Shown here piece by piece: positions 1-58,163 of a DNA stretch of 58,163 nucleotides. Location: positions 1-58,163 of IMG/VR virus record IMGVR_UViG_3300032236_000551. One strand, 5' to 3'. The stretch comes from a virus (Duplodnaviria; Caudoviricetes). The translations under genes and the position numbers were made by a program. How positions within the stretch are numbered: position 1 is the first letter of the stretch; every line of letters starts with the position of its first letter. The notes under the pieces were generated by a model. The model was not told the origin of the DNA and searched no databases. It worked only from the letters and a program-made list of their open reading frames with translations.

Positions 1-1
1 C

Positions 2-121
2 TTGAGTTGATGCACCAAGGGTACTGATATCAATCGTACCAGTTTCATTACTCACATCTTCAAAGTGAATAATAGTTTCTTGGTTTGTATTTCTTACCGT
101 AGTAAAATTCATTGTTGACAT
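2..121 (-). CDS. 5' part of a head-module protein (possibly prohead core, gp68 position); runs off the window edge
   Basis: ATG at 121-119, 3 nt after the stop of the 125..667 ORF; open frame MSTMNFTTVRNTNQETIIHFEDVSNETGTIDISTLGASTQ to the edge. Function inferred only from synteny downstream of portal. Confidence 0.5.
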   Translation of the reverse strand, partial: MSTMNFTTVRNTNQETIIHFEDVSNETGTIDISTLGASTQ

Positions 122-124
122 CTT

Positions 125-667
125 TTATTCCCCGAGTTCTTTTATAATTCTAATGAAGTTGTCTTTGCTTTCACGCATGTATTCAACAATCTCATTTTTG
201 TTCTCTAATACATTATTTAGTAGTTCTTGCGTAGATTCATTTATTGCAACAATAGATCCATCGTTAAGAACATACTGCAACTTTCCAGCAAATTCAGCAG
301 TCTTAGATTCTTTGATAGCTGTAACAACTGGGTCAATAGTAAACACATTGGAAGAGGCAAGTTCGATGTATGATTCGATCAAAGTATCTGTAATCTTTTC
401 GATGTTATGATATTGTCTAATATACTGTGCCACTTTTTCTTCTGGGATTGTCGTATCGATAGTATCTAATAGTTCTACATTTTCAATATATCTTTTAGCG
501 TATTCCCTTGCCTCTTCCAATGTGCTAACATTGGATTCAATGGACAAACCATTGATGTAAATCTCGTAGTCTTCCGTTACAGCCACATCGTGACCATACA
601 CCAAGAACGACGCAGTTAAACCTGCATCGCTCATTAGTCCTTTTTGGAATGACGAGAAAGATTTCAT
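125..667 (-). CDS. hypothetical head-module protein (acidic, possibly prohead core-associated)
   Basis: 180-aa ORF overlapping the upstream gene by 4 nt, in the T4 gp20-gp67-gp68-gp21 interval; no motif recognised. Confidence 0.6.
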   Translation of the reverse strand: MKSFSSFQKGLMSDAGLTASFLVYGHDVAVTEDYEIYINGLSIESNVSTLEEAREYAKRYIENVELLDTIDTTIPEEKVAQYIRQYHNIEKITDTLIESYIELASSNVFTIDPVVTAIKESKTAEFAGKLQYVLNDGSIVAINESTQELLNNVLENKNEIVEYMRESKDNFIRIIKELGE

Positions 668-1116
668 TTATTTAATTTCTTTAAAGTTAAAGCCAAACGA
701 GCACGCTTACCAGCTTTACCTGAATCATGCTCATGTTCTTTTTCATATTCAGAATTTGAAACACCTTCACGCTTAGCAGCAGCAGTCATTGATCCTGGTT
801 TTTTAATTGCGCCAGCAATCCAGTTTTTCTCATCCAACTCTTCTGCTTCTTCTTTAATCTTGCCTTCTTTTTTCTCTGCTTTTAATTCAGCAGCAAGCAA
901 CCATGCTGGTTTCTTTTTAGTTTCTGTTCCTTCTTCAACAACAGCTTCTTCATCTTCAGAAACTTCTTCTTGAGAAACAAACATACTTTGAGCCATGTCA
1001 GTACGCATTGCGTCTAACTTCTCAGAAACTTTGGAAGCCATAATTGAATTAAATGCATTATCAATTGCAGTTGCTTCGCCAGCTTCAATAGCGTCGATTA
1101 AATCACGAGTACTCAT
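664..1116 (-). CDS. gp67: prohead core protein, gp67-like, with basic C-terminal extension
   Basis: Directly after portal (4-nt overlap); N-terminal LIDAI...AFNSIMASKVSEKLD...AQSMF followed by a Glu-rich stretch, as in T4-like gp67. Confidence 0.65.
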   Translation of the reverse strand: MSTRDLIDAIEAGEATAIDNAFNSIMASKVSEKLDAMRTDMAQSMFVSQEEVSEDEEAVVEEGTETKKKPAWLLAAELKAEKKEGKIKEEAEELDEKNWIAGAIKKPGSMTAAAKREGVSNSEYEKEHEHDSGKAGKRARLALTLKKLNK

Positions 1117-2687
1117 TTACCTTCTCCTTGTTCTTCGCCAGTATCTAAATAACCAGCTTTATTTAATTCATCATTAGTGGCAACCTGTTGCACACCTTGC
1201 ATTTGTCCTTGTAACTGCGCATTAGTCAATTGGTATTCGCCTTCTTTCTTAATTTGGGCTTCTTCAGCTGCAATCTGATCTTCAGACATACGAAGAACAT
1301 TTTTCTTAACCCAATTAACAGAATAAAACTTACCGATATATGGTTCCATCTGAATCAATGCTTGGATACGATTATTTAAAATTTCAGTATCCTTCAACTC
1401 AGCAAACGCATTATCTTTCATAAAGTCATAGCGGATATCCTGTTTGATAGAATCCCACTCGTCTTCACGAATAATACCTTTGGCAATCAATTGAATTTTC
1501 AAAGCATCATTGAACAAATTGGTAAATCTCTTACGCAATCTGGCGATATACTTTTGAAACTTCAACTCATCACGACTAATCTCAGAAGAACGACCTAGTG
1601 TAAATCCACTGTCAGACTTCAATCGACTTGTTGGCACATTCAATGCCTGATATAATTTTTCTTGGAAATATTGGATATCTTGGATCTCGCCAAGATTTTG
1701 ACCACCTGGAAGTGTAGTAATTTCTGTTCCCTTACCACCTTCACGACGAGGCATCCAAAAATCTTCAAGCATCGAAAGGAATTTACGATCATCACGGACT
1801 TCGCCAGTGTTGGCATCGTAAACAACTTTATTGCGATAACGATTCATTAAATCATTAACATATTGCTCTGCTTTAACTTTTGGCAGATTACCCACATCAA
1901 CATAAAATATTCTGCGCTCTGGTGCACGAGAGATACGATAGATAACAACAGCATCTTCGATCATCTTTAATTGGTTGACTGGTTTAATCGCTTTATGCAA
2001 ATGCGACAACATCATACCAGTATTATTATCAACCATACCAGAACCACAGTATAACACAGAGTCTAGCGTTAAACGAATACCCTGAGTTGTTTGTTCTGAA
2101 ATCCCTTTGTCATTGTAGATATAGTATTCATCAATACCAACTACAACTTCAACACCTTTTTTATCTTTATCTTTTCTGATGTTTTTGATTTTACGAATCT
2201 TACGAGGGTCGATCGGTCTTAACTCGACGATACCATTTCTTGGATTCTTTTCATCAATCAGAATATGGAAGTATAGTCTTCCGTCAATATACCATGTGCG
2301 GAAAAGGTCGTGACCTTTATCCGAAAACTTTAACAGCTTTAAAACATTTTCATATTCTTCTCGTATCTTCTTTTTGATACTGTCAGAAACTTTAATGTCG
2401 TCAGCAATAATTTTAACTGCTTCGTGGTCTTCTTCAACCACCAGTGATTCATTTACAATATCTTCAATCGCACTATCGCAATCTGGATATTGAGAAACTT
2501 CACGATACCTACGGATCAAATCATTTTCGTTCTTAACAACACCTTCCATGTCAACAACTAGAGAGTAATACGCTCCAGCGTTGACGGAAGTTGTTACTGT
2601 TGAACCATCATCAGGTTGAGGAGCTACCACTGAAGGTAACTCCTTCTCCTGTTTGCGTTTTATTTCAAAACCGAATAATTCAGCCAT
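1113..2687 (-). CDS. gp20: portal vertex protein
   Basis: 524 aa; hallmark motifs WYIDGRLYFH, IYRISRAPERRIFYVDVGNLPK, MLEDFWMPRREGGKGTEITTLPGGQNLG. Confidence 0.98.
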   Translation of the reverse strand: MAELFGFEIKRKQEKELPSVVAPQPDDGSTVTTSVNAGAYYSLVVDMEGVVKNENDLIRRYREVSQYPDCDSAIEDIVNESLVVEEDHEAVKIIADDIKVSDSIKKKIREEYENVLKLLKFSDKGHDLFRTWYIDGRLYFHILIDEKNPRNGIVELRPIDPRKIRKIKNIRKDKDKKGVEVVVGIDEYYIYNDKGISEQTTQGIRLTLDSVLYCGSGMVDNNTGMMLSHLHKAIKPVNQLKMIEDAVVIYRISRAPERRIFYVDVGNLPKVKAEQYVNDLMNRYRNKVVYDANTGEVRDDRKFLSMLEDFWMPRREGGKGTEITTLPGGQNLGEIQDIQYFQEKLYQALNVPTSRLKSDSGFTLGRSSEISRDELKFQKYIARLRKRFTNLFNDALKIQLIAKGIIREDEWDSIKQDIRYDFMKDNAFAELKDTEILNNRIQALIQMEPYIGKFYSVNWVKKNVLRMSEDQIAAEEAQIKKEGEYQLTNAQLQGQMQGVQQVATNDELNKAGYLDTGEEQGEGK

Positions 2688-2710
2688 TATATAACCTCAA
2701 GTTAAAACCT

Positions 2711-2726
2711 AAGTCCCGAAGGAATT
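2711..2726 (-). terminator. weak C(UUCG)G hairpin after gp19 (attenuator or stabilising hairpin)
   Basis: Minus strand AATTCC-TTCG-GGACTT then AGGTTTT, overlapping the gp19 stop; short stem with one mismatch. Confidence 0.35.
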
Positions 2727-3321
2727 AAGTTGGAATTGGGAACGAACCAATTGGAGTATTGATAGTGGTATTAATACCAAAACCAGAACCACCAGATGAA
2801 GTATCAGAAACCCAGTAATTGTATTGGAATGTCACATCGAATGTTTCGACTTGATTTGTTGTTTCATAATCCAAACCGATTGCACTAACCGAAATTGGAT
2901 ACGCATCGATAAATTGATACGATTTAACTGTTGCGCCATTACGATCTAATTGATTAACAGCCATCTGAACTTGGTAGTCAGTTGGGTTTACACGACCCAA
3001 AGTAGTACCATTGTTCTGAATGCCGTTTGACCAAGTTTCAAAAGCATTTCTGATATTGAAGTTGGTATCATTATAGATTGTAACTGACCACTGTTCGAAA
3101 GTTCTTTCGCCAGCGATGTTTACCTGACGACCACGATATTGCAATGCAATGTTTTCGAGAGTAGATGCAGGTAGTGATGTTGCTTTGCAAAGGAATTGAC
3201 CTTGCAAACCAGCAATGCCAGCTAAAGTTACATATGATGGGAAAGCCAAATCAACACGGAATTGATTAGGACGAGCACCACCACCGATCAGTTGGGCTTT
3301 AAAATCAGCAATATTTGCCAT
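2725..3321 (-). CDS. gp19: tail tube protein
   Basis: GGARPNQFRV, FLCKATSLP, YRGRQVNIAGERTFEQWSVTIYND, ETFDVTFQYNYW; follows the sheath gene. Confidence 0.97.
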   Translation of the reverse strand: MANIADFKAQLIGGGARPNQFRVDLAFPSYVTLAGIAGLQGQFLCKATSLPASTLENIALQYRGRQVNIAGERTFEQWSVTIYNDTNFNIRNAFETWSNGIQNNGTTLGRVNPTDYQVQMAVNQLDRNGATVKSYQFIDAYPISVSAIGLDYETTNQVETFDVTFQYNYWVSDTSSGGSGFGINTTINTPIGSFPIPT

Positions 3322-3340
3322 TTGTTATCTCCTTTATCTC

Positions 3341-3347
3341 TATTTAG
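3341..3347 (-). promoter_or_regulatory. T4-like late promoter (CTAAATA) for gp19
   Basis: CTAAATA on minus strand in the intergenic gap, upstream of AGGAG RBS and ATG 3321. Confidence 0.65.
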
Positions 3348-3350
3348 GCA

Positions 3351-5534
3351 TTAACCACCGATCTCTGTAAAGTTCGCAGAAGAGCGAGCAGCAACAAAGT
3401 TCAGAGTAATGAAGTTGATAGAGCGATTTGGCTTAATGAAGATATCAGCAACGAACTGGTTAGCGTCGATAACAGCACCAGTATTATTGGTGTCATCGCA
3501 CTTAACACGGAAGTCTACGATACCACGACGACCTTGAACATCACGGAGGAATGGCTCGACTAAGTTCTTGAACTGAGCACGAGTAAATCCATCATTGAAT
3601 TCAAACAACTGGAATTTAGCAGCAGTTGCAATTGCCTTCTCAAGAACGATAAACAAGCGACGGACATTGATACGATCAAATGCGCTTGGTTTAGCTTGAA
3701 GAGTCTTGTCACCGTAAAGAACAATTCCTTGTCCTGGGAAAGAAACAACTGGGTTAACACCAGCTTTGTAGAGAGCATCTCTAGCAGTTTGATCTGGGTT
3801 GAACGCCAACTTAACGATGTTCTTGATAGTACCACGATTGTATCCACCTGGAGAATACCATGCATCATTAGTTTGATCTGTACGAGCGCACAAACCAGCG
3901 ATGTCAGCATTCAATGGAACATAACGATATCTATCGTTGTAACGATCGTACTGATATTTGTAACCAGAATCCATAACAGCGTAGCTGTGGATAGTATTCA
4001 TCATATTGCGGAAAGCAATAACTTTATCAGTTGAAGAAGAAGTGTTACCAATAATTGGATCACCAGAATCAACATCTTGTGGAGAAACGAAAGCAACGCA
4101 GTCAGCACGAGTTTGAGCGATGTCAGCGATCATTGCAGCAGTTTCAGCATCAGCTTTACCAGCGATCAATAAGCTGATATCATACAATTCAGCATTTGAG
4201 AACAAGTCGTAAGCAGATTGTTGTTGGCCAGTAGTGATTGTATAATCATCAACACCACCAGACAACTGCCAGTATGCTGGAGCAGATGCGCTAGTAAATG
4301 CAGTTGATTCAGCAGAAGTTCCCCAATCAGCATTCATACCTTGTGGTAAATCTGTCCACCATACATAGGCAGAAGAAGTATTGATTACATTCTTGTAGTA
4401 GTTGTTTGTGCCGTCTGATTTACGAGCATCAGATGCTTTAGAAGCAAAAGCAAATTTCTCAAGAACAGTTCCTGGAACACCAGTCCATTTACCAATTGAG
4501 TCAACAACAACGATATGCAATTCATCGTTTGATCCGCCAATACCAGCTGCATAAGCAGAAGTTCCTGGAGCTGAATCAAAGTTTGACATGTAATCCCAGT
4601 CAGCAAAAGTATCAGCATCAGCATAAGAAACTAACAATGAGTTACCTAATGAGCCTGGATATTTTGCAGCGAACTCGCCAATTACACCACCACCATTAAC
4701 GAATGATGCTAGGTAGTCTTCAGAGTTTTTAATTTTTACACCAGCAGTTGTAATTGCTCTGTTTAAAGTAGCAGTAACTCCTGAAGGAGGAGCAGCAACA
4801 GTAACAGTTGGAGCTTCTGCATAACCAGTACCAGCATTATCGATAACAACGCTAGCAATAGTTGAAGCAGCAATAGTTACAGTACCAGCAGAAGCTGGAG
4901 CAGTATGTGTACCAGTAATAGTAACAGTTGGAGTTGCTTTGTAACCAGTTCCTGGCTCATCGATAACGATACCAGTAATTACACCGCCAACAACAGTAGC
5001 ATGAGCAGTAGCAGTAGTATTACCATCACCACCTGGAGCAGAAATAGTAATTGATACTGAATCGTAACCTGTACCGCCAGAAGCAACTGCAATCGCAGTA
5101 ATTGAACCACCAGATAAAGTTACATGCGCAGTAGCCTGAACACCACCATCTTCATCAGGAGCACTGATGGTAACATGAGGTGCAGCAGCAGTAGAGGTAT
5201 AACCACTACCTGCGTTATTAATTGTTAGGCTAGAAAGACCGCCTGTTTTTGTTGCGACAGCATTTTTACCATTTGTTGAATCAGTACGAACTAACAAAAG
5301 ATTGTTAGCGTATGACAGGAAGTTAGCTGCTGAAAAGAAAGATTGGAAGTTGGAATCGTTTGGTTTTCCGAATTGTTGAACCAAAACATTTTCCGAAGAA
5401 ACTGTGATAGGTTGCATAACTGGACCCCAAGCAAAAGATCCCGCAAATGCACCAACAGAAGAACTAACTGCTGGAACGATTGACGAAAAGTCTTTTTCTA
5501 CGACTGCAACACCTGGACTAAGTTGAAAAGGCAT
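3351..5534 (-). CDS. gp18: contractile tail sheath protein with inserted beta-sandwich repeats
   Basis: MPFQLSPGVAVVEKD, FAWGP, YKYQYDRYND, WYSPGGYNRG, AFDRINVRRLF, FIKPNRSINFITLNFVA. Confidence 0.98.
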   Translation of the reverse strand: MPFQLSPGVAVVEKDFSSIVPAVSSSVGAFAGSFAWGPVMQPITVSSENVLVQQFGKPNDSNFQSFFSAANFLSYANNLLLVRTDSTNGKNAVATKTGGLSSLTINNAGSGYTSTAAAPHVTISAPDEDGGVQATAHVTLSGGSITAIAVASGGTGYDSVSITISAPGGDGNTTATAHATVVGGVITGIVIDEPGTGYKATPTVTITGTHTAPASAGTVTIAASTIASVVIDNAGTGYAEAPTVTVAAPPSGVTATLNRAITTAGVKIKNSEDYLASFVNGGGVIGEFAAKYPGSLGNSLLVSYADADTFADWDYMSNFDSAPGTSAYAAGIGGSNDELHIVVVDSIGKWTGVPGTVLEKFAFASKASDARKSDGTNNYYKNVINTSSAYVWWTDLPQGMNADWGTSAESTAFTSASAPAYWQLSGGVDDYTITTGQQQSAYDLFSNAELYDISLLIAGKADAETAAMIADIAQTRADCVAFVSPQDVDSGDPIIGNTSSSTDKVIAFRNMMNTIHSYAVMDSGYKYQYDRYNDRYRYVPLNADIAGLCARTDQTNDAWYSPGGYNRGTIKNIVKLAFNPDQTARDALYKAGVNPVVSFPGQGIVLYGDKTLQAKPSAFDRINVRRLFIVLEKAIATAAKFQLFEFNDGFTRAQFKNLVEPFLRDVQGRRGIVDFRVKCDDTNNTGAVIDANQFVADIFIKPNRSINFITLNFVAARSSANFTEIGG

Positions 5535-5595
5535 TGTAATTCTCCTTGTTACATTTACATGTTATTTGTTTGTGCCATCTAAGCATTCACTATAT

Positions 5596-5602
5596 TATTT
5601 AG
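5596..5602 (-). promoter_or_regulatory. T4-like late promoter (CTAAATA) for gp18
   Basis: CTAAATA in the gp17-gp18 gap upstream of AGGAG RBS. Confidence 0.65.
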
Positions 5603-5615
5603 TTTTTTCCACTTT

Positions 5616-7253
5616 TTAGAAATTATGAAGCACTGGCTCTTCCGAACCTTGCCCATCAGTGATAAACCCAAATGGCGTTAATTCATCCTCAATCGCTTTA
5701 ATACGAGTTCTGTAAATCAGATCCCTGAGATTGATATCATTTAAATCTTTAAAATACGGCTGAGTAGTCAGCCACCCAAATAGAACCAAAGTCATTACTA
5801 AGTCGTCATTGTACCCATCATCAGCAGCATACGAACCTCTGTATTCTATGAAAGTTGTAATTTCTGAAATAATGTCTGCGTCTGGGATCAATAATTTTTG
5901 TTCCTCGACAAGAGCCTTCAGATTCATACAACCAATTCTTTTCACCTTTCTGTCGGTAACCACACCCAACTGGGCACGACCACCTCCGAAACCACCAGAA
6001 ACTGTTTGTCCCTGAGAATTCCTATTAACAAAAAGAAGATTATCATATTCCAACTCGTGGTGTAGAATATTAGCAACCTGCTCACTTATATTTATCTCTA
6101 CTAAAATGTAGGCATTATTATATTCTTTAGCCAGCTTATAGATGAAGTTTGGATATAGTAAGGCAGATACATCGTTTTTTCTAAATTTCGCCACAATTTT
6201 ATATGGCGCAGTTGTAATATCGATCACAGTAAAAGCAGAATAATCCTGCTCAAGACCACTAGCCACATCGGCTACGAGAACATAGGAATGTGGTGGTTTA
6301 ACAATTTTCTTACCAGTTTCTGGATCGGTTTTATTTGTATCTTCTTCGTAGACTGGTTCTTCGTAAACATCCAATCCATCTTTAGAATATAACGGATAAG
6401 AAGGTGACATCATTCCGATGACATCAGCATTAATAAGAGTAAGGGCAGAACCAAGGAATTTACAAAGAACCTCTTGATTAAATTTAAGGTCACCAAGGAT
6501 TCCCCTTTGTTCTTCAGCCCACTCTTTTGTTCTACCTGGAATTTCCCAATATGGAATAAAACAGTTTACGAAACCATTGCGACCATTTTCGGCATCGTTC
6601 CAGAATTTCCAGAAATGATTATACCCAAGAGGGGTACTGGATAACAGGATCTTTGTCGTTTCGCCAGCTGAGATTGTAGGATAAACAGAAGTAAAAAACT
6701 GGTCAGCAACAGTATTGGGAATGATTGCAGCCTCATCGACATATAAAAGATTAACAGATTTACCACGAATACCAGAAGTAGAAGTAGCAGCAGTGAATAC
6801 TTTGGATCCATTTTCTAACTCAACATCCCCTTTGTTCCATGACTTAACACCCTGTTGAAGCCATATTGGTAAACCTTCATACATTGTTTGATAACGAGCA
6901 AGAACCTCTCGAGCAGCAGTCGCTTTGTTAGCTAGAATCGCTACTGTTTTGGCTTCTTGGAATAATGTATACCAAAGAATATATGCAGCGGAGGAAGTTG
7001 TTTTACCTTGCTGACGACCTTCCATAAGAATAACTTTACGATTCTCATGGATAATTTTTAATTTCTTTTTCTGACAATCGTATAATTTAAATAACTGAAG
7101 ACCATGATCGAGAGTAACGATTTGGCAATAAGTTTCAATAAAGTAAATATAGTCAGTCCTACACTTAACAATCTCCTGTATCTGTTCTTGAGTAAACTGA
7201 ACAGGAACACCGATCGCTTTTAAGTTTGGATTTGCATTATATATTTGTGCCAT
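5616..7253 (-). CDS. gp17: terminase large subunit
   Basis: YNANPNLK start, Walker A-like GRQQGKT, Walker B LLYVDEAA, SSTPLG, nuclease ADVASG...DYS and DDLVM motifs; uninterrupted. Confidence 0.98.
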   Translation of the reverse strand: MAQIYNANPNLKAIGVPVQFTQEQIQEIVKCRTDYIYFIETYCQIVTLDHGLQLFKLYDCQKKKLKIIHENRKVILMEGRQQGKTTSSAAYILWYTLFQEAKTVAILANKATAAREVLARYQTMYEGLPIWLQQGVKSWNKGDVELENGSKVFTAATSTSGIRGKSVNLLYVDEAAIIPNTVADQFFTSVYPTISAGETTKILLSSTPLGYNHFWKFWNDAENGRNGFVNCFIPYWEIPGRTKEWAEEQRGILGDLKFNQEVLCKFLGSALTLINADVIGMMSPSYPLYSKDGLDVYEEPVYEEDTNKTDPETGKKIVKPPHSYVLVADVASGLEQDYSAFTVIDITTAPYKIVAKFRKNDVSALLYPNFIYKLAKEYNNAYILVEINISEQVANILHHELEYDNLLFVNRNSQGQTVSGGFGGGRAQLGVVTDRKVKRIGCMNLKALVEEQKLLIPDADIISEITTFIEYRGSYAADDGYNDDLVMTLVLFGWLTTQPYFKDLNDINLRDLIYRTRIKAIEDELTPFGFITDGQGSEEPVLHNF

Positions 7254-7256
7254 GTT

Positions 7257-7991
7257 TTACAGTGCGTCTTGCCAAGATTGTGTAATATCACCATTACTAA
7301 AGTCGCCAACTGCATTATACTTGGTACCAAAATCAGTACCAGTTGCATTGACATAAACTGTATTGATTGGACCACCAGCGGAAATTGGACCAAAGAAATT
7401 CATTTTAAGAGTAAAAGTAATTGTATAAATTACCATGCGTCTTTCTTGAAACTCACCATCAAAGTTATCTTCGATACTAACATTATTCATAATAATAGGA
7501 ATATCAAGATCAACACTCATTCTTGGAATGGCTTTGATAACTAAAGTAAACTCTGGTGTAAAGAATGGTAATATTTGCTCAACAATCTGCAAAGCATCTT
7601 CTTGAGTCTTAGTAAGAATATACAATGAAACATCAATATTGTATGGCACTGGTGAATATTGAGTTTTCATTGTTGGCGCAGAAGGGTTGCTATTATCATA
7701 ACAAGAAATCTGAGCCATACGATTTGTTTTGCGAGAAGCGTCATACGACATACCAGTAATCTCAAAAGACATTCTTGGCATTGTAGTATAGGTATGTTTT
7801 TCTAATGATGGATCTTGTTCAACACGAACTAGCCATTTTTCTTTTGGTGCATATGTTAGTGGAATAACAATTTCTTGCCCAATAGTTCCGTCAGTTTTTT
7901 CTCTTTGAATTTTAAGATTACTGAACATCGAACCGAAAGCAACAATAACTTTACGAGTTAATCCGTGATAAAATGGAGGTACATTAAGCAT
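7257..7991 (-). CDS. gp15: tail sheath stabiliser / tail completion protein
   Basis: FYHGLTRKVIVAFGSMF, PLTYAPKEK, PRMSFE, PVPYN, QIVEQILPFFTPEF. Confidence 0.95.
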   Translation of the reverse strand: MLNVPPFYHGLTRKVIVAFGSMFSNLKIQREKTDGTIGQEIVIPLTYAPKEKWLVRVEQDPSLEKHTYTTMPRMSFEITGMSYDASRKTNRMAQISCYDNSNPSAPTMKTQYSPVPYNIDVSLYILTKTQEDALQIVEQILPFFTPEFTLVIKAIPRMSVDLDIPIIMNNVSIEDNFDGEFQERRMVIYTITFTLKMNFFGPISAGGPINTVYVNATGTDFGTKYNAVGDFSNGDITQSWQDAL

Positions 7992-8905
7992 TATTGAATA
8001 TCCCCGAACGGATTATTAACATTGAATACCAAATCTGTTGCTTCTGATTTAAACTTAACATTATCACCATAAGAGTTTGGTAAATCTGGATCTGGTTCAA
8101 TTGTGCAATAACCAGTTGCTTGATCACCAACATCTGGCGCAGCAATTTGTAATGTTGGTGCGGTATCGTATCCAGTTCCAACATCAGTAATAGTCAATTT
8201 AGTAACTGCACCACCAGAAATTGTAGCGACAACTTTAGCTGGCTTCCATGCAGCAGTTCCATTACCACCACTCAATATAACTTCAGGAACTGAAGTATAT
8301 CCAGAACCACCATAAGTTAAGAATACATGGGTAACTGCACCAGTTGCATTTCTTGCGTAATCAGTATCGTAAGATTTAAGAGTTTCGAAAACATCGATAT
8401 CTTTGAATCCAGTATCGATATGCTCGGAAGCATATTGGAAAAGTTCAACTTGAAGTTTGTAAACATATAGTTTACCAAGTTGATAAAATGGATCTTGGTG
8501 TTGAACAAACTTAATTTCAAATAAACCTTTTGTTAAAGGAAAATATAATAAATCTCCCTCACAAGGTCTATTTGGAAGTTGAGCTGCTCCGAATCTACCA
8601 ACCAACTGATCCCATCTACGACGAGCAACAGTAAGGGTTGCAGACTGTTCCATCATCAAACCAAATTTATTAATGAATGCGCCTTGTCCCTCGAATCCAT
8701 CTACAGACTCGAGATACATTTCAATACCGAATGCCTGTTTAAATTCAGACAAACGATCTTCACCCAAGATATTATCTTTTGCTACGAGAATTCTTGGAAT
8801 GTAATAGAAGTCCTGTCCATAAATCTGTAAGGACTCTATAATAATATCTTCCAGTAGGTATTGCTCGTTGCCAGTACCTTGAGAAAAGTAAACATTTCTT
8901 GCCAC
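7991..8905 (-). CDS. gp14: neck protein with C-terminal beta-sandwich insertion
   Basis: EQYLLEDIIIESLQIYG, YYIPR, FEGQG..KFG, RPCEGDLLYFPL, PFYQLGK, terminal NPFG. Confidence 0.95.
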   Translation of the reverse strand: MARNVYFSQGTGNEQYLLEDIIIESLQIYGQDFYYIPRILVAKDNILGEDRLSEFKQAFGIEMYLESVDGFEGQGAFINKFGLMMEQSATLTVARRRWDQLVGRFGAAQLPNRPCEGDLLYFPLTKGLFEIKFVQHQDPFYQLGKLYVYKLQVELFQYASEHIDTGFKDIDVFETLKSYDTDYARNATGAVTHVFLTYGGSGYTSVPEVILSGGNGTAAWKPAKVVATISGGAVTKLTITDVGTGYDTAPTLQIAAPDVGDQATGYCTIEPDPDLPNSYGDNVKFKSEATDLVFNVNNPFGDIQ

Positions 8906-8908
8906 AAT

Positions 8909-9922
8909 TTATCCTAAGAAAAAGTCTAGTGGTGCTGCTTTGTTTTGGATTTCATCTTCCAACTCTTTTATTTCACCGATGGCTTCAGCATATAATTTAT
9001 CGCCATCTAATGTTACACCTCCAGGAAGTTGTAATCCGCTAAACTTTTTAAGGTTTGTTCCCCACTGCCTTTTAATCAGTGCGGTAGTATATCTTTTTAA
9101 CCATGGTTCATTCCAAACACGATTAAACTCATTTGGATCTAAAGCACGATATGCTTCAATAACAATATAGTTACCAACCTCAACTTTGTTTGCAGTTTTC
9201 CAATCCATATCGATATACAATCTATTTTCTAAACGATTGAAACGATAGATAGGTTTACCATTCAACACTAAATCTAGTGTCGCCAAATGTTGCATAACAG
9301 TTGAGTAGTAAATTAACGAAGTGCTTGACAAGTCATACAAATCATTTAATCTTAATTGATACTGTAAGTCAAAAATAGATTTTGAAGAAGATGTTCCTTG
9401 GTATAAATTTAATACACGAGAAACACCATATACAGCATCAGCAATCGGAATCCATCCGTTATCAATATCTCCAGCAGTAAAGTAATCGTCATCAGAAGAA
9501 ACTACTGCTGTTGGACCAGATGCACCACCAAACATTACAAGAGTTTCCCCTTTAATAAACTCTGGTGGACCAACTGGATTTACAGCCAATGAAGGTACTT
9601 TCATCAAACCAGCTAATTGTATAACGCTAGGGTTTGTAGAAGGATAACATCTAGCCATTACACCAGAAGTTTGCCCTTGAACTACCATACCATATGTAAA
9701 GTCAGTAGCATTTGTTCCTACAATTTTTAATTGAGAAGCTGTAACCTGATGTTTCAAATAGAATTTTTCAATACCATCGTAGTGATATAATCTAAAAATA
9801 TCTAAGGATTCATCAATACGATCTTCGACTTGATCATCATCCACATTTATCTCAAGTACTGGTGCACCAAGATTGCGTAGACAATAATTTTTAAAATCTG
9901 TTCTTGTTGTTGGGATCGCCAT
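8909..9922 (-). CDS. gp13: neck protein
   Basis: YCLRNLGAPVLEINVDDDQVEDRID, YQLRLNDLY, WLKRYTTALIKRQWGTNLKKF..LPGGVTLDG. Confidence 0.96.
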   Translation of the reverse strand: MAIPTTRTDFKNYCLRNLGAPVLEINVDDDQVEDRIDESLDIFRLYHYDGIEKFYLKHQVTASQLKIVGTNATDFTYGMVVQGQTSGVMARCYPSTNPSVIQLAGLMKVPSLAVNPVGPPEFIKGETLVMFGGASGPTAVVSSDDDYFTAGDIDNGWIPIADAVYGVSRVLNLYQGTSSSKSIFDLQYQLRLNDLYDLSSTSLIYYSTVMQHLATLDLVLNGKPIYRFNRLENRLYIDMDWKTANKVEVGNYIVIEAYRALDPNEFNRVWNEPWLKRYTTALIKRQWGTNLKKFSGLQLPGGVTLDGDKLYAEAIGEIKELEDEIQNKAAPLDFFLG

Positions 9923-9923
9923 G

Positions 9924-12900
9924 TTACATTCCTAACTTTGCTTTTAATTCTTCGATTTGTTTTTGCTGTTCTTTAATTGCTTCAACCAACAATGGAACTA
10001 AACGCTCGTAGTGGATAGTTAAATATTGTTCATCAATTGGGGCTGGAACAACAACTTGCGGAAGAACTGCCTGAACCTGCTGAGCAGATAAACCGACTTC
10101 TTCTTTAGTTCCATCATATCCCAATGCCTGAGCAGTTTCGTTTGCAGTATAGTGAAAACCATCGAGAGAAAGAACTTTCTCAAGAGCATTCTCAATATTA
10201 CCAGAACGAGTTTTAAGTCTTTCGTCTGAGTAGTAAGAAGTGATTGTTGCAATCGCACGGATCTCACCAGCAGTAGTAGATGCTGCAGTACCAACACCGA
10301 TAGAGTTAAATTGGTAATCACCAGTTGTACCAGTATGAGGTGTGGTTCCAGAAGAAGCAGCAGTCAATCGACCTTGTGCATCAACAGTAATACTTGCGTA
10401 TGTATAAGAACCAGCAGTAACAGCAGTATTGGCAAGAGCAATAGTAACTGCGCTAGAGCCATTATATGAAGTTCCAGATAAACCAGTACCAATTGTTAAT
10501 GCATTTAAGTTACTACCTAACGAAACACCAGAAATAGTAGAGTTAGATAGTTTTGAATTGGCAATAGAACCAGCCAACATAGTATTAGTAACAGTTGCAC
10601 TATCACCAGTAGTAACGATAGTACCAGTTGTAGCTGGCATAGTAAGAACAGTGCCAGTACCAGCAGTTGCAGCAGGAATTAACTGAACAGAACCAGAAGT
10701 AGATCCTGGGAATGTTACACTAGTAATACCAGTTAATGCCAAGTTAGCAGAAGCACGACTTAATGTTACTGCAGTAGTACCAATGTAATTAGTATCAGAT
10801 TGATAAGCTACTGTTCCACCAGCACCAAAGGCAACTGAAGAAGAATCAGTTCCAGTAAATGTTAGTGTATTAGAAACAGTCGCTGTTTTACCATTGGCAA
10901 TTGTTAAAGTGCCAGTGCTTGAACTAATCGTTAATCCATTGATAGATGTTGCAGTTGCAGCACCAAGAGTTGGAGTTACGAGAGTAGGACTATTGGAGAA
11001 AACTACTGATCCAGAACCAGTTTCATCTGTAAGAGCTGCAGCAAGCTGAGCAGAGGTAGTAGTTAATGTATTGTTTGCTAAGTTGATAGTCTTATTAGTA
11101 AGAGTATCAGTAGTTGCTTTACCAACTAAAGTATCAGTTGCAGCTGGTAGTGTTAATGTATTTGATCCAGCAATCGCAGTTGCTTGAACAGCAATAGAAC
11201 CTGAAGTAGAACCACTAAATGTAGCACTAGTGGTAATAGTTGGAGTAGTAATAGTTGGTGAAGTATCAAGAACAACTTTACCAGAACCAGTTTTATCGGT
11301 TAATTGTGTTCCGTTAATTTTGAACACATTACCAGAACCAGCAGTATCAAAAGTTTTATTAGTAAGAGTATCAGTAGTTGCTTTACCAACTAAAGTATCA
11401 GTTGCCAAAGGTAGTGTTACAGTATTAGAACCAGAGTTGGTTAAAATTGTAGCAATCTTTGGAGTAGTCAGAGTCTTATTAGTAAGAGTATCTGTTGTAT
11501 CACGACCAACTAAAGTATCAGTTGCTGCTGGTAGTGTTAATGTTCCAGAAGCAGCTGCAGCTGGTTGAACTAAAGTAGTACCAGAAGAAGATCCAGCAAA
11601 TGTGAACCCAGCACCTTTAAACTTACCGTATGTTCCAGAGAACACACCACCTGTTTCAGTACCATCTACATAAAACTCTATTTGTTGAGAGTCATTACCC
11701 AACAACAATGCAGCATTTTTGTCTGAAGTTTTATAGTAGTGGAAACGAAGACCGATGTCTTTACCATCATCAGATGTTAATGTACCACCATTTGTATAAT
11801 GTAGTTCTAAGATTGAGTCTGCATAAGAAGTATTTGCAGAGTTAGCTGTGATTGTTGTACCATTAACTGTTAAGTTTCCAGTAACAACAGCATTGTTATT
11901 GATTGTAGTTGTACCAGTTGAAGCACCGATAGAAACTGCAGTAGCAGCGCCACCAATATTAACTATTGTTGAATTTGTATTAACAATGTTAGCAGTACCT
12001 GCAGAAGTAGTAATACTACCACCATTAACAGCTAAGTTTCCTGTATTAGTTTGATCGCCAGTAACTGCCAATGTTCCAGCAATGCTAGCATTATCACCAA
12101 CATAAAGTTTCTTGGCAATACCAGCACCACCATCAACACGGAGAGCACCAGTAGAAGTGCTTGATGAATCGCCAGTTGTTTTAATATAGAACTGACCAGT
12201 GCTGTGGATAAAACGCATCTTTTCATTTGCGCTTAAGAAACCACCAGTTGCAAATAAAATATCGTTTGTAGTTCCTGCGCCACCAGTGGCAAGAACCATA
12301 TTTCCTGCTAATCCAGTTCCAGTTTTAGATAGAACAAAGAAATAACCATCGTTCTTACCAGTAATAGTATAGTTACTATCGCTGAAGTTAGAACCAGTCA
12401 TACCCATGTCAGCCCAACCACCAGTGTCGTCGCCATTGTCACCATAAGCAACATAGTCGGCAGAGCCAGTATTAGTTGAGTTTAATAAACCGATTTGAGT
12501 ATAAGCAGAACCAGAATTTTTAGCAACAATAATTGGAGCAGTTAAACCCAATGCATAAGCACCAGAACCAACATATAATGAACCAGCAGCTTGGATATTT
12601 TTAGCAACACCAAGACCACCAGCAAGAACTAAACCACCATTATTGGTAGTAGTAGATTCTGTTGCATTATTAATTGTTACAGTTCCAGAAGCAGCACCCA
12701 ACGAAACTGTAGTAGCTGCACCACCAATATTAAGAGTAGTTGCTACTGTATTAAATAGGTTTTGAGTCGTGTTAGAACCAACAATAGTTCCAGTTCTTTC
12801 TAACAAACGAGAATAATTCCAACCACCAATTTTAGTTGATGCTGTATTTGTAGCATCAGCAGCATAAAATTCTAGTTCATCATTAGAAGCACCTGGAGAT

Positions 12901-15224
12901 GTTTCAGGAATAATATATGTTAAACCATCAACAGATTTAACACCACCTAAAGAACCCCAAGCTGAATCTGCATAACCTTCGAAAGTATGAAGGTCAGTAT
13001 TATAACGCATTTGACCAGTAGCAGCAGTTGGTCGCTGAGAAGTTGTACCTACTGGAACTTGGATAGACTTAACGCTATTAAATACTGTTTGTGCATTATT
13101 AACAGTTAATGTTCCAGTAGAAGCACCGATAGCAATAGTAGTTGCAGCACCAAAAGCATTAACAGTAGTAGCATTGGTATTTACAATATTAAATGTAGTA
13201 GACCCAGAATCAACTGTTAAATCTCCACCTTTAATCTGCACATCACCATCAACTGTTAAATTGTGTTTAATTTCAGCATCATAACCAATAGTGGTAGTTC
13301 CGCTAGAAGTAGAACCGATATTAGTTGTAGTAGCTGCACCACCAAGATTAATAGTAGTGGCAGTTGTATTAAACAAATTCTGAGTAGTATTATAACCAAC
13401 AACAGTTCCTGGATTTACAGTTAATGTAGCAGAACCTGTAGCACCTAATGCTACAGCTGTTGCTGAATCACCGATAGTGATTGATGTTTGTCCATCAGCA
13501 AATAATTTTGTTGCTTCAAGAACTTTAGTGTTATTAATTTTAAAAGTTTTTGTAGAAGCGATATTCCAATGTTCGCTTGAAGTCCAATTAGAATTTGCAT
13601 TGTCCCAGATAATAGTTTTATCTGTATCACCTTTAAGAGTAATACCACCACCATCTGCAGTTGTATTTGTAGGAGTGGCAACTTTACCAAGTTCAATATT
13701 TTTATCATCAACTGTAACAGTAGTTGAGTGAACAGTAGTAGTTGTTCCATTTACAGTTAAATTTCCTGTAATAACTGTATTGGCATTATTGATTGTTAAT
13801 GTTCCAGTAGAAGCACCAATAGAAATTGTAGTGGCTGCACCGAAAGCATTGACAGTAGTAGCGTTTGTATTTGCAAAAGTAAATGTAGTGTTTGGAGTTG
13901 TTACTACACCAGCATTTAAATTGATTGTTCCATAAAGCGGAGTGATCGCTGTAGCCAAAGTAAATGTTAAATCATTTGTTCCATCAGATCCACCCAAAGA
14001 AGAACCCGATAATGTTACAGTATCTCCAACAATATATCCAGATCCAACATTACCGCTACTGTATGTAACAGTAGTATTGCCAGTTTGAGTAACTGCAGTT
14101 ACAGTTCCAGCAACAGGAGTTGTTCCACCAGTAACAGTATATGTGATAGTATTTGCATCTACGATTGAAGTAACAACACAAGATGATGGTGATCCGCCAT
14201 ACAAATAACCAACACTATGGGTAGCAGTAATTGGTGCACCAACAACAAATCCAGCAGTAGATGTTAATCCTGTTAAAGTTGCTGTCCATGGACCAGATCC
14301 ACTAACAGCAGTAATAGTTCCAACTGTAGCATTACCACCAACAAAATTCGCTGCATAGTATGCACCCGAACCAGTTTTAACTACATTAAATTTGGCACTA
14401 GATCCATAACCTGAACTAGATTTTTGAGAAACATTACTATATGTTGACGCAGAAGTTGTCGATACCCCAGTTGGGTATGCAAAAGTTGTGCTGGAAGAAA
14501 TAGCACCAGAGGTATTATTACCAATAGTGATAGAAGTTCCAGAACCAAATAATGTTGGAGTTGTTGGAGATTTAAAGAAATTTGTTGCGCCAATTGTAGA
14601 ATCAATTGCAGTTAAACCATTAATCGCAGAGGCAGTTGTACCAACAGTAACGGCAGTACTACCGATAGTAATATCAGAAGTAACCCATGTTGGAGCAACT
14701 CCTGCTCCAGCAGATTGTAACACATAACCAGTAGTACCAGCAGTAATAAATCCTGTACTATTAGCGTCAATTTGATATAACAACTGACCAGCAGATCCAG
14801 AAGCAATGTTACTTGCTGTTACCGCAGTAGTTGCAGTACCAACTGTTAATGATGATTGAGATAACCAAATTGGTGTTCCACTACCAGCTGAAGATAGAAC
14901 CTGTCCAGATGAACCAGCTGAAGTTAAAGCAATACCAGTACTATTAGAATAAGCAATGGCACCAGCTGTCGCAGTTAATGAAGAATTGGTACCACCATAT
15001 CCGAGAGGAATATTATTTCCGTTCCAAGTAGAACCAGAACCAAATGTTTTATTTTGAAAAGTTTGCGAACCAGTAAGAGTTGGAACCGCATTACCACCTG
15101 GAGTTACACCATCGTGAACTCTAAGGTTTTTATTATCGGTATCAACTGTGATCTCTCCCAACGCTCCAGTGAACGAATCGTTTTGAGTAGCAGTTCCTCT
15201 TCTAAATTGTACTTGTGTGGACAT
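9924..15224 (-). CDS. long tail/neck fibre with Mtd-N-like N-terminus and C-terminal peptidase S74 intramolecular chaperone
   Basis: N-term QVQFRRGT...FTGALGEITVDTD..LRVHDG; Thr/Gly/Ser-rich repetitive body; C-term YYSDERLK...GLSAQQVQAVLP...YERLVPLLVEAIKE coiled coil. Confidence 0.88.
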   Translation of the reverse strand: MSTQVQFRRGTATQNDSFTGALGEITVDTDNKNLRVHDGVTPGGNAVPTLTGSQTFQNKTFGSGSTWNGNNIPLGYGGTNSSLTATAGAIAYSNSTGIALTSAGSSGQVLSSAGSGTPIWLSQSSLTVGTATTAVTASNIASGSAGQLLYQIDANSTGFITAGTTGYVLQSAGAGVAPTWVTSDITIGSTAVTVGTTASAINGLTAIDSTIGATNFFKSPTTPTLFGSGTSITIGNNTSGAISSSTTFAYPTGVSTTSASTYSNVSQKSSSGYGSSAKFNVVKTGSGAYYAANFVGGNATVGTITAVSGSGPWTATLTGLTSTAGFVVGAPITATHSVGYLYGGSPSSCVVTSIVDANTITYTVTGGTTPVAGTVTAVTQTGNTTVTYSSGNVGSGYIVGDTVTLSGSSLGGSDGTNDLTFTLATAITPLYGTINLNAGVVTTPNTTFTFANTNATTVNAFGAATTISIGASTGTLTINNANTVITGNLTVNGTTTTVHSTTVTVDDKNIELGKVATPTNTTADGGGITLKGDTDKTIIWDNANSNWTSSEHWNIASTKTFKINNTKVLEATKLFADGQTSITIGDSATAVALGATGSATLTVNPGTVVGYNTTQNLFNTTATTINLGGAATTTNIGSTSSGTTTIGYDAEIKHNLTVDGDVQIKGGDLTVDSGSTTFNIVNTNATTVNAFGAATTIAIGASTGTLTVNNAQTVFNSVKSIQVPVGTTSQRPTAATGQMRYNTDLHTFEGYADSAWGSLGGVKSVDGLTYIIPETSPGASNDELEFYAADATNTASTKIGGWNYSRLLERTGTIVGSNTTQNLFNTVATTLNIGGAATTVSLGAASGTVTINNATESTTTNNGGLVLAGGLGVAKNIQAAGSLYVGSGAYALGLTAPIIVAKNSGSAYTQIGLLNSTNTGSADYVAYGDNGDDTGGWADMGMTGSNFSDSNYTITGKNDGYFFVLSKTGTGLAGNMVLATGGAGTTNDILFATGGFLSANEKMRFIHSTGQFYIKTTGDSSSTSTGALRVDGGAGIAKKLYVGDNASIAGTLAVTGDQTNTGNLAVNGGSITTSAGTANIVNTNSTIVNIGGAATAVSIGASTGTTTINNNAVVTGNLTVNGTTITANSANTSYADSILELHYTNGGTLTSDDGKDIGLRFHYYKTSDKNAALLLGNDSQQIEFYVDGTETGGVFSGTYGKFKGAGFTFAGSSSGTTLVQPAAAASGTLTLPAATDTLVGRDTTDTLTNKTLTTPKIATILTNSGSNTVTLPLATDTLVGKATTDTLTNKTFDTAGSGNVFKINGTQLTDKTGSGKVVLDTSPTITTPTITTSATFSGSTSGSIAVQATAIAGSNTLTLPAATDTLVGKATTDTLTNKTINLANNTLTTTSAQLAAALTDETGSGSVVFSNSPTLVTPTLGAATATSINGLTISSSTGTLTIANGKTATVSNTLTFTGTDSSSVAFGAGGTVAYQSDTNYIGTTAVTLSRASANLALTGITSVTFPGSTSGSVQLIPAATAGTGTVLTMPATTGTIVTTGDSATVTNTMLAGSIANSKLSNSTISGVSLGSNLNALTIGTGLSGTSYNGSSAVTIALANTAVTAGSYTYASITVDAQGRLTAASSGTTPHTGTTGDYQFNSIGVGTAASTTAGEIRAIATITSYYSDERLKTRSGNIENALEKVLSLDGFHYTANETAQALGYDGTKEEVGLSAQQVQAVLPQVVVPAPIDEQYLTIHYERLVPLLVEAIKEQQKQIEELKAKLGM
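11085..11545. repeat. in-frame coding repeats LP(A/L)ATDTLVG(K/R)(A/D)TTDTLTNKT (3 copies) in the fibre
   Basis: Near-identical DNA blocks ttattagtaagagtatc...ccaactaaagtatcagttgc at ~11092, ~11356 and ~11476. Confidence 0.85.
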
Positions 15225-15244
15225 TTTTTTCCTCTAATTTTATA

Positions 15245-15251
15245 TATTTAT
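15245..15251 (-). promoter_or_regulatory. T4-like late promoter (ATAAATA) for the 1766-aa fibre
   Basis: CATAAATA overlapping the upstream stop codon, before AGAGG RBS and ATG 15224. Confidence 0.5.
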
Positions 15252-18142
15252 GCCTGCGCTTCTGACCAAAATAAGTTTAAATTCACATTGGCAGTATCAG
15301 GACTTAAATTTGAAATAACTACTGCTAACACATCAGGACCATCAGGGAAATTACTATATCCACCAATTGGAGAATTTCCTAGTTCTTTCAACTGTGATAA
15401 GTCAATAGAAGCGAAGCCTCCTGGTTGACCCAATGTTGAAAAGATTTGTTCGCCTGGAAGCGCAGCTGTTGCGTTGCTTGTTGAAATTTGAGCGAAGGAA
15501 GGTTGCGAACCCAACGATGCTGTATTAACAGAACTCCATGTTAAATCTTTGGCATCAATATTTCCTGGATTCAAAATTCCATACACCTGAACAGATTTAT
15601 CAGATTGAATCTGTAACTGTTGTAACAACATTTGAGATTTATTAATTAACTCACGAACTCCAGAGTCACCAGTAATAGAGTCGGAAACTGAAGGAGCCAA
15701 TCTTAAAAAGAATGCAGTATATGTTTGGTTGGCAGTAACTTGATTATTTGTTGAAGCAAAGTTAAAGTAGTATCCACGGTCAGCATCAAACTTACCATCC
15801 ATAATATATGAAGAACCCCAGTGAGTAATAACAGGGGAAGCAGTTACGCTTACCAAACGAACAGCATTAAATCCATTACCGACAGAGTGAACTGCTGCAG
15901 ATGAACCAGTAAATGTTCTGTTTTGTCCACTGGCGAAGAAAGAATATGATGCACCACGAGTGCAACCTGTTAGCGAGTTGCTAGTTAAATCTGTTCCAGT
16001 AAAGTTTATTAATTCACCTTCGCAAATAACTGTACCACCAGTTTCTGGGAATCTTGAAACATCATGTAAATATAATGTCGTATCTGAGTTAGATGCTGAC
16101 TGAACTAAACGATCTGCAACTACATCATTAATTGCTTGGTAACGAACAACCATGTTACCAGAACGCATGTAAGCAGCATCGTTTTTATTGTTTTGTGGCA
16201 TACGATGAGCGAGAACCATGTTACCATCTGGACCACGGCACATAAAGTCAATAAAACCAGCACCATACCAAGAGAAAGAAATACCCATCATCTGCATTTT
16301 GTTCAGATTAATGTTATATCCAGATAAACCAGAACCATCTAATTTATCCACATTAAACTGAGATTGTGGATATCTTTCCTCTAATACTTTTGCAATTTTA
16401 ATAGAAGAAGCGTTTACAGAACCACGAAACTCTGGGTTAATTGTCATTGTGGTATCATTAGTAATTGAGTTTACTTTATATGTTTGCCCTTTAATAACAA
16501 TGTTATCTCCAGATTTTAACTGTTGAGTAAAACGAGTTGAAGCACCAGTTACAGCCTGTGAACCAGAATTTACTGTAATAAATCCTGACAATTGATATGT
16601 TCCTGAGCGACGAACAGCCCATAGTTGAGATCCATCATATTCCCAGAACAATCCGTTTTGGTCATCGAATGGACCAACTCTAACTGCAGCGCCATGCCAG
16701 TGAGCAAGAGTAACACGAGGAAGATCAGTAAGAACAGCAGACGCAGAACCGAGAGTAGAAGCTGCAGTTACAGTAAATGAAACTTCGCTGATAACTGCTA
16801 CCACACCATATGTTCCATTATATCCTGAAGTAACAATACCAGATAGGATAACTGTTGCTCCTGCTTGAAGACCATGTTCATACTCAGTTGTTACTGTAAT
16901 TGTTGATCCTGCAGAAGTTCCGCTTGCACTAATTTGATCCATGTTTGAAATTGGATTAAACAATACACCAGATGTCCAAAGAATACCTTTACCTGATTGG
17001 TATCGCATGTATTTTTTAGTTTGTCTTAATACTGATGCACCGTATGCAGGAGTATTCGTTCCTAATTGAACACCTCCGTCAAATGGTCTATGAGCAACGA
17101 ACGAATCAGAACGAGTATAGACAGAAGCAGTTAATCCAGAATTTGAAACTGCACCACCAGTTCGAGCAGTAAAAGTAAAAGTAGTTGGAGACGGAACTGT
17201 TTCAGCATAAAAGTCACCAGTAACTAAATTGTGATTTGTTCCATTTGAAGTTGCAATAGTAACAATTGGGGTTCCTGGAGTAAATCCATGAGCAGCAGAA
17301 GTTGTTACTGTTATAGTAGAGGGACTACCAGCATTTGATGTTACAGAATAAACTGGAATTGAGGCACCAGTATAAAATCCACCCCTACGGCAATATGTGC
17401 TACCAGTAAATAAAGATAAGGATGAAGTTCCAACAACACCTTTAGCATAGTAAGTAAATTGAGTTGTTAGTGGTGTACTTGCAACAACAAATGAACCTTC
17501 AGCACGAGGATAATTTGGAGTATTGCCTAAACCATAAACAATTACTGGTTGACCAGTAGTCACATTATGCGGTGCTGATGTTGTAACAGTAATTAAAGAA
17601 GGAGATGCTCCATCAGTTGTTACTGAAGTAACAAATAAATCTAGTCCTGGTTTTTCATAAATCCCAGGAATATTTAAAATATCTGAATATGACAACCATT
17701 TAGTTGGTTGCAATCCATATTCAAAGTCAGCATCAATTAATGACTGCGGTTCACCAACACGCATGCGTTCAATAGCATCAACACCAAAAGCATAAGGTCT
17801 AACCACATTACCAATATTGTCTGGCGCATCAGCATAAACAGCAACAGTATCAGACGAAGAATATATTGAAGTATCTGATAAAAATGTTACAGTTGTTACA
17901 CCAATTTGGTCTGAAGTTTGAGTTGGACCATTAACTTGAATTGGTTTGAATGTTGTGTCAGTTGCGTCGTAGGAAATTGTTCCATTCTTGGTTGGATCGC
18001 CAAGAGTATACATGCTAGTTTGATGTGTTTTGTTTTGAACAATCAATAACTGCGTTAAACTGATTTTTCCAGGGATCTTAAGTGTACCATTTCCCGCAGT
18101 TCCTGGGGTAAAAATATACTTTTCAACTAATCTTCTTGCCAT
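15248..18142 (-). CDS. large virion structural / fibre-associated protein
   Basis: 964 aa beta-rich; PQSLIDADFEYGLQPTKW; three ITVTT..HG repeats; RQTKKYMRYQSGKG, GPFDDQNGLFWE and FSWYGAG motifs of the type seen in T4-like structural proteins. Confidence 0.75.
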   Translation of the reverse strand: MARRLVEKYIFTPGTAGNGTLKIPGKISLTQLLIVQNKTHQTSMYTLGDPTKNGTISYDATDTTFKPIQVNGPTQTSDQIGVTTVTFLSDTSIYSSSDTVAVYADAPDNIGNVVRPYAFGVDAIERMRVGEPQSLIDADFEYGLQPTKWLSYSDILNIPGIYEKPGLDLFVTSVTTDGASPSLITVTTSAPHNVTTGQPVIVYGLGNTPNYPRAEGSFVVASTPLTTQFTYYAKGVVGTSSLSLFTGSTYCRRGGFYTGASIPVYSVTSNAGSPSTITVTTSAAHGFTPGTPIVTIATSNGTNHNLVTGDFYAETVPSPTTFTFTARTGGAVSNSGLTASVYTRSDSFVAHRPFDGGVQLGTNTPAYGASVLRQTKKYMRYQSGKGILWTSGVLFNPISNMDQISASGTSAGSTITVTTEYEHGLQAGATVILSGIVTSGYNGTYGVVAVISEVSFTVTAASTLGSASAVLTDLPRVTLAHWHGAAVRVGPFDDQNGLFWEYDGSQLWAVRRSGTYQLSGFITVNSGSQAVTGASTRFTQQLKSGDNIVIKGQTYKVNSITNDTTMTINPEFRGSVNASSIKIAKVLEERYPQSQFNVDKLDGSGLSGYNINLNKMQMMGISFSWYGAGFIDFMCRGPDGNMVLAHRMPQNNKNDAAYMRSGNMVVRYQAINDVVADRLVQSASNSDTTLYLHDVSRFPETGGTVICEGELINFTGTDLTSNSLTGCTRGASYSFFASGQNRTFTGSSAAVHSVGNGFNAVRLVSVTASPVITHWGSSYIMDGKFDADRGYYFNFASTNNQVTANQTYTAFFLRLAPSVSDSITGDSGVRELINKSQMLLQQLQIQSDKSVQVYGILNPGNIDAKDLTWSSVNTASLGSQPSFAQISTSNATAALPGEQIFSTLGQPGGFASIDLSQLKELGNSPIGGYSNFPDGPDVLAVVISNLSPDTANVNLNLFWSEAQA

Positions 18143-18154
18143 TTTATATAATCC

Positions 18155-18784
18155 TTAGAATCCAAAAATAATTGAGTAACTGATATAGTCTGTTCTTACA
18201 GACGAATCTAAATTTGATAGAGCAACAACACCCTGAACTTGAAGAATACTTAGGTCATAGTATAAAGCAGGAGGGCTGTCAGAAATTAATCCCAAATCTT
18301 CAGAGTGAGTAACATAAAGATCAGTAACTAATCCAAGATCCGTAGATGCGCCAGCAGCAAATACTGCTGATTGAATAGTAACGCCAACTTGACCATTTAC
18401 CCATTGCGAGCCATTCCACTCTAAAACATCAGCTGTTTGTGGGTTTGATATTGCAACATCTGAAAGTGATGACAGGGTTGAACCAGTAGATGACCAAGAA
18501 ACACCACCTGAACCATTGGCTGTTAAAACTTGTCCATGTCCACCTGTTGATCCGCCAGCAGTGATTGACCCAGTAATTACTACTGAGTTTAAAGTTTTAT
18601 TTGTAAGGGTTTGAGTGCCGTTTAGAGTTGCTACCGAAACGATAGAAGAATCAGCACCAGTAGTTTTTTTGAAGAATAGGTTACCATCATATGTGTTTAA
18701 TGCTAACTCACCAAGCTGTAAGTCAGATGTAGATGGTATTTTAGATGCGACTGCTGATCGCTTGAGTTTTACTATGTTACTCAT
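18155..18784 (-). CDS. short fibre adaptor-like structural protein
   Basis: N-term IVKLKRS..IP...LQLGELALNTYDG (Mtd-N-like), TQTLTNKT, LSDV...VLEWNGSQW, DLG repeats, C-term YSIIFGF. Confidence 0.75.
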   Translation of the reverse strand: MSNIVKLKRSAVASKIPSTSDLQLGELALNTYDGNLFFKKTTGADSSIVSVATLNGTQTLTNKTLNSVVITGSITAGGSTGGHGQVLTANGSGGVSWSSTGSTLSSLSDVAISNPQTADVLEWNGSQWVNGQVGVTIQSAVFAAGASTDLGLVTDLYVTHSEDLGLISDSPPALYYDLSILQVQGVVALSNLDSSVRTDYISYSIIFGF

Positions 18785-18789
18785 TATAA

Positions 18790-18849
18790 CCTATTCTATG
18801 TAGAACAAATACTCAGTATATACTGAGAGCGGAGGGAATTCCCTCCACT
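18790..18849 (-). promoter_or_regulatory. structured 5' leader: three tandem hairpins, the last overlapping the RBS
   Basis: Perfect 16-bp palindromes GGAGGGAATTCCCTCC (18831-18846) and CTCAGTATATACTGAG (18812-18827), plus UUGUUCU-ACAU-AGAAUAG whose 3' arm contains the AGG RBS. Confidence 0.65.
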
Positions 18850-18855
18850 ATTTAG
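18849..18855 (-). promoter_or_regulatory. T4-like late promoter (CTAAATA)
   Basis: CTAAATA 5 nt after the upstream stop, at the head of the palindromic leader. Confidence 0.6.
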
Positions 18856-18860
18856 CATTA

Positions 18861-19547
18861 TTAATAGATGAGTTTTACTTGACCGCTAGTAACTTCATTG
18901 ATGTTTGTTCCAGCTGAGCCAGTCCATCCTAGTGCTGCAGATGGAACTGTAAAGTTGCCAGTGTAAATTTGATTACCAACTGTCCAACGGAACGAGTTAA
19001 TGTATCCACCGAAAGCAGTTTGTGTTCCACCAGCTGTAGTTTCTTCACCAATAACAAGAGTGCCACCGCTAACATCTACGATAGTTCCAGCGAACGAATT
19101 AAATTGAACACCATCAACAAACATATTTGTTGAAGTGCCATCAGACGCAAACGCAAAGTGATGCCATTGATTTGTTGTTGGTTTGCTGAATGTTCCAGCA
19201 ACACCATTATTCATCCACCAATACATTGTGCTACCTTCGATACTAATAGCAATCTTAGTTGCTGGATATGATCCAATAGAGAATAATCTTGGGAATGGAT
19301 TACTGTCAGTTTGATAGAAGAATCCTTCAACGCACCAAGGAGAACCATTAGGAACTGCCATGCCATTATTATCAACTAATGCAGATGCTCCATTATTGAC
19401 TCCATCGAATGACCAGCTTGGACCAGATCCGCCAAATGGATCAGTTGCTACAGTTGTTGGAGCAGTTAGACCACTACTACCACCACCTCCGCCACCTGGA
19501 TGTTGGAAACCTGCGATTAGTGTTCCTGGACCGAATTTAATTGTCAT
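18861..19547 (-). CDS. LamG / concanavalin A-like lectin-domain virion protein
   Basis: SWSFDG, WCVEGFFY, NQWHHFAF...MFVDG, FGGYINSFRWT.G..YTGNFTVP: LamG-like beta-sandwich pattern. Confidence 0.8.
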   Translation of the reverse strand: MTIKFGPGTLIAGFQHPGGGGGGSSGLTAPTTVATDPFGGSGPSWSFDGVNNGASALVDNNGMAVPNGSPWCVEGFFYQTDSNPFPRLFSIGSYPATKIAISIEGSTMYWWMNNGVAGTFSKPTTNQWHHFAFASDGTSTNMFVDGVQFNSFAGTIVDVSGGTLVIGEETTAGGTQTAFGGYINSFRWTVGNQIYTGNFTVPSAALGWTGSAGTNINEVTSGQVKLIY

Positions 19548-19559
19548 TGTTTTCTCTCT

Positions 19560-20333
19560 TTATGCTGCCCAAATATTAGTAAAGTCAACACCGCCAAAAT
19601 TGATGATTACATTTGTTTGATCGTCAAAATTTCCTGTATATTGTATACTGATAGTATCATTAATGACATCGCTACCAGTATCATTCTTAGCATACCAAAC
19701 CTCGCAAGTTTGAAAGCGACCAGCTCCACCATTTCCTGCATCGTTGTAATATGACTTAGAAGATTTTTTAGTCCATGTTAAACCAGAAGATGAAGTGACT
19801 GAAACGATATTTCCATTAGAGTAGTCATGTCCTTCAACACCCATACATAAAACACCAAACTCAGTATTGTTTAAATTGTAACTAGAAAGAGATGATATGG
19901 AACTATAATCAGTGCCGAATGAATGATATGAACCAACTACAACAGGAGGAACTATACCAATTCCATTTAATACATGAATAACTGATACTGATCTACCGTT
20001 CAGATTATTGTTTATGGTAGAAGTTGCATTTGTAACTGCCGATGGATTTTCAATTGTAGATGCCCAAATATATTCCCACCAATTTGCGCCATTGTTTTGC
20101 GCAACTTCTTGTCCTGTCCAACCATTGATATATCCATCAGTTGAACCAGCACTAGTATTTGAGGTTACAAAAGCAATAGAAGTTGAATACGCAGGAGCAG
20201 ACCAAGTTAATGAAGGTAAACCTGCTCCACCATCATTAGTACCATCAGTGACTGCAAAATATGTTGGTGCAGTTCCGTACTGAGGAATCCCAGATGGTGC
20301 ACCTACTTGAAATCCACTAATCTTAATAGTCAT
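19560..20333 (-). CDS. hypothetical beta-rich fibre-associated protein
   Basis: 257 aa, Ser/Thr/Gly/Asn-rich with aromatic residues, inside the fibre cluster; N-term MTIKISGFQVG. Confidence 0.65.
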   Translation of the reverse strand: MTIKISGFQVGAPSGIPQYGTAPTYFAVTDGTNDGGAGLPSLTWSAPAYSTSIAFVTSNTSAGSTDGYINGWTGQEVAQNNGANWWEYIWASTIENPSAVTNATSTINNNLNGRSVSVIHVLNGIGIVPPVVVGSYHSFGTDYSSISSLSSYNLNNTEFGVLCMGVEGHDYSNGNIVSVTSSSGLTWTKKSSKSYYNDAGNGGAGRFQTCEVWYAKNDTGSDVINDTISIQYTGNFDDQTNVIINFGGVDFTNIWAA

Positions 20334-20443
20334 TATTTGTTCTCACTTTTTAATTGGGCAACAAATTCTTTGGCTTGTTGAATTTTCTCTTGACTGGCTG
20401 CAACATGCTCTTGCATTTTTGCTTTAATTTCTTCTTGTGTCAT
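20333..20443 (-). CDS. 36-aa helical micro-protein not in the ORF track
   Basis: MTQEEIKAKMQEHVAASQEKIQQAKEFVAQLKSENK; starts 1 nt after the upstream TAA and its TAA overlaps the next ATG (TAATG), exactly filling the gap. Confidence 0.7.
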   Translation of the reverse strand: MTQEEIKAKMQEHVAASQEKIQQAKEFVAQLKSENK

Positions 20444-20444
20444 T

Positions 20445-20882
20445 TTAACCCCAATCGACTAATGTTAATGCAGTTGCTGGCCAATTCCAAGTTCCAGGAT
20501 ACACGCTGTACCCATTAAATGTTCCAGTGCCAAGAGGAATTAATACTGAATATTCCCAGTTTCCTGTTGGTAGCAGAACAAACGCTGTATTTGGAGAATG
20601 ATCAGTACTACCAACACCCCAGTTACCATCAAACGAAACATAACTTGTTGGTGGACCTGAAAGACTATTAATAAAATCTAATTGTTCTGAATTTAACTGT
20701 AATAAAACAACTGGTTCTCCATAACCATCAGGTTGGATAAATCCACTAGCAGTTAAAATACTAGGATCAATCCAATCAACTACTTGTTCTTTTTGGAAAT
20801 GTAATAAGCGTGGAGCAGCATGAACTATCACTCCACCGCTTATTGTCGTACCACCACTAAATGTAATATTTGGTGCAGTCAT
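20445..20882 (-). CDS. hypothetical fibre-associated protein
   Basis: 145 aa with AGGA RBS; N-term ITFSGGTTISGGV. Confidence 0.65.
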   Translation of the reverse strand: MTAPNITFSGGTTISGGVIVHAAPRLLHFQKEQVVDWIDPSILTASGFIQPDGYGEPVVLLQLNSEQLDFINSLSGPPTSYVSFDGNWGVGSTDHSPNTAFVLLPTGNWEYSVLIPLGTGTFNGYSVYPGTWNWPATALTLVDWG

Positions 20883-20892
20883 TATTTAATCC

Positions 20893-23800
20893 TTAGTATG
20901 TTCCACCATCAATATTGAATCCATCTAGATTGCTTGTATCTGCGCCAGCACCAACTAAATTAGAACCAACATATACTTTCTTGGCAACTGACAAACCACC
21001 TGATAAAACAACCGAAGCAGTTCCAAGAGCTGATGCTTCAGTAGCATCAGTAAATGTTACTAGATTGTTAGCAGCAAGAGTTGTAAACTTACCAGAACTA
21101 CGAGTAGTAGAACCGATTGGTGTATCATCAACAGTACCACCAGAGATAGTTAGGTCATTAGCAACATAGGTATCTGCAATCGCAGTACCTTGCCAAACAC
21201 CAGTAGTAATAGTACCAAGAGTTGTGATAGATGATTGACCAGCATAAGTTGATGCAATATCAACAGTATGAGTATTAACAGTAATACGATCAGCAGTTCC
21301 ACCAACAGTTAATGTACCAGAATCATAAGTTAAACCATCACCAGCAAGTGAAGATTTTAATCTTAGGCTGTCGCTGTTAATTTCAATACCACCATTGGCA
21401 TCAACATTAACTGCAAGAGTATAACCAGACTTAGATAAACCATCACCAGCAATTAGTGTACCAGATGTAGAGAACAATGTCCAGTTAAGAGCATCAGTTC
21501 CTAGTACTGGTTCGCCTTTGTTAGTAAGAACGAAACCAGTGTTAAGGTTTACATCACCATCTTCAACGAAAGTAAACGCACCACCAGTAACTTCTCCAGC
21601 GAGCGGAGTTGTTAAATCATTAGCGAGATTGTCGAAGTCAGTAGCACGAGTCCAAGCACCACTAGCAACAACATAGATACCGTTATTTTTGGCTAAATCT
21701 TGATCTTTAACAAGAACACGATCGCCAGTAACAGCCATTACTGTATCGATAAGTTGTTCGCCAGAAAGAGTGATGTTTTCAGTAGTTGCTAAACGAACAG
21801 ATGCTTTAACATCTAAACCAGAACGAGCAGCATCAACATAGTATTTGGTTGCTGCATCATTGTCGTCAGTTGGTTCTGCAACATGTTTAATCTGCGCATT
21901 AGAAACAGAAACATGACCAGCACCGATTGGTTCCAATACAACATCTGCGTCAGTACCAACATCAGTTGAAACAATAGTGCTTCCATAAATCTCAATATTA
22001 GTTGAGTTAAATGTAACTTCTTTAGTACTTTCATTGTATGTTAGATACGAAGCGCCAGAATTTACTTGACGAATCGGATCGATGAATAAACCAGCCTGAT
22101 CTGGATTAATACCAGTACCATCGGCAGTAGCAGTTGCTTGAAGAACAATCGAATTATCATGTTGGCTATATTCAGCAGCATGAGCACCGATAGCAATAGC
22201 ATTAACACCTTGACCAGATGTTAAACCATTCGCAGTATGGTGACCGATTGCGATCGCATAACCACTTTGATTCAAACGACCAGCTAAACGACCGATTGCA
22301 ACTGCTTTTTGTCCTTGGTATTGATCACCAGCCCAGCGACCGATGGCGATAGCGGAGAAATTTTGGTTAGTATTACCAGCATCTTCACCGATGGCGATAG
22401 CAGTTAATTGTTGATTTAAGTAACCAGCATTATTACCAATGGCAACTGCATTTTGTTGTTGACTAGTATTACCAGCATTAACACCGATCGCAACTGCATT
22501 AGTACCTTGTGAAGTATTACCAGATCCAGCACCAATAGCAACTGCGCTACTCTGTTGATTTGATTCACCAGCCTGAGCACCGATAGCAACTGCGTAGCTA
22601 CCTTGGTTTAGATAACCTGCACCACCAACTGAAGAGTTTGGTGAAGAACCGATAGCGATAGCATCAGAACCTTGACCAGAATTACCAGCACGATTACCCA
22701 TGGCAATCGCATTGTTACCTTGGCTAGTTGTACCAGCACGAGAACCGATAGCGATACCATCCCAGCTTTGTCCTGTTTGAGTGCCATCTTGATAACCGAT
22801 TGCAATTCGTTGTGAAGAACCAGTTTCTTGAACACCAAAACCAAACAATATAGAATTGTTACCAGTGTCAAGAAGATGTGCACCATTTGGTAATTGTAGA
22901 TATGGAGTACCGCTGTTAGATTTGAATTGCCATTCGTAAGTATCTTGGGCAGAAATTCTAACATCGCCATTATAGCTGTCGATTAATAAATCGTTGGTTT
23001 GCCATTCGATTAAACCAATTTCTGTACCACTGATATTATTACTATCGTAGAACTGAAGACCTTTATTTGGTAATGTTAAATATCCATCACCTTTGAATAC
23101 TAAATTTTTCTCAGTACCATTAGAAGAAGCAAGGATAACATCACCAGTAGTATCATTGGTTTCAACAACACCTGGAATTACTAAGTGACCATCAGAATTT
23201 CTGAAAGTGATAGTACCATAATCATTCTGTTGAACAATATCATTATTGTTAGTGCGCAGAATAACTTTACCATCTCGTTTTGCAAAAAGAGCAATATTAT
23301 CAGCACCATCGTAATATCCACCACTGTTACCGCCAATGTCGATATATGAATCACCACCATCGTAGTTACCAAGAGTTAAACCAGCGTTACCAGTGTTCCA
23401 AAGGTTAATTGCACTTTGGTTATCCCAGTTACCAAACTGTAGCGAAGCATTATCAGTGTTAGTATTTGGACTAAAGATAAAGACATTATTGTTTGCAGCA
23501 GAAATCTTAGAATAAGAAGTATACTGTGATCCAGGATTTGCTGAGTTTGGTAATGTTAGAGTACCATCTAAAGCAAAGTGCCAGTATTGAGCAAGACTAG
23601 AACCATTCCATGCAGCGTTTTTAATCCAAACACCATCATGCTGTGCGTCAACTTGGCTATATGCAGAAACATCATAGTCATGCCATCTTAAAGATGAACG
23701 ACCAGCAGTCGCATCGGCAGAAGTATTTTTAGTTTGTAATAGTAAGTAATTACCATCTGTTACTGGAGAGATTGCTTCTTGACCGCTGTTCCATGTCCAG

Positions 23801-24813
23801 AATTTGATAGCATCATCGCCACCATTCCATGCTAGTTGAGCAGCAGTACCTTCGTTTGATGAACCTAATCCACCAAACAATAAAGTGTCAGTGTTTAATG
23901 TAGCAGTTCCAGTTCCATTTAAATGTAGAATTTCTACATTGTTGCTGTAAAGAGATAGGATGCCGTCTGAAAGACTGAACATACCAGTATCATAACCAGT
24001 ATCGTCTTTAAAGCTGTAACCAGTTGTACCAGTACCAGTTGGATTTCCGTTAGCAGCAAGATAAGCATCAGAACTAACATCGGTAATACCGTAAAGGTTA
24101 CCACCAACATACAAGTTACCTTGAATCGCTGCACCACCAGCAACTTTTAATGCACCAGTTGTACCATCAGAAGTAGTTGCAGTAGTTGTCTTAATCTCAA
24201 GACCATCAGTAGTAACAGAAACTACATTGGTTGATGATGAATAAAAATTAATGTTACCAGTGTCTAATGCAGTTACATAGGTATTGGTATCAGGAGATCT
24301 AACACCACCGAGTGATGCCCAGTGAGTGCCATCATAACCTTCAAAAGAAGTTAAGTCTGTATTGAAACGGATCGCACCAGAAACTGCAGGTGCTTGCTGT
24401 AAAGAAGTTCCTTTTGGAATTACTAACGCATTTGTTCCACTAATCTTAACATAACCATCACCATTAGGTGTTAGAAGAATGTTACCATCAGTATCTGTTG
24501 ATGATAATGTATTGCCAGTTAGTTTTAAATTGCTAACATACAATTCATTAATCTTTTTATCAGCATCAACAATAATAGCATTGCTTGCTGTTAATGTGCC
24601 AGGAGTTGCTCCAAGCAAATCGGTAAAATATTTACCACCGATAACAATGTGGTTCGCAGCATTACCAGCAGTTTCCGTGCCCATACCAATGTATAGACGA
24701 TCGCCTCCATTTGAGCCATTGTCTGCTAATGCTGAATACGCTAACTCACCAGCACCCAGTGTTCCTGGATTTCCTGATACCGAGCTGCGTTTAATTCGGA
24801 TGATTGATGCCAT
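20893..24813 (-). CDS. tail fibre / adhesin with YadA-head-like repeats
   Basis: N-term IIRIKRS...GELAY; 13 (A/I)xA(I/M)G repeats; DAATKYYVD, LDVKASVRLATT..ITLSG, GDRVLVKDQ...NGIYV fibre motifs; C-term IDGGTY. Confidence 0.85.
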   Translation of the reverse strand: MASIIRIKRSSVSGNPGTLGAGELAYSALADNGSNGGDRLYIGMGTETAGNAANHIVIGGKYFTDLLGATPGTLTASNAIIVDADKKINELYVSNLKLTGNTLSSTDTDGNILLTPNGDGYVKISGTNALVIPKGTSLQQAPAVSGAIRFNTDLTSFEGYDGTHWASLGGVRSPDTNTYVTALDTGNINFYSSSTNVVSVTTDGLEIKTTTATTSDGTTGALKVAGGAAIQGNLYVGGNLYGITDVSSDAYLAANGNPTGTGTTGYSFKDDTGYDTGMFSLSDGILSLYSNNVEILHLNGTGTATLNTDTLLFGGLGSSNEGTAAQLAWNGGDDAIKFWTWNSGQEAISPVTDGNYLLLQTKNTSADATAGRSSLRWHDYDVSAYSQVDAQHDGVWIKNAAWNGSSLAQYWHFALDGTLTLPNSANPGSQYTSYSKISAANNNVFIFSPNTNTDNASLQFGNWDNQSAINLWNTGNAGLTLGNYDGGDSYIDIGGNSGGYYDGADNIALFAKRDGKVILRTNNNDIVQQNDYGTITFRNSDGHLVIPGVVETNDTTGDVILASSNGTEKNLVFKGDGYLTLPNKGLQFYDSNNISGTEIGLIEWQTNDLLIDSYNGDVRISAQDTYEWQFKSNSGTPYLQLPNGAHLLDTGNNSILFGFGVQETGSSQRIAIGYQDGTQTGQSWDGIAIGSRAGTTSQGNNAIAMGNRAGNSGQGSDAIAIGSSPNSSVGGAGYLNQGSYAVAIGAQAGESNQQSSAVAIGAGSGNTSQGTNAVAIGVNAGNTSQQQNAVAIGNNAGYLNQQLTAIAIGEDAGNTNQNFSAIAIGRWAGDQYQGQKAVAIGRLAGRLNQSGYAIAIGHHTANGLTSGQGVNAIAIGAHAAEYSQHDNSIVLQATATADGTGINPDQAGLFIDPIRQVNSGASYLTYNESTKEVTFNSTNIEIYGSTIVSTDVGTDADVVLEPIGAGHVSVSNAQIKHVAEPTDDNDAATKYYVDAARSGLDVKASVRLATTENITLSGEQLIDTVMAVTGDRVLVKDQDLAKNNGIYVVASGAWTRATDFDNLANDLTTPLAGEVTGGAFTFVEDGDVNLNTGFVLTNKGEPVLGTDALNWTLFSTSGTLIAGDGLSKSGYTLAVNVDANGGIEINSDSLRLKSSLAGDGLTYDSGTLTVGGTADRITVNTHTVDIASTYAGQSSITTLGTITTGVWQGTAIADTYVANDLTISGGTVDDTPIGSTTRSSGKFTTLAANNLVTFTDATEASALGTASVVLSGGLSVAKKVYVGSNLVGAGADTSNLDGFNIDGGTY
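22150..22810. repeat. ~16-aa coding repeats (AxAIGxxAGxxxQxx), beta-roll type
   Basis: 13 units counted from QRIAIG to NAIAIG, mostly 48-nt period. Confidence 0.85.
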
Positions 24814-24828
24814 TTTTATTCTTCTCCG

Positions 24829-25098
24829 TTAAAATTCTCCACCTTCCATAATCTGGAGATCCAGATTTCTGGTGGCAGTCCATCTACTTGTGTTTGATTT
24901 GTATACTAATACCGAACCATTTTCTTTACCCGATGCATCAACATCGTCTAGATTTCCCAGCGGAACCTGCCCACCTGGAATACCCTGTGGTCCTCGTTGC
25001 CCACGAATACCAACTGCTGGTACTACTGGGATCGACGGAACATCAATTGATGCATTAATATTTGGGTTCGATAATACTGTTGCTGTTATATCTGCCAT
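24829..25098 (-). CDS. small fibre adaptor with mini collagen-like segment
   Basis: GIRGQRGPQGIPG (G-X-Y), LGNLDDVD...GSVLVY...W, C-term IMEGGEF. Confidence 0.75.
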   Translation of the reverse strand: MADITATVLSNPNINASIDVPSIPVVPAVGIRGQRGPQGIPGGQVPLGNLDDVDASGKENGSVLVYKSNTSRWTATRNLDLQIMEGGEF

Positions 25099-25099
25099 G

Positions 25100-25441
25100 T
25101 TAAGTCTTTGTAATTTCTGGCGTTAGGATAACAAGACCTTCCAACGCACGAATCTTACTAGAGTCGGGTGCTGGTGAAGTCAACTCAATATCGTACAAGT
25201 ATCTACCTGCCTGGATATCAGTGGTGTCGCTAGGATCAAGTTTTAATTGCACCTGCCCAGCTGCTGCATCGTATATAGATGCTTGAAAATTTACTGCGGA
25301 AGACGATTGATATGATTTACGAAACTGGGATCTTACTGTAAAATCAGTCAAATCCATTGGTGTTCCGTCTTGATTTGTGAGCGAAATGATGCTACTAAAG
25401 GTAGTTCCTTGGTCGATCACTAAATTCGAAATTGTTGCCAT
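25100..25441 (-). CDS. Ig-like fibre-attachment protein (BppU-N-like)
   Basis: NLVIDQGTTF, DLTDFTVRSQFRKSY, GRYLYDIEL...RALEGLVILTPEIT pattern common in T4-like phages. Confidence 0.7.
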   Translation of the reverse strand: MATISNLVIDQGTTFSSIISLTNQDGTPMDLTDFTVRSQFRKSYQSSSAVNFQASIYDAAAGQVQLKLDPSDTTDIQAGRYLYDIELTSPAPDSSKIRALEGLVILTPEITKT

Positions 25442-25464
25442 TAGAAGTCTCCAGCTTTATCTTT

Positions 25465-25472
25465 TATTTATA
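25465..25472 (-). promoter_or_regulatory. consensus T4 late promoter TATAAATA
   Basis: Exact TATAAATA between a terminator and GGAG RBS / ATG 25441. Confidence 0.8.
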
Positions 25473-25494
25473 ATCTACGAGAGTGCTGGTTGCA

Positions 25495-25520
25495 ACAAAA
25501 AACCCTCCGAAGAGGGTTTA
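25495..25520 (-). terminator. rho-independent terminator with C(UUCG)G tetraloop
   Basis: Minus strand AAACCCTC-TTCG-GAGGGTTT followed by TTTGTTG, immediately after the stop at 25523. Confidence 0.9.
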
Positions 25521-25522
25521 TT

Positions 25523-25762
25523 TCATTTCTCGTAGAGAGGTCGTTTATCATCGCCCATCATTTCCCACTTACCTAGTGGGCATTTTACGAAAGGCACTAA
25601 AACTTTTAACGGCATAAAACAGCTGCATTGAGCGCATGTTCTAGTTGTTTTATTATACTCATCACAAGTATTGCAAATATCCAATCTTGAACGAGTTTCA
25701 TCAGTTTCATCGTATGCCTGATAAGCACCAATATCTACATTATCTAAATGTTCGTGTTTCAT
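25523..25762 (-). CDS. small Cys-rich protein (DUF6171-like, putative metal/Fe-S binding)
   Basis: RLDICNTC...TCAQCSCFMPLK....KCPLGKW: six Cys (C-x2-C-x9-C-x2-C-x-C-x12-C). Confidence 0.75.
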   Translation of the reverse strand: MKHEHLDNVDIGAYQAYDETDETRSRLDICNTCDEYNKTTRTCAQCSCFMPLKVLVPFVKCPLGKWEMMGDDKRPLYEK

Positions 25763-25766
25763 TTTA

Positions 25767-27287
25767 TCATCCTATTGCTAAAGTTACATAACCACTACCA
25801 TTATTGGATCCAGCGCCAGATCCGTCATAAGACACATTAGATATATATGACGAATTATAATAGGAAGAACCTCCCCCACCCATACCACCACCTTGACCAC
25901 AATGTGAAGTCATTCCACCACCACCGAACCAGCCTGCGCCACCAGCACCACCAGCATTTCCGCAGTTACCGTTTTGGCCACCATAGAATGTAGATCCGTC
26001 ACCGCAACCATTTGAAGAACCGCCATTGTCGATTCCACCTACACCACCAGAGGATTGACTGCCACCTTGTGCAATTCGGTTGGCAGTATTTGTATTTCCT
26101 TGACCACCATTTGGATATCCAGCATTTCCAGAATCTGGAGTATCACCATCACCAGCGCCACCGCCAGCACCACCGACTATGTAGTATGTAGATCTATTAC
26201 CAGTGTTTAATGGATCACTAGTACCTGACCAGAAACCAGAGAAGCCACCACCAGTAGTTCCACCACCACCGCCTGATGGACCACCACCTGGATAGCCACC
26301 AGCCACATTACTACTGCCTTGGAAGTTACCAGTAGCACCAACCACAACATAGTAGTTAGAAGCTGCAGGAATACTAGAGTATGTGCCAGTCATAATAGCA
26401 CCATAACCTCCAGGAGTATTTGATGGACTACTATTACCACCTTTTGCACCAGCACAAGTTACTCTTAAACTATGAGCATTATAAACAGTTATTGGATAAA
26501 CAGTTCCAGCTGAAGAAAGAGTTACTGTTTGAGTAGTACCAGTATTATAGTAGGTAGTTCCGTTGACTGATAATAATCTCTTAACAGTAGTTATGCTAAA
26601 TGAACGATCAGCATAGAAGTTATTTGCAGATGCTCTAACTGTAAAAGATGCAGTCGCTGAAGTATCTGGGAATGTTCCTGTAATTACACCACTAGTGCTC
26701 AACGAGAGTCCAGAAGGTAGTGAACCAGAAACTACGCTGAATGAAATTGTATTGCCATCAGGATCAGTAGCTGATAAACTAATGTTTGCAGAAGATCCAC
26801 CATTAAATGATCCTAGCGAACCAGCTGATGTTGACCAAATTGGTTCTCTGTCCACAGTTCCAGCTGGATCTAAAATTGAAGATAGTCCTGATGGATTTTG
26901 AACTTTAATTGAAAACGCAGCACCCCCAACATAGTTGACTGATGCAGCAGCAGTTGCTGCAGTTAATTGAGCTGAATTAACATAGGTGGTAGATAATGCT
27001 CTTTGCACATTGCTAACACCAGCACCATTAATGTAAACAATAGATCCAGATTTGAATCCTGTTCCATTAATTGTTATTGTTGAATTTATATCTTGATTGA
27101 TTGTTCCAGTAAAGGATGTGATTGCAGGAGGGCTGTCTACAGCTGTCCAACCATTGGCTGTATAAATTTCCATTAAGCCAATGTCTGTGTTAAACCTCAT
27201 CATACCCTCTACGCCAGTTGGGCGATTTGCAGAACTATCTGCAGGGAGAGTAATTGCTTCTGGTCCAAGAATTGTTGGTTGACCCAT
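25767..27287 (-). CDS. glycine-rich adhesin paralog C (IPT/TIG + putative Ig + Gly-rich domain)
   Basis: N-term LPADSSANRP..G..RFNT; TITINGTGF (IPT-like); SGSLPSGLSLSTSGVITGT (He_PIG-like); AGAKGG...GGGGSSY Gly-rich domain. Confidence 0.85.
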   Translation of the reverse strand: MGQPTILGPEAITLPADSSANRPTGVEGMMRFNTDIGLMEIYTANGWTAVDSPPAITSFTGTINQDINSTITINGTGFKSGSIVYINGAGVSNVQRALSTTYVNSAQLTAATAAASVNYVGGAAFSIKVQNPSGLSSILDPAGTVDREPIWSTSAGSLGSFNGGSSANISLSATDPDGNTISFSVVSGSLPSGLSLSTSGVITGTFPDTSATASFTVRASANNFYADRSFSITTVKRLLSVNGTTYYNTGTTQTVTLSSAGTVYPITVYNAHSLRVTCAGAKGGNSSPSNTPGGYGAIMTGTYSSIPAASNYYVVVGATGNFQGSSNVAGGYPGGGPSGGGGGTTGGGFSGFWSGTSDPLNTGNRSTYYIVGGAGGGAGDGDTPDSGNAGYPNGGQGNTNTANRIAQGGSQSSGGVGGIDNGGSSNGCGDGSTFYGGQNGNCGNAGGAGGAGWFGGGGMTSHCGQGGGMGGGGSSYYNSSYISNVSYDGSGAGSNNGSGYVTLAIG

Positions 27288-27291
27288 TTTG

Positions 27292-28830
27292 TTATCCTAT
27301 TGCTAAAGTTACATAACCATCACCACCTCTGGCTCCATTGGAGTAGGTGAAATTGGAAATATATGAACTGTTATAGTATGAAGAGCCACCGCCACCAGCA
27401 CCTCCACCTTGTCCGCAGTGAGAATTACCACCACCACCTCCGTACCAACCACCACCGCCACTACCACCTTGTCCAGTATTATCAGGACATATACCAGCAG
27501 AGCCACCATAAAATGCAGAACCAGCGCCAGCACCTTGAGTGCCAGCATCTGTTGAAACACCAGCACTACCACCAGAGGATTGAGTACCACCACCTGGAAT
27601 TTGCATGCTAGTGTTATTTGTATTTCCATTTGAACCTGATGGATAACCAGCATCACCACCTCTAGATGCACCCAATCCATTGGTGCCTGCACCAGTATCA
27701 GATGAGTGACCACCGCCACCACCGCCAATCAAATAATATGTAGATCTATTTCCAGTATTTAATGGATCGCTAGTGCCTGACCAGAAACCAGAAAAACCAC
27801 CACCTCCGTTATTAGATGTAGTAGGATAACCACCGCCACCACCTGGATAACCACCAACATTACTATTAGGTCTTTTTCCTACAACTGCATAGTATGTTCC
27901 TGCTGGAATAGATGCATATGTTCCTTGGACATAACCACCATAACCAGAAGTAAGGTTAGTTCCGTCATAAACAGATCCACCTTGAGCACCAGCCAGCGAC
28001 ACAGTTAAATTGTGAGCAGAGTAAACAGTAATCGGATAAACAGTACCAGCACTAGATAAGGTTACTGTTTGAGTAGAACCAGTGTTATAGTATGTTGTTC
28101 CATTGACAGCCAATAATCGTTTAACTGTTGCAATACTAAATGCACGATCAGCATAAACAGTATTTGAAGATGCTCTAACTGTAAAACTGCTAGTTCCAGT
28201 TGTATCTGGGAATGTTCCAGTAATAACGCCACTAGTGCTTAGTGATAAGCCAGAAGGTAAAGAACCTGATACTACTGTATATTGGATCGCTTGCCCATCA
28301 GGATCCGTAGCAGATAAAGTAATATTTGCAGAAGATCCACCATTAAATGATCCTAGCGAACCAGCTGATGTTGACCAAATTGGTTCTCTATCAATAGATC
28401 CAGCAGCAGTAAGAACACCTGTTAATCCAGAAGGGTTTACAACTTTAACATCAAAGGACGCACCACCAACATAGTTGACTGATGCAGCAGCAGTTGCTGC
28501 AGTTAAAGATGTAGAATTTACATAGGTTGTTGACAGCACTCTTGGCACGCCACTAACACCAGCACCTTCGATCTGAACATAAGATGTAGATTTAAAATTT
28601 GTTCCAGTAACAGTAATAGTTGTATTAATGTCTTGGTTGATAATACCAGAAATACTACCAACTGTTGGAGGTGCATCAATTGCAGTCCATCCATTGGCTG
28701 TATAAATTTCAGCCAAGCTGATAGTTGTATTGTAACGAATCATACCCTCTACGCCACTCGGTCTATTTGCCGATGTGTCTGCAGGAAGGGTTATCGCCTG
28801 TGGTCCAAGAACTGTTGGTTTAGTTGCCAT
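27292..28830 (-). CDS. glycine-rich adhesin paralog B
   Basis: Same architecture as neighbours, with divergent loops in the Gly-rich domain; ends GYVTLAIG. Confidence 0.85.
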   Translation of the reverse strand: MATKPTVLGPQAITLPADTSANRPSGVEGMIRYNTTISLAEIYTANGWTAIDAPPTVGSISGIINQDINTTITVTGTNFKSTSYVQIEGAGVSGVPRVLSTTYVNSTSLTAATAAASVNYVGGASFDVKVVNPSGLTGVLTAAGSIDREPIWSTSAGSLGSFNGGSSANITLSATDPDGQAIQYTVVSGSLPSGLSLSTSGVITGTFPDTTGTSSFTVRASSNTVYADRAFSIATVKRLLAVNGTTYYNTGSTQTVTLSSAGTVYPITVYSAHNLTVSLAGAQGGSVYDGTNLTSGYGGYVQGTYASIPAGTYYAVVGKRPNSNVGGYPGGGGGYPTTSNNGGGGFSGFWSGTSDPLNTGNRSTYYLIGGGGGGHSSDTGAGTNGLGASRGGDAGYPSGSNGNTNNTSMQIPGGGTQSSGGSAGVSTDAGTQGAGAGSAFYGGSAGICPDNTGQGGSGGGGWYGGGGGNSHCGQGGGAGGGGSSYYNSSYISNFTYSNGARGGDGYVTLAIG

Positions 28831-28833
28831 TTA

Positions 28834-30366
28834 TTATCCTATTGCCAATGTGACATATCCGCTACCATTATTGGATCCAGCACCAGATCCGTCGTATGAT
28901 GGGCTAGAGATGTATGAACTATTGTAGTATGATGATCCACCTCCACCCATACCACCACCTTGACCACAATGTGATGTCATACCACCGCCACCATAGTAGC
29001 CACCTCCACCAGAGCCACCACCATTTCCGCAGTTACCATTTGCACCACCATAGAATGCTGATCCGTCACCACAACCCTCTGAAGATCCGTTAATATCAAT
29101 ACCACCAACACCACCAGAAGATTGACTGCCACCTTGTGCAACTCGGTTTGCTGAATTATAATTACCTTGTCCGCCAGCAGGATATCCAGCATTTCCAGAA
29201 TTTGGAGTATCACCGTCACCAGCGCCACCGCCACCACCGCCAATCAAATAATATGTAGATCTATTACCAGTGTTTAATGGATCACTAGTACCTGACCAAA
29301 AACCAGAGAATCCACCACCAGTTTGACCACCATTACTATTTGATGGACCACCACCTGGATATCCACCAGCTACAACACCGCTACTTTGGAAAAATCCTGA
29401 AGCTCCCACAACTGCATAATATGTTCCTACTGGAATAGATGAATATGTGCCAGCCATAACAGCACCATAACCTCCAGGACTATTAGAACTACTAGAACTA
29501 CTATTTCCACCTTTGGCGCCAGCACAAGTTACTCTTAAACTATGAGTAGAGTAAACAGTTATTGGATAAACAGTTCCAGCTGAAGAAAGAGTTACAGTCT
29601 GTGTTGAACCTGTGTTATAGTATGTTGTTCCGTTGACTGCCAGTAATCTTTTAACAGTTGAAATACTAAATGCTCTTGCAACACTAATACCAGTTGTATT
29701 AGTTATAGCAGTTACAGTAAAGGAAGATGTTGCAGTTGTATCAGGAACAGTACCAGTAATAACACCAGAAGAACTCAATGAGAGTCCAGAAGGTAGTGAA
29801 CCAGATGTTACCGAGAAAGATATAGATTGTGAATCACCATCTGAAGCAGATAGCGAGATATTAGCCGATGCACCACCATACAAAGTTCCTAGAGAACCAG
29901 CAGCAGTTGACCAAACTAAAGTTCTATCAATAGTTCCAGCAGCAGTAAGAACACCAGACAAACCAGATGGATTAACTACAGTAACATCAAAAGAAGCACC
30001 ACCAACATACGATACCAATGAAGCATTAGTAACTGCAGTTAATTGAGTTGAATTTACATAGGTTGTTCCCAAAACCCTTGGGGTATTAGAAACACCAGCA
30101 CCACCGATCTGAACATAAGATCCAGATTTAAAATTTGTTCCATTAACTGTTAGTGTTGTACTAACATTCTCGTTAATGATACCGCTAATAGATGTTATTC
30201 CAGGAGGAGCGTCGATAGCAGTCCACCCAGCAGAAGTATAAACTTCAGCTAATCCAATATCTGTATTGTAACGAAGCATCCCCTGAGTAGGAGATGGTCT
30301 ATTTGCTGAACTATCAGCAGGTAACTGTATTGCTTCTGGTCCAAGAACTGTTGGTTTAGTTGCCAT
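28834..30366 (-). CDS. glycine-rich adhesin paralog A
   Basis: Same architecture; ends GYVTLAIG. Confidence 0.85.
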   Translation of the reverse strand: MATKPTVLGPEAIQLPADSSANRPSPTQGMLRYNTDIGLAEVYTSAGWTAIDAPPGITSISGIINENVSTTLTVNGTNFKSGSYVQIGGAGVSNTPRVLGTTYVNSTQLTAVTNASLVSYVGGASFDVTVVNPSGLSGVLTAAGTIDRTLVWSTAAGSLGTLYGGASANISLSASDGDSQSISFSVTSGSLPSGLSLSSSGVITGTVPDTTATSSFTVTAITNTTGISVARAFSISTVKRLLAVNGTTYYNTGSTQTVTLSSAGTVYPITVYSTHSLRVTCAGAKGGNSSSSSSNSPGGYGAVMAGTYSSIPVGTYYAVVGASGFFQSSGVVAGGYPGGGPSNSNGGQTGGGFSGFWSGTSDPLNTGNRSTYYLIGGGGGGAGDGDTPNSGNAGYPAGGQGNYNSANRVAQGGSQSSGGVGGIDINGSSEGCGDGSAFYGGANGNCGNGGGSGGGGYYGGGGMTSHCGQGGGMGGGGSSYYNSSYISSPSYDGSGAGSNNGSGYVTLAIG

Positions 30367-30938
30367 TATTTAACACCCTTTAATTCTTTTACTTGGGCTT
30401 CTAATTCTTTAATTGCTTCGATTAGCAATGGAACAATTTTTTCGTATTGAACTGTTTTATAATTTTCGCCTGAACGAGACATTTCTGTATTTTCAAATAC
30501 CATAATGTCAAATGGAGCAGGTTTAACTGCCTGAGGTAAAACTTTTTCTACATCAGCTGCAAGAACTCCAACCTGAGTTTCTTTGTTTGTAAATCCAAAA
30601 GACTCAGCCAACTCATTAGCGTTATATGTAACACCTCTTAGTTGTAAGACTTTTTCCAAAGCATTTGGAATTAACTCTACATTAGTTTTTAATCTCTCGT
30701 CTGAGTAGTAAGAAGTGATTGTTGCAATCGCACGGATCTCACCAGCAGTTCCAGAAGATGCAGTGCCAACACCAAGACTAGTAAAGGAAGCAGTAATAGA
30801 ATTATTATTTACAGCTGTTACCTCTAACTTATTATCGTTAAGATTAATAAAGTTTGCGTCAATTTCCTGACTCGTTAAAGGAGAGCCTTTGGCAGTACCA
30901 CCAGTTGGATTCGTAATTCTTGTTACAATTGTAGTCAT
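30366..30938 (-). CDS. minimal fibre protein with peptidase S74 intramolecular chaperone
   Basis: KGSPLTSQEIDANFINLN anchor; YYSDERLK...GVLAADVEKVLP...YEKIVPLLIEAIKEL. Confidence 0.85.
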   Translation of the reverse strand: MTTIVTRITNPTGGTAKGSPLTSQEIDANFINLNDNKLEVTAVNNNSITASFTSLGVGTASSGTAGEIRAIATITSYYSDERLKTNVELIPNALEKVLQLRGVTYNANELAESFGFTNKETQVGVLAADVEKVLPQAVKPAPFDIMVFENTEMSRSGENYKTVQYEKIVPLLIEAIKELEAQVKELKGVK

Positions 30939-30957
30939 TATTGTTCCTGTGCTTTCC

Positions 30958-30964
30958 TATTTAT
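30958..30964 (-). promoter_or_regulatory. T4-like late promoter (ATAAATA)
   Basis: TAATAAATA in the gap before AGGA RBS and ATG 30938. Confidence 0.5.
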
Positions 30965-32574
30965 TATGTCTTCATAATGTAGCAGAGAGCGTAGTATGGT
31001 GGTAAGTTTGCGTTTGTTCCGCTATTACCAGTAGCAGAGATAGAAGTGCTAACAGAAACGCCAGTGTTTTCTGTAGATGTAGATTCAGAACCAGTAATTG
31101 CAGGATTTGAAGTACCAGAGTTATTATTGATCGCTGTGTTTCCACCAACGCTTTGGTGACCATAAACTTGATGGTGGTGACCTGGATCGTTTACTGTTGA
31201 GGTAGCAGTGTGGGTATGAGAAACAACAATAGAATCTGCACTACCGCCAGTAGTACCAGCACTATAACCACCACCAGCACCAATAACAAATCTGTCTCTT
31301 AAGTCTGGAGTTCCGTTTGATCCATTACACAATACCCAACCAGCAGGTATATTCGTGCTATTTCCGTACCACAAACTAATCAAACCAGATGGCACTGTAT
31401 TAGGTTTGTTTATCAAATCAGCATAAGAACCACTAGTAGCAACTGCTGCTAGTGTAGGTTTATTTGATAGATCGTTATATGAACCACTGGTAGCAACTGT
31501 TGCTAGTGTAGGTTTATTCTTAATAAAATCTGCTTGCGCATTATTTGTTTGAGTCCAGTTTGACTGGATTTGTCCAACGATTGTTGGTTTATTTGATAGA
31601 TCGTTATATGAACCACTAGTAGCAACTGCTGCTAAACCAGTAACAGCAATCGTTGGATCGCCAGAAACGCCACTACTATTTGTTATAGAAATATTTGCAC
31701 CAGCTTGAAGCGTTCTTGAAGCAACAGTACCAGCACCAGTTCTAACAATAATACCAGTGGTTGCGAGTGCAGCTAATGCAGCCAAGTCAGCATCATATGC
31801 TTGAATATCAGAGCCAACATTTAAAGACAATAATGTTTTTAATGTTGAAACAGACGCTTGACCAACAAGACTTCTACCGAATGCAGTAAAATCTGTAACT
31901 GCTGCAGCAGAGGAAGTGCTAAAGTAAGAAATTTTATCTGAAGCTGGAGTAACACCAGATAAAATTGTAAGAATATTATTAAATGGTTGAACATCTGAAC
32001 CAATGTTCAATCCAAGATTAGTTCTTGCCTGAGATGCTGTTGTAGAACCTGTACCACCATCGGCAATTGCCAATGCAGTAATACCAGCAATAGAACCACC
32101 AGTAATATTTACATTGTTATAATTTTGAGTAGAAAGACTACCCAATCCAAGATTAGTTCTTGCACCACTAGCGTCTGATGCACCAGTACCACCATTATTA
32201 ACTGCAGCGATACCAGTAATATTTAACGCAGTTCCAGACACATTGCCTGTAACATTGCCTGTTAAATTACCTTCGAAATTTGAAATAACTAAAGTTGCGT
32301 GACCTGTTTCGAAGAAAATATCTCCGTTAGAATCACGACCAACTAAAGAAGATGGAGTGTTAGTTAAAGAACCAACCAATCCGTGGACTGAATCTGCGTC
32401 TAATCCTGATCCAGCACCATCAACTGTTTTAAGTTTTGTAAGGATATCAGCAGCAGTATATGTAGATGCGTCTAACTTAGCCTGAACATCTGTGTTCAAG
32501 TTATTAAAGTTATCATCTACCTCTTGATTGGTTAGTGGACTGCCTTTGACAGTTCGTAGCACTAGTGTTGCCAT
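30964..32574 (-). CDS. short tail fibre with tail-collar-like C-terminal domain
   Basis: KGSPLTNQEVDDNF anchor; GGTGA...ARTNLGL; VATSGSY.DL.NKP repeats; VPSGLISLW...IPAGWVLCNG.NGTPDLRDRFVIGAG; NLPPYYALCYIMK. Confidence 0.85.
   Translation of the reverse strand: MATLVLRTVKGSPLTNQEVDDNFNNLNTDVQAKLDASTYTAADILTKLKTVDGAGSGLDADSVHGLVGSLTNTPSSLVGRDSNGDIFFETGHATLVISNFEGNLTGNVTGNVSGTALNITGIAAVNNGGTGASDASGARTNLGLGSLSTQNYNNVNITGGSIAGITALAIADGGTGSTTASQARTNLGLNIGSDVQPFNNILTILSGVTPASDKISYFSTSSAAAVTDFTAFGRSLVGQASVSTLKTLLSLNVGSDIQAYDADLAALAALATTGIIVRTGAGTVASRTLQAGANISITNSSGVSGDPTIAVTGLAAVATSGSYNDLSNKPTIVGQIQSNWTQTNNAQADFIKNKPTLATVATSGSYNDLSNKPTLAAVATSGSYADLINKPNTVPSGLISLWYGNSTNIPAGWVLCNGSNGTPDLRDRFVIGAGGGYSAGTTGGSADSIVVSHTHTATSTVNDPGHHHQVYGHQSVGGNTAINNNSGTSNPAITGSESTSTENTGVSVSTSISATGNSGTNANLPPYYALCYIMKT
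31400..31640. repeat. coding repeats (L/G)A(A/T)VATSGSY(N/A)DL.NKP (3 copies)
   Basis: DNA ggtttatttgatagatcgttatatgaaccact identical at ~31457 and ~31586. Confidence 0.8.
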
Positions 32575-32807
32575 TAATCTTCCTTAGTCTTTATCAACAA
32601 TTGGAGCATTTGCTTGATTTCGCTGATGTCTTGCTTTATATTATTTATCTCGTCTGTATTTCGTTCTACTTGAGATTGTTTAGTCAAAGCTGCATCACGA
32701 TTTTTTAAGTATGTTTCGTATTCCGAAACATTGGTATTTATAATTGCATTGGAACCAACCTCTCTAACAAGAGAGGGGTTTCCTTCAACTCGTAAATATT
32801 CAACCAT
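32574..32807 (-). CDS. conserved small coiled-coil protein of T4-like phages
   Basis: VEGNPSLVRE..SNAIINTN...DISEIKQML pattern directly after the DUF4815 gene; coupled on both sides. Confidence 0.75.
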   Translation of the reverse strand: MVEYLRVEGNPSLVREVGSNAIINTNVSEYETYLKNRDAALTKQSQVERNTDEINNIKQDISEIKQMLQLLIKTKED

Positions 32808-35800
32808 TATGTGCAGGCAATAACTCGTAAATCTTTAACAGAAGTAACCTCAGATCCGTTGGTAGATGTTAATACAAGTTTTACTTGCATTGCATCAAAC
32901 AGACTAGTATTGTTCAAAGTGAAACTAACATCAGTATATGTATTGTCTCCGAATTGAACCTTTGGTAATGTTGAATCTGGAGCCAACAATGTATAAGGTA
33001 GAGCATTAAACGGAGTAGCATTTCCAACTGGATTCAATTTATAGTAAACAGAAATATTTGAATTTGTTGGAGAATTTACAGAAACTGTTACCTTTAGAGT
33101 ATTCGCTGGTGTATTTAGATTGATCTTCTTAGTAACATAATTACTTAAAGTAGAACTACCATATGGAGCAATATCATCAACGAAAGTATTACCTTGAGTT
33201 ATTGTTATTGTATCGCCAGCAGATTGAGAAACAAAAGAACCACCAAGAGTAATTGAAGATCCGTCTGTAGCTACTGCCAAAACTTTGTATGTTCCATTAT
33301 TAGTAGTATGAGTAGTTACATTACTAATAGTTAAGTATGCACCAACCTTTGCAGTTAAGAACACTGCTTGTGTTGTACTGTCTGAAGTTGAAATACCAGT
33401 AGAAGTGAACGCAATTGCAGTATTTTGATTAGCAAATGCTGCATCATCAATACCACTCTGATTTGTGTAAGTATATGCAGGCGAATTAACTTTATTTGCA
33501 ACTGCAATTAAACTTAAACGAGTTGTATCTAAAACTGGAGAAACTGTATCTCTTGTTGTTGTCATAGTACACAACATTGAAACAGATTTATTTCCAGCAA
33601 GATAGAAGTTTTCATTTTGCTGTGATGCAACTAATCTTGTTGATGGATAGTAATTATTGTCACCCAAAGCGACACCAACGAATGCATCATCTGTATAGTA
33701 TGGAGCTTCCACACCATTCACAGAAGTTCCAGTAGTAGTCTTCATCGAGAACAATGAAGAAGTTTCTGAGAATGTCTGCATTTGAGCATTTGGTTGTAAT
33801 GTATTGTAAGCGATTTGTCCATTTACAGCTACAGTAGAACCACCACCATAACCATATTTCTTAGCAGTTGTAGTTGTATTGATGATGTAAGAATCAAAAT
33901 CAACAACCACTGAAACTGTTTGTGACTTGTAAATTTCAGTCGCTGGGATACCATTGACAGGTTGAACAACTTTAAACGCAGTATTTGTCGCCAAAGTTAT
34001 AGCAGAGTTTGATACAAGAGTCAACGCAGTATCACTAGAAACAGAAGCCACTACGCCAATATATCTTGGAGTTGTTTCAGCTGTGTATAGAACACAACCT
34101 TGACCAACAGTAGTAGTACCAACATCAGTAGTAAAGGCAGAAGAGTGTCCTGTAACTGTAGCACTACCAGTCGAAGTAGTGACTGCTCCAGTTGCTGTTA
34201 CACCATGGACTTTAGTATCATCAGTATTTGAAATTGTAACCAATGAGTTTGGAGTCAAACCATGGTTTGGATGGAATACCTTTAACTTTGCAGAACCAGT
34301 GTTTGTTTCGAATGGATCAGGGTCAAGATATGTTGTAGGTAATACATCGTTTACAAATTCAACATTACCAACAACTGTTGTGTCAAATTTCGCTCGATAA
34401 ATTGTAAACATCAAATCTTCATTTTGATCAGCAGACCATGTTGATCCGTTTTGCGACTTAAACAACACACCATTGTATGGCTGTTGAGATATAGTTCTTG
34501 AAGATCCTGGAATCTGATCGCCCATGCGAGCAACCCAAGCATTATATCCGTTTGAGTCTGAAGCAACAACAAGAGCGTAAGATGTCGCATCATTCAGATA
34601 AACTGGTGATGGGAATGTAAATCTTGTTGGAGTATCATATGATGGAACCTGAGAACCATCTGGTAATGTTACTTTATTTGTAGAAATATTTACCTGTTCT
34701 GGATTCAATGAAACAGAAGAGAATGGTAAAATTGTAGTTCCTGGATATCCATTAACAACTTCACGAATTTCAATATGAACAGGAATTGATTTATCTTTGG
34801 TAGCAAAGAACAAATCTACACCAGTAATGAATGCTCCACCTGGACTGCTAACTAAGAAAGTTTCAGCCAATGGATCATACCAACCAGTATCAGAAACAAC
34901 CCTTTGTTGAGTTTGAGTAATTGTTTGTGTATCGGTAACTTGGTTTTGAACGATTTGTCCATTACGAACTGCATTGTATGTTGCTTGCTTAGTTTGAAGG
35001 ACACCAGTCGCTTCATATATTGCAGAACCTTTAGACAACGCAACACTATTTGTTTGAGAATCAGTAAGAGTTAATGTTCTATTACCGCAACGGAAACGAA
35101 TAGAATCTGTTTGTGGGATATTAAACAAGAACTGACACTTACCATTAGTGTCGGTCATTATTGCATTACCAGCTACAGCTGTTGTCGGTGCAGTTTTGAT
35201 CGCTGCAGTAGCACCACTGATAGAACCAGTAATTGTTTCATTCGCTTGGAATGTTCCTTGAATATTGACAACATATAGATTTACTGATGTTATAACATTA
35301 TTGTCAAGTATGTTTTCTTTACCAACAATTACTGCAGTTGCGCCAGAAGTTCCACCAGTGATAACATCACCAGTATTTAAACAAACTTGTGTGTCACCAG
35401 AAACTTGTCTTGCTGCACCAACTGCTGCATTACCAACATTACTGTGGTCATCAAAAGTTCCAACAATTGTTGATGGTTTTAATGAAATTTGAGTTGCAGG
35501 AGTACAGAATTGATCAACACTCTGTTCATCAAAGAACGGATACATTTGTGTTAATGGTTTTAATCCAGTTGTCTGAACTAAAATATTTCTTGAACGAATA
35601 TATGGAATAACAGCAGTAGATAAGATTCTATCTGCAACTAATTGAGTATCAATTTTAGCAACAACAGAAGTTGTAACTCCAGTTCTTGATTGACCAATTT
35701 GAGTTGCAATAGTTTCTGCTTGAACGGCACGGTGAGCCCAACCACCTTGGTAAGACAAATCTCCGAACATGGCATCGATTGTTCCTGCGTCAGTATTTGA

Positions 35801-38800
35801 TGCAAGACCATCTCTCCAACCAACTACACCCAAACCTCGTTTATCACCAACATATTGAACAACACCAGTTGAAACAGGTGTTCCTGTCCACTGAGTTTGC
35901 CAAGCATTCCAAACTGTCCCAAGAACTCCAGCTTTTTGAGCAAGAGTTGAAATTGTATTAAAGTCACCTTCGACATTATTAATAATGTCTGGACGACGAT
36001 CAGTTTCAAACCAGTCATCATTTGGTGGATTGATACTAACATTACCCAAGAAAGTGAAAATAGCAAATGGGTTAATATTTTCTAATCTGGAACCATATGG
36101 TTGTTGAACCAAAACTGGTGTATCGATGATAGGTAATGTAATCAACTGCCCTGTTAATTGATAGTTTGCAGCAGCACGATCAGAATTGTTAGATACCTTT
36201 TCAATCATATTGACATTCTTCATAGAGAAGAAAGGTCTCAATACATTGTTTTGCATGTCAATAGAACACAAATAGTCAGGATTTGAAACATCACCAACTG
36301 AATGTCCACTAAAGTTATCAACTACGAAACCATTTTTATATCTTTGCAAACCAGTTGTTGAATCTAAAATTGCAGTAGATTGTGTTTCTTGTTCTAACAA
36401 TGACAATGATGTGTAGTATTCAAGAGTATTAATTCTTGATTCTAATCTTCCGATATCACGCATTGTGTATCGTTTGTTCTCAACTTTTTTCGTAACAACG
36501 CTACCAGAAGTTGTTGTAAATGTATATGGCTCTAAGTTTAGAGTATACAACAACATACCCAAATTAGGATCAGGTGGATCTGTAGGAGGAAGTCCTGGAT
36601 TACCTTTGATTTGGAAGAAATTACCTTTTCTATCAAGAGCAATTTTATCAGTTCTTGCTAGGTAATAACTAAAGTCAACTTCAAAATCAACACCTCGTTT
36701 TGGAACTAAACAAGATTGACCAGTGTTTGATGCTGATGTAAATGTTGATCCATTATCATCAATTCTTGGTCTAAAGTCGATACAATCACGGAGTGGGATA
36801 TTTCCAAAGAAAGGAATTTTCTTATAGTCGATTCCAGTATAAGAATCAACAGTAATATAGTCACCATTACCATGAGTAAAATACTCAAATGTTACCTGAA
36901 TTGGTGCATTTGGTGGTGCGAAAGAAGGAATCAAATTTATTTTCGCTAAATCATAGTAACTAGATTTCTGTCCGTCATCGAATGTATAACGATCCATAAT
37001 ATCAATTGTATAATTACCTGATGGAGCAGTAAATGTACCACTATCCATCATAACGCTAATTAATCTATATCCGTCTGCTTTGCCTAAAGAAATAATAGAA
37101 GCAGTTGCAGCAGCTTTAGATGTAAAGGTTACAGTATATGGAGCTGATAAAGTTTTTGATTTTCTAGTTAATGAAGAACCAGTTTTTACAACAGCACCAA
37201 TAATACTAAACGAACGAGAAGCGTATGTATCAGATAGCGTAAATGTAGTAGAAGATCCAGTTACATTAATATTTGATGAAGAAATAGGAACAGTCAATCC
37301 AGTTGTATTATCAACTAATTGATAGTTATCAACCTGTGCTGCAGAAATCATATTTCCACTGGTTGCAGAAATAGTTAAAGTACAGCTACCGCCTGAACCA
37401 GAGGAAGTTGTTCCACTGAATTTTTCATAGGCAGTATAATAAATTCTGTTTGTTCCGTCAGCTGCAGTAGCTGATTTTACAGCAAAGTATGGTAAACGGA
37501 ATAATGTTGTTTCATACTGTGGTTCTAAAATTTGAGTTGTAATTCTAGAAATAGTAGAACCAGTAACAGTAATAGCTGCATCAACAGTGATTGATGTTTG
37601 AGAATTTACTGCAGTTACTCTACGATATCTTCCGATTGCACCAAAATAAACATAGTTACCTACGGCTAATTGAGTTTGGAAAGAAGTACCAGAACCAGTA
37701 ATTGTTGTGCTATTGGAAGCAGTTACTGAACCGATCAACTGAGTTATTACTGGAACAATATCAGCTGTAAAGTCATATGTTGTTGCGCCAGCGGAATTAT
37801 TAAAGAAAACTGATTTAACATCAGTGGCAAAGTTATATGTGCCACTCATCTTAATATCAAATAAACCTAATTTGTAGTAAGCAGTTTGAGTTCCGATAGT
37901 TCCACTATCCCACTCAACAAAACGAACACGAGCAGTACCAACTTGAGTACCAGAAGTAGTTCCACGACCATCTTTCTTGGCAGTAGTTGCTGAAATTGCA
38001 ACTTCAGCATTTGCTACTAATACTAAGTTTGTATTGTTTGTAATTGAAGCAACAGTACCAACATAAACACCTGATGAGTTATAAATGTTAGAGCCGACAA
38101 CTAACTCAGTAGTAAATGCAGTTCCTGATCCACTAACTGCAGTAGTGTTTGTGGCAGCAGTTAAGTTTCCAGTAAGATTGGTTGTTGCTTGCATTGTAAA
38201 TTGATTATACAACGAAACGATGTCGAATGTTTCTACAGGTGGCAATCCATTGATCGCCTCAACCATAACATAATTACCAACAGTTTGCGGAGCCAATGCA
38301 GCAGTTACTTGAACTTGATGAGATGAATCACGGCACTTGTCAATGTAAACATATTCAGTTGCCACTTTAGTGATTTCATAACCCTGAACATATGCTTTTC
38401 CTGGCTCAAACCCAATAGCCAATTGATCATCACTACCATCTAATGTTATACCACGATTGAAATATGGTTTTGGTGTATATTCCCACTGAACACCAGTATT
38501 TCCAGATCCGTCATAAACTGAACCAGTAGTATGAGTAGGTGGAACTGCAGTACCAGATGTCCCACTATTTTTTGCAGTATAGTAATTACCAGCATTGGAA
38601 ACAATGTCGCCAATTAAATAAGTAGTAGGAGAAGAAGCCCATGATCCACGATCATTTGTTCTTGCTTCACGAACATCAATATTAAAAGGTGTAACTGTAT
38701 AGTTACCAGCTTCATCATATGTACGACGAGCTAAAGTATCTTCAAGAACATTGTATTGAGTTGTATTTACAATACGATTTAAACCACCGCTTGTAACTTT

Positions 38801-39595
38801 TAACAATTCAACGAAATTTGTATCATCAGTACTATCGAGAGGTAACTTGGATAAAATTAAATCGATATGATAACGATGCGCACCTGGAGCTGCAAAGTTG
38901 TAAGATGTTTGAGCATTGTCAAGAAGTGTTTCATCATCTTCTGGAACAATTAATGATTCAACGATATTAAGACCAACACGATAGGAAGGTGCATCGCTGT
39001 ACTTATCTAAAACAATAGTTTGTGCGCCACCAGTTACTGGATCAGCACAAAGGGTAAAGAATCCATTAACATAGTAAACACCCCTTTGAACTGTAGCCAA
39101 AGAGCCAACACCAGTTGGAGAAGATGCTGCTACTTGAAATGGGAAATTTGTACCATCATCAATGGTTACAGTTTCGCTTGGAGCAAATGTTTGTGTAGTA
39201 CCATCAGTGGCGGAAGAAGTATAACGAACAAAAATTGTGGTTGGATCAGAAACAGTCGCTCTTGCAACTTTAATAATTTGGGCTTTAATTCCGTTTGAAC
39301 CAGTAACAAATTTGCCTTCAAGATTCTGAACGAATGTTTCCACATTAACGCCACCATATGATGGCAACAGTTTTACATATTGAGCCTTAGTGTCAATAGA
39401 AACCTGTCCAGGGATAACCATAGCACCCTGTTTGTATAAAGAATCGCCATTTCTGGAAACTTGTTTTTGGAGAATTGTTTGTAACTGAGTTAATTCTCTT
39501 GCTTGAACCGCAAACGCAGGGCGAAAGAGGACACGATAAAATTTATTATCCTCATTATAATCGTCATTATACGGTTCGGTGTTGAAATTAAGCAT
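32807..39595 (-). CDS. giant baseplate/virion structural protein (DUF4815 / VrlC-like)
   Basis: NFNTEPYNDD...FYRVLFRP..AVQARELTQLQTILQ, APGAHR, LARRTYDEAGNY, RYTMRDIGRLESRI..LEYYTSLSLLE, DPLAETF. Confidence 0.88.
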   Translation of the reverse strand: MLNFNTEPYNDDYNEDNKFYRVLFRPAFAVQARELTQLQTILQKQVSRNGDSLYKQGAMVIPGQVSIDTKAQYVKLLPSYGGVNVETFVQNLEGKFVTGSNGIKAQIIKVARATVSDPTTIFVRYTSSATDGTTQTFAPSETVTIDDGTNFPFQVAASSPTGVGSLATVQRGVYYVNGFFTLCADPVTGGAQTIVLDKYSDAPSYRVGLNIVESLIVPEDDETLLDNAQTSYNFAAPGAHRYHIDLILSKLPLDSTDDTNFVELLKVTSGGLNRIVNTTQYNVLEDTLARRTYDEAGNYTVTPFNIDVREARTNDRGSWASSPTTYLIGDIVSNAGNYYTAKNSGTSGTAVPPTHTTGSVYDGSGNTGVQWEYTPKPYFNRGITLDGSDDQLAIGFEPGKAYVQGYEITKVATEYVYIDKCRDSSHQVQVTAALAPQTVGNYVMVEAINGLPPVETFDIVSLYNQFTMQATTNLTGNLTAATNTTAVSGSGTAFTTELVVGSNIYNSSGVYVGTVASITNNTNLVLVANAEVAISATTAKKDGRGTTSGTQVGTARVRFVEWDSGTIGTQTAYYKLGLFDIKMSGTYNFATDVKSVFFNNSAGATTYDFTADIVPVITQLIGSVTASNSTTITGSGTSFQTQLAVGNYVYFGAIGRYRRVTAVNSQTSITVDAAITVTGSTISRITTQILEPQYETTLFRLPYFAVKSATAADGTNRIYYTAYEKFSGTTSSGSGGSCTLTISATSGNMISAAQVDNYQLVDNTTGLTVPISSSNINVTGSSTTFTLSDTYASRSFSIIGAVVKTGSSLTRKSKTLSAPYTVTFTSKAAATASIISLGKADGYRLISVMMDSGTFTAPSGNYTIDIMDRYTFDDGQKSSYYDLAKINLIPSFAPPNAPIQVTFEYFTHGNGDYITVDSYTGIDYKKIPFFGNIPLRDCIDFRPRIDDNGSTFTSASNTGQSCLVPKRGVDFEVDFSYYLARTDKIALDRKGNFFQIKGNPGLPPTDPPDPNLGMLLYTLNLEPYTFTTTSGSVVTKKVENKRYTMRDIGRLESRINTLEYYTSLSLLEQETQSTAILDSTTGLQRYKNGFVVDNFSGHSVGDVSNPDYLCSIDMQNNVLRPFFSMKNVNMIEKVSNNSDRAAANYQLTGQLITLPIIDTPVLVQQPYGSRLENINPFAIFTFLGNVSINPPNDDWFETDRRPDIINNVEGDFNTISTLAQKAGVLGTVWNAWQTQWTGTPVSTGVVQYVGDKRGLGVVGWRDGLASNTDAGTIDAMFGDLSYQGGWAHRAVQAETIATQIGQSRTGVTTSVVAKIDTQLVADRILSTAVIPYIRSRNILVQTTGLKPLTQMYPFFDEQSVDQFCTPATQISLKPSTIVGTFDDHSNVGNAAVGAARQVSGDTQVCLNTGDVITGGTSGATAVIVGKENILDNNVITSVNLYVVNIQGTFQANETITGSISGATAAIKTAPTTAVAGNAIMTDTNGKCQFLFNIPQTDSIRFRCGNRTLTLTDSQTNSVALSKGSAIYEATGVLQTKQATYNAVRNGQIVQNQVTDTQTITQTQQRVVSDTGWYDPLAETFLVSSPGGAFITGVDLFFATKDKSIPVHIEIREVVNGYPGTTILPFSSVSLNPEQVNISTNKVTLPDGSQVPSYDTPTRFTFPSPVYLNDATSYALVVASDSNGYNAWVARMGDQIPGSSRTISQQPYNGVLFKSQNGSTWSADQNEDLMFTIYRAKFDTTVVGNVEFVNDVLPTTYLDPDPFETNTGSAKLKVFHPNHGLTPNSLVTISNTDDTKVHGVTATGAVTTSTGSATVTGHSSAFTTDVGTTTVGQGCVLYTAETTPRYIGVVASVSSDTALTLVSNSAITLATNTAFKVVQPVNGIPATEIYKSQTVSVVVDFDSYIINTTTTAKKYGYGGGSTVAVNGQIAYNTLQPNAQMQTFSETSSLFSMKTTTGTSVNGVEAPYYTDDAFVGVALGDNNYYPSTRLVASQQNENFYLAGNKSVSMLCTMTTTRDTVSPVLDTTRLSLIAVANKVNSPAYTYTNQSGIDDAAFANQNTAIAFTSTGISTSDSTTQAVFLTAKVGAYLTISNVTTHTTNNGTYKVLAVATDGSSITLGGSFVSQSAGDTITITQGNTFVDDIAPYGSSTLSNYVTKKINLNTPANTLKVTVSVNSPTNSNISVYYKLNPVGNATPFNALPYTLLAPDSTLPKVQFGDNTYTDVSFTLNNTSLFDAMQVKLVLTSTNGSEVTSVKDLRVIACT

Positions 39596-39625
39596 ATTTC
39601 AGATCTTCTTTTATTGGTTATACAC

Positions 39626-39632
39626 TATTTAG
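39626..39632 (-). promoter_or_regulatory. T4-like late promoter (CTAAATA)
   Basis: CTAAATA immediately after the gp8 stop, upstream of ATG 39595. Confidence 0.65.
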
Positions 39633-39633
39633 T

Positions 39634-42522
39634 TTAGAATTTGATGACAGTTCTTAAAGTAACTGTCTCATCTTTGGAAGGAGTAAATCCTGCCTTGTTA
39701 TCAATAAACAAACAGTCACCAGAATATTTATCCACAGTTGGGTTACCTACTGCAGTAACTGTAAAGAATTGGTTTGTTGGGTTTGTCATAACATCAGAAA
39801 CCTGCGGAGGATCATTATCCAACATCTGAACCAACATACCAGTTCCGCTTGCATTAACAGAAACAATTCTATAATTTCTGTAGTAAACTGTATCATTTAC
39901 TGTTCTTGGAGTTGTTATAATCATGTCTGGTAAAAATGATGCAGTATCAAAAGACCCTTCAACAACAAAACAAGCAGAACCTAATGCTGAGTCATATCTA
40001 GTTGTTACACCATAACCACGAATATTTTTGATAATACCAACTTGACGATAATCGTTATTTACATCAAATCCTTGGTTTTTATCTAAAGAAACATTCGAAT
40101 AAAACATTAATGTTCTTGCAAATAATTCTTCATAGGCATCTTTACCATGACCACCAAATGGCGAAATAATTGCTCTAGCGGAAGCTGCATATCCGTTACC
40201 AGTAATAGTAACATTTGCATATGTATAACCAGAACCATAATTTGTCATGTTTATTTTAACAACTTTACCACCAGAAAGAATTGCAGAAGCTGCAGCACCT
40301 GTGCCATCACCTTCGATAGTTACAGTAGCAGTACCATATGCATACCCCTGACTAATAACTTGGATATTGTTTATAGAACCATCAGTTGTTAAAAGTTCAT
40401 TGTTTGCTTGAAGCGTATTGATATTACCAATAGCAATATCAGCTGTAAGAAGGGCATTAGCTCCATCACCAGTAACAGTAATAGTTGCAGCACTGTAACC
40501 AATACCTGGATCATCAACTTGAACGCCATTGATTTGACCATTTTCCAATAAAGGAATCAATTTTGCTTCTGATTTGATAGAAGTAAATGCTGCTGAGAAT
40601 CCTGAACCAGTAGTTGTATTGATAGTAATAGATGGGTTACCGTTGTAACCAGCACCATATTGTAATACTGCTTCACCAGAAGCAGCAGAACCAACATATG
40701 TAAAATACGCAGTTCCGTTTTGTTCAGTAACACCCAACGAAGCTCCTGTTGGTGCAGTAGAAGAATCTGTAGTTCCAGATGTTTTTACAGTATATAAACG
40801 ATTGGCGACAAAATATTGTTCTCCAACATTAACTGTTTTTGAAGCAGTCCAAGGAGTTCCAATTGTAACTGATGGGGGTGCTGTATAATTATTTCCAGGA
40901 TCTGTAATGATAATTCTTTTAACAACACCAGTAGGAGATAAATCAGTAACTGCTGTTGGCAGTTGTAACTCATTGGATAATGTATGCGACAATCCAGTAC
41001 CAGCAGATGTTAAATTAACAGCAGTTCCATTCATAGCATTTGCGTATGTGGTAGCTAATTTAACAGCAGTAGAAGAATTTTTAATAATATAGTATGTTGT
41101 ATTATTTACTAATCCACCAATGGTAGTTCCACCACCATTAGAGTACATAACTTTATCGCCATCAGAAAACCAATGAGATCCAATTGTAATAACTTCAGAA
41201 GTTGTATTAACTCCAGTACCAGCAAATGTTATTGTTGGAGGGGTAAAGGTTACAACTGGATTTGTGTTATATCCTGATCCGAATGAAATCAAATCAACTT
41301 CACGAACTCCACCAAGAACATTGACGGTAATCGCACCAGCGTTAAATGACGGGTATGCCTTTGGAACAGAACCAATAAATTTAAATGCAGCAGTTCCATT
41401 TTCAACAGTACCAGTTTTGTGCGTTGGTTCTACTGAACCAGTAGTTCCAGCCTGAACAACTTCATAGATATTATTTTCTGAAGATAAAAGTTTAACACCG
41501 AAATAATAAGAAGTATTTGCAGTCCATGAAGCTGCAGTATCCATAGGTTTAGCAATAGTGATTGTGTCACCATCTGAATAAGAAGAACCATGGCTTGTAT
41601 ATGTGATTGAAGATAAAAATACTGGATCTGCTTCTAAGTATCCATCTCCTGAAACACTCAATGTTGCTTGAGTATAATTAACTCCTCGATTCTGAATGAT
41701 AACAGATTCAATACCACCAGCAGAATAAAATTGTTGCGATAAAGCAGTAATAACAGGAATTTGGTCTGCAGTTAAAAACTTAGTTCTTAACGCAATTGGT
41801 ACATTATACATGTATTTCCAAATGTATCCATCTGCAAGAGTAATCGGTGCAACTTGTGTTCCAATTGGTTTGTTTACAGAGAATGCACCATTATTATTGT
41901 CTAAACATTTATAGACATTGAACTCATCAGTCATTACATAAAACTGAGATTCTTCTAATTTTTGAGAATTGCTTGGTGCTTTTGATAATACACCAACAGC
42001 ATGCGCTGGATCAGCTTCAGTTCCACCACCAACAAATGTTATTGCTGGAGGGTTAGTATAACCAGAACCAGTATGCGTCATAGTGCAACCAATGATTTTA
42101 CTATTATACATGGTTGCTGTAGCTGTAGCCTGAACTCCACCAAATAAATCTGGTGGATCGATAACAACAGTTGGAGTGCTAGTGTAAGTATTTCCACCAT
42201 CAGTTATATTAATACCAATAACTTCAGTAGAATACTGATCATCATAGATATCGTAAACTGTACCAGAAACCCAATCAATCCTTGGAATAACAAAGGCAAC
42301 ATCTGAAGGTTTAATTTCCTTCAGAGTAATAATTTCATTACGAGTTGCCTTTTCATATTTGTAAGAGTCAGTTGGAAATGGTGGTGCAGTTTCATCTTCC
42401 CATTTAATTGTCTTACCAAGGAAATAGTAGTATCTCGAATTACGAGATTGAACCTCTTTAAACAAGCCATCAGCGATGGTTTTGTGTAAGAGAGTTTTTA
42501 AAAGAGAAGATGTGATTGTCAT
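39634..42522 (-). CDS. gp8: baseplate wedge subunit, greatly expanded by insertions
   Basis: YYFLGK..W, VIPRIDWVSGTVYD.Y, FYVMTDEFNVYKCLDNN, DGYIWKYMY, GHGKDAYEEL, NDYRQVGII, DKYSGD.LFIDN. Confidence 0.88.
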   Translation of the reverse strand: MTITSSLLKTLLHKTIADGLFKEVQSRNSRYYYFLGKTIKWEDETAPPFPTDSYKYEKATRNEIITLKEIKPSDVAFVIPRIDWVSGTVYDIYDDQYSTEVIGINITDGGNTYTSTPTVVIDPPDLFGGVQATATATMYNSKIIGCTMTHTGSGYTNPPAITFVGGGTEADPAHAVGVLSKAPSNSQKLEESQFYVMTDEFNVYKCLDNNNGAFSVNKPIGTQVAPITLADGYIWKYMYNVPIALRTKFLTADQIPVITALSQQFYSAGGIESVIIQNRGVNYTQATLSVSGDGYLEADPVFLSSITYTSHGSSYSDGDTITIAKPMDTAASWTANTSYYFGVKLLSSENNIYEVVQAGTTGSVEPTHKTGTVENGTAAFKFIGSVPKAYPSFNAGAITVNVLGGVREVDLISFGSGYNTNPVVTFTPPTITFAGTGVNTTSEVITIGSHWFSDGDKVMYSNGGGTTIGGLVNNTTYYIIKNSSTAVKLATTYANAMNGTAVNLTSAGTGLSHTLSNELQLPTAVTDLSPTGVVKRIIITDPGNNYTAPPSVTIGTPWTASKTVNVGEQYFVANRLYTVKTSGTTDSSTAPTGASLGVTEQNGTAYFTYVGSAASGEAVLQYGAGYNGNPSITINTTTGSGFSAAFTSIKSEAKLIPLLENGQINGVQVDDPGIGYSAATITVTGDGANALLTADIAIGNINTLQANNELLTTDGSINNIQVISQGYAYGTATVTIEGDGTGAAASAILSGGKVVKINMTNYGSGYTYANVTITGNGYAASARAIISPFGGHGKDAYEELFARTLMFYSNVSLDKNQGFDVNNDYRQVGIIKNIRGYGVTTRYDSALGSACFVVEGSFDTASFLPDMIITTPRTVNDTVYYRNYRIVSVNASGTGMLVQMLDNDPPQVSDVMTNPTNQFFTVTAVGNPTVDKYSGDCLFIDNKAGFTPSKDETVTLRTVIKF

Positions 42523-42528
42523 TTTTTA

Positions 42529-42978
42529 TTAGCTTACTGTAACAACCCAAGTGATAGCGATAGAGTCGCCAGACGCTTTGTTAACTGCAGAGAAAGTAGT
42601 ACGGCAAAGCATTGTGCCGTTTGAAGATGCATTAAAGATACCTGCTTCAGTAACAGCACCAGTACCAGTACCAGCTGGGAAAGTAGCAGTGTAAGTAACA
42701 GTGTTAGTAGAAACAACAGTTGCTGATAGTGATACGCGACCACCTTCAGTACCGAGAGTTGTATCACCAGCAGCTGGAGAAGTAGTACCAGTACCAATAG
42801 CCATGTGAGTCATTGAAGCTGGGCTGTTAGTAGTTGCAGCGATTTTTGCAGCGATGTGGTTTTTACCAGTAGTAACTACCAAGTTTTTAACTTTGAATTC
42901 GTTAATAACTTCACCAGCTGCATTTTTGTGGACTACAGTAACCAGTCCAGTTGGTTTTAAATTTTCTTGTACATTCAT
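42529..42978 (-). CDS. baseplate / tail-fibre attachment protein (DUF3751-like fold)
   Basis: NLVVTTGK, THMAIGTG, TEAGIFN, MLCRTTF..VNK..GDSIAITW. Confidence 0.7.
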   Translation of the reverse strand: MNVQENLKPTGLVTVVHKNAAGEVINEFKVKNLVVTTGKNHIAAKIAATTNSPASMTHMAIGTGTTSPAAGDTTLGTEGGRVSLSATVVSTNTVTYTATFPAGTGTGAVTEAGIFNASSNGTMLCRTTFSAVNKASGDSIAITWVVTVS

Positions 42979-43012
42979 TTTAGGAATCTCCTATTAAGGG
43001 TTTAATTTTATA

Positions 43013-44863
43013 CTATGTGTAAGAGTTGGTGTCAACAGTTGAACCAAATTTCGCATCCACAGTATTGTCGTAAATAATCGGGTGGATGCTAAAGTAACCT
43101 CCCTGACTATATGGATTTAATGCTACATAACCATCATCGGCTGAAGACATAGTCTCTGTATCTGTAAGATATTTAGTTACATCTTTGGCGGAGATAGAAT
43201 CTGATGGAGTTGTAATAGAATCAGATAATGCCTTACCAGTGTCAATAGCAGAGATAGAATCTGATGGAGTTGTAATAGAATCAGATAATGCTTTACCAGT
43301 AAGGAAAGTTATATTACTATCTGATGGGGTATCAATTGAGTCTGCCAGTGGTTTTGTTGTAAATAATGTTGCTAAATCTGATGGGGTATCAATTGAGTCT
43401 GCCAGTGGTTTATTCATAGAGAATGTATGAAATTCACTCATTACTGGATAGTCATTGAGTGCTTTAGATACATCAAAAATTGGTCTATTTACATCAACCA
43501 TTGTTACAGTATCAGAAACCGTAACAGCAAGAATTTTGATAAGAGATTGTAAAGATACAGAAATATCAAAATTGTTTTGAATTAAGAATTCACCAAACAA
43601 AGCAGTTCCCGATGGGTGAACCATGGTTCTAACAGCAGTACGATATGTTGCTAGTCTTTCGTCAATTCTTAAAACATAAGAGAATGCTTGGTAGTATCTA
43701 CTATCTTGAATGAAAATTGCATCAGACAAGAAACCATCATTGGAAGAATAGTATCCTGGATATTTTGCAAGAGATCCAAGTTTAATACTTAATGTTGCTG
43801 GTTGGTGTAAATTGCTAACTGTAATACCACCCAATGGCTGAGCAGAGAATTCTCTTAAAACAGTACCAACATAAGTACCATCAGCATAGTTATCCGTATC
43901 TGTTCTGGCGTAATCATCACGGTTGATATAACCTTGTTCTGAAAAACCATTCATCACATCGATAATACTTAATCCACCTGGAACAGCATTGGCAGAAGAG
44001 TGTTCGCCACTTAATGGGGCATAGTAGTCTAATAGTGGGTTTACATCCACATTAAAATCTGTACCGTAATTAATACCAAACTTAATAAATTCTGCAGAAA
44101 GAATTCCACCATCTTGATCGATACGAGTTACCTTTACGATCGATCTAACACCACCACCATTCTTTAATTCAAATAGCTGACCTAATTTAAAACCAGTTCC
44201 TTTGTTTAGAACACTTAGCGTGGATGTTGTTGATACAATAGTTCCAGAAAATGTTTCCTTGTATCGGATAATATCACCAACTTGAATATTTCCAAAGAAT
44301 CTTCTATCAATAAAGATTTCAAAAACATTATTCGATAACTGAACTACTCGATCAACTTCAATCTCAACATATTGACGACGATCCACAAGAACCTTAAATG
44401 TTCTGTTTGGTTGAACAACATCAACCAATTTACCGTCAATCATATCTGGCGTACCAAGATCTACTCTAATGAATAGTGAAATATCTTGATTCCATCTACC
44501 ATCAGAAGCACGAAGCATCTGCTGACCTGGATAACCAACTTCTACGCTTTTGTTATAGAGTAAACGAAATAGAAGTTTAAAAGAACCTTCTGATCCTTTT
44601 GCTAGATACTGATCTTTGATATGTTGTAATAAAAATCTTTCATCTATTTGTATTTCTTTTGGTAACGCAGACGCTAGTTCTTTTTTAAAATATTGGATAA
44701 AGTTATCTAATGTTTTATCTAGATCTAGTGTAGATAAAAGATCAACACCTTGACTATCCAAATACTCATAATATGCTTCAACAAACGCAATGAATGTTGG
44801 ATAGTCTGACCTAACGAACTCAGGTACTTGAGAAGGAACTAAGGTTGATGTTGCTAATCTCAT
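43013..44863 (-). CDS. gp7: baseplate wedge initiator, gp7-like
   Basis: QVPEFVRSDYPTFIAFVEAYYEYL, YLAKGSEGSFKLLFRLLY, ASDGRW, IQDSRYYQAFSYV, VHPSG; lies between gp6 and gp8. Confidence 0.85.
   Translation of the reverse strand: MRLATSTLVPSQVPEFVRSDYPTFIAFVEAYYEYLDSQGVDLLSTLDLDKTLDNFIQYFKKELASALPKEIQIDERFLLQHIKDQYLAKGSEGSFKLLFRLLYNKSVEVGYPGQQMLRASDGRWNQDISLFIRVDLGTPDMIDGKLVDVVQPNRTFKVLVDRRQYVEIEVDRVVQLSNNVFEIFIDRRFFGNIQVGDIIRYKETFSGTIVSTTSTLSVLNKGTGFKLGQLFELKNGGGVRSIVKVTRIDQDGGILSAEFIKFGINYGTDFNVDVNPLLDYYAPLSGEHSSANAVPGGLSIIDVMNGFSEQGYINRDDYARTDTDNYADGTYVGTVLREFSAQPLGGITVSNLHQPATLSIKLGSLAKYPGYYSSNDGFLSDAIFIQDSRYYQAFSYVLRIDERLATYRTAVRTMVHPSGTALFGEFLIQNNFDISVSLQSLIKILAVTVSDTVTMVDVNRPIFDVSKALNDYPVMSEFHTFSMNKPLADSIDTPSDLATLFTTKPLADSIDTPSDSNITFLTGKALSDSITTPSDSISAIDTGKALSDSITTPSDSISAKDVTKYLTDTETMSSADDGYVALNPYSQGGYFSIHPIIYDNTVDAKFGSTVDTNSYT
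43170..43420. repeat. 19-20-aa tandem repeats K(A/P)L(S/A)DSI(T/D)TPSD at the gp7 C-terminus
   Basis: 60-nt period (gagatagaatctgatggagttgtaatagaatcagataatgc at 43191 and 43251) and 57-nt period (ctgatggggtatcaattgagtctgccagtggttt at 43321 and 43378). Confidence 0.85.
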
Positions 44864-46698
44864 TATGGTCTAATCGGAGTAAATGTATAGTTGAATCCAG
44901 CACCCAAGTCACCAGAAGCAGATTTATCTGCGATAACATTAACAACCAAATGGTCACGAGCAACTTCAGCAATTTGATGTAAGGCTGATACAACATCGTT
45001 TGCTTGAGGTTTCATTGAAATCTCAAAGTCAACATCTGCTAAATCAGTAATATACAAATTGTTGATTTCAATATAACCTTTAGCGTAATTGACAGTTCCA
45101 ATTGTTGGGTCTACAATATTTTTTTGATAGTTTTCATCCAAAGTATACAAACGAATGTAACCTGCGCCATCATCGTCTAGATAGTGAACCGTATCACTAC
45201 CGTGAATATAAAAACCAGTAGAATAGATAGCACCCTCTGCGATACCAGAGTTGTATAGTGGGTTAATGATGTTTAAAATATATTGTGCGGAAACATTATA
45301 CTTTACGATCAATTTTCTACGGAGTAGAACAGTCATTGTATTGTTTACGATTGCAGGATCTGCAGTATCGATCAATCTACTTAATTTTGAGTGACGGAAA
45401 ACGCCATCAAATTTTTGTAAATCAGAATCATCATAACCAAAAATTGTATTTGTTACAATTGTTTGAATTTGGCTTGGTGTTTTATTTGTTTTAAATGGAT
45501 CATAATTTACTGTAACATTTAAAGCAATGTTAATAAATTCTGGATCAAGAATTTCTGGAGAAACTGAAACCATGTTCTTCTTGTTCAGAACTGTATTTAA
45601 AATGTAGTTCTTTTGAAGATTAGTTAGTTTATCAGCATCAGTTGGATTTACGCAAATATAGACTTTACCGTAAATAGCTGGATAGTTATCCTCACCACCC
45701 CAAACAGAAACCGATTTAGCCTGTGGGAAATTTGATGTAATAAGAACCTTGTAATCTTCAGGGGTTACAGCACGATTTTGTGCTGCATATGCTCTTGGTG
45801 CATTGTATTTAATACTCTCAATAGTTTCAGAAGCACCACCACCAGTAGCAATCAGTTTAGTGGAAATGTTTACTGCACCACCAATCAAAGTAGCACCATT
45901 ATAATTAAATAATCTTGCTCCATTTGGTGAACCTAAACTAGAAACGAAATAGTTGATTGTTACAACATTACCATTTACTAAAGATTTTCCTAAGATTCCA
46001 TCACCGAAATAAATTTCTAATAAACCATTGTCAATCTCTTTAACAAAATATGCCAAAGTGTTGGAATCTAAATTATTAACAATATTACTAGCCAATGAGT
46101 AAGTAACAAAGTTACCAGAAGATGCATTGTCTTGAACTGTTACACGAACTGTTGATAAATCAACATTAGCGTTTGGAATAACAAATCTTTGTCCTGGTGA
46201 TACAGTATACTTAAATGATAGCGGAGTACCTTCAACTAATTCAACTGCAGAAAATACATATCCGTTAGCGCCACTACCAGTCGTATAGTCAGCTAAGTTA
46301 TAAAATGTATACTGAGTTTTATTTACGATTGTCTCAAATGGTTGATATGCTGGAAGAGTGGTAACTGTTGGTGTTGATGTTGGGTTTACGATACGAACAT
46401 CAACAATAGCACGAGCACAAGTGGCAGAACGAGGAACATAACCAAGCATTTTAGCAAGAGAAACTACGCTTGCTCTTTTTGAAGCTGAATCTAAAAATGA
46501 TTCATTGATTGCTAGGTTGGTATAAAGATTGTTGTAGTGAGTATTGTACGCTAAAACATCCATCAGGACTGAAAGACCAGATCCGTCAAAATCATAATCT
46601 TTAAATTGATCTTGCCCACGGAAAAAGTTTTTAAGATTTTCCTTGATATTGTCGAAGTCTAACTCGGCTACATTTATTCTATTATTGTCGATTGCCAT
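44863..46698 (-). CDS. gp6: baseplate wedge subunit
   Basis: ELDFDNIK.NLK, DYDFDGSGLSVLMDVLAYNTHY, ESFLDSA, YFGDG, QNRAVTPEDY, WGGED. Confidence 0.96.
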   Translation of the reverse strand: MAIDNNRINVAELDFDNIKENLKNFFRGQDQFKDYDFDGSGLSVLMDVLAYNTHYNNLYTNLAINESFLDSASKRASVVSLAKMLGYVPRSATCARAIVDVRIVNPTSTPTVTTLPAYQPFETIVNKTQYTFYNLADYTTGSGANGYVFSAVELVEGTPLSFKYTVSPGQRFVIPNANVDLSTVRVTVQDNASSGNFVTYSLASNIVNNLDSNTLAYFVKEIDNGLLEIYFGDGILGKSLVNGNVVTINYFVSSLGSPNGARLFNYNGATLIGGAVNISTKLIATGGGASETIESIKYNAPRAYAAQNRAVTPEDYKVLITSNFPQAKSVSVWGGEDNYPAIYGKVYICVNPTDADKLTNLQKNYILNTVLNKKNMVSVSPEILDPEFINIALNVTVNYDPFKTNKTPSQIQTIVTNTIFGYDDSDLQKFDGVFRHSKLSRLIDTADPAIVNNTMTVLLRRKLIVKYNVSAQYILNIINPLYNSGIAEGAIYSTGFYIHGSDTVHYLDDDGAGYIRLYTLDENYQKNIVDPTIGTVNYAKGYIEINNLYITDLADVDFEISMKPQANDVVSALHQIAEVARDHLVVNVIADKSASGDLGAGFNYTFTPIRP

Positions 46699-47318
46699 TA
46701 TCGTGTTCTCTCTAGTACTAGATTAAGAGTTTGTGGAGTCTGCGTATTCAAAATCGTAAACATAATGGAAACCGAAGCTGCATTATTGTCAGGATTGATT
46801 TTAACAGATACATCATTTAGTGTAACTCTTGGTTCAAAGTTATCTATTGTATGTCTAATTGTTCGCTCTAAAACAGCACTCAACAATGGAGTGGCTGGTT
46901 CAAACAATAGGGAATTGACCTGTGATCCTATTTCTGGATGGAATGGTCTTTCGTAATTCATTGTCATTATTAAGTTTTTAACAGACGCTTTAATAGCATT
47001 CTCGTTAAATCTAACAACCAAATCTGCAGGGTTTGAATATCTGTAGTGTTGGGCTGTTACAGCTGCATTTGCATTTTTAAATAGCTGTAAATGAGTTGTA
47101 TCAATTGTATCTTTTACCTTGCCAATATACACCCCATTTACTAATAGGTTTCTATATAACATGTCATACTTGGCAAAGTTGGTATTTGTTCCAACTACAA
47201 TATCGCTATTTGTTGTAGTTGTGATTAATCCTATCCCCTCGTTCACGATAGAATACATAGGAGAGGGTATAAAATTCAGATCTAAGTCTGTGAATGTTCT
47301 TGTATTTCTGGTAGCCAT
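46698..47318 (-). CDS. gp25: baseplate wedge / sheath initiator with ~70-aa insertion
   Basis: FTDLDLNF...AIKASVKNLIMT...ERPFHPEIGS...LLFE...FEPRV. Confidence 0.92.
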   Translation of the reverse strand: MATRNTRTFTDLDLNFIPSPMYSIVNEGIGLITTTTNSDIVVGTNTNFAKYDMLYRNLLVNGVYIGKVKDTIDTTHLQLFKNANAAVTAQHYRYSNPADLVVRFNENAIKASVKNLIMTMNYERPFHPEIGSQVNSLLFEPATPLLSAVLERTIRHTIDNFEPRVTLNDVSVKINPDNNAASVSIMFTILNTQTPQTLNLVLERTR

Positions 47319-47323
47319 TTAGT

Positions 47324-47330
47324 TATTTAG
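47324..47330 (-). promoter_or_regulatory. T4-like late promoter (CTAAATA)
   Basis: CTAAATA 5 nt upstream of the gp25 ATG; no RBS in between, so possibly a leaderless mRNA. Confidence 0.55.
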
Positions 47331-47338
47331 TATCGGTT

Positions 47339-47638
47339 TCAACCAATAAATGCATCGCCTGAACCTTCGGCGATCATATCTCCACATTGAATTTTATCAC
47401 CAATTCTTGCGACTGGTAACCCCTCCATAAAAAATGTTGAAGATCCTTCTGAGATCATTCTTAAATTTCCAGCATGAGTTGACGCTCCACAACTGTGTGG
47501 TTGATATAAAGTTCTTCCCTTTAATTGGATAGCGTTTCCGTTAAAAAATGCTGTAGATGCATATGGACCCTGAGAGTCTGTTGGAGGAAAACAACCCTCC
47601 CCAGTAGATGATGTAGAAGCTGTAGCGACTCCTGGCAT
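47339..47638 (-). CDS. PAAR-like spike tip protein (gp5.4-like)
   Basis: CFPPT, PHSCG..H, GSSTFFMEGLPVARIGDKIQCG..IAEGS. Confidence 0.88.
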   Translation of the reverse strand: MPGVATASTSSTGEGCFPPTDSQGPYASTAFFNGNAIQLKGRTLYQPHSCGASTHAGNLRMISEGSSTFFMEGLPVARIGDKIQCGDMIAEGSGDAFIG

Positions 47639-48145
47639 TTAATTTCCCTCTTTTTGATTCTGAACTGCTTGTTTTAACGCTCTTTGTCCAGCGTCCCAAA
47701 AGTTAGTCAATGTGACGATATATGTCTTTGTAACCTGTCCCTGTTGCGAATCTGGTGCTGTAGCCAGATAGCTGTAATAGTGATATAAAGTTCTGTCTGC
47801 TCTGAAAGATGTCATTGCGTACACATCAGCTTCTTGAAACAAATCCCAGATTGTTGTTGTATATTCGTCTGGTTGTGGTATTCTTTGTATCGAACTATTA
47901 TCGTTTGCTTTTTCTTTATAATGAATGACGCTACCTTCAAACAAGTACTGGTAGTATCCACTAATTGTAGCAACAGTTCCGCTAGTAAGTGTAACTGTTG
48001 GAAACGATTGAGTAATAGCAGTTAAAGTTACTGGTTGAGGATAACCATATTTCGAATCAGTATATGATATCGAATATGAGAAATTTTGCAAAACCTGCAA
48101 ATCATCTGGACCATTAATGTTACTAGAAGAAGGACTCCAAGACAT
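47639..48145 (-). CDS. hypothetical baseplate-module protein between gp5 and PAAR
   Basis: 168-aa ORF tightly packed between neighbours; no motif recognised. Confidence 0.65.
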   Translation of the reverse strand: MSWSPSSSNINGPDDLQVLQNFSYSISYTDSKYGYPQPVTLTAITQSFPTVTLTSGTVATISGYYQYLFEGSVIHYKEKANDNSSIQRIPQPDEYTTTIWDLFQEADVYAMTSFRADRTLYHYYSYLATAPDSQQGQVTKTYIVTLTNFWDAGQRALKQAVQNQKEGN

Positions 48146-48148
48146 TTA

Positions 48149-51118
48149 TTATACCTTGCTTGGTCTAAAGATACCAACAATACCACCACGAGAAGGACTC
48201 CAACCTGATGGCCAACTATTTGTTACATCACCATCGTTAGGGTTATTACCACCTTTACTTGGAGATTGGTTACCACCAACGAAAGTCATCTTACCATTCT
48301 TCATGTAAACAAAGTTGACATGGCTATAACTCCAAAGAACGATATCGCCTGTATCTGCATCAGCAATATCAACTTTAGTCGCTTTCCATCTTGCAGTATT
48401 ATTTGCGATCTCTTTAGCAGAAGCACTTTGAACATAACGATATCCACATTGCTTTAGTGTCCAGTTTACGAAACCCATACACCAAGCAGTTTGATCTGAT
48501 TCCCATGTTTTACCAGAAAACCCAAGATCTTCCCAAATACGGAGAATATTTGGATTACTTGGTTTACCACTTTGTCCTGTTTCCCTCCAATAACCAGAGT
48601 CTGCCAGCTGCAATTGTTTCTGTAAAAATATTCCGATGTCAGAAGCAGAGTCAGAAGATTTCAAACTCTTACCATTACCGTCATCCTTAGGTGTTCCTGG
48701 GAAATTCTGTTTAACTCCATCTGCTGCTGCATCTGGATTACTGAACTTATCTGGATTGGCAAGATAACCTTCTAATGCAGCAAAGTTTTCTTCTTCAATT
48801 TGGAATTTTTGAACGAACGGAGGAGAAGGGCGAACAGGTGTTGTTAAGAATTCTGTTGCTGCTTCTTTGTAATCGTGATGTTCTGGTGGAACCAAATCAG
48901 TACCATCTTGACCACCTTGACCATTTTCATCTGGTGGCACAGCATCAGTCGCTGTAAATCTATCTTTAACTACAACAACTCCACTTTGGGCACCAGCTGC
49001 AGAACCTTCTTGTCCATGGAATTCAGAACCCTGAACATTAACATTTCCTGCTGCGAGAAGATTTTGTGCACCAGCTGCTTGATTGAACATATCACCAGCA
49101 GTAAAGATATTAGTGTTACCTTGAGATTCAACATAGAAGTCTGCGTTAGATTTTAATCCAAGATCTTCTTTGGCTTCTGCGTAAATTCCCTTTCCAGATT
49201 TTGTAGTGATATCACTTGCTGCTTGAATGCCAATCTTAGAAGCAGACTTCATAGTGATATTACCACCAACCTGCATGTTAAGGTTTCCACCGATAGCAAT
49301 GTTAACATCCTCGTGAACACCGATGTCTGCTCCATGGTGTAAATTGACTGTTGCTTGTCCATCAACCTGAACATCAGCAGTTCCATTAACTAAAAGGTTA
49401 CAAGATTCGCCTACTGTAATATTACATCTACCACCAACATAGATACCACCATTTCGTTGAATGATATAGTATCCATCACCAACAATTTTCTGAACCATTG
49501 TTCCGTTGGCGTCAACATCAATAAATGTTCCTGCTCTGTGGTACAAACTAATCATTTCATTTGTTGGGGTATCGTCGAACACCATCAAATGTCCAGACTC
49601 AGATTCAAAAACCTTAGAGTATGGATATGTGCCACCGAATGGAGCAAGAGGTTGGCTCCAGTTTGCAACATCATTCGGTGCAATAATTTCTTTATTACGA
49701 TCAGAGTCTTTAAACTCTAATGCTGTGTCTTTTTGGATACCACGAGCAAGACGATTTGTGTCTGGTTCATCCATCAAATTTCTTAGTGGATACTTTCCTG
49801 ATGGATCAGAGAATCCAATCATAGCATTTGAAGAACGATCTTCTAGTAATGCAGCTTGAGTTGCTGGTGGAAGATCTTTAACTTGATCTGCTGTATATGT
49901 TTTCTGAGTATCAGCTGCAGGTTTATTTGTAGGATCACCACCAACAACTTCACCCAAGAAATACTCGTAGTATTTTTTCTTTTTTTCGTAACCAGTGCCA
50001 GCTGCATCCGCACCAGTTCGCTTTAACGCAGCACCAAAATATCCTGGATCATTAATATCATGAGTTACATTCATTTTATAAAATGCAGCACAAGCCAACG
50101 CAGCAGTTTTTGGATCTGAAATTAAAAGATCAGGACTACCCATCAAGTCAATATCTATTCCGTATTTCTTAAGGAATTTTTGAGTTTGATCGTATCCTGG
50201 TCTTCCTGTCAATTGGTTAAAACCACGACCATAGTATTTACCACCATCGTCTGCTTGTTTATTGCCAACTAACTTACCATTACCCTGAGGTTCGTATATT
50301 TTATTAAAGAAATCTTTTGCAGTACCAGTCCACTTTGTATATGCTTGTGCTTCAGCTGCAGATTTAAATGTTCTTGAGAAAATTTTAGCAAGCTGTTCTG
50401 CAGATTTGTAGTAGTATCCCTCTTCAATTGGAAGCCAAGAAGATTCACCACCACAAATACCAAGGATCGCAGCTTTTGCATATTTGGTAGTCAAACCCAA
50501 TTGATCGCAAGCATCAATAAGGTATTGTATGTTTTGTTTTTTCTTTGCCGTATCGCCTGTAGTTCCTGGAGGGACATTTACAGGGATTGGTTGTTTCAAC
50601 GCAGAGTCGCTAGGTTTGTTTGGCTCTTTTTGCGCAGTCAAATCAGGAGCAGTTGTTGCAGTTGAAGATGGAGCAGTCGCTGGTGCTCCACTAGATGCTT
50701 CTTGAGTTCCAACTTGAATTGGTGTAGTTCCATCACCAGCAGTAACTGGTTTACCAGAAGAATCTGTTAAAACACCACCATTGGTAGCAACAATATTGGA
50801 ATCAGATTCTTCTAATGCGATTGTCGCTGCTTTGGTTTGAGGAATTCCTGGTAGAGTACCAATCATCAATGGTTGTTGTTCATCAGTATCAGTAAAGATA
50901 ATAACAACCCAAGTTCCTGGGACTGGACCAACAGGAGTCCAACCAATACCATTCATTGCAGCAGAAGTTACTGGCGTCATTGGATATGCCCATGGCAAAT
51001 CCTCTGTTGGTATTAGCGTTTTGTTTTCGCTATGCAAACCAACAATACGAACACGACATCTACCTAATTTTAATGGATCGTCTCTGTCCTCAACACATCC
51101 TGTATAAACTTTCATCAT
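48149..51118 (-). CDS. gp5: baseplate hub / central spike with GH19-like lysozyme and C-terminal CHAP/NlpC-like domain
   Basis: OB-fold GCVEDRDDPLKLGRCRVRIVGLH..LPWA; DGGKYYGRGFNQLTGR (GH19-like); YPYSKVFESESGHLMVFDDTP plus beta-helix repeats; DQTAWCMGFVNW...GDIV...HVNFV...GGNQS (TIGR02594-like). Confidence 0.93.
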   Translation of the reverse strand: MMKVYTGCVEDRDDPLKLGRCRVRIVGLHSENKTLIPTEDLPWAYPMTPVTSAAMNGIGWTPVGPVPGTWVVIIFTDTDEQQPLMIGTLPGIPQTKAATIALEESDSNIVATNGGVLTDSSGKPVTAGDGTTPIQVGTQEASSGAPATAPSSTATTAPDLTAQKEPNKPSDSALKQPIPVNVPPGTTGDTAKKKQNIQYLIDACDQLGLTTKYAKAAILGICGGESSWLPIEEGYYYKSAEQLAKIFSRTFKSAAEAQAYTKWTGTAKDFFNKIYEPQGNGKLVGNKQADDGGKYYGRGFNQLTGRPGYDQTQKFLKKYGIDIDLMGSPDLLISDPKTAALACAAFYKMNVTHDINDPGYFGAALKRTGADAAGTGYEKKKKYYEYFLGEVVGGDPTNKPAADTQKTYTADQVKDLPPATQAALLEDRSSNAMIGFSDPSGKYPLRNLMDEPDTNRLARGIQKDTALEFKDSDRNKEIIAPNDVANWSQPLAPFGGTYPYSKVFESESGHLMVFDDTPTNEMISLYHRAGTFIDVDANGTMVQKIVGDGYYIIQRNGGIYVGGRCNITVGESCNLLVNGTADVQVDGQATVNLHHGADIGVHEDVNIAIGGNLNMQVGGNITMKSASKIGIQAASDITTKSGKGIYAEAKEDLGLKSNADFYVESQGNTNIFTAGDMFNQAAGAQNLLAAGNVNVQGSEFHGQEGSAAGAQSGVVVVKDRFTATDAVPPDENGQGGQDGTDLVPPEHHDYKEAATEFLTTPVRPSPPFVQKFQIEEENFAALEGYLANPDKFSNPDAAADGVKQNFPGTPKDDGNGKSLKSSDSASDIGIFLQKQLQLADSGYWRETGQSGKPSNPNILRIWEDLGFSGKTWESDQTAWCMGFVNWTLKQCGYRYVQSASAKEIANNTARWKATKVDIADADTGDIVLWSYSHVNFVYMKNGKMTFVGGNQSPSKGGNNPNDGDVTNSWPSGWSPSRGGIVGIFRPSKV

Positions 51119-52440
51119 GATACTTTTCCTGTTTGCAAATCAAATAATAAACTGTCTTTAATTAGTTCCATCCAACACTCGTGAGTTTCTCTATCCACAT
51201 TGTGATTAATAGCTGCGATTAAATAATTACCACTAAACATTGTATCGATTGTTTCTTGTGGAGTATCAGCATCACCTGTTGGTGCTGGTTTTGGGATATC
51301 TAGATAAACTTTCTGACCAACTGTATAGTCAGTTCTACCTTTAACTTTAATTGTGATCTTAAATGCTTCTGCCTGTTTCATTCGTGAAACACGATCTTGT
51401 ATAGATCGTACGGCAGAAGTATCTCCATAACCATTAAATACTTGGTTATTTGTTTCTGCTCTAAAAATTGTAGCATTAACACGAGCAATAACCTGTTCAG
51501 TTGTTAACGGAAATTTGTTTAATCTAGTTTCTTTACCTTCTGTAAACTTATCAAGATAATCGTAGTTTACAGTTTTATATCTTTTGGTTGTAAGGTCGTG
51601 GGTAATCATTCTAGACGCATAAGTACCAGCACGAATTCTATCGATATAATCAAATCCAACACTAACGCTCATTTCTAAAATTTTAGAAAAGTCTCTATCA
51701 ATGTTTCTTCTTGAACCACCATCATTACCTTTGTCATCAGTTGATGTTCCATAGTTGAATCGTTGTCTAGATTCTTGATCGTTCAAATAATCTAAAGAAA
51801 CAAAATTAAATCCTGCTCTATTCTCAAAGAACAAATATGTATTTGAATTGTTTGGAGTTTGTGCTTGGTCTAGACAAAAGTTAATACAACGAATTGGTGA
51901 CCAGTAGTTAGCGATGAACTTAGTTTTGTTTTTTGTTTCTTCAACAACCAATTGTTTCCAAGAATCAAATCCTGGAGGTTCTTTTACCAATTTCTTAATG
52001 ATGTCAGAAATTTTACCTTCATATGGTCTTGACAATTTCGTATTTAGATCGCTCATTGCTTCAACTGAAATAAAATGCAACTGATAGACAACCTGTTTCT
52101 CAGCAGAATATTCTCGTTCAGTCATTTTATAAATGTAGAATTTGCCTTGAATTATACCAAGGTCATCATGCAATGAATCTAGTGTTGGTGTATACGCTTT
52201 CAACTCCAGTATTTCCATTCCACTAAATGGAACACTGTTAACCAAGTCAAGAGCATCTTTAACTACAATAGATCCAGTAATAAACGGAGAGAACATATCT
52301 TCGTAGATATACAAACCAACCATTTGGTTTTTAATATCAAAGAATGTGTTATTAGCAATAGAAGTAATTCTTACATACTCTACGCTTATGTCACCTGCAA
52401 CTCGCAGTTCACCTGATGCTATGTCTCTATTTTCTGCCAT
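51115..52440 (-). CDS. baseplate hub protein, gp27-like
   Basis: IYEDMFSPFITGSI, YQLHFIS.E, YLFFEN..GFNFVSL, G.TDYTVGQKV, SGNYLIAAINH; between gp53 and gp5. Confidence 0.75.
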   Translation of the reverse strand: MAENRDIASGELRVAGDISVEYVRITSIANNTFFDIKNQMVGLYIYEDMFSPFITGSIVVKDALDLVNSVPFSGMEILELKAYTPTLDSLHDDLGIIQGKFYIYKMTEREYSAEKQVVYQLHFISVEAMSDLNTKLSRPYEGKISDIIKKLVKEPPGFDSWKQLVVEETKNKTKFIANYWSPIRCINFCLDQAQTPNNSNTYLFFENRAGFNFVSLDYLNDQESRQRFNYGTSTDDKGNDGGSRRNIDRDFSKILEMSVSVGFDYIDRIRAGTYASRMITHDLTTKRYKTVNYDYLDKFTEGKETRLNKFPLTTEQVIARVNATIFRAETNNQVFNGYGDTSAVRSIQDRVSRMKQAEAFKITIKVKGRTDYTVGQKVYLDIPKPAPTGDADTPQETIDTMFSGNYLIAAINHNVDRETHECWMELIKDSLLFDLQTGKVS

Positions 52441-52940
52441 TATACAAACATCGCTGTGTATTGTTTAATAACTGCATCCAAAACTGGTTTTGAAACCAAT
52501 TTGATTCTTCGTTTCTTTTCATTCATTTTGTTTTCAAAATCATAATTTGAAATTGGAGTTGCAGACGGATAGTCATGATTAACAGCCAACCCTTGTGCGT
52601 TCTCATAGTGGTGTGTATGATATTCATTACCAGCACCATACTTCTGTGTAACTTTTCTGTCAAGAGCATCAAAAGTTAGTGGCCATTCAGTTCTGTAATC
52701 ATAAATTTTATTCACAAGCATAATTACCCAATGGTATTTTGCATTACCGTAAACTTTGGTGGCTACAATTTCTGGCGTCTCACCATCACGAATATCATAC
52801 AAATCATACATCGTTATATTTTCTACGACGGATTTAATTACACGAACATTCGTTGTAATATCTTTTAGAATTTTTAAAGTTGGTTTTCCATCTTTATCGA
52901 TAAAATCGTAATAGATGTTTGGCATTGTAGAGAAATACAT
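52440..52940 (-). CDS. gp53: baseplate wedge protein
   Basis: MYFSTMP, YDIRDGETPEIVATKVYG...HWVIMLVN, WPL, ENKMNEKKRRIKL. Confidence 0.93.
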   Translation of the reverse strand: MYFSTMPNIYYDFIDKDGKPTLKILKDITTNVRVIKSVVENITMYDLYDIRDGETPEIVATKVYGNAKYHWVIMLVNKIYDYRTEWPLTFDALDRKVTQKYGAGNEYHTHHYENAQGLAVNHDYPSATPISNYDFENKMNEKKRRIKLVSKPVLDAVIKQYTAMFV

Positions 52941-52941
52941 A

Positions 52942-54138
52942 TTAGAAATTGTCCTCGATTTCTTTCTTTGTAAGGATAGCCAATTCTTTAAATGTCATAG
53001 AAATATTGATTTGAGTTGGCATACCATCTCTGAAAGATGTAAATTGTGAATTTGGAGTATAATCAACATCTAAATCTGTCAATACGCAAGAGGTGTGGCG
53101 ATGTAGGTTCAAATTTTCTTTACCATCATTATAGTAAAAAATATCAAACTCAGAAGGGTAGATGAATAAAAAATTATTGCTGTCCTTATACTCAGGATGC
53201 ATGTGTAACTTAAATTCTTTAATAATGTTTCTTATGTTTTGGGCTTCATCTGCATTTCTAGGAAAGAACTGATATTCAAAACTGAATGTTCTGAAATTTA
53301 CCTGTTTAAATAAATTTTCTTTCTTGGGGTTTGCTGCGAGACCAGAAGCTGCAGAAAGGGCTGCACCTTGATCGCTTTTTGATAGTGCTAGTGAAGTCGC
53401 TGCTGCACCAGCAGAACCAGTTAAGTTAGAACCAACTCCTGGCACAATGGCTTTTAAAACTTCAGTACCGACTGTTGCAGCCATTTGAAATGCTGCAGTG
53501 CTTTCTGCTTCCCAGTCCATACTATACTTGATATTTAATTTATTTGGTATATGTAATGCGATGGCTTTTTGTAGTCGTTTTTGTTGACGAGCCATTTTAC
53601 CACCAGCTGCAATTGAGACAATTCCTGCTGCTGCAGCACCACCCAAAGCAGCAGCACCACCAGCTGCAGCTGCACCAGTTATACCACCTTTAATAACTCC
53701 AGTGATACCTTTTTTTGCGCCAGCAACAGCTCCAGCAACAGCTCCAGCTGCAATTTGACTACCATTATTAATAACATTAGCGCCAGCTGCACCAGCAACG
53801 ACTTGTGCAGAGTTATAATCTTGCCCAACCAAATCTCCTCGCAATCTTGCTGGGACTTGATTTGGATCCATTGTTGGTTCTTTAGACTCTTTAATTACAC
53901 GAGAATCTTCTGCCACATTAATGTAGAAGATTACATAATTTCCACCATATACGGTGTTATTTCTAAAGAGATCAGAAGGGTACTGGTACTGTCCAACATT
54001 ATACTGACTATTATTAACTGATCCCATTTCTGAAGGATCTAAACCAATATTTGCTTGTTGTGCTGCACCTCTTTTAGGGTTTAGGTCTTTTTTGTTGGAG
54101 TCTTGGATCCCAACTGCGTTACCGATTACATTAGACAT
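52942..54138 (-). CDS. gp48: baseplate tail-tube cap
   Basis: QYPSDL, IALHIP, NPKKENLFKQVNFRTFSFEYQFFPRN..EA, YPSEFDI, CVLTDLDVDYTP, GMPTQINISMTFKEL. Confidence 0.9.
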   Translation of the reverse strand: MSNVIGNAVGIQDSNKKDLNPKRGAAQQANIGLDPSEMGSVNNSQYNVGQYQYPSDLFRNNTVYGGNYVIFYINVAEDSRVIKESKEPTMDPNQVPARLRGDLVGQDYNSAQVVAGAAGANVINNGSQIAAGAVAGAVAGAKKGITGVIKGGITGAAAAGGAAALGGAAAAGIVSIAAGGKMARQQKRLQKAIALHIPNKLNIKYSMDWEAESTAAFQMAATVGTEVLKAIVPGVGSNLTGSAGAAATSLALSKSDQGAALSAASGLAANPKKENLFKQVNFRTFSFEYQFFPRNADEAQNIRNIIKEFKLHMHPEYKDSNNFLFIYPSEFDIFYYNDGKENLNLHRHTSCVLTDLDVDYTPNSQFTSFRDGMPTQINISMTFKELAILTKKEIEDNF

Positions 54139-54151
54139 GGTTGTTTTTGTT

Positions 54152-54158
54152 CTAAATA
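54152..54158 (+). promoter_or_regulatory. T4-like late promoter (CTAAATA) for gp4
   Basis: CTAAATA on plus strand upstream of GAGGAG and ATG 54185. Confidence 0.6.
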
Positions 54159-54179
54159 ATAGTTAGAGGAGTTATAGTA

Positions 54180-54186
54180 TATTTAT
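54180..54186 (-). promoter_or_regulatory. T4-like late promoter (ATAAATA) for the gp48 operon
   Basis: CATAAATA on minus strand overlapping the gp4 ATG. Confidence 0.5.
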
Positions 54187-54619
54187 GTTCCATAAAAGAA
54201 AGTTTATTCCATCCAACCCAAATAAATACGGTGGCGATCCAACCAACATCATAATGAGGTCTTCTTGGGAGACCAGATTCGCAAATTGGTGTGATGTTAA
54301 TCCCAGCGTTATAAAGTGGAAGTCCGAGGAGACGATTATACCATATCGTTGTGGTACGGACAACAGAATACATAGGTATTATGTGGATTTTCACATCCAA
54401 ATTAAGGATAAAGCTGGAAACATAAAGACCTATTTGGTTGAGATAAAACCAGCCAAACAATGTGTCCCTCCAGTGTTTCCTGGTAAACAGACTAAAAGAT
54501 ATTTAGAGGAATCTTTCGCCTTTATCAAGAATCAGTCCAAATGGGCTGCAGCAAAAGAATATGCAAAAGTTCGTGGTTGGGAGTTCATCATTATTACTGA
54601 ACACGAATTGGGCTTATAA
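54185..54619 (+). CDS. gp4: head completion nuclease
   Basis: PSNPNKYGGDPTNII.RSSWE, W.SEE, HRYYVDF, LVEIKP..Q, NQSKWAAA, F.IITE. Confidence 0.95.
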   Translation: MFHKRKFIPSNPNKYGGDPTNIIMRSSWETRFANWCDVNPSVIKWKSEETIIPYRCGTDNRIHRYYVDFHIQIKDKAGNIKTYLVEIKPAKQCVPPVFPGKQTKRYLEESFAFIKNQSKWAAAKEYAKVRGWEFIIITEHELGL

Positions 54620-54622
54620 ATA
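54615..54622 (+). promoter_or_regulatory. consensus T4 late promoter TATAAATA for gp2
   Basis: Exact TATAAATA overlapping the gp4 stop, 6 nt before ATG 54629. Confidence 0.75.
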
Positions 54623-54628
54623 TAGTTT

Positions 54629-55228
54629 ATGGCTACCAATAAAACAGAATTACAGGACATTTTCGACAAGTATCGCTACGATAAAAACGCAGTGAAGAAG
54701 TCGGCTGCATGGTTTAATCAGCAGGTTTTGTTACTTTCTAAAAAGAGAATTACACCAAACCAGATACTCCGTAATGACCCAAAAGCGATTACGACTAACA
54801 TAGTTCCTGGTAAATTATACATGTATTTTTATGACCCAAAAACTAAGGACGATTTGCCATACTACGACAAATTTCCTTTAGTGTTTCCTTTCAGAAAAAC
54901 TGAAGATGGATTCATTGGGTTGAATATGCACTATCTTCCACACAAATTGAGATTCATTTTGATGGATAGATTACTACAATTTAAGAACAACGACAAATTC
55001 GACGCAACAACAAGACTTCGTTATTCTTGGCAGTTAATTGATGGAGTTTCTAAATTTGCACTCGCCAAACCTTGCGTAAAGAGATATCTTAAAGATCATT
55101 TGAGATCACCTCTAGTTAATGTTACAGCTGATGACTGGGCAACAGCAATGATGTTACCAGTAGAAAGATTCGTTGGAGCATCCACATCACGCATTTGGGC
55201 AGAATCAAAGGCTAAGGCAAGAGTATGA
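54629..55228 (+). CDS. gp2: DNA end protector protein
   Basis: GKLYMYFYDPKTK..LPYYDKFPLV, GFIGLNMHYLP..LR, KPCVKRYL..H, LPVERF. Confidence 0.93.
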   Translation: MATNKTELQDIFDKYRYDKNAVKKSAAWFNQQVLLLSKKRITPNQILRNDPKAITTNIVPGKLYMYFYDPKTKDDLPYYDKFPLVFPFRKTEDGFIGLNMHYLPHKLRFILMDRLLQFKNNDKFDATTRLRYSWQLIDGVSKFALAKPCVKRYLKDHLRSPLVNVTADDWATAMMLPVERFVGASTSRIWAESKAKARV

Positions 55229-56145
55229 AAATTTCAGATTTCGTAACGAGTATGAGCACCACTGGCGGTTTAGCCAGAACAAATAGATATTCTATTATTA
55301 TGGATATTCCTAGTGTTGATGGGACTGGTCTTACTCCATTATCTGATTTATTGATTTACTGCGATCAGGTTCAACTTCCTGGATTGAACATAAACACAGC
55401 ACCAAATAGAACATACGGTGAAGTTAGAGAGACTCCATATGAATTTGCATATGAGCCAATCAACTTTACATTTTATGCTGATGCTGGTATGAATTTGAAC
55501 GCATATTTTAGTGCTTGGATTAAAAGTATTCAAATTAATGGAAGAAGATCTTTTAGATATTACGACCAATACATTTGCCCACAAATGCAAATATTAGTTC
55601 AAGATACTGAAGATGATACTCGTTATCAAGTAACACTATATGAATGTTTCCCAAAAAGTATTGGAGCAATTCAATTAGATTATGCATCAAAAGATGTTAT
55701 GAAAATTCCTGTTACGATGATTTACAAGTATTGGGAATATTCAGTTATTGATAAACCACAAGCACAACAAGTTGGTAGTAATCTTCTTACTAGAGGGTTG
55801 CGCCCATCTGTTGACTATTCAGATCCAGAAAACGATCCAGATATTGAAGAAACATATCCAGTTGACGATCAAAGAGATACTGATGAGTGGGGTGATATGG
55901 CTTTTGATAATACAATACCGAGCAATACAGCATCGTCTAGAAGTTTGGTAAATAATCAAGGAAACATAAATGATTCACCTGCTCTTCCTTCTCAAGGAAA
56001 TGACAGTAATCCACTTGGTGATGATTATCAAGGAGACCTTATACCGACAGGTGGAGACTCAACCACTGTTGACCAATACACTGAAGCAAACCCAGTAGAA
56101 GAAGAATTTACTGGTTATGAAGGCGACGACGAATTAGATTTTTAG
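55225..56145 (+). CDS. tail tube initiator (gp54-like, gp19 fold) with acidic C-terminal tail
   Basis: GGLARTNRY, CDQVQLPG, YGEVRETPY, TFY.D, LYECFPKSIGAIQLDY, VTMIYKYW. Confidence 0.75.
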   Translation: MKISDFVTSMSTTGGLARTNRYSIIMDIPSVDGTGLTPLSDLLIYCDQVQLPGLNINTAPNRTYGEVRETPYEFAYEPINFTFYADAGMNLNAYFSAWIKSIQINGRRSFRYYDQYICPQMQILVQDTEDDTRYQVTLYECFPKSIGAIQLDYASKDVMKIPVTMIYKYWEYSVIDKPQAQQVGSNLLTRGLRPSVDYSDPENDPDIEETYPVDDQRDTDEWGDMAFDNTIPSNTASSRSLVNNQGNINDSPALPSQGNDSNPLGDDYQGDLIPTGGDSTTVDQYTEANPVEEEFTGYEGDDELDF

Positions 56146-56156
56146 GAGAAATAAAA

Positions 56157-56867
56157 ATGACACAGGCAGTTAAAAAAGACGAAGATTGGATGCAAAAGAA
56201 ATGGCGTCCAGCCATGGGTTGGATGTATATGGTTGTATGTTTCTTTGACATGGTCATATTCCCAATTCTTTGGGCACTGATTCAATCTCTTTCGCATCAA
56301 CAATTAGTTCAGTGGAATCCACTAACGCTACAAGGTGCTGGGTTATTCCATATCGCCATGGGTGCTGTTCTTGGTATCGCTGCATTTGGTCGCACACAAG
56401 AGAAATTAGCAGGTACTGCTGCAAACCCAACAGCAACTACACAAACAACAAATACTAACATGACTGGCGTTCCATCTGGCATGGGAATGAATAATGGTAT
56501 GGGTGGTGCAGGTGGTTTTGGTGGTTCAACTGGTGGTTTCGGAGGAGCAGGAAATGGCGGATTCGGTGGTTCATCAATGGGCAGCACTCCAGCATTTGGC
56601 GCACCTCAAACAGGAGGATTCGGAGCACCAAGTAGTTTTGGTTCACCAGCACCAACATCCAGTTTTCCAACACCACCAGCATCAGGATTTGGAGCAACCC
56701 CAGCACCTTTCAACCAAGGCGCAACTAGTCCAGCAGCAGTAGCTGCGCCAGTTACTAATCCAGCTGCAAATACTGCTGATCCATCAGTAGACTTGGGCTT
56801 ACATCCTGAAGATCCTCCAGCAAGAAATACTAGAAGTGACGGTATTGAAACTGAGGGCACAATATAA
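56157..56867 (+). CDS. holin-like membrane protein (GTA-type 3TM holin family-like) with FG/Pro-rich tail
   Basis: WRPAMGW.Y...FDMVIFP hydrophobic helix, QWNPLTL, FHIAMGAVLGIAAFGRTQEK; AGGAG RBS. Confidence 0.7.
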   Translation: MTQAVKKDEDWMQKKWRPAMGWMYMVVCFFDMVIFPILWALIQSLSHQQLVQWNPLTLQGAGLFHIAMGAVLGIAAFGRTQEKLAGTAANPTATTQTTNTNMTGVPSGMGMNNGMGGAGGFGGSTGGFGGAGNGGFGGSSMGSTPAFGAPQTGGFGAPSSFGSPAPTSSFPTPPASGFGATPAPFNQGATSPAAVAAPVTNPAANTADPSVDLGLHPEDPPARNTRSDGIETEGTI

Positions 56868-56871
56868 TAAA

Positions 56872-57288
56872 ATGAAAATTGATAATAATTTGAGTGAAGT
56901 TTTTAATATGAACCCAATTGAAAAGATAACAGGTGAAATTGTTGTTGCTGAAACTGGTGAAATAATACAAACTCAAGAAGGTAAGGTTGAATCTGATTAC
57001 GATAAAACAAGATCTAACCTTCTTGAATTGCTACAGAAAGGGCAGGATGCTCTTTCTCACGCTTTGGATGTAGCCAAATCTAGTGAACACCCAAGAGCAT
57101 TTGAGGTGGTTGGTAATTTGATGAAACAAGTAGCAGATATCAATACGCAGTTGATGGATCTTCATCAACAAAAACAAAAATTGGACGAGCCAAAAGGCGG
57201 AGCCAAAAATGTAACAAACAACGCTATCTTTGTAGGTAGCACCAGTGAGTTGAATAAATTGATCGATAAGATGAATAAAGGAGAGTGA
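56872..57288 (+). CDS. gp16: terminase small subunit
   Basis: DYDKTRSNL..L..KG..AL..ALDVAKSSEHPRAFEV, VTNNAIFVGSTSEL; ATG 56872 preferred over GTG 56836. Confidence 0.9.
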   Translation: MKIDNNLSEVFNMNPIEKITGEIVVAETGEIIQTQEGKVESDYDKTRSNLLELLQKGQDALSHALDVAKSSEHPRAFEVVGNLMKQVADINTQLMDLHQQKQKLDEPKGGAKNVTNNAIFVGSTSELNKLIDKMNKGE

Positions 57289-57291
57289 GTT

Positions 57292-58002
57292 ATGGCATTG
57301 CCAAGAATGAGTACAGCATTATATAAGTTAGAAATTCCTTCTAGTGGTGAGAAGATTACATTTAGACCATTTTTGGTTAAAGAAGAAAAGTCTCTTTTGC
57401 TGGCGCAGCAAAGTGAAGATCTAGATGTTTTAATTCCTACACTAAAACAAATTGTAAAAGATTGTGTTCAAGAACCAATCGATCCAGATAAACTAGCAGT
57501 GTTTGATATTGAATATATTTTTACTCAAATCCGTGCTAAATCTGTTGGTGAAGTTGCTGAGTTAATTTTTACTTGCGGTCACTGCGATCAGGAAAAGAAT
57601 AAAGTTAAGATTCAAATTGATCTAACTCAAATACCAATTATTCGTGATCCAGACCATACGAATAAAATCCATTTGTTTGACGATTGTGGTGTAATTATGA
57701 ACTACCCAAATCTAGAAACATTTAGAAAAGCTGACGGAAAGACTACAGATATTGATGTAGTTATGGAAGTAGTTATTGATTGTATTGATGCAATCTATAC
57801 TGGTGATGAAGTGTTTTACGCTAAGGAACAAACAAAAGAAGAGTTGACAGAGTTTGTTATGAACTTAACGAAACAACAATTCGATAAATTAGAAAACTTT
57901 TTTGTCAGCATACCAAAATACAGACAGCATATTGAATTCGACTGTCCTGCCTGTGGTGCTCATAATGAAACTAATTTGGAGGGACCAGCCAGTTTTTTTT
58001 GA
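57292..58002 (+). CDS. gp26: gp26-like baseplate hub / tail assembly chaperone
   Basis: MALP, FRPFLVKEEK.LL, FDIEYIF.QIRAKSVGE, CxxC pairs (CGHC, CPAC), LEG..SFF end. Confidence 0.88.
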   Translation: MALPRMSTALYKLEIPSSGEKITFRPFLVKEEKSLLLAQQSEDLDVLIPTLKQIVKDCVQEPIDPDKLAVFDIEYIFTQIRAKSVGEVAELIFTCGHCDQEKNKVKIQIDLTQIPIIRDPDHTNKIHLFDDCGVIMNYPNLETFRKADGKTTDIDVVMEVVIDCIDAIYTGDEVFYAKEQTKEELTEFVMNLTKQQFDKLENFFVSIPKYRQHIEFDCPACGAHNETNLEGPASFF

Positions 58003-58090
58003 TTAATCTCAGTCATGAGTCGTTGGCCAACTATTATAAAACCAACTTCGCTCTGATGCAGTATCACAAATACTCTCTGACTGAGATTGA
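57978..58090 (+). promoter_or_regulatory. putative -1 programmed ribosomal frameshift cassette
   Basis: GGAGGG (57978-57983), slippery T TTT TTT (57993-57999) directly before TGA, and stem 58003-58015 pairing with 58078-58090. Confidence 0.7.
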
Positions 58091-58163
58091 AGATATGATT
58101 CCGTTTGAAAGGGACATATATGTTGCTATGCTGGTTCAATACTTAGAAGAAGAAAAACAAAGA
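57999..58163 (+). CDS. gp51: gp51-like C-terminal module in the -1 frame of gp26; runs off the window edge
   Basis: LINLSHESLANYYKTNFALMQYHKYSLTEIEDMIPFERDIYVAMLVQYLEEEKQR, open to the edge; no ATG until codon 20. Confidence 0.8.
   Translation, partial: MINLSHESLANYYKTNFALMQYHKYSLTEIEDMIPFERDIYVAMLVQYLEEEKQR

Follow-up and report, generated by a model that had tools for sequence, protein, structure and literature searches.

The window analysed here is the whole 58,163 nt of the IMG/VR record IMGVR_UViG_3300032236_000551 (Duplodnaviria; Caudoviricetes), and the features listed below all lie on its minus strand. The open reading frames (ORFs), tag ends and N-terminal strings quoted in an earlier sequence-only reading of this DNA are all present on that strand.

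25500..25519, minus strand: intrinsic-terminator-like hairpin and T-run with an 8-pair stem, the strongest within 8500-26000, closing the upstream unit
25465..25472, minus strand: TATAAATA, a T4 late-promoter-like octamer just after the hairpin and T-run
25100..25441, minus strand: 113-aa Ig-like beta-sandwich protein, LtfC-like by profile and fold matches (phrog_3304)
24829..25098, minus strand: 89-aa adaptor with a variable N-half and an invariant C-half, ending in IMEGGEF
24832..24849, minus strand: C-terminal tag of the adaptor (the IMEGGEF end), of a variant type that pairs with 1306-type N-domains
20893..24813, minus strand: 1306-aa fibre segment 1, with a conserved N-domain (start MASIIRIKRS..GELAY) and a conserved C-end (NIDGGTY)
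24664..24813, minus strand: putative class 1 N-terminal docking domain of the 1306-aa protein (MASIIRIKRS..GELAYS..GGDRLYIG; alignments A3 and A6)
20896..20913, minus strand: C-terminal tag of the 1306-aa protein, IDGGTY, of the canonical type that pairs with 209/gp37-type N-domains
18861..20882, minus strand: three inserted genes (145, 257 and 228 aa) between the 1306-aa and 209-aa genes
18155..18784, minus strand: 209-aa connector (start MSNIVKLKRS..GELAL) with a gp37-N-type docking domain and a C-terminal module
18635..18784, minus strand: putative class 2 N-terminal docking domain of the 209-aa protein, homologous to the T4 gp37 N-terminus (phrog_35830)
18158..18346, minus strand: C-terminal module of the 209-aa protein, with three DLG-type repeats and a ..DY.[SG]Y[SA]IIFGF end, conserved in the family alignment
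15248..18142, minus strand: 964-aa virion structural protein (phrog_5838)
9924..15224, minus strand: 1766-aa fibre (start ..VQFRRGT..GEITV), with Mtd_N at nt 15102-15212 and Peptidase_S74 at nt 10050-10229
8909..9922, minus strand: gp13-like neck protein (head-tail adaptor Ad2; phrog_211, E 4.5e-40), the downstream border

The unit had been described as starting at its own promoter and as lying beside the neck genes. The second description is confirmed by the gp13-like gene, which comes directly after the 1766-aa gene in a border that is syntenic with S-CAM1, S-CAM7 and P-SSM2; the fibre operon adjoins gp13-gp15. As for the first, TATAAATA does lie 24 nt before the ATG of the 113-aa gene, but this octamer is one of three in the window, where 5.6 are expected, and because it is not enriched the argument for a promoter is one of position. 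The three inserted genes are found in some relatives only (all three in locus L006, two in L011), and the 228-aa product has a Laminin_G_3 / ConA-like lectin domain. Because these genes intervene, the statement that tagged proteins are encoded upstream of their sockets holds loosely for the 1306-aa/209-aa pair. A megablast search of the region against phage records gave zero matches, and no relatives of gp34, gp35 or gp38 were noticed in a general pass through the PHROGs annotations of the window.

The small protein at the start of the unit is Ig-like, as the sequence-only reading had stated, and its affiliation can be corrected to a more specific one. It matches phrog_3304 with E 8.6e-22 and Pfam LtfC with E 9.8e-5 (23.3 bits, under the cut-off of 27), and an hmmsearch of the PDB with its family profile A7 retrieved 7qg9_R (8.5e-6) and 8hqz_Q (1e-5). 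The top Foldseek matches of its AF2 model (pLDDT 88.6) are 8hqz_T (E 7.7e-9, TM 0.75) and 7qg9_L (E 9.6e-9, TM 0.71), and connector chains of Bas63 are weaker matches (E 1.5e-4 to 3.3e-4). We identify the 113-aa protein, by profile and modelled fold, as a homologue of the fibre-anchoring collar protein known as p132 in T5 and LtfC in DT57C. According to published work on these phages, the collar anchors the fibre N-termini, whose strands augment the Ig sheets of the collar (PMC10038345; PMC10713586). As in T5 and DT57C, the anchor gene here directly precedes the gene of the protein that it would hold, although that protein is a small adaptor instead of a long fibre. That the 113-aa protein forms a dodecameric ring and grips the N-termini of fibres through strand augmentation is putative, and the support for this is the adjacency of the adaptor gene: among 57 IMG/VR loci fetched with the 89-aa adaptor, 44 have an LtfC-like ORF of 110-115 aa just upstream. 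T5 differs in being a siphovirus whose collar encircles a tube-like ring of p140/TTMP at the tip of the tail, whereas the window virion would be contractile, and no p140/TTMP-like ring protein was identified in the window. Dodecameric Ig-like neck collars with whiskers are known from Bas63, Sf14, XM1 and podophage GP4, and Ig-like collar proteins that hold fibres are described for the neck of contractile-tailed phages (PMC12609058). Their likeness to the 113-aa protein is one of fold and position rather than of demonstrated sequence relation, and the whiskers of Bas63-type collars are dimers on a "rope", whereas trimeric tagged fibres are proposed here. A location of the 113-aa protein at the neck is our guess.

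The gene of the 89-aa adaptor is always flanked by the LtfC-like gene on one side and by the IRIKRS fibre gene on the other. In all 45 of the adaptor loci that keep a downstream ORF, this ORF starts with MA[SA]..[IV]KRS, and in 42 of the 45 it ends in a tag. The invariant C-half of the adaptor reads NGSVLVYK..W..LD.Q.MEGGEF. The variable N-half contains a collagen-like GxxGxx run in the window; the notion that this run is essential to the adaptor was dropped, as it is absent from most homologues. DC31 was the only record matched in a tblastn search with the 89-aa protein. No fused, longer relatives were present among 146 candidates, which is weak evidence against their existence, and a profile search recovered an adaptor-like N-terminus fused to the 1020-aa fibre of HTVC008M (E 4.7e-4).

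The middle of the 1306-aa protein is variable and contains 12 A[IV]A[IM]G repeats spaced 16 residues apart. Residues 964-1159 match phrog_2647 "head decoration", and the DC31 cassette is placed after head genes; on these grounds a head-decoration role of the cassette was considered; it is possible, but was dropped as an explanation. The 209-aa protein carries DLGLVTD, EDLGLISD and YDLS and ends in YSIIFGF. In 13 of 13 distinct proteins with the ..DY.[SG]Y[SA]IIFGF end, a 964-type ORF follows within 9-13 nt, which points to the DLG repeats and the YSIIFGF end as a module that is strictly coupled to the 964-aa protein. The DLG motifs had been read as ligands for the sockets, and this role found no support. 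An AF2 model of the 964-aa protein was unusable (8 sequences; pLDDT 39.9, pTM 0.25).

According to the sequence-only reading, the 1306-aa, 209-aa and 1766-aa proteins start with three related Mtd-N-like domains. The relationship between the first two stands (hhalign probability 96.5%, E 8e-10), but the Pfam family is confined to the third. The 1766-aa protein matches Mtd_N (PF18454) at residues 5-41 with E 4.6e-13 (49.3 bits versus a cut-off of 26.3), its first 70 residues alone reach 54.9 bits, and residues 1666-1725 near its C-terminus match the intramolecular chaperone Peptidase_S74 (PF13884; 44.1 bits versus a cut-off of 22). With the E limit set at 10, residues 1-70 of the 1306-aa and 209-aa proteins were left without a match in Pfam, and a single member of the 21 in the 209-type N-domain alignment matched Mtd_N, with E 0.018. 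The hhalign probability is 58.7% (E 9.5e-5) between the 209 and 1766 types and 2.3% between the 1306 and 1766 types. The 1766-aa protein shares its N-terminal domain with Mtd of Bordetella phage BPP-1, whereas the 209 type is only weakly similar to it. Mtd_N-type proteins have no consistent C-terminus upstream of them, and they occur in HTVC008M and S-CAM1, which are genomes without any tag. Among the three N-termini of the window, only that of the 1766-aa protein is Pfam Mtd_N, and it stands outside the tag system.

The relatives of the other two N-domains lie elsewhere. The class 2 profile A4 was derived solely from the window and from IMG/VR loci, with T-even sequences left out, and in a search of 1687 ORFs it matched residues 6-47 of gp37 of T4 (E 3.3e-10) and of CC31 (E 7.5e-14). 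CC31-type gp37 was also matched by tblastn, and the 209-aa N-domain matches phrog_35830, "long tail fiber protein distal subunit". The 1306-type profile A6 reaches CC31 gp37 with E 0.0036 and is otherwise linked to gp37 only through the 209 type. The N-domains of the 1306-aa and 209-aa proteins are thus relatives of one another and of the N-terminal stretch of T4 gp37, which is known to bind gp36. With a limit of E 1e-3, the class 2 family comprises no fewer than 18,293 cluster representatives, and in 149 of the best 150 the match begins at residue 1. The PDB copy searched contains no chain with the domain.

Tags at the C-terminus occur far beyond chance. In the related loci, 72 of 425 distinct ORFs end in [DEN][GSA]G.[FYW], whereas shuffling of the last 30 residues yields 0.155 on average and never more than 2. 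An N-motif ORF follows 64 of 71 distinct tagged ORFs, against a background of 97/582 ORFs, and is missing after the other seven; the motif patterns were written after inspection of the data, and the counts represent non-independent events because the compared loci are related gene clusters. A sample that starts from the sockets gives a similar picture. From 80 loci chosen by a 209-type N-domain, the removal of 5 without upstream room and 12 duplicates left 63 distinct upstream ORFs, of which 36 end in [DEN][GSA]G.[FYW]-COOH across many unrelated upstream contexts, 6 have near-tags and 21 have no tag. In approximately 11 of these 21 cases, the class 2 protein follows a fibre with an S74-type chaperone end. 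Moreover, of the 58 tags that precede class 2 domains 56 have the form [ILVFM]DGG[TSAV][FY], compared with 3 of the 58 that precede class 1 domains. The same chains are found in phages unrelated to one another, namely the siphovirus S-CBS2, the podovirus Vibrio 1.208.B, Ralstonia PY059YO380 and Limnohabitans DC31. The pairing of C-terminal (D/E)GGx(F/Y) tags with N-terminal IKRS..GEL domains is thus strongly supported by comparative genomics, and the co-occurrence across genomes that the sequence-only reading had put forward as a check came out strongly positive.

Seven complete phage genomes, together with the contig of the window, were also used to count tags against class 1 and class 2 N-domains, and the two numbers are equal in all eight. 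The ratio is 2:2 in P-SSM2, where the partner gene is 112 kb away, and likewise in DC31, P-HM2, Melnitz-1 and the window; it is 1:1 in S-CAM7, with the partner 95 kb away, and 0:0 in HTVC008M and S-CAM1. Vibrio phage 1.208.B has three tags versus two sockets.

The 2:2 count bears on the tree of fibres originally proposed for this locus, in which all three N-termini would be Mtd-N sockets, EGGEF, DGGTY and the internal DLG motifs would be their ligands, and the 209-aa protein would be a branch point for the 964-aa and 1766-aa fibres. In favour of the tree, tags are indeed found together with N-domains, the 209 and 1766 types are weakly related, the three DLG-type repeats are conserved in the 209-aa family, and branched fibre systems are described for other phages such as DT57C. 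However, the two tags of the window are matched by the class 1 and class 2 domains and none is left for the 1766-aa protein, Pfam Mtd_N does not recognise N-domains of the 1306 and 209 types, and Mtd_N-type proteins occur in the tagless HTVC008M and S-CAM1 and follow inconsistent C-termini. The partner with which the DLG module co-varies is the family of the 964-aa protein rather than Mtd_N proteins. We regard the tree as quite improbable: nothing points to branching, the count fits a linear fibre, and the 1766-aa protein is not supported as a tag socket. In branched receptor-binding systems, T4 gp10-like or other globular docking domains lie inside the carrier and give rise to the branches. 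The carrier here would instead provide a terminal hexapeptide-type tag, and a general Pfam scan of the proteins of the region listed no gp10-like/XD-type docking domain. The likeness to TSP1-4 of CBA120 (Ackermannviridae), to the Klebsiella anchor-branch systems and to LtfA-LtfB of DT57C, as far as these are described, is that of mutual assembly via conserved N-terminal modules.

A different arrangement would have each N-domain dock independently on a common hub, such as the baseplate, the neck or an LtfC-like ring, with the tags acting as caps or as chaperone or assembly signals and the co-occurrence reflecting a shared operon. The RBPseg paper presents N-terminal anchoring to the virion as a general rule for fibres, the 21 untagged cases among the 63 are consistent with such docking, and in P-HM2 and P-SSM2 the gene of the tagged fibre is followed by small genes for coiled-coil proteins. 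A shared operon does not account for equal counts when the genes are 95-112 kb apart, however, or for a tag subtype that tracks the subtype of the next N-domain. Fusions argue in the same direction. Among the top 150 class 2 proteins, five contain a second, internal copy of the domain, and in four of the five it is immediately preceded by tag-like residues (TIDG, TISG, YIDGN); in one, P0017, a 1306-type C-end is fused to the domain. Furthermore, small proteins that carry both an N-domain and a tag precede another N-domain protein in locus L026 (122 aa) and in the Vibrio phage (159 aa), and the homologous N-terminus of T4 gp37 is reported to bind gp36, not the baseplate (PMC3004832). Independent attachment is therefore unlikely in our view.

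The same review gives the gp36 trimer as the binding partner of the N-terminal part of gp37 (PMC3004832). The joint between tag and N-domain seems to be of the same kind: in both systems the partner gene lies directly upstream, its product ends in an acidic-x-Gly-x-aromatic C-terminus, and gene order is the order along the fibre. The gp36 ends (..QDFGYY in T4, ..QDFGTY in CC31) fit the tag pattern only if the second tag position may be F, so that the T-even tag is DFG(Y/T)Y rather than DGGx(F/Y). Unlike in T4, two such joints would follow one another along the fibre, each with its own matched subtype, and the chain would start at an LtfC-like anchor instead of gp34/gp9. As a whole, gp36 has no relationship with either the 1306-aa fibre or the 89-aa adaptor; a search with the adaptor profile A2 did not retrieve gp36, and beyond the last residues no relation between gp36 and the adaptor is detectable. 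We found no solved structure of the tag/N-domain joint and no paper on it, and a 2026 preprint models the gp37 N-domain region of T4 at low resolution only.

These differences raise the question of whether the likeness is limited to the gp37-type N-domain, with the tags being a separate marine invention whose partner is the LtfC-like anchor or some other protein. Only the last few residues are common to gp36 and the adaptor, the gp36 end requires the relaxed pattern, and the invariant C-half of the adaptor is longer than the tag and could bind something else. However, tags occur with class 2 N-domains in CC31, S-CBS2 and Vibrio, where no LtfC-like gene was detected, and S-CAM1 and HTVC008M have LtfC-like genes but neither tags nor class 1/2 domains. 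Tags therefore follow the sockets and not the anchor, and we consider a separate invention very improbable.

We believe that the region is best explained as a late operon of a T4-like marine myovirus that encodes one multi-segment jointed fibre and one separate fibre, and we hold this explanation, taken as a whole, to be reasonably probable. Its central element would be a linear chain of the 113-, 89-, 1306-, 209- and 964-aa proteins, each joined by its end to the next in the sequence of the genes. The model is based on homologies and gene order, on co-occurrence and fusions and on the matching of subtypes, and from it we infer physical binding, the trimeric state, the location on the virion and polarity. 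Because C-terminal tags go with the N-domain of the following fibre protein, the chain is ordered from the Ig-like anchor. The 113-aa p132/LtfC-like protein would anchor the chain to the virion, and the variable N-half of the adaptor would be inserted into it, as the lateral fibre protein LtfA (pb1) is into LtfC in T5/DT57C. The ..IDGGTY-COOH tag of the 1306-aa protein would join the gp37-N-type domain of the 209-aa connector, whose DLG/YSIIFGF module would hold the 964-aa protein, probably the distal element. Assembly order would equal gene order, and two tag subtypes matched to two socket subtypes would decide which segment follows which. The 1766-aa fibre, with its Mtd_N and S74 domains, would attach by another route, possibly at the neck. 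The tag daisy chain of the sequence-only reading is retained in this model, with its Ig-like start and its tags leading to the next N-domain, as co-occurrence, fusions and the gp36-gp37 comparison suggest, but its sockets are not Pfam Mtd_N: the 1306 and 209 types fail that model, and Mtd_N-type proteins are not tied to tags.

In a broader reading, which we offer tentatively as possible rather than probable, the joint may be a widespread and portable two-part connector of multi-segment fibres. It would consist of a hexapeptide-type tag (hydrophobic-D/E/N-G-G-x-F/Y-COOH) and an N-domain of approximately 45 residues on the next trimer, with the T4 joint as a diverged member. The subtypes would form an addressing code in which EGGEF, TGGQY and NGGxF go with IRIKRS-type domains and IDGGT(F/Y) goes with LKRS/gp37-type domains. 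If true, the code spans myo-, sipho- and podoviruses of cyanobacteria, SAR11, OM43, Vibrio, Ralstonia and enterobacteria. For marine T4-like phages, with their many large structural proteins, the tag/socket rule would predict fibre membership and order from sequence, even for genes approximately 100 kb apart as in P-SSM2 and S-CAM7, and would provide a concrete, testable model of the T4 gp36-gp37 joint. It would also allow better annotation of the "virion structural protein" class in metagenomes, and because the N-domain family has at least 18,293 representatives, the connector would lend itself to the exchange of receptor-binding segments among phages of laboratory bacteria.

The sequence-only reading held that three fibre proteins of this phage, of 1306, 209 and 1766 aa, begin with related Mtd-N-like domains, here called class 1, class 2 and class 3, respectively, which would act as sockets for short C-terminal tags of the (D/E)GGx(F/Y) type on the proteins encoded before them. 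The Mtd-N likeness applies to the third protein: Pfam Mtd_N is matched by the 1766-aa protein only (49.3 bits), and even with E allowed up to 10, Pfam gave nothing for the N-terminal ends of the other two. In profile-profile comparisons of alignments drawn from related loci, the 1306-type domain matched the 209-type (probability 96.5%, E 8e-10), the 209-type matched the 1766-type at 58.7% (E 9.5e-5), and the 1306-type reached the 1766-type at 2.3%. When 1.84 billion representatives were searched with the class 2 profile, 18,293 proteins matched at E up to 1e-3; the match begins at residue 1 in 149 of the best 150. No class 1 or class 2 domain was found among the PDB chains searched.

Gene order around the 89-aa protein, which we call the adaptor, was followed in 57 IMG/VR loci fetched with it. 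Twelve close relatives of this protein share a nearly invariant C-terminal half, running to ..LD.Q.MEGGEF, and a variable N-terminal half. An LtfC-like ORF of 110-115 aa lies immediately 5′ of the adaptor in 44/57 loci, and in 10 further loci the adaptor ORF was called too long by the simple ORF finder. The next ORF begins MA[SA]..[IV]KRS..GELAYS in all 45 adaptor loci that retain downstream DNA; these proteins measure 527-1300 aa, 42/45 end in ..[ILV]DGG[TS][YF], and the class 2 N-terminus is nearly always found on the protein encoded after them. The order anchor, adaptor, class 1, class 2 is shared by the isolates P-HM2, Melnitz and Limnohabitans phage DC31, and P-SSM2 has the same order, but without the adjoining anchor.

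The co-occurrence of tags and N-domains across phage genomes, which the sequence-only reading had named as a check, was borne out. With motif patterns written after the data were seen, and with counts that are not independent because the compared loci are mutually related, a tagged ORF is followed by an ORF with the N-motif in 64/71 distinct pairs (background, 97/582 ORFs), and 36/63 distinct ORFs upstream of a class 2 domain end in [DEN][GSA]G.[FYW]-COOH, on many unrelated preceding sequences. The latter sample began with 80 loci collected by the class 2 domain, of which 5 lacked upstream room and 12 were duplicates; the remaining upstream ORFs comprise 6 near-tags and 21 without a tag. The tag occurs on 72/425 ORFs of the class 2 loci, and 0.155 would be expected when the last 30 residues are shuffled. 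Exceptions to pairing are 21/63 and 7/71 pairs, the three genes that intervene in the window, and Vibrio phage 1.208.B, in which 3 tags face 2 sockets. Of the 21 untagged upstream ORFs (in the fetched loci L143-L222), about 11 are fibres with an S74-type chaperone end (..EQQKQIDELKSKL). Such a chaperone is normally cleaved from the fibre; therefore, the mature upstream C-terminus differs from the encoded one.

In a whole-genome scan, the numbers of tags and of class 1/2 domains were equal in 8 genomes or contigs: 2:2 in P-SSM2, DC31, P-HM2, Melnitz-1 and the window, 1:1 in S-CAM7, and 0:0 in HTVC008M and S-CAM1, both of which encode class 3 (Mtd_N) proteins. In P-SSM2 and S-CAM7, 112 kb and 95 kb, respectively, separate the class 2 gene from the gene with the tag, so operon structure alone does not account for this match. 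One extra pattern match in P-SSM2, the GGKY end of an 87-aa protein, looks like chance. The tags also differ by the class that they precede: [ILVFM]DGG[TSAV][FY] accounts for 56/58 distinct tags ahead of class 2 domains and only 3/58 ahead of class 1 domains, with 31 additional pairs having an unclassified next ORF. The other tags preceding class 1 domains are MEGGEF, VTGGQY, TDGGNF, LEGGHY, INGGTF and similar ends.

A second, internal class 2 copy occurs in 5 of the best 150 proteins, and in 4/5 of these fusions tag-like residues (..TIDG, ..TISG, ..YIDGN) immediately precede it. [quoted passage not shown] Equivalent chains of separate tagged and N-domain proteins are also found in unrelated phages: in the siphovirus S-CBS2 (..FSGGSF, then IRIKKR....IDGGTF, then LIKLRRS), in the podovirus Vibrio 1.208.B (..INGGVY and ..IDGGAF, followed by two class 2 proteins, the first of which ends ..IDGGSF) and in Ralstonia PY059YO380 (an Ig-like protein, a collagen-like 89-aa protein ending ..TDGGNF, IRIKRR....IDGGTF, then a class 2 protein). 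Homology, gene order, co-occurrence, subtype matching and fusions are matters of observation.

The window comes from a T4-like marine myovirus and carries its structural module, nearly all of it on the minus strand; every ORF and peptide quoted in the sequence-only reading is present in it. PHROGs and Pfam matches identified the neck genes gp13, gp14 and gp15 and several fibre genes, and ORF order, synteny with S-CAM1, P-HM2 and S-CAM7 and sequence inspection allow the portal, tail tube, sheath, terminase gp17, a VrlC-like 2262-aa protein and baseplate genes to be putatively assigned. Judged by the 964-aa protein, the nearest isolates are the Synechococcus phages S-CAM1 and S-CAM3 (44-45% identity); a nucleotide search with the region gave no match among phage records. 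The region 9924-25441 is flanked by fibre/baseplate genes on one side and gp13 (8909-9922) on the other, and the corresponding place in T4 holds gp9-gp12 and wac. Two features stand at the start of the unit:

25519-25500, minus strand: strong hairpin with T-run, preceding the start of the unit
25465-25472, minus strand: octamer TATAAATA, 24 nt ahead of the 113-aa ATG

The proposal that the unit has its own promoter agrees with the position of TATAAATA and not with its frequency; the octamer occurs 3 times in the window against 5.6 expected and is thus not enriched, so the late-promoter argument is one of position only.

The 113-aa protein at the head of the unit is, judged by sequence and predicted fold, a homologue of the T5 p132/DT57C LtfC collar protein. 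It is matched by phrog_3304 (8.6e-22), its family profile matches PDB 7qg9 and 8hqz at about 1e-5, and its AF2 model (pLDDT 88.6) returns the same two entries at the top of a Foldseek search (E about 1e-8, TM 0.71-0.75), followed by the BppU-type anchors of 80alpha and TP901-1. According to published accounts, the T5/DT57C collar has twelve copies with the N-terminal strands of the lateral fibres woven in (PMC10038345, PMC10713586), and neck whiskers of contractile-tailed phages such as Bas63 are held by Ig-like dodecameric collars (PMC12609058). This homology and these fibre- or whisker-holding collars make the "Ig anchor" well founded. In the P-SSM2 record, two LtfC-like genes (115 and 196 aa) lie on either side of a 198-aa gene (173637-175177), about 73 kb from the adaptor and tagged fibre; therefore, anchor and adaptor are not always neighbours.

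The DLG-type repeats of the 209-aa protein and its ..DY.[SG]Y[SA]IIFGF end are conserved together as a single C-terminal module, and a 964-type ORF (8 complete, 5 cut by the contig end) follows 9-13 nt after 13/13 distinct proteins with this end, one of which carries a class 3 N-terminus. This module and its linkage make the 209-aa protein look like a connector that would have a class 2 socket at its N-terminus and, at its C-terminus, the 964-specific module. The AF2 model of the 964-aa protein has pLDDT 39.9. The 1766-aa protein, which combines Mtd_N with an S74 chaperone, has no tag partner, its gene type is always immediately 5′ of gp13 in relatives, and we regard it as a fibre of its own. 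In the window, an insertion separates the tagged 1306-aa gene from the gene presumed to encode its partner:

18861-20882, minus strand: three inserted genes of 145, 257 and 228 aa

All three are present in the fetched locus L006, two in L011 and none in most relatives; the 228-aa protein has a Laminin_G_3 lectin-like domain (E 1.1e-10). Within the 76-nt gap 5′ of the 209-aa gene, a weak hairpin with a T-rich tail (18812-18827, minus) may be either an internal attenuator or fortuitous. In the 1306-aa protein, residues 686-876 (22186-22758, minus) hold twelve A[IV]A[IM]G motifs, mostly spaced by 16 residues, which matched nothing in Pfam at E up to 0.01 and which we take to be reminiscent of YadA-head-type repeats.

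Several neighbours of the region deserve record. A 79-aa Cys-rich protein (CxxC..CxxC; 25523-25762, minus; DUF6171 E 1e-3, phrog_13558 7e-14) is the last gene ahead of the operon's terminator. Just 5′ of that terminator, three tandem paralogues of 506, 512 and 510 aa (25767-30366, minus) share an N-terminus (..LGPEAI.LPAD.SANRP..GM.R.NT), an Ig-like middle and a glycine-rich C-terminal half matching Pfam ALK_LTK_GRD (E 4.1e-9 for the first). A 190-aa protein consisting almost entirely of a Peptidase_S74 chaperone domain (30366-30938, minus; 58.4 bits) and its neighbour, a 536-aa tail-collar-fibre-like protein (30964-32574, minus), have in common the N-terminal motif ..KGSPLT..E.D.NF.NLN, which may define one more docking class. 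A second recurrent C-terminal end, ..[AS]I[AI]LG(G) or ..LI[LI]AL.., which may be another terminal docking motif, is found on proteins encoded immediately 5′ of gp13, and class 2 fibres whose genes lie elsewhere carry it too (L014, L018, L034 and L064 with the 71-aa protein of Melnitz; the 617-aa protein of P-SSM2 and the 4168-aa protein of S-CAM7). The gp14-like neck protein (7991-8905, minus) has a C-terminal extension, residues about 187-271, that matches a repeat of very large virion structural, baseplate and fibre proteins (phrog_5342 and others), and the 727-aa sheath-like protein also shows a motif of similar form, G.GY...P.V.I.

That fibre segments are joined N-to-C in gene order is already known from T4. 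An explicit, portable, subtype-matched tag/socket rule, and its spread over phage morphotypes, were not found in print in the openly accessible article texts searched; in these, a literal search for the tag strings gave no phage paper among the matches listed. The passages of the RBPseg atlas that were consulted describe no such tag, and a 2026 T4 preprint models gp36-gp37 at low resolution only. In a tblastn search, the class 2 domain matched gp37 of T-even phages of the CC31 type, and the class 2 profile, which contains no T-even sequence, matches residues 6-47 of T4 gp37 (E 3.3e-10) and CC31 gp37 (7.5e-14). The protein encoded just 5′ of gp37, gp36, ends ..QDFGYY in T4 and ..QDFGTY in CC31, which matches the tag only if the second position is relaxed, a relaxation chosen post hoc. 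According to a review, trimeric gp36 attaches to the N-terminal region of gp37 (PMC3004832). Given the gp37 homology, the gp36 end and this attachment, the proposed tag/socket joint is most likely of the same kind as that of the T4 distal half-fibre.

The daisy chain of the sequence-only reading was to build a tree of receptor-binding fibres. The best reading of the sequences is a linear jointed fibre, which would run from the LtfC-like anchor through the adaptor, the 1306-aa segment and the 209-aa connector to the 964-aa distal protein; its binding, oligomeric state and location in the virion are what we infer. The chain would be held by two successive tag/N-domain joints of matched subtype, and the 1766-aa fibre would be attached independently of it.
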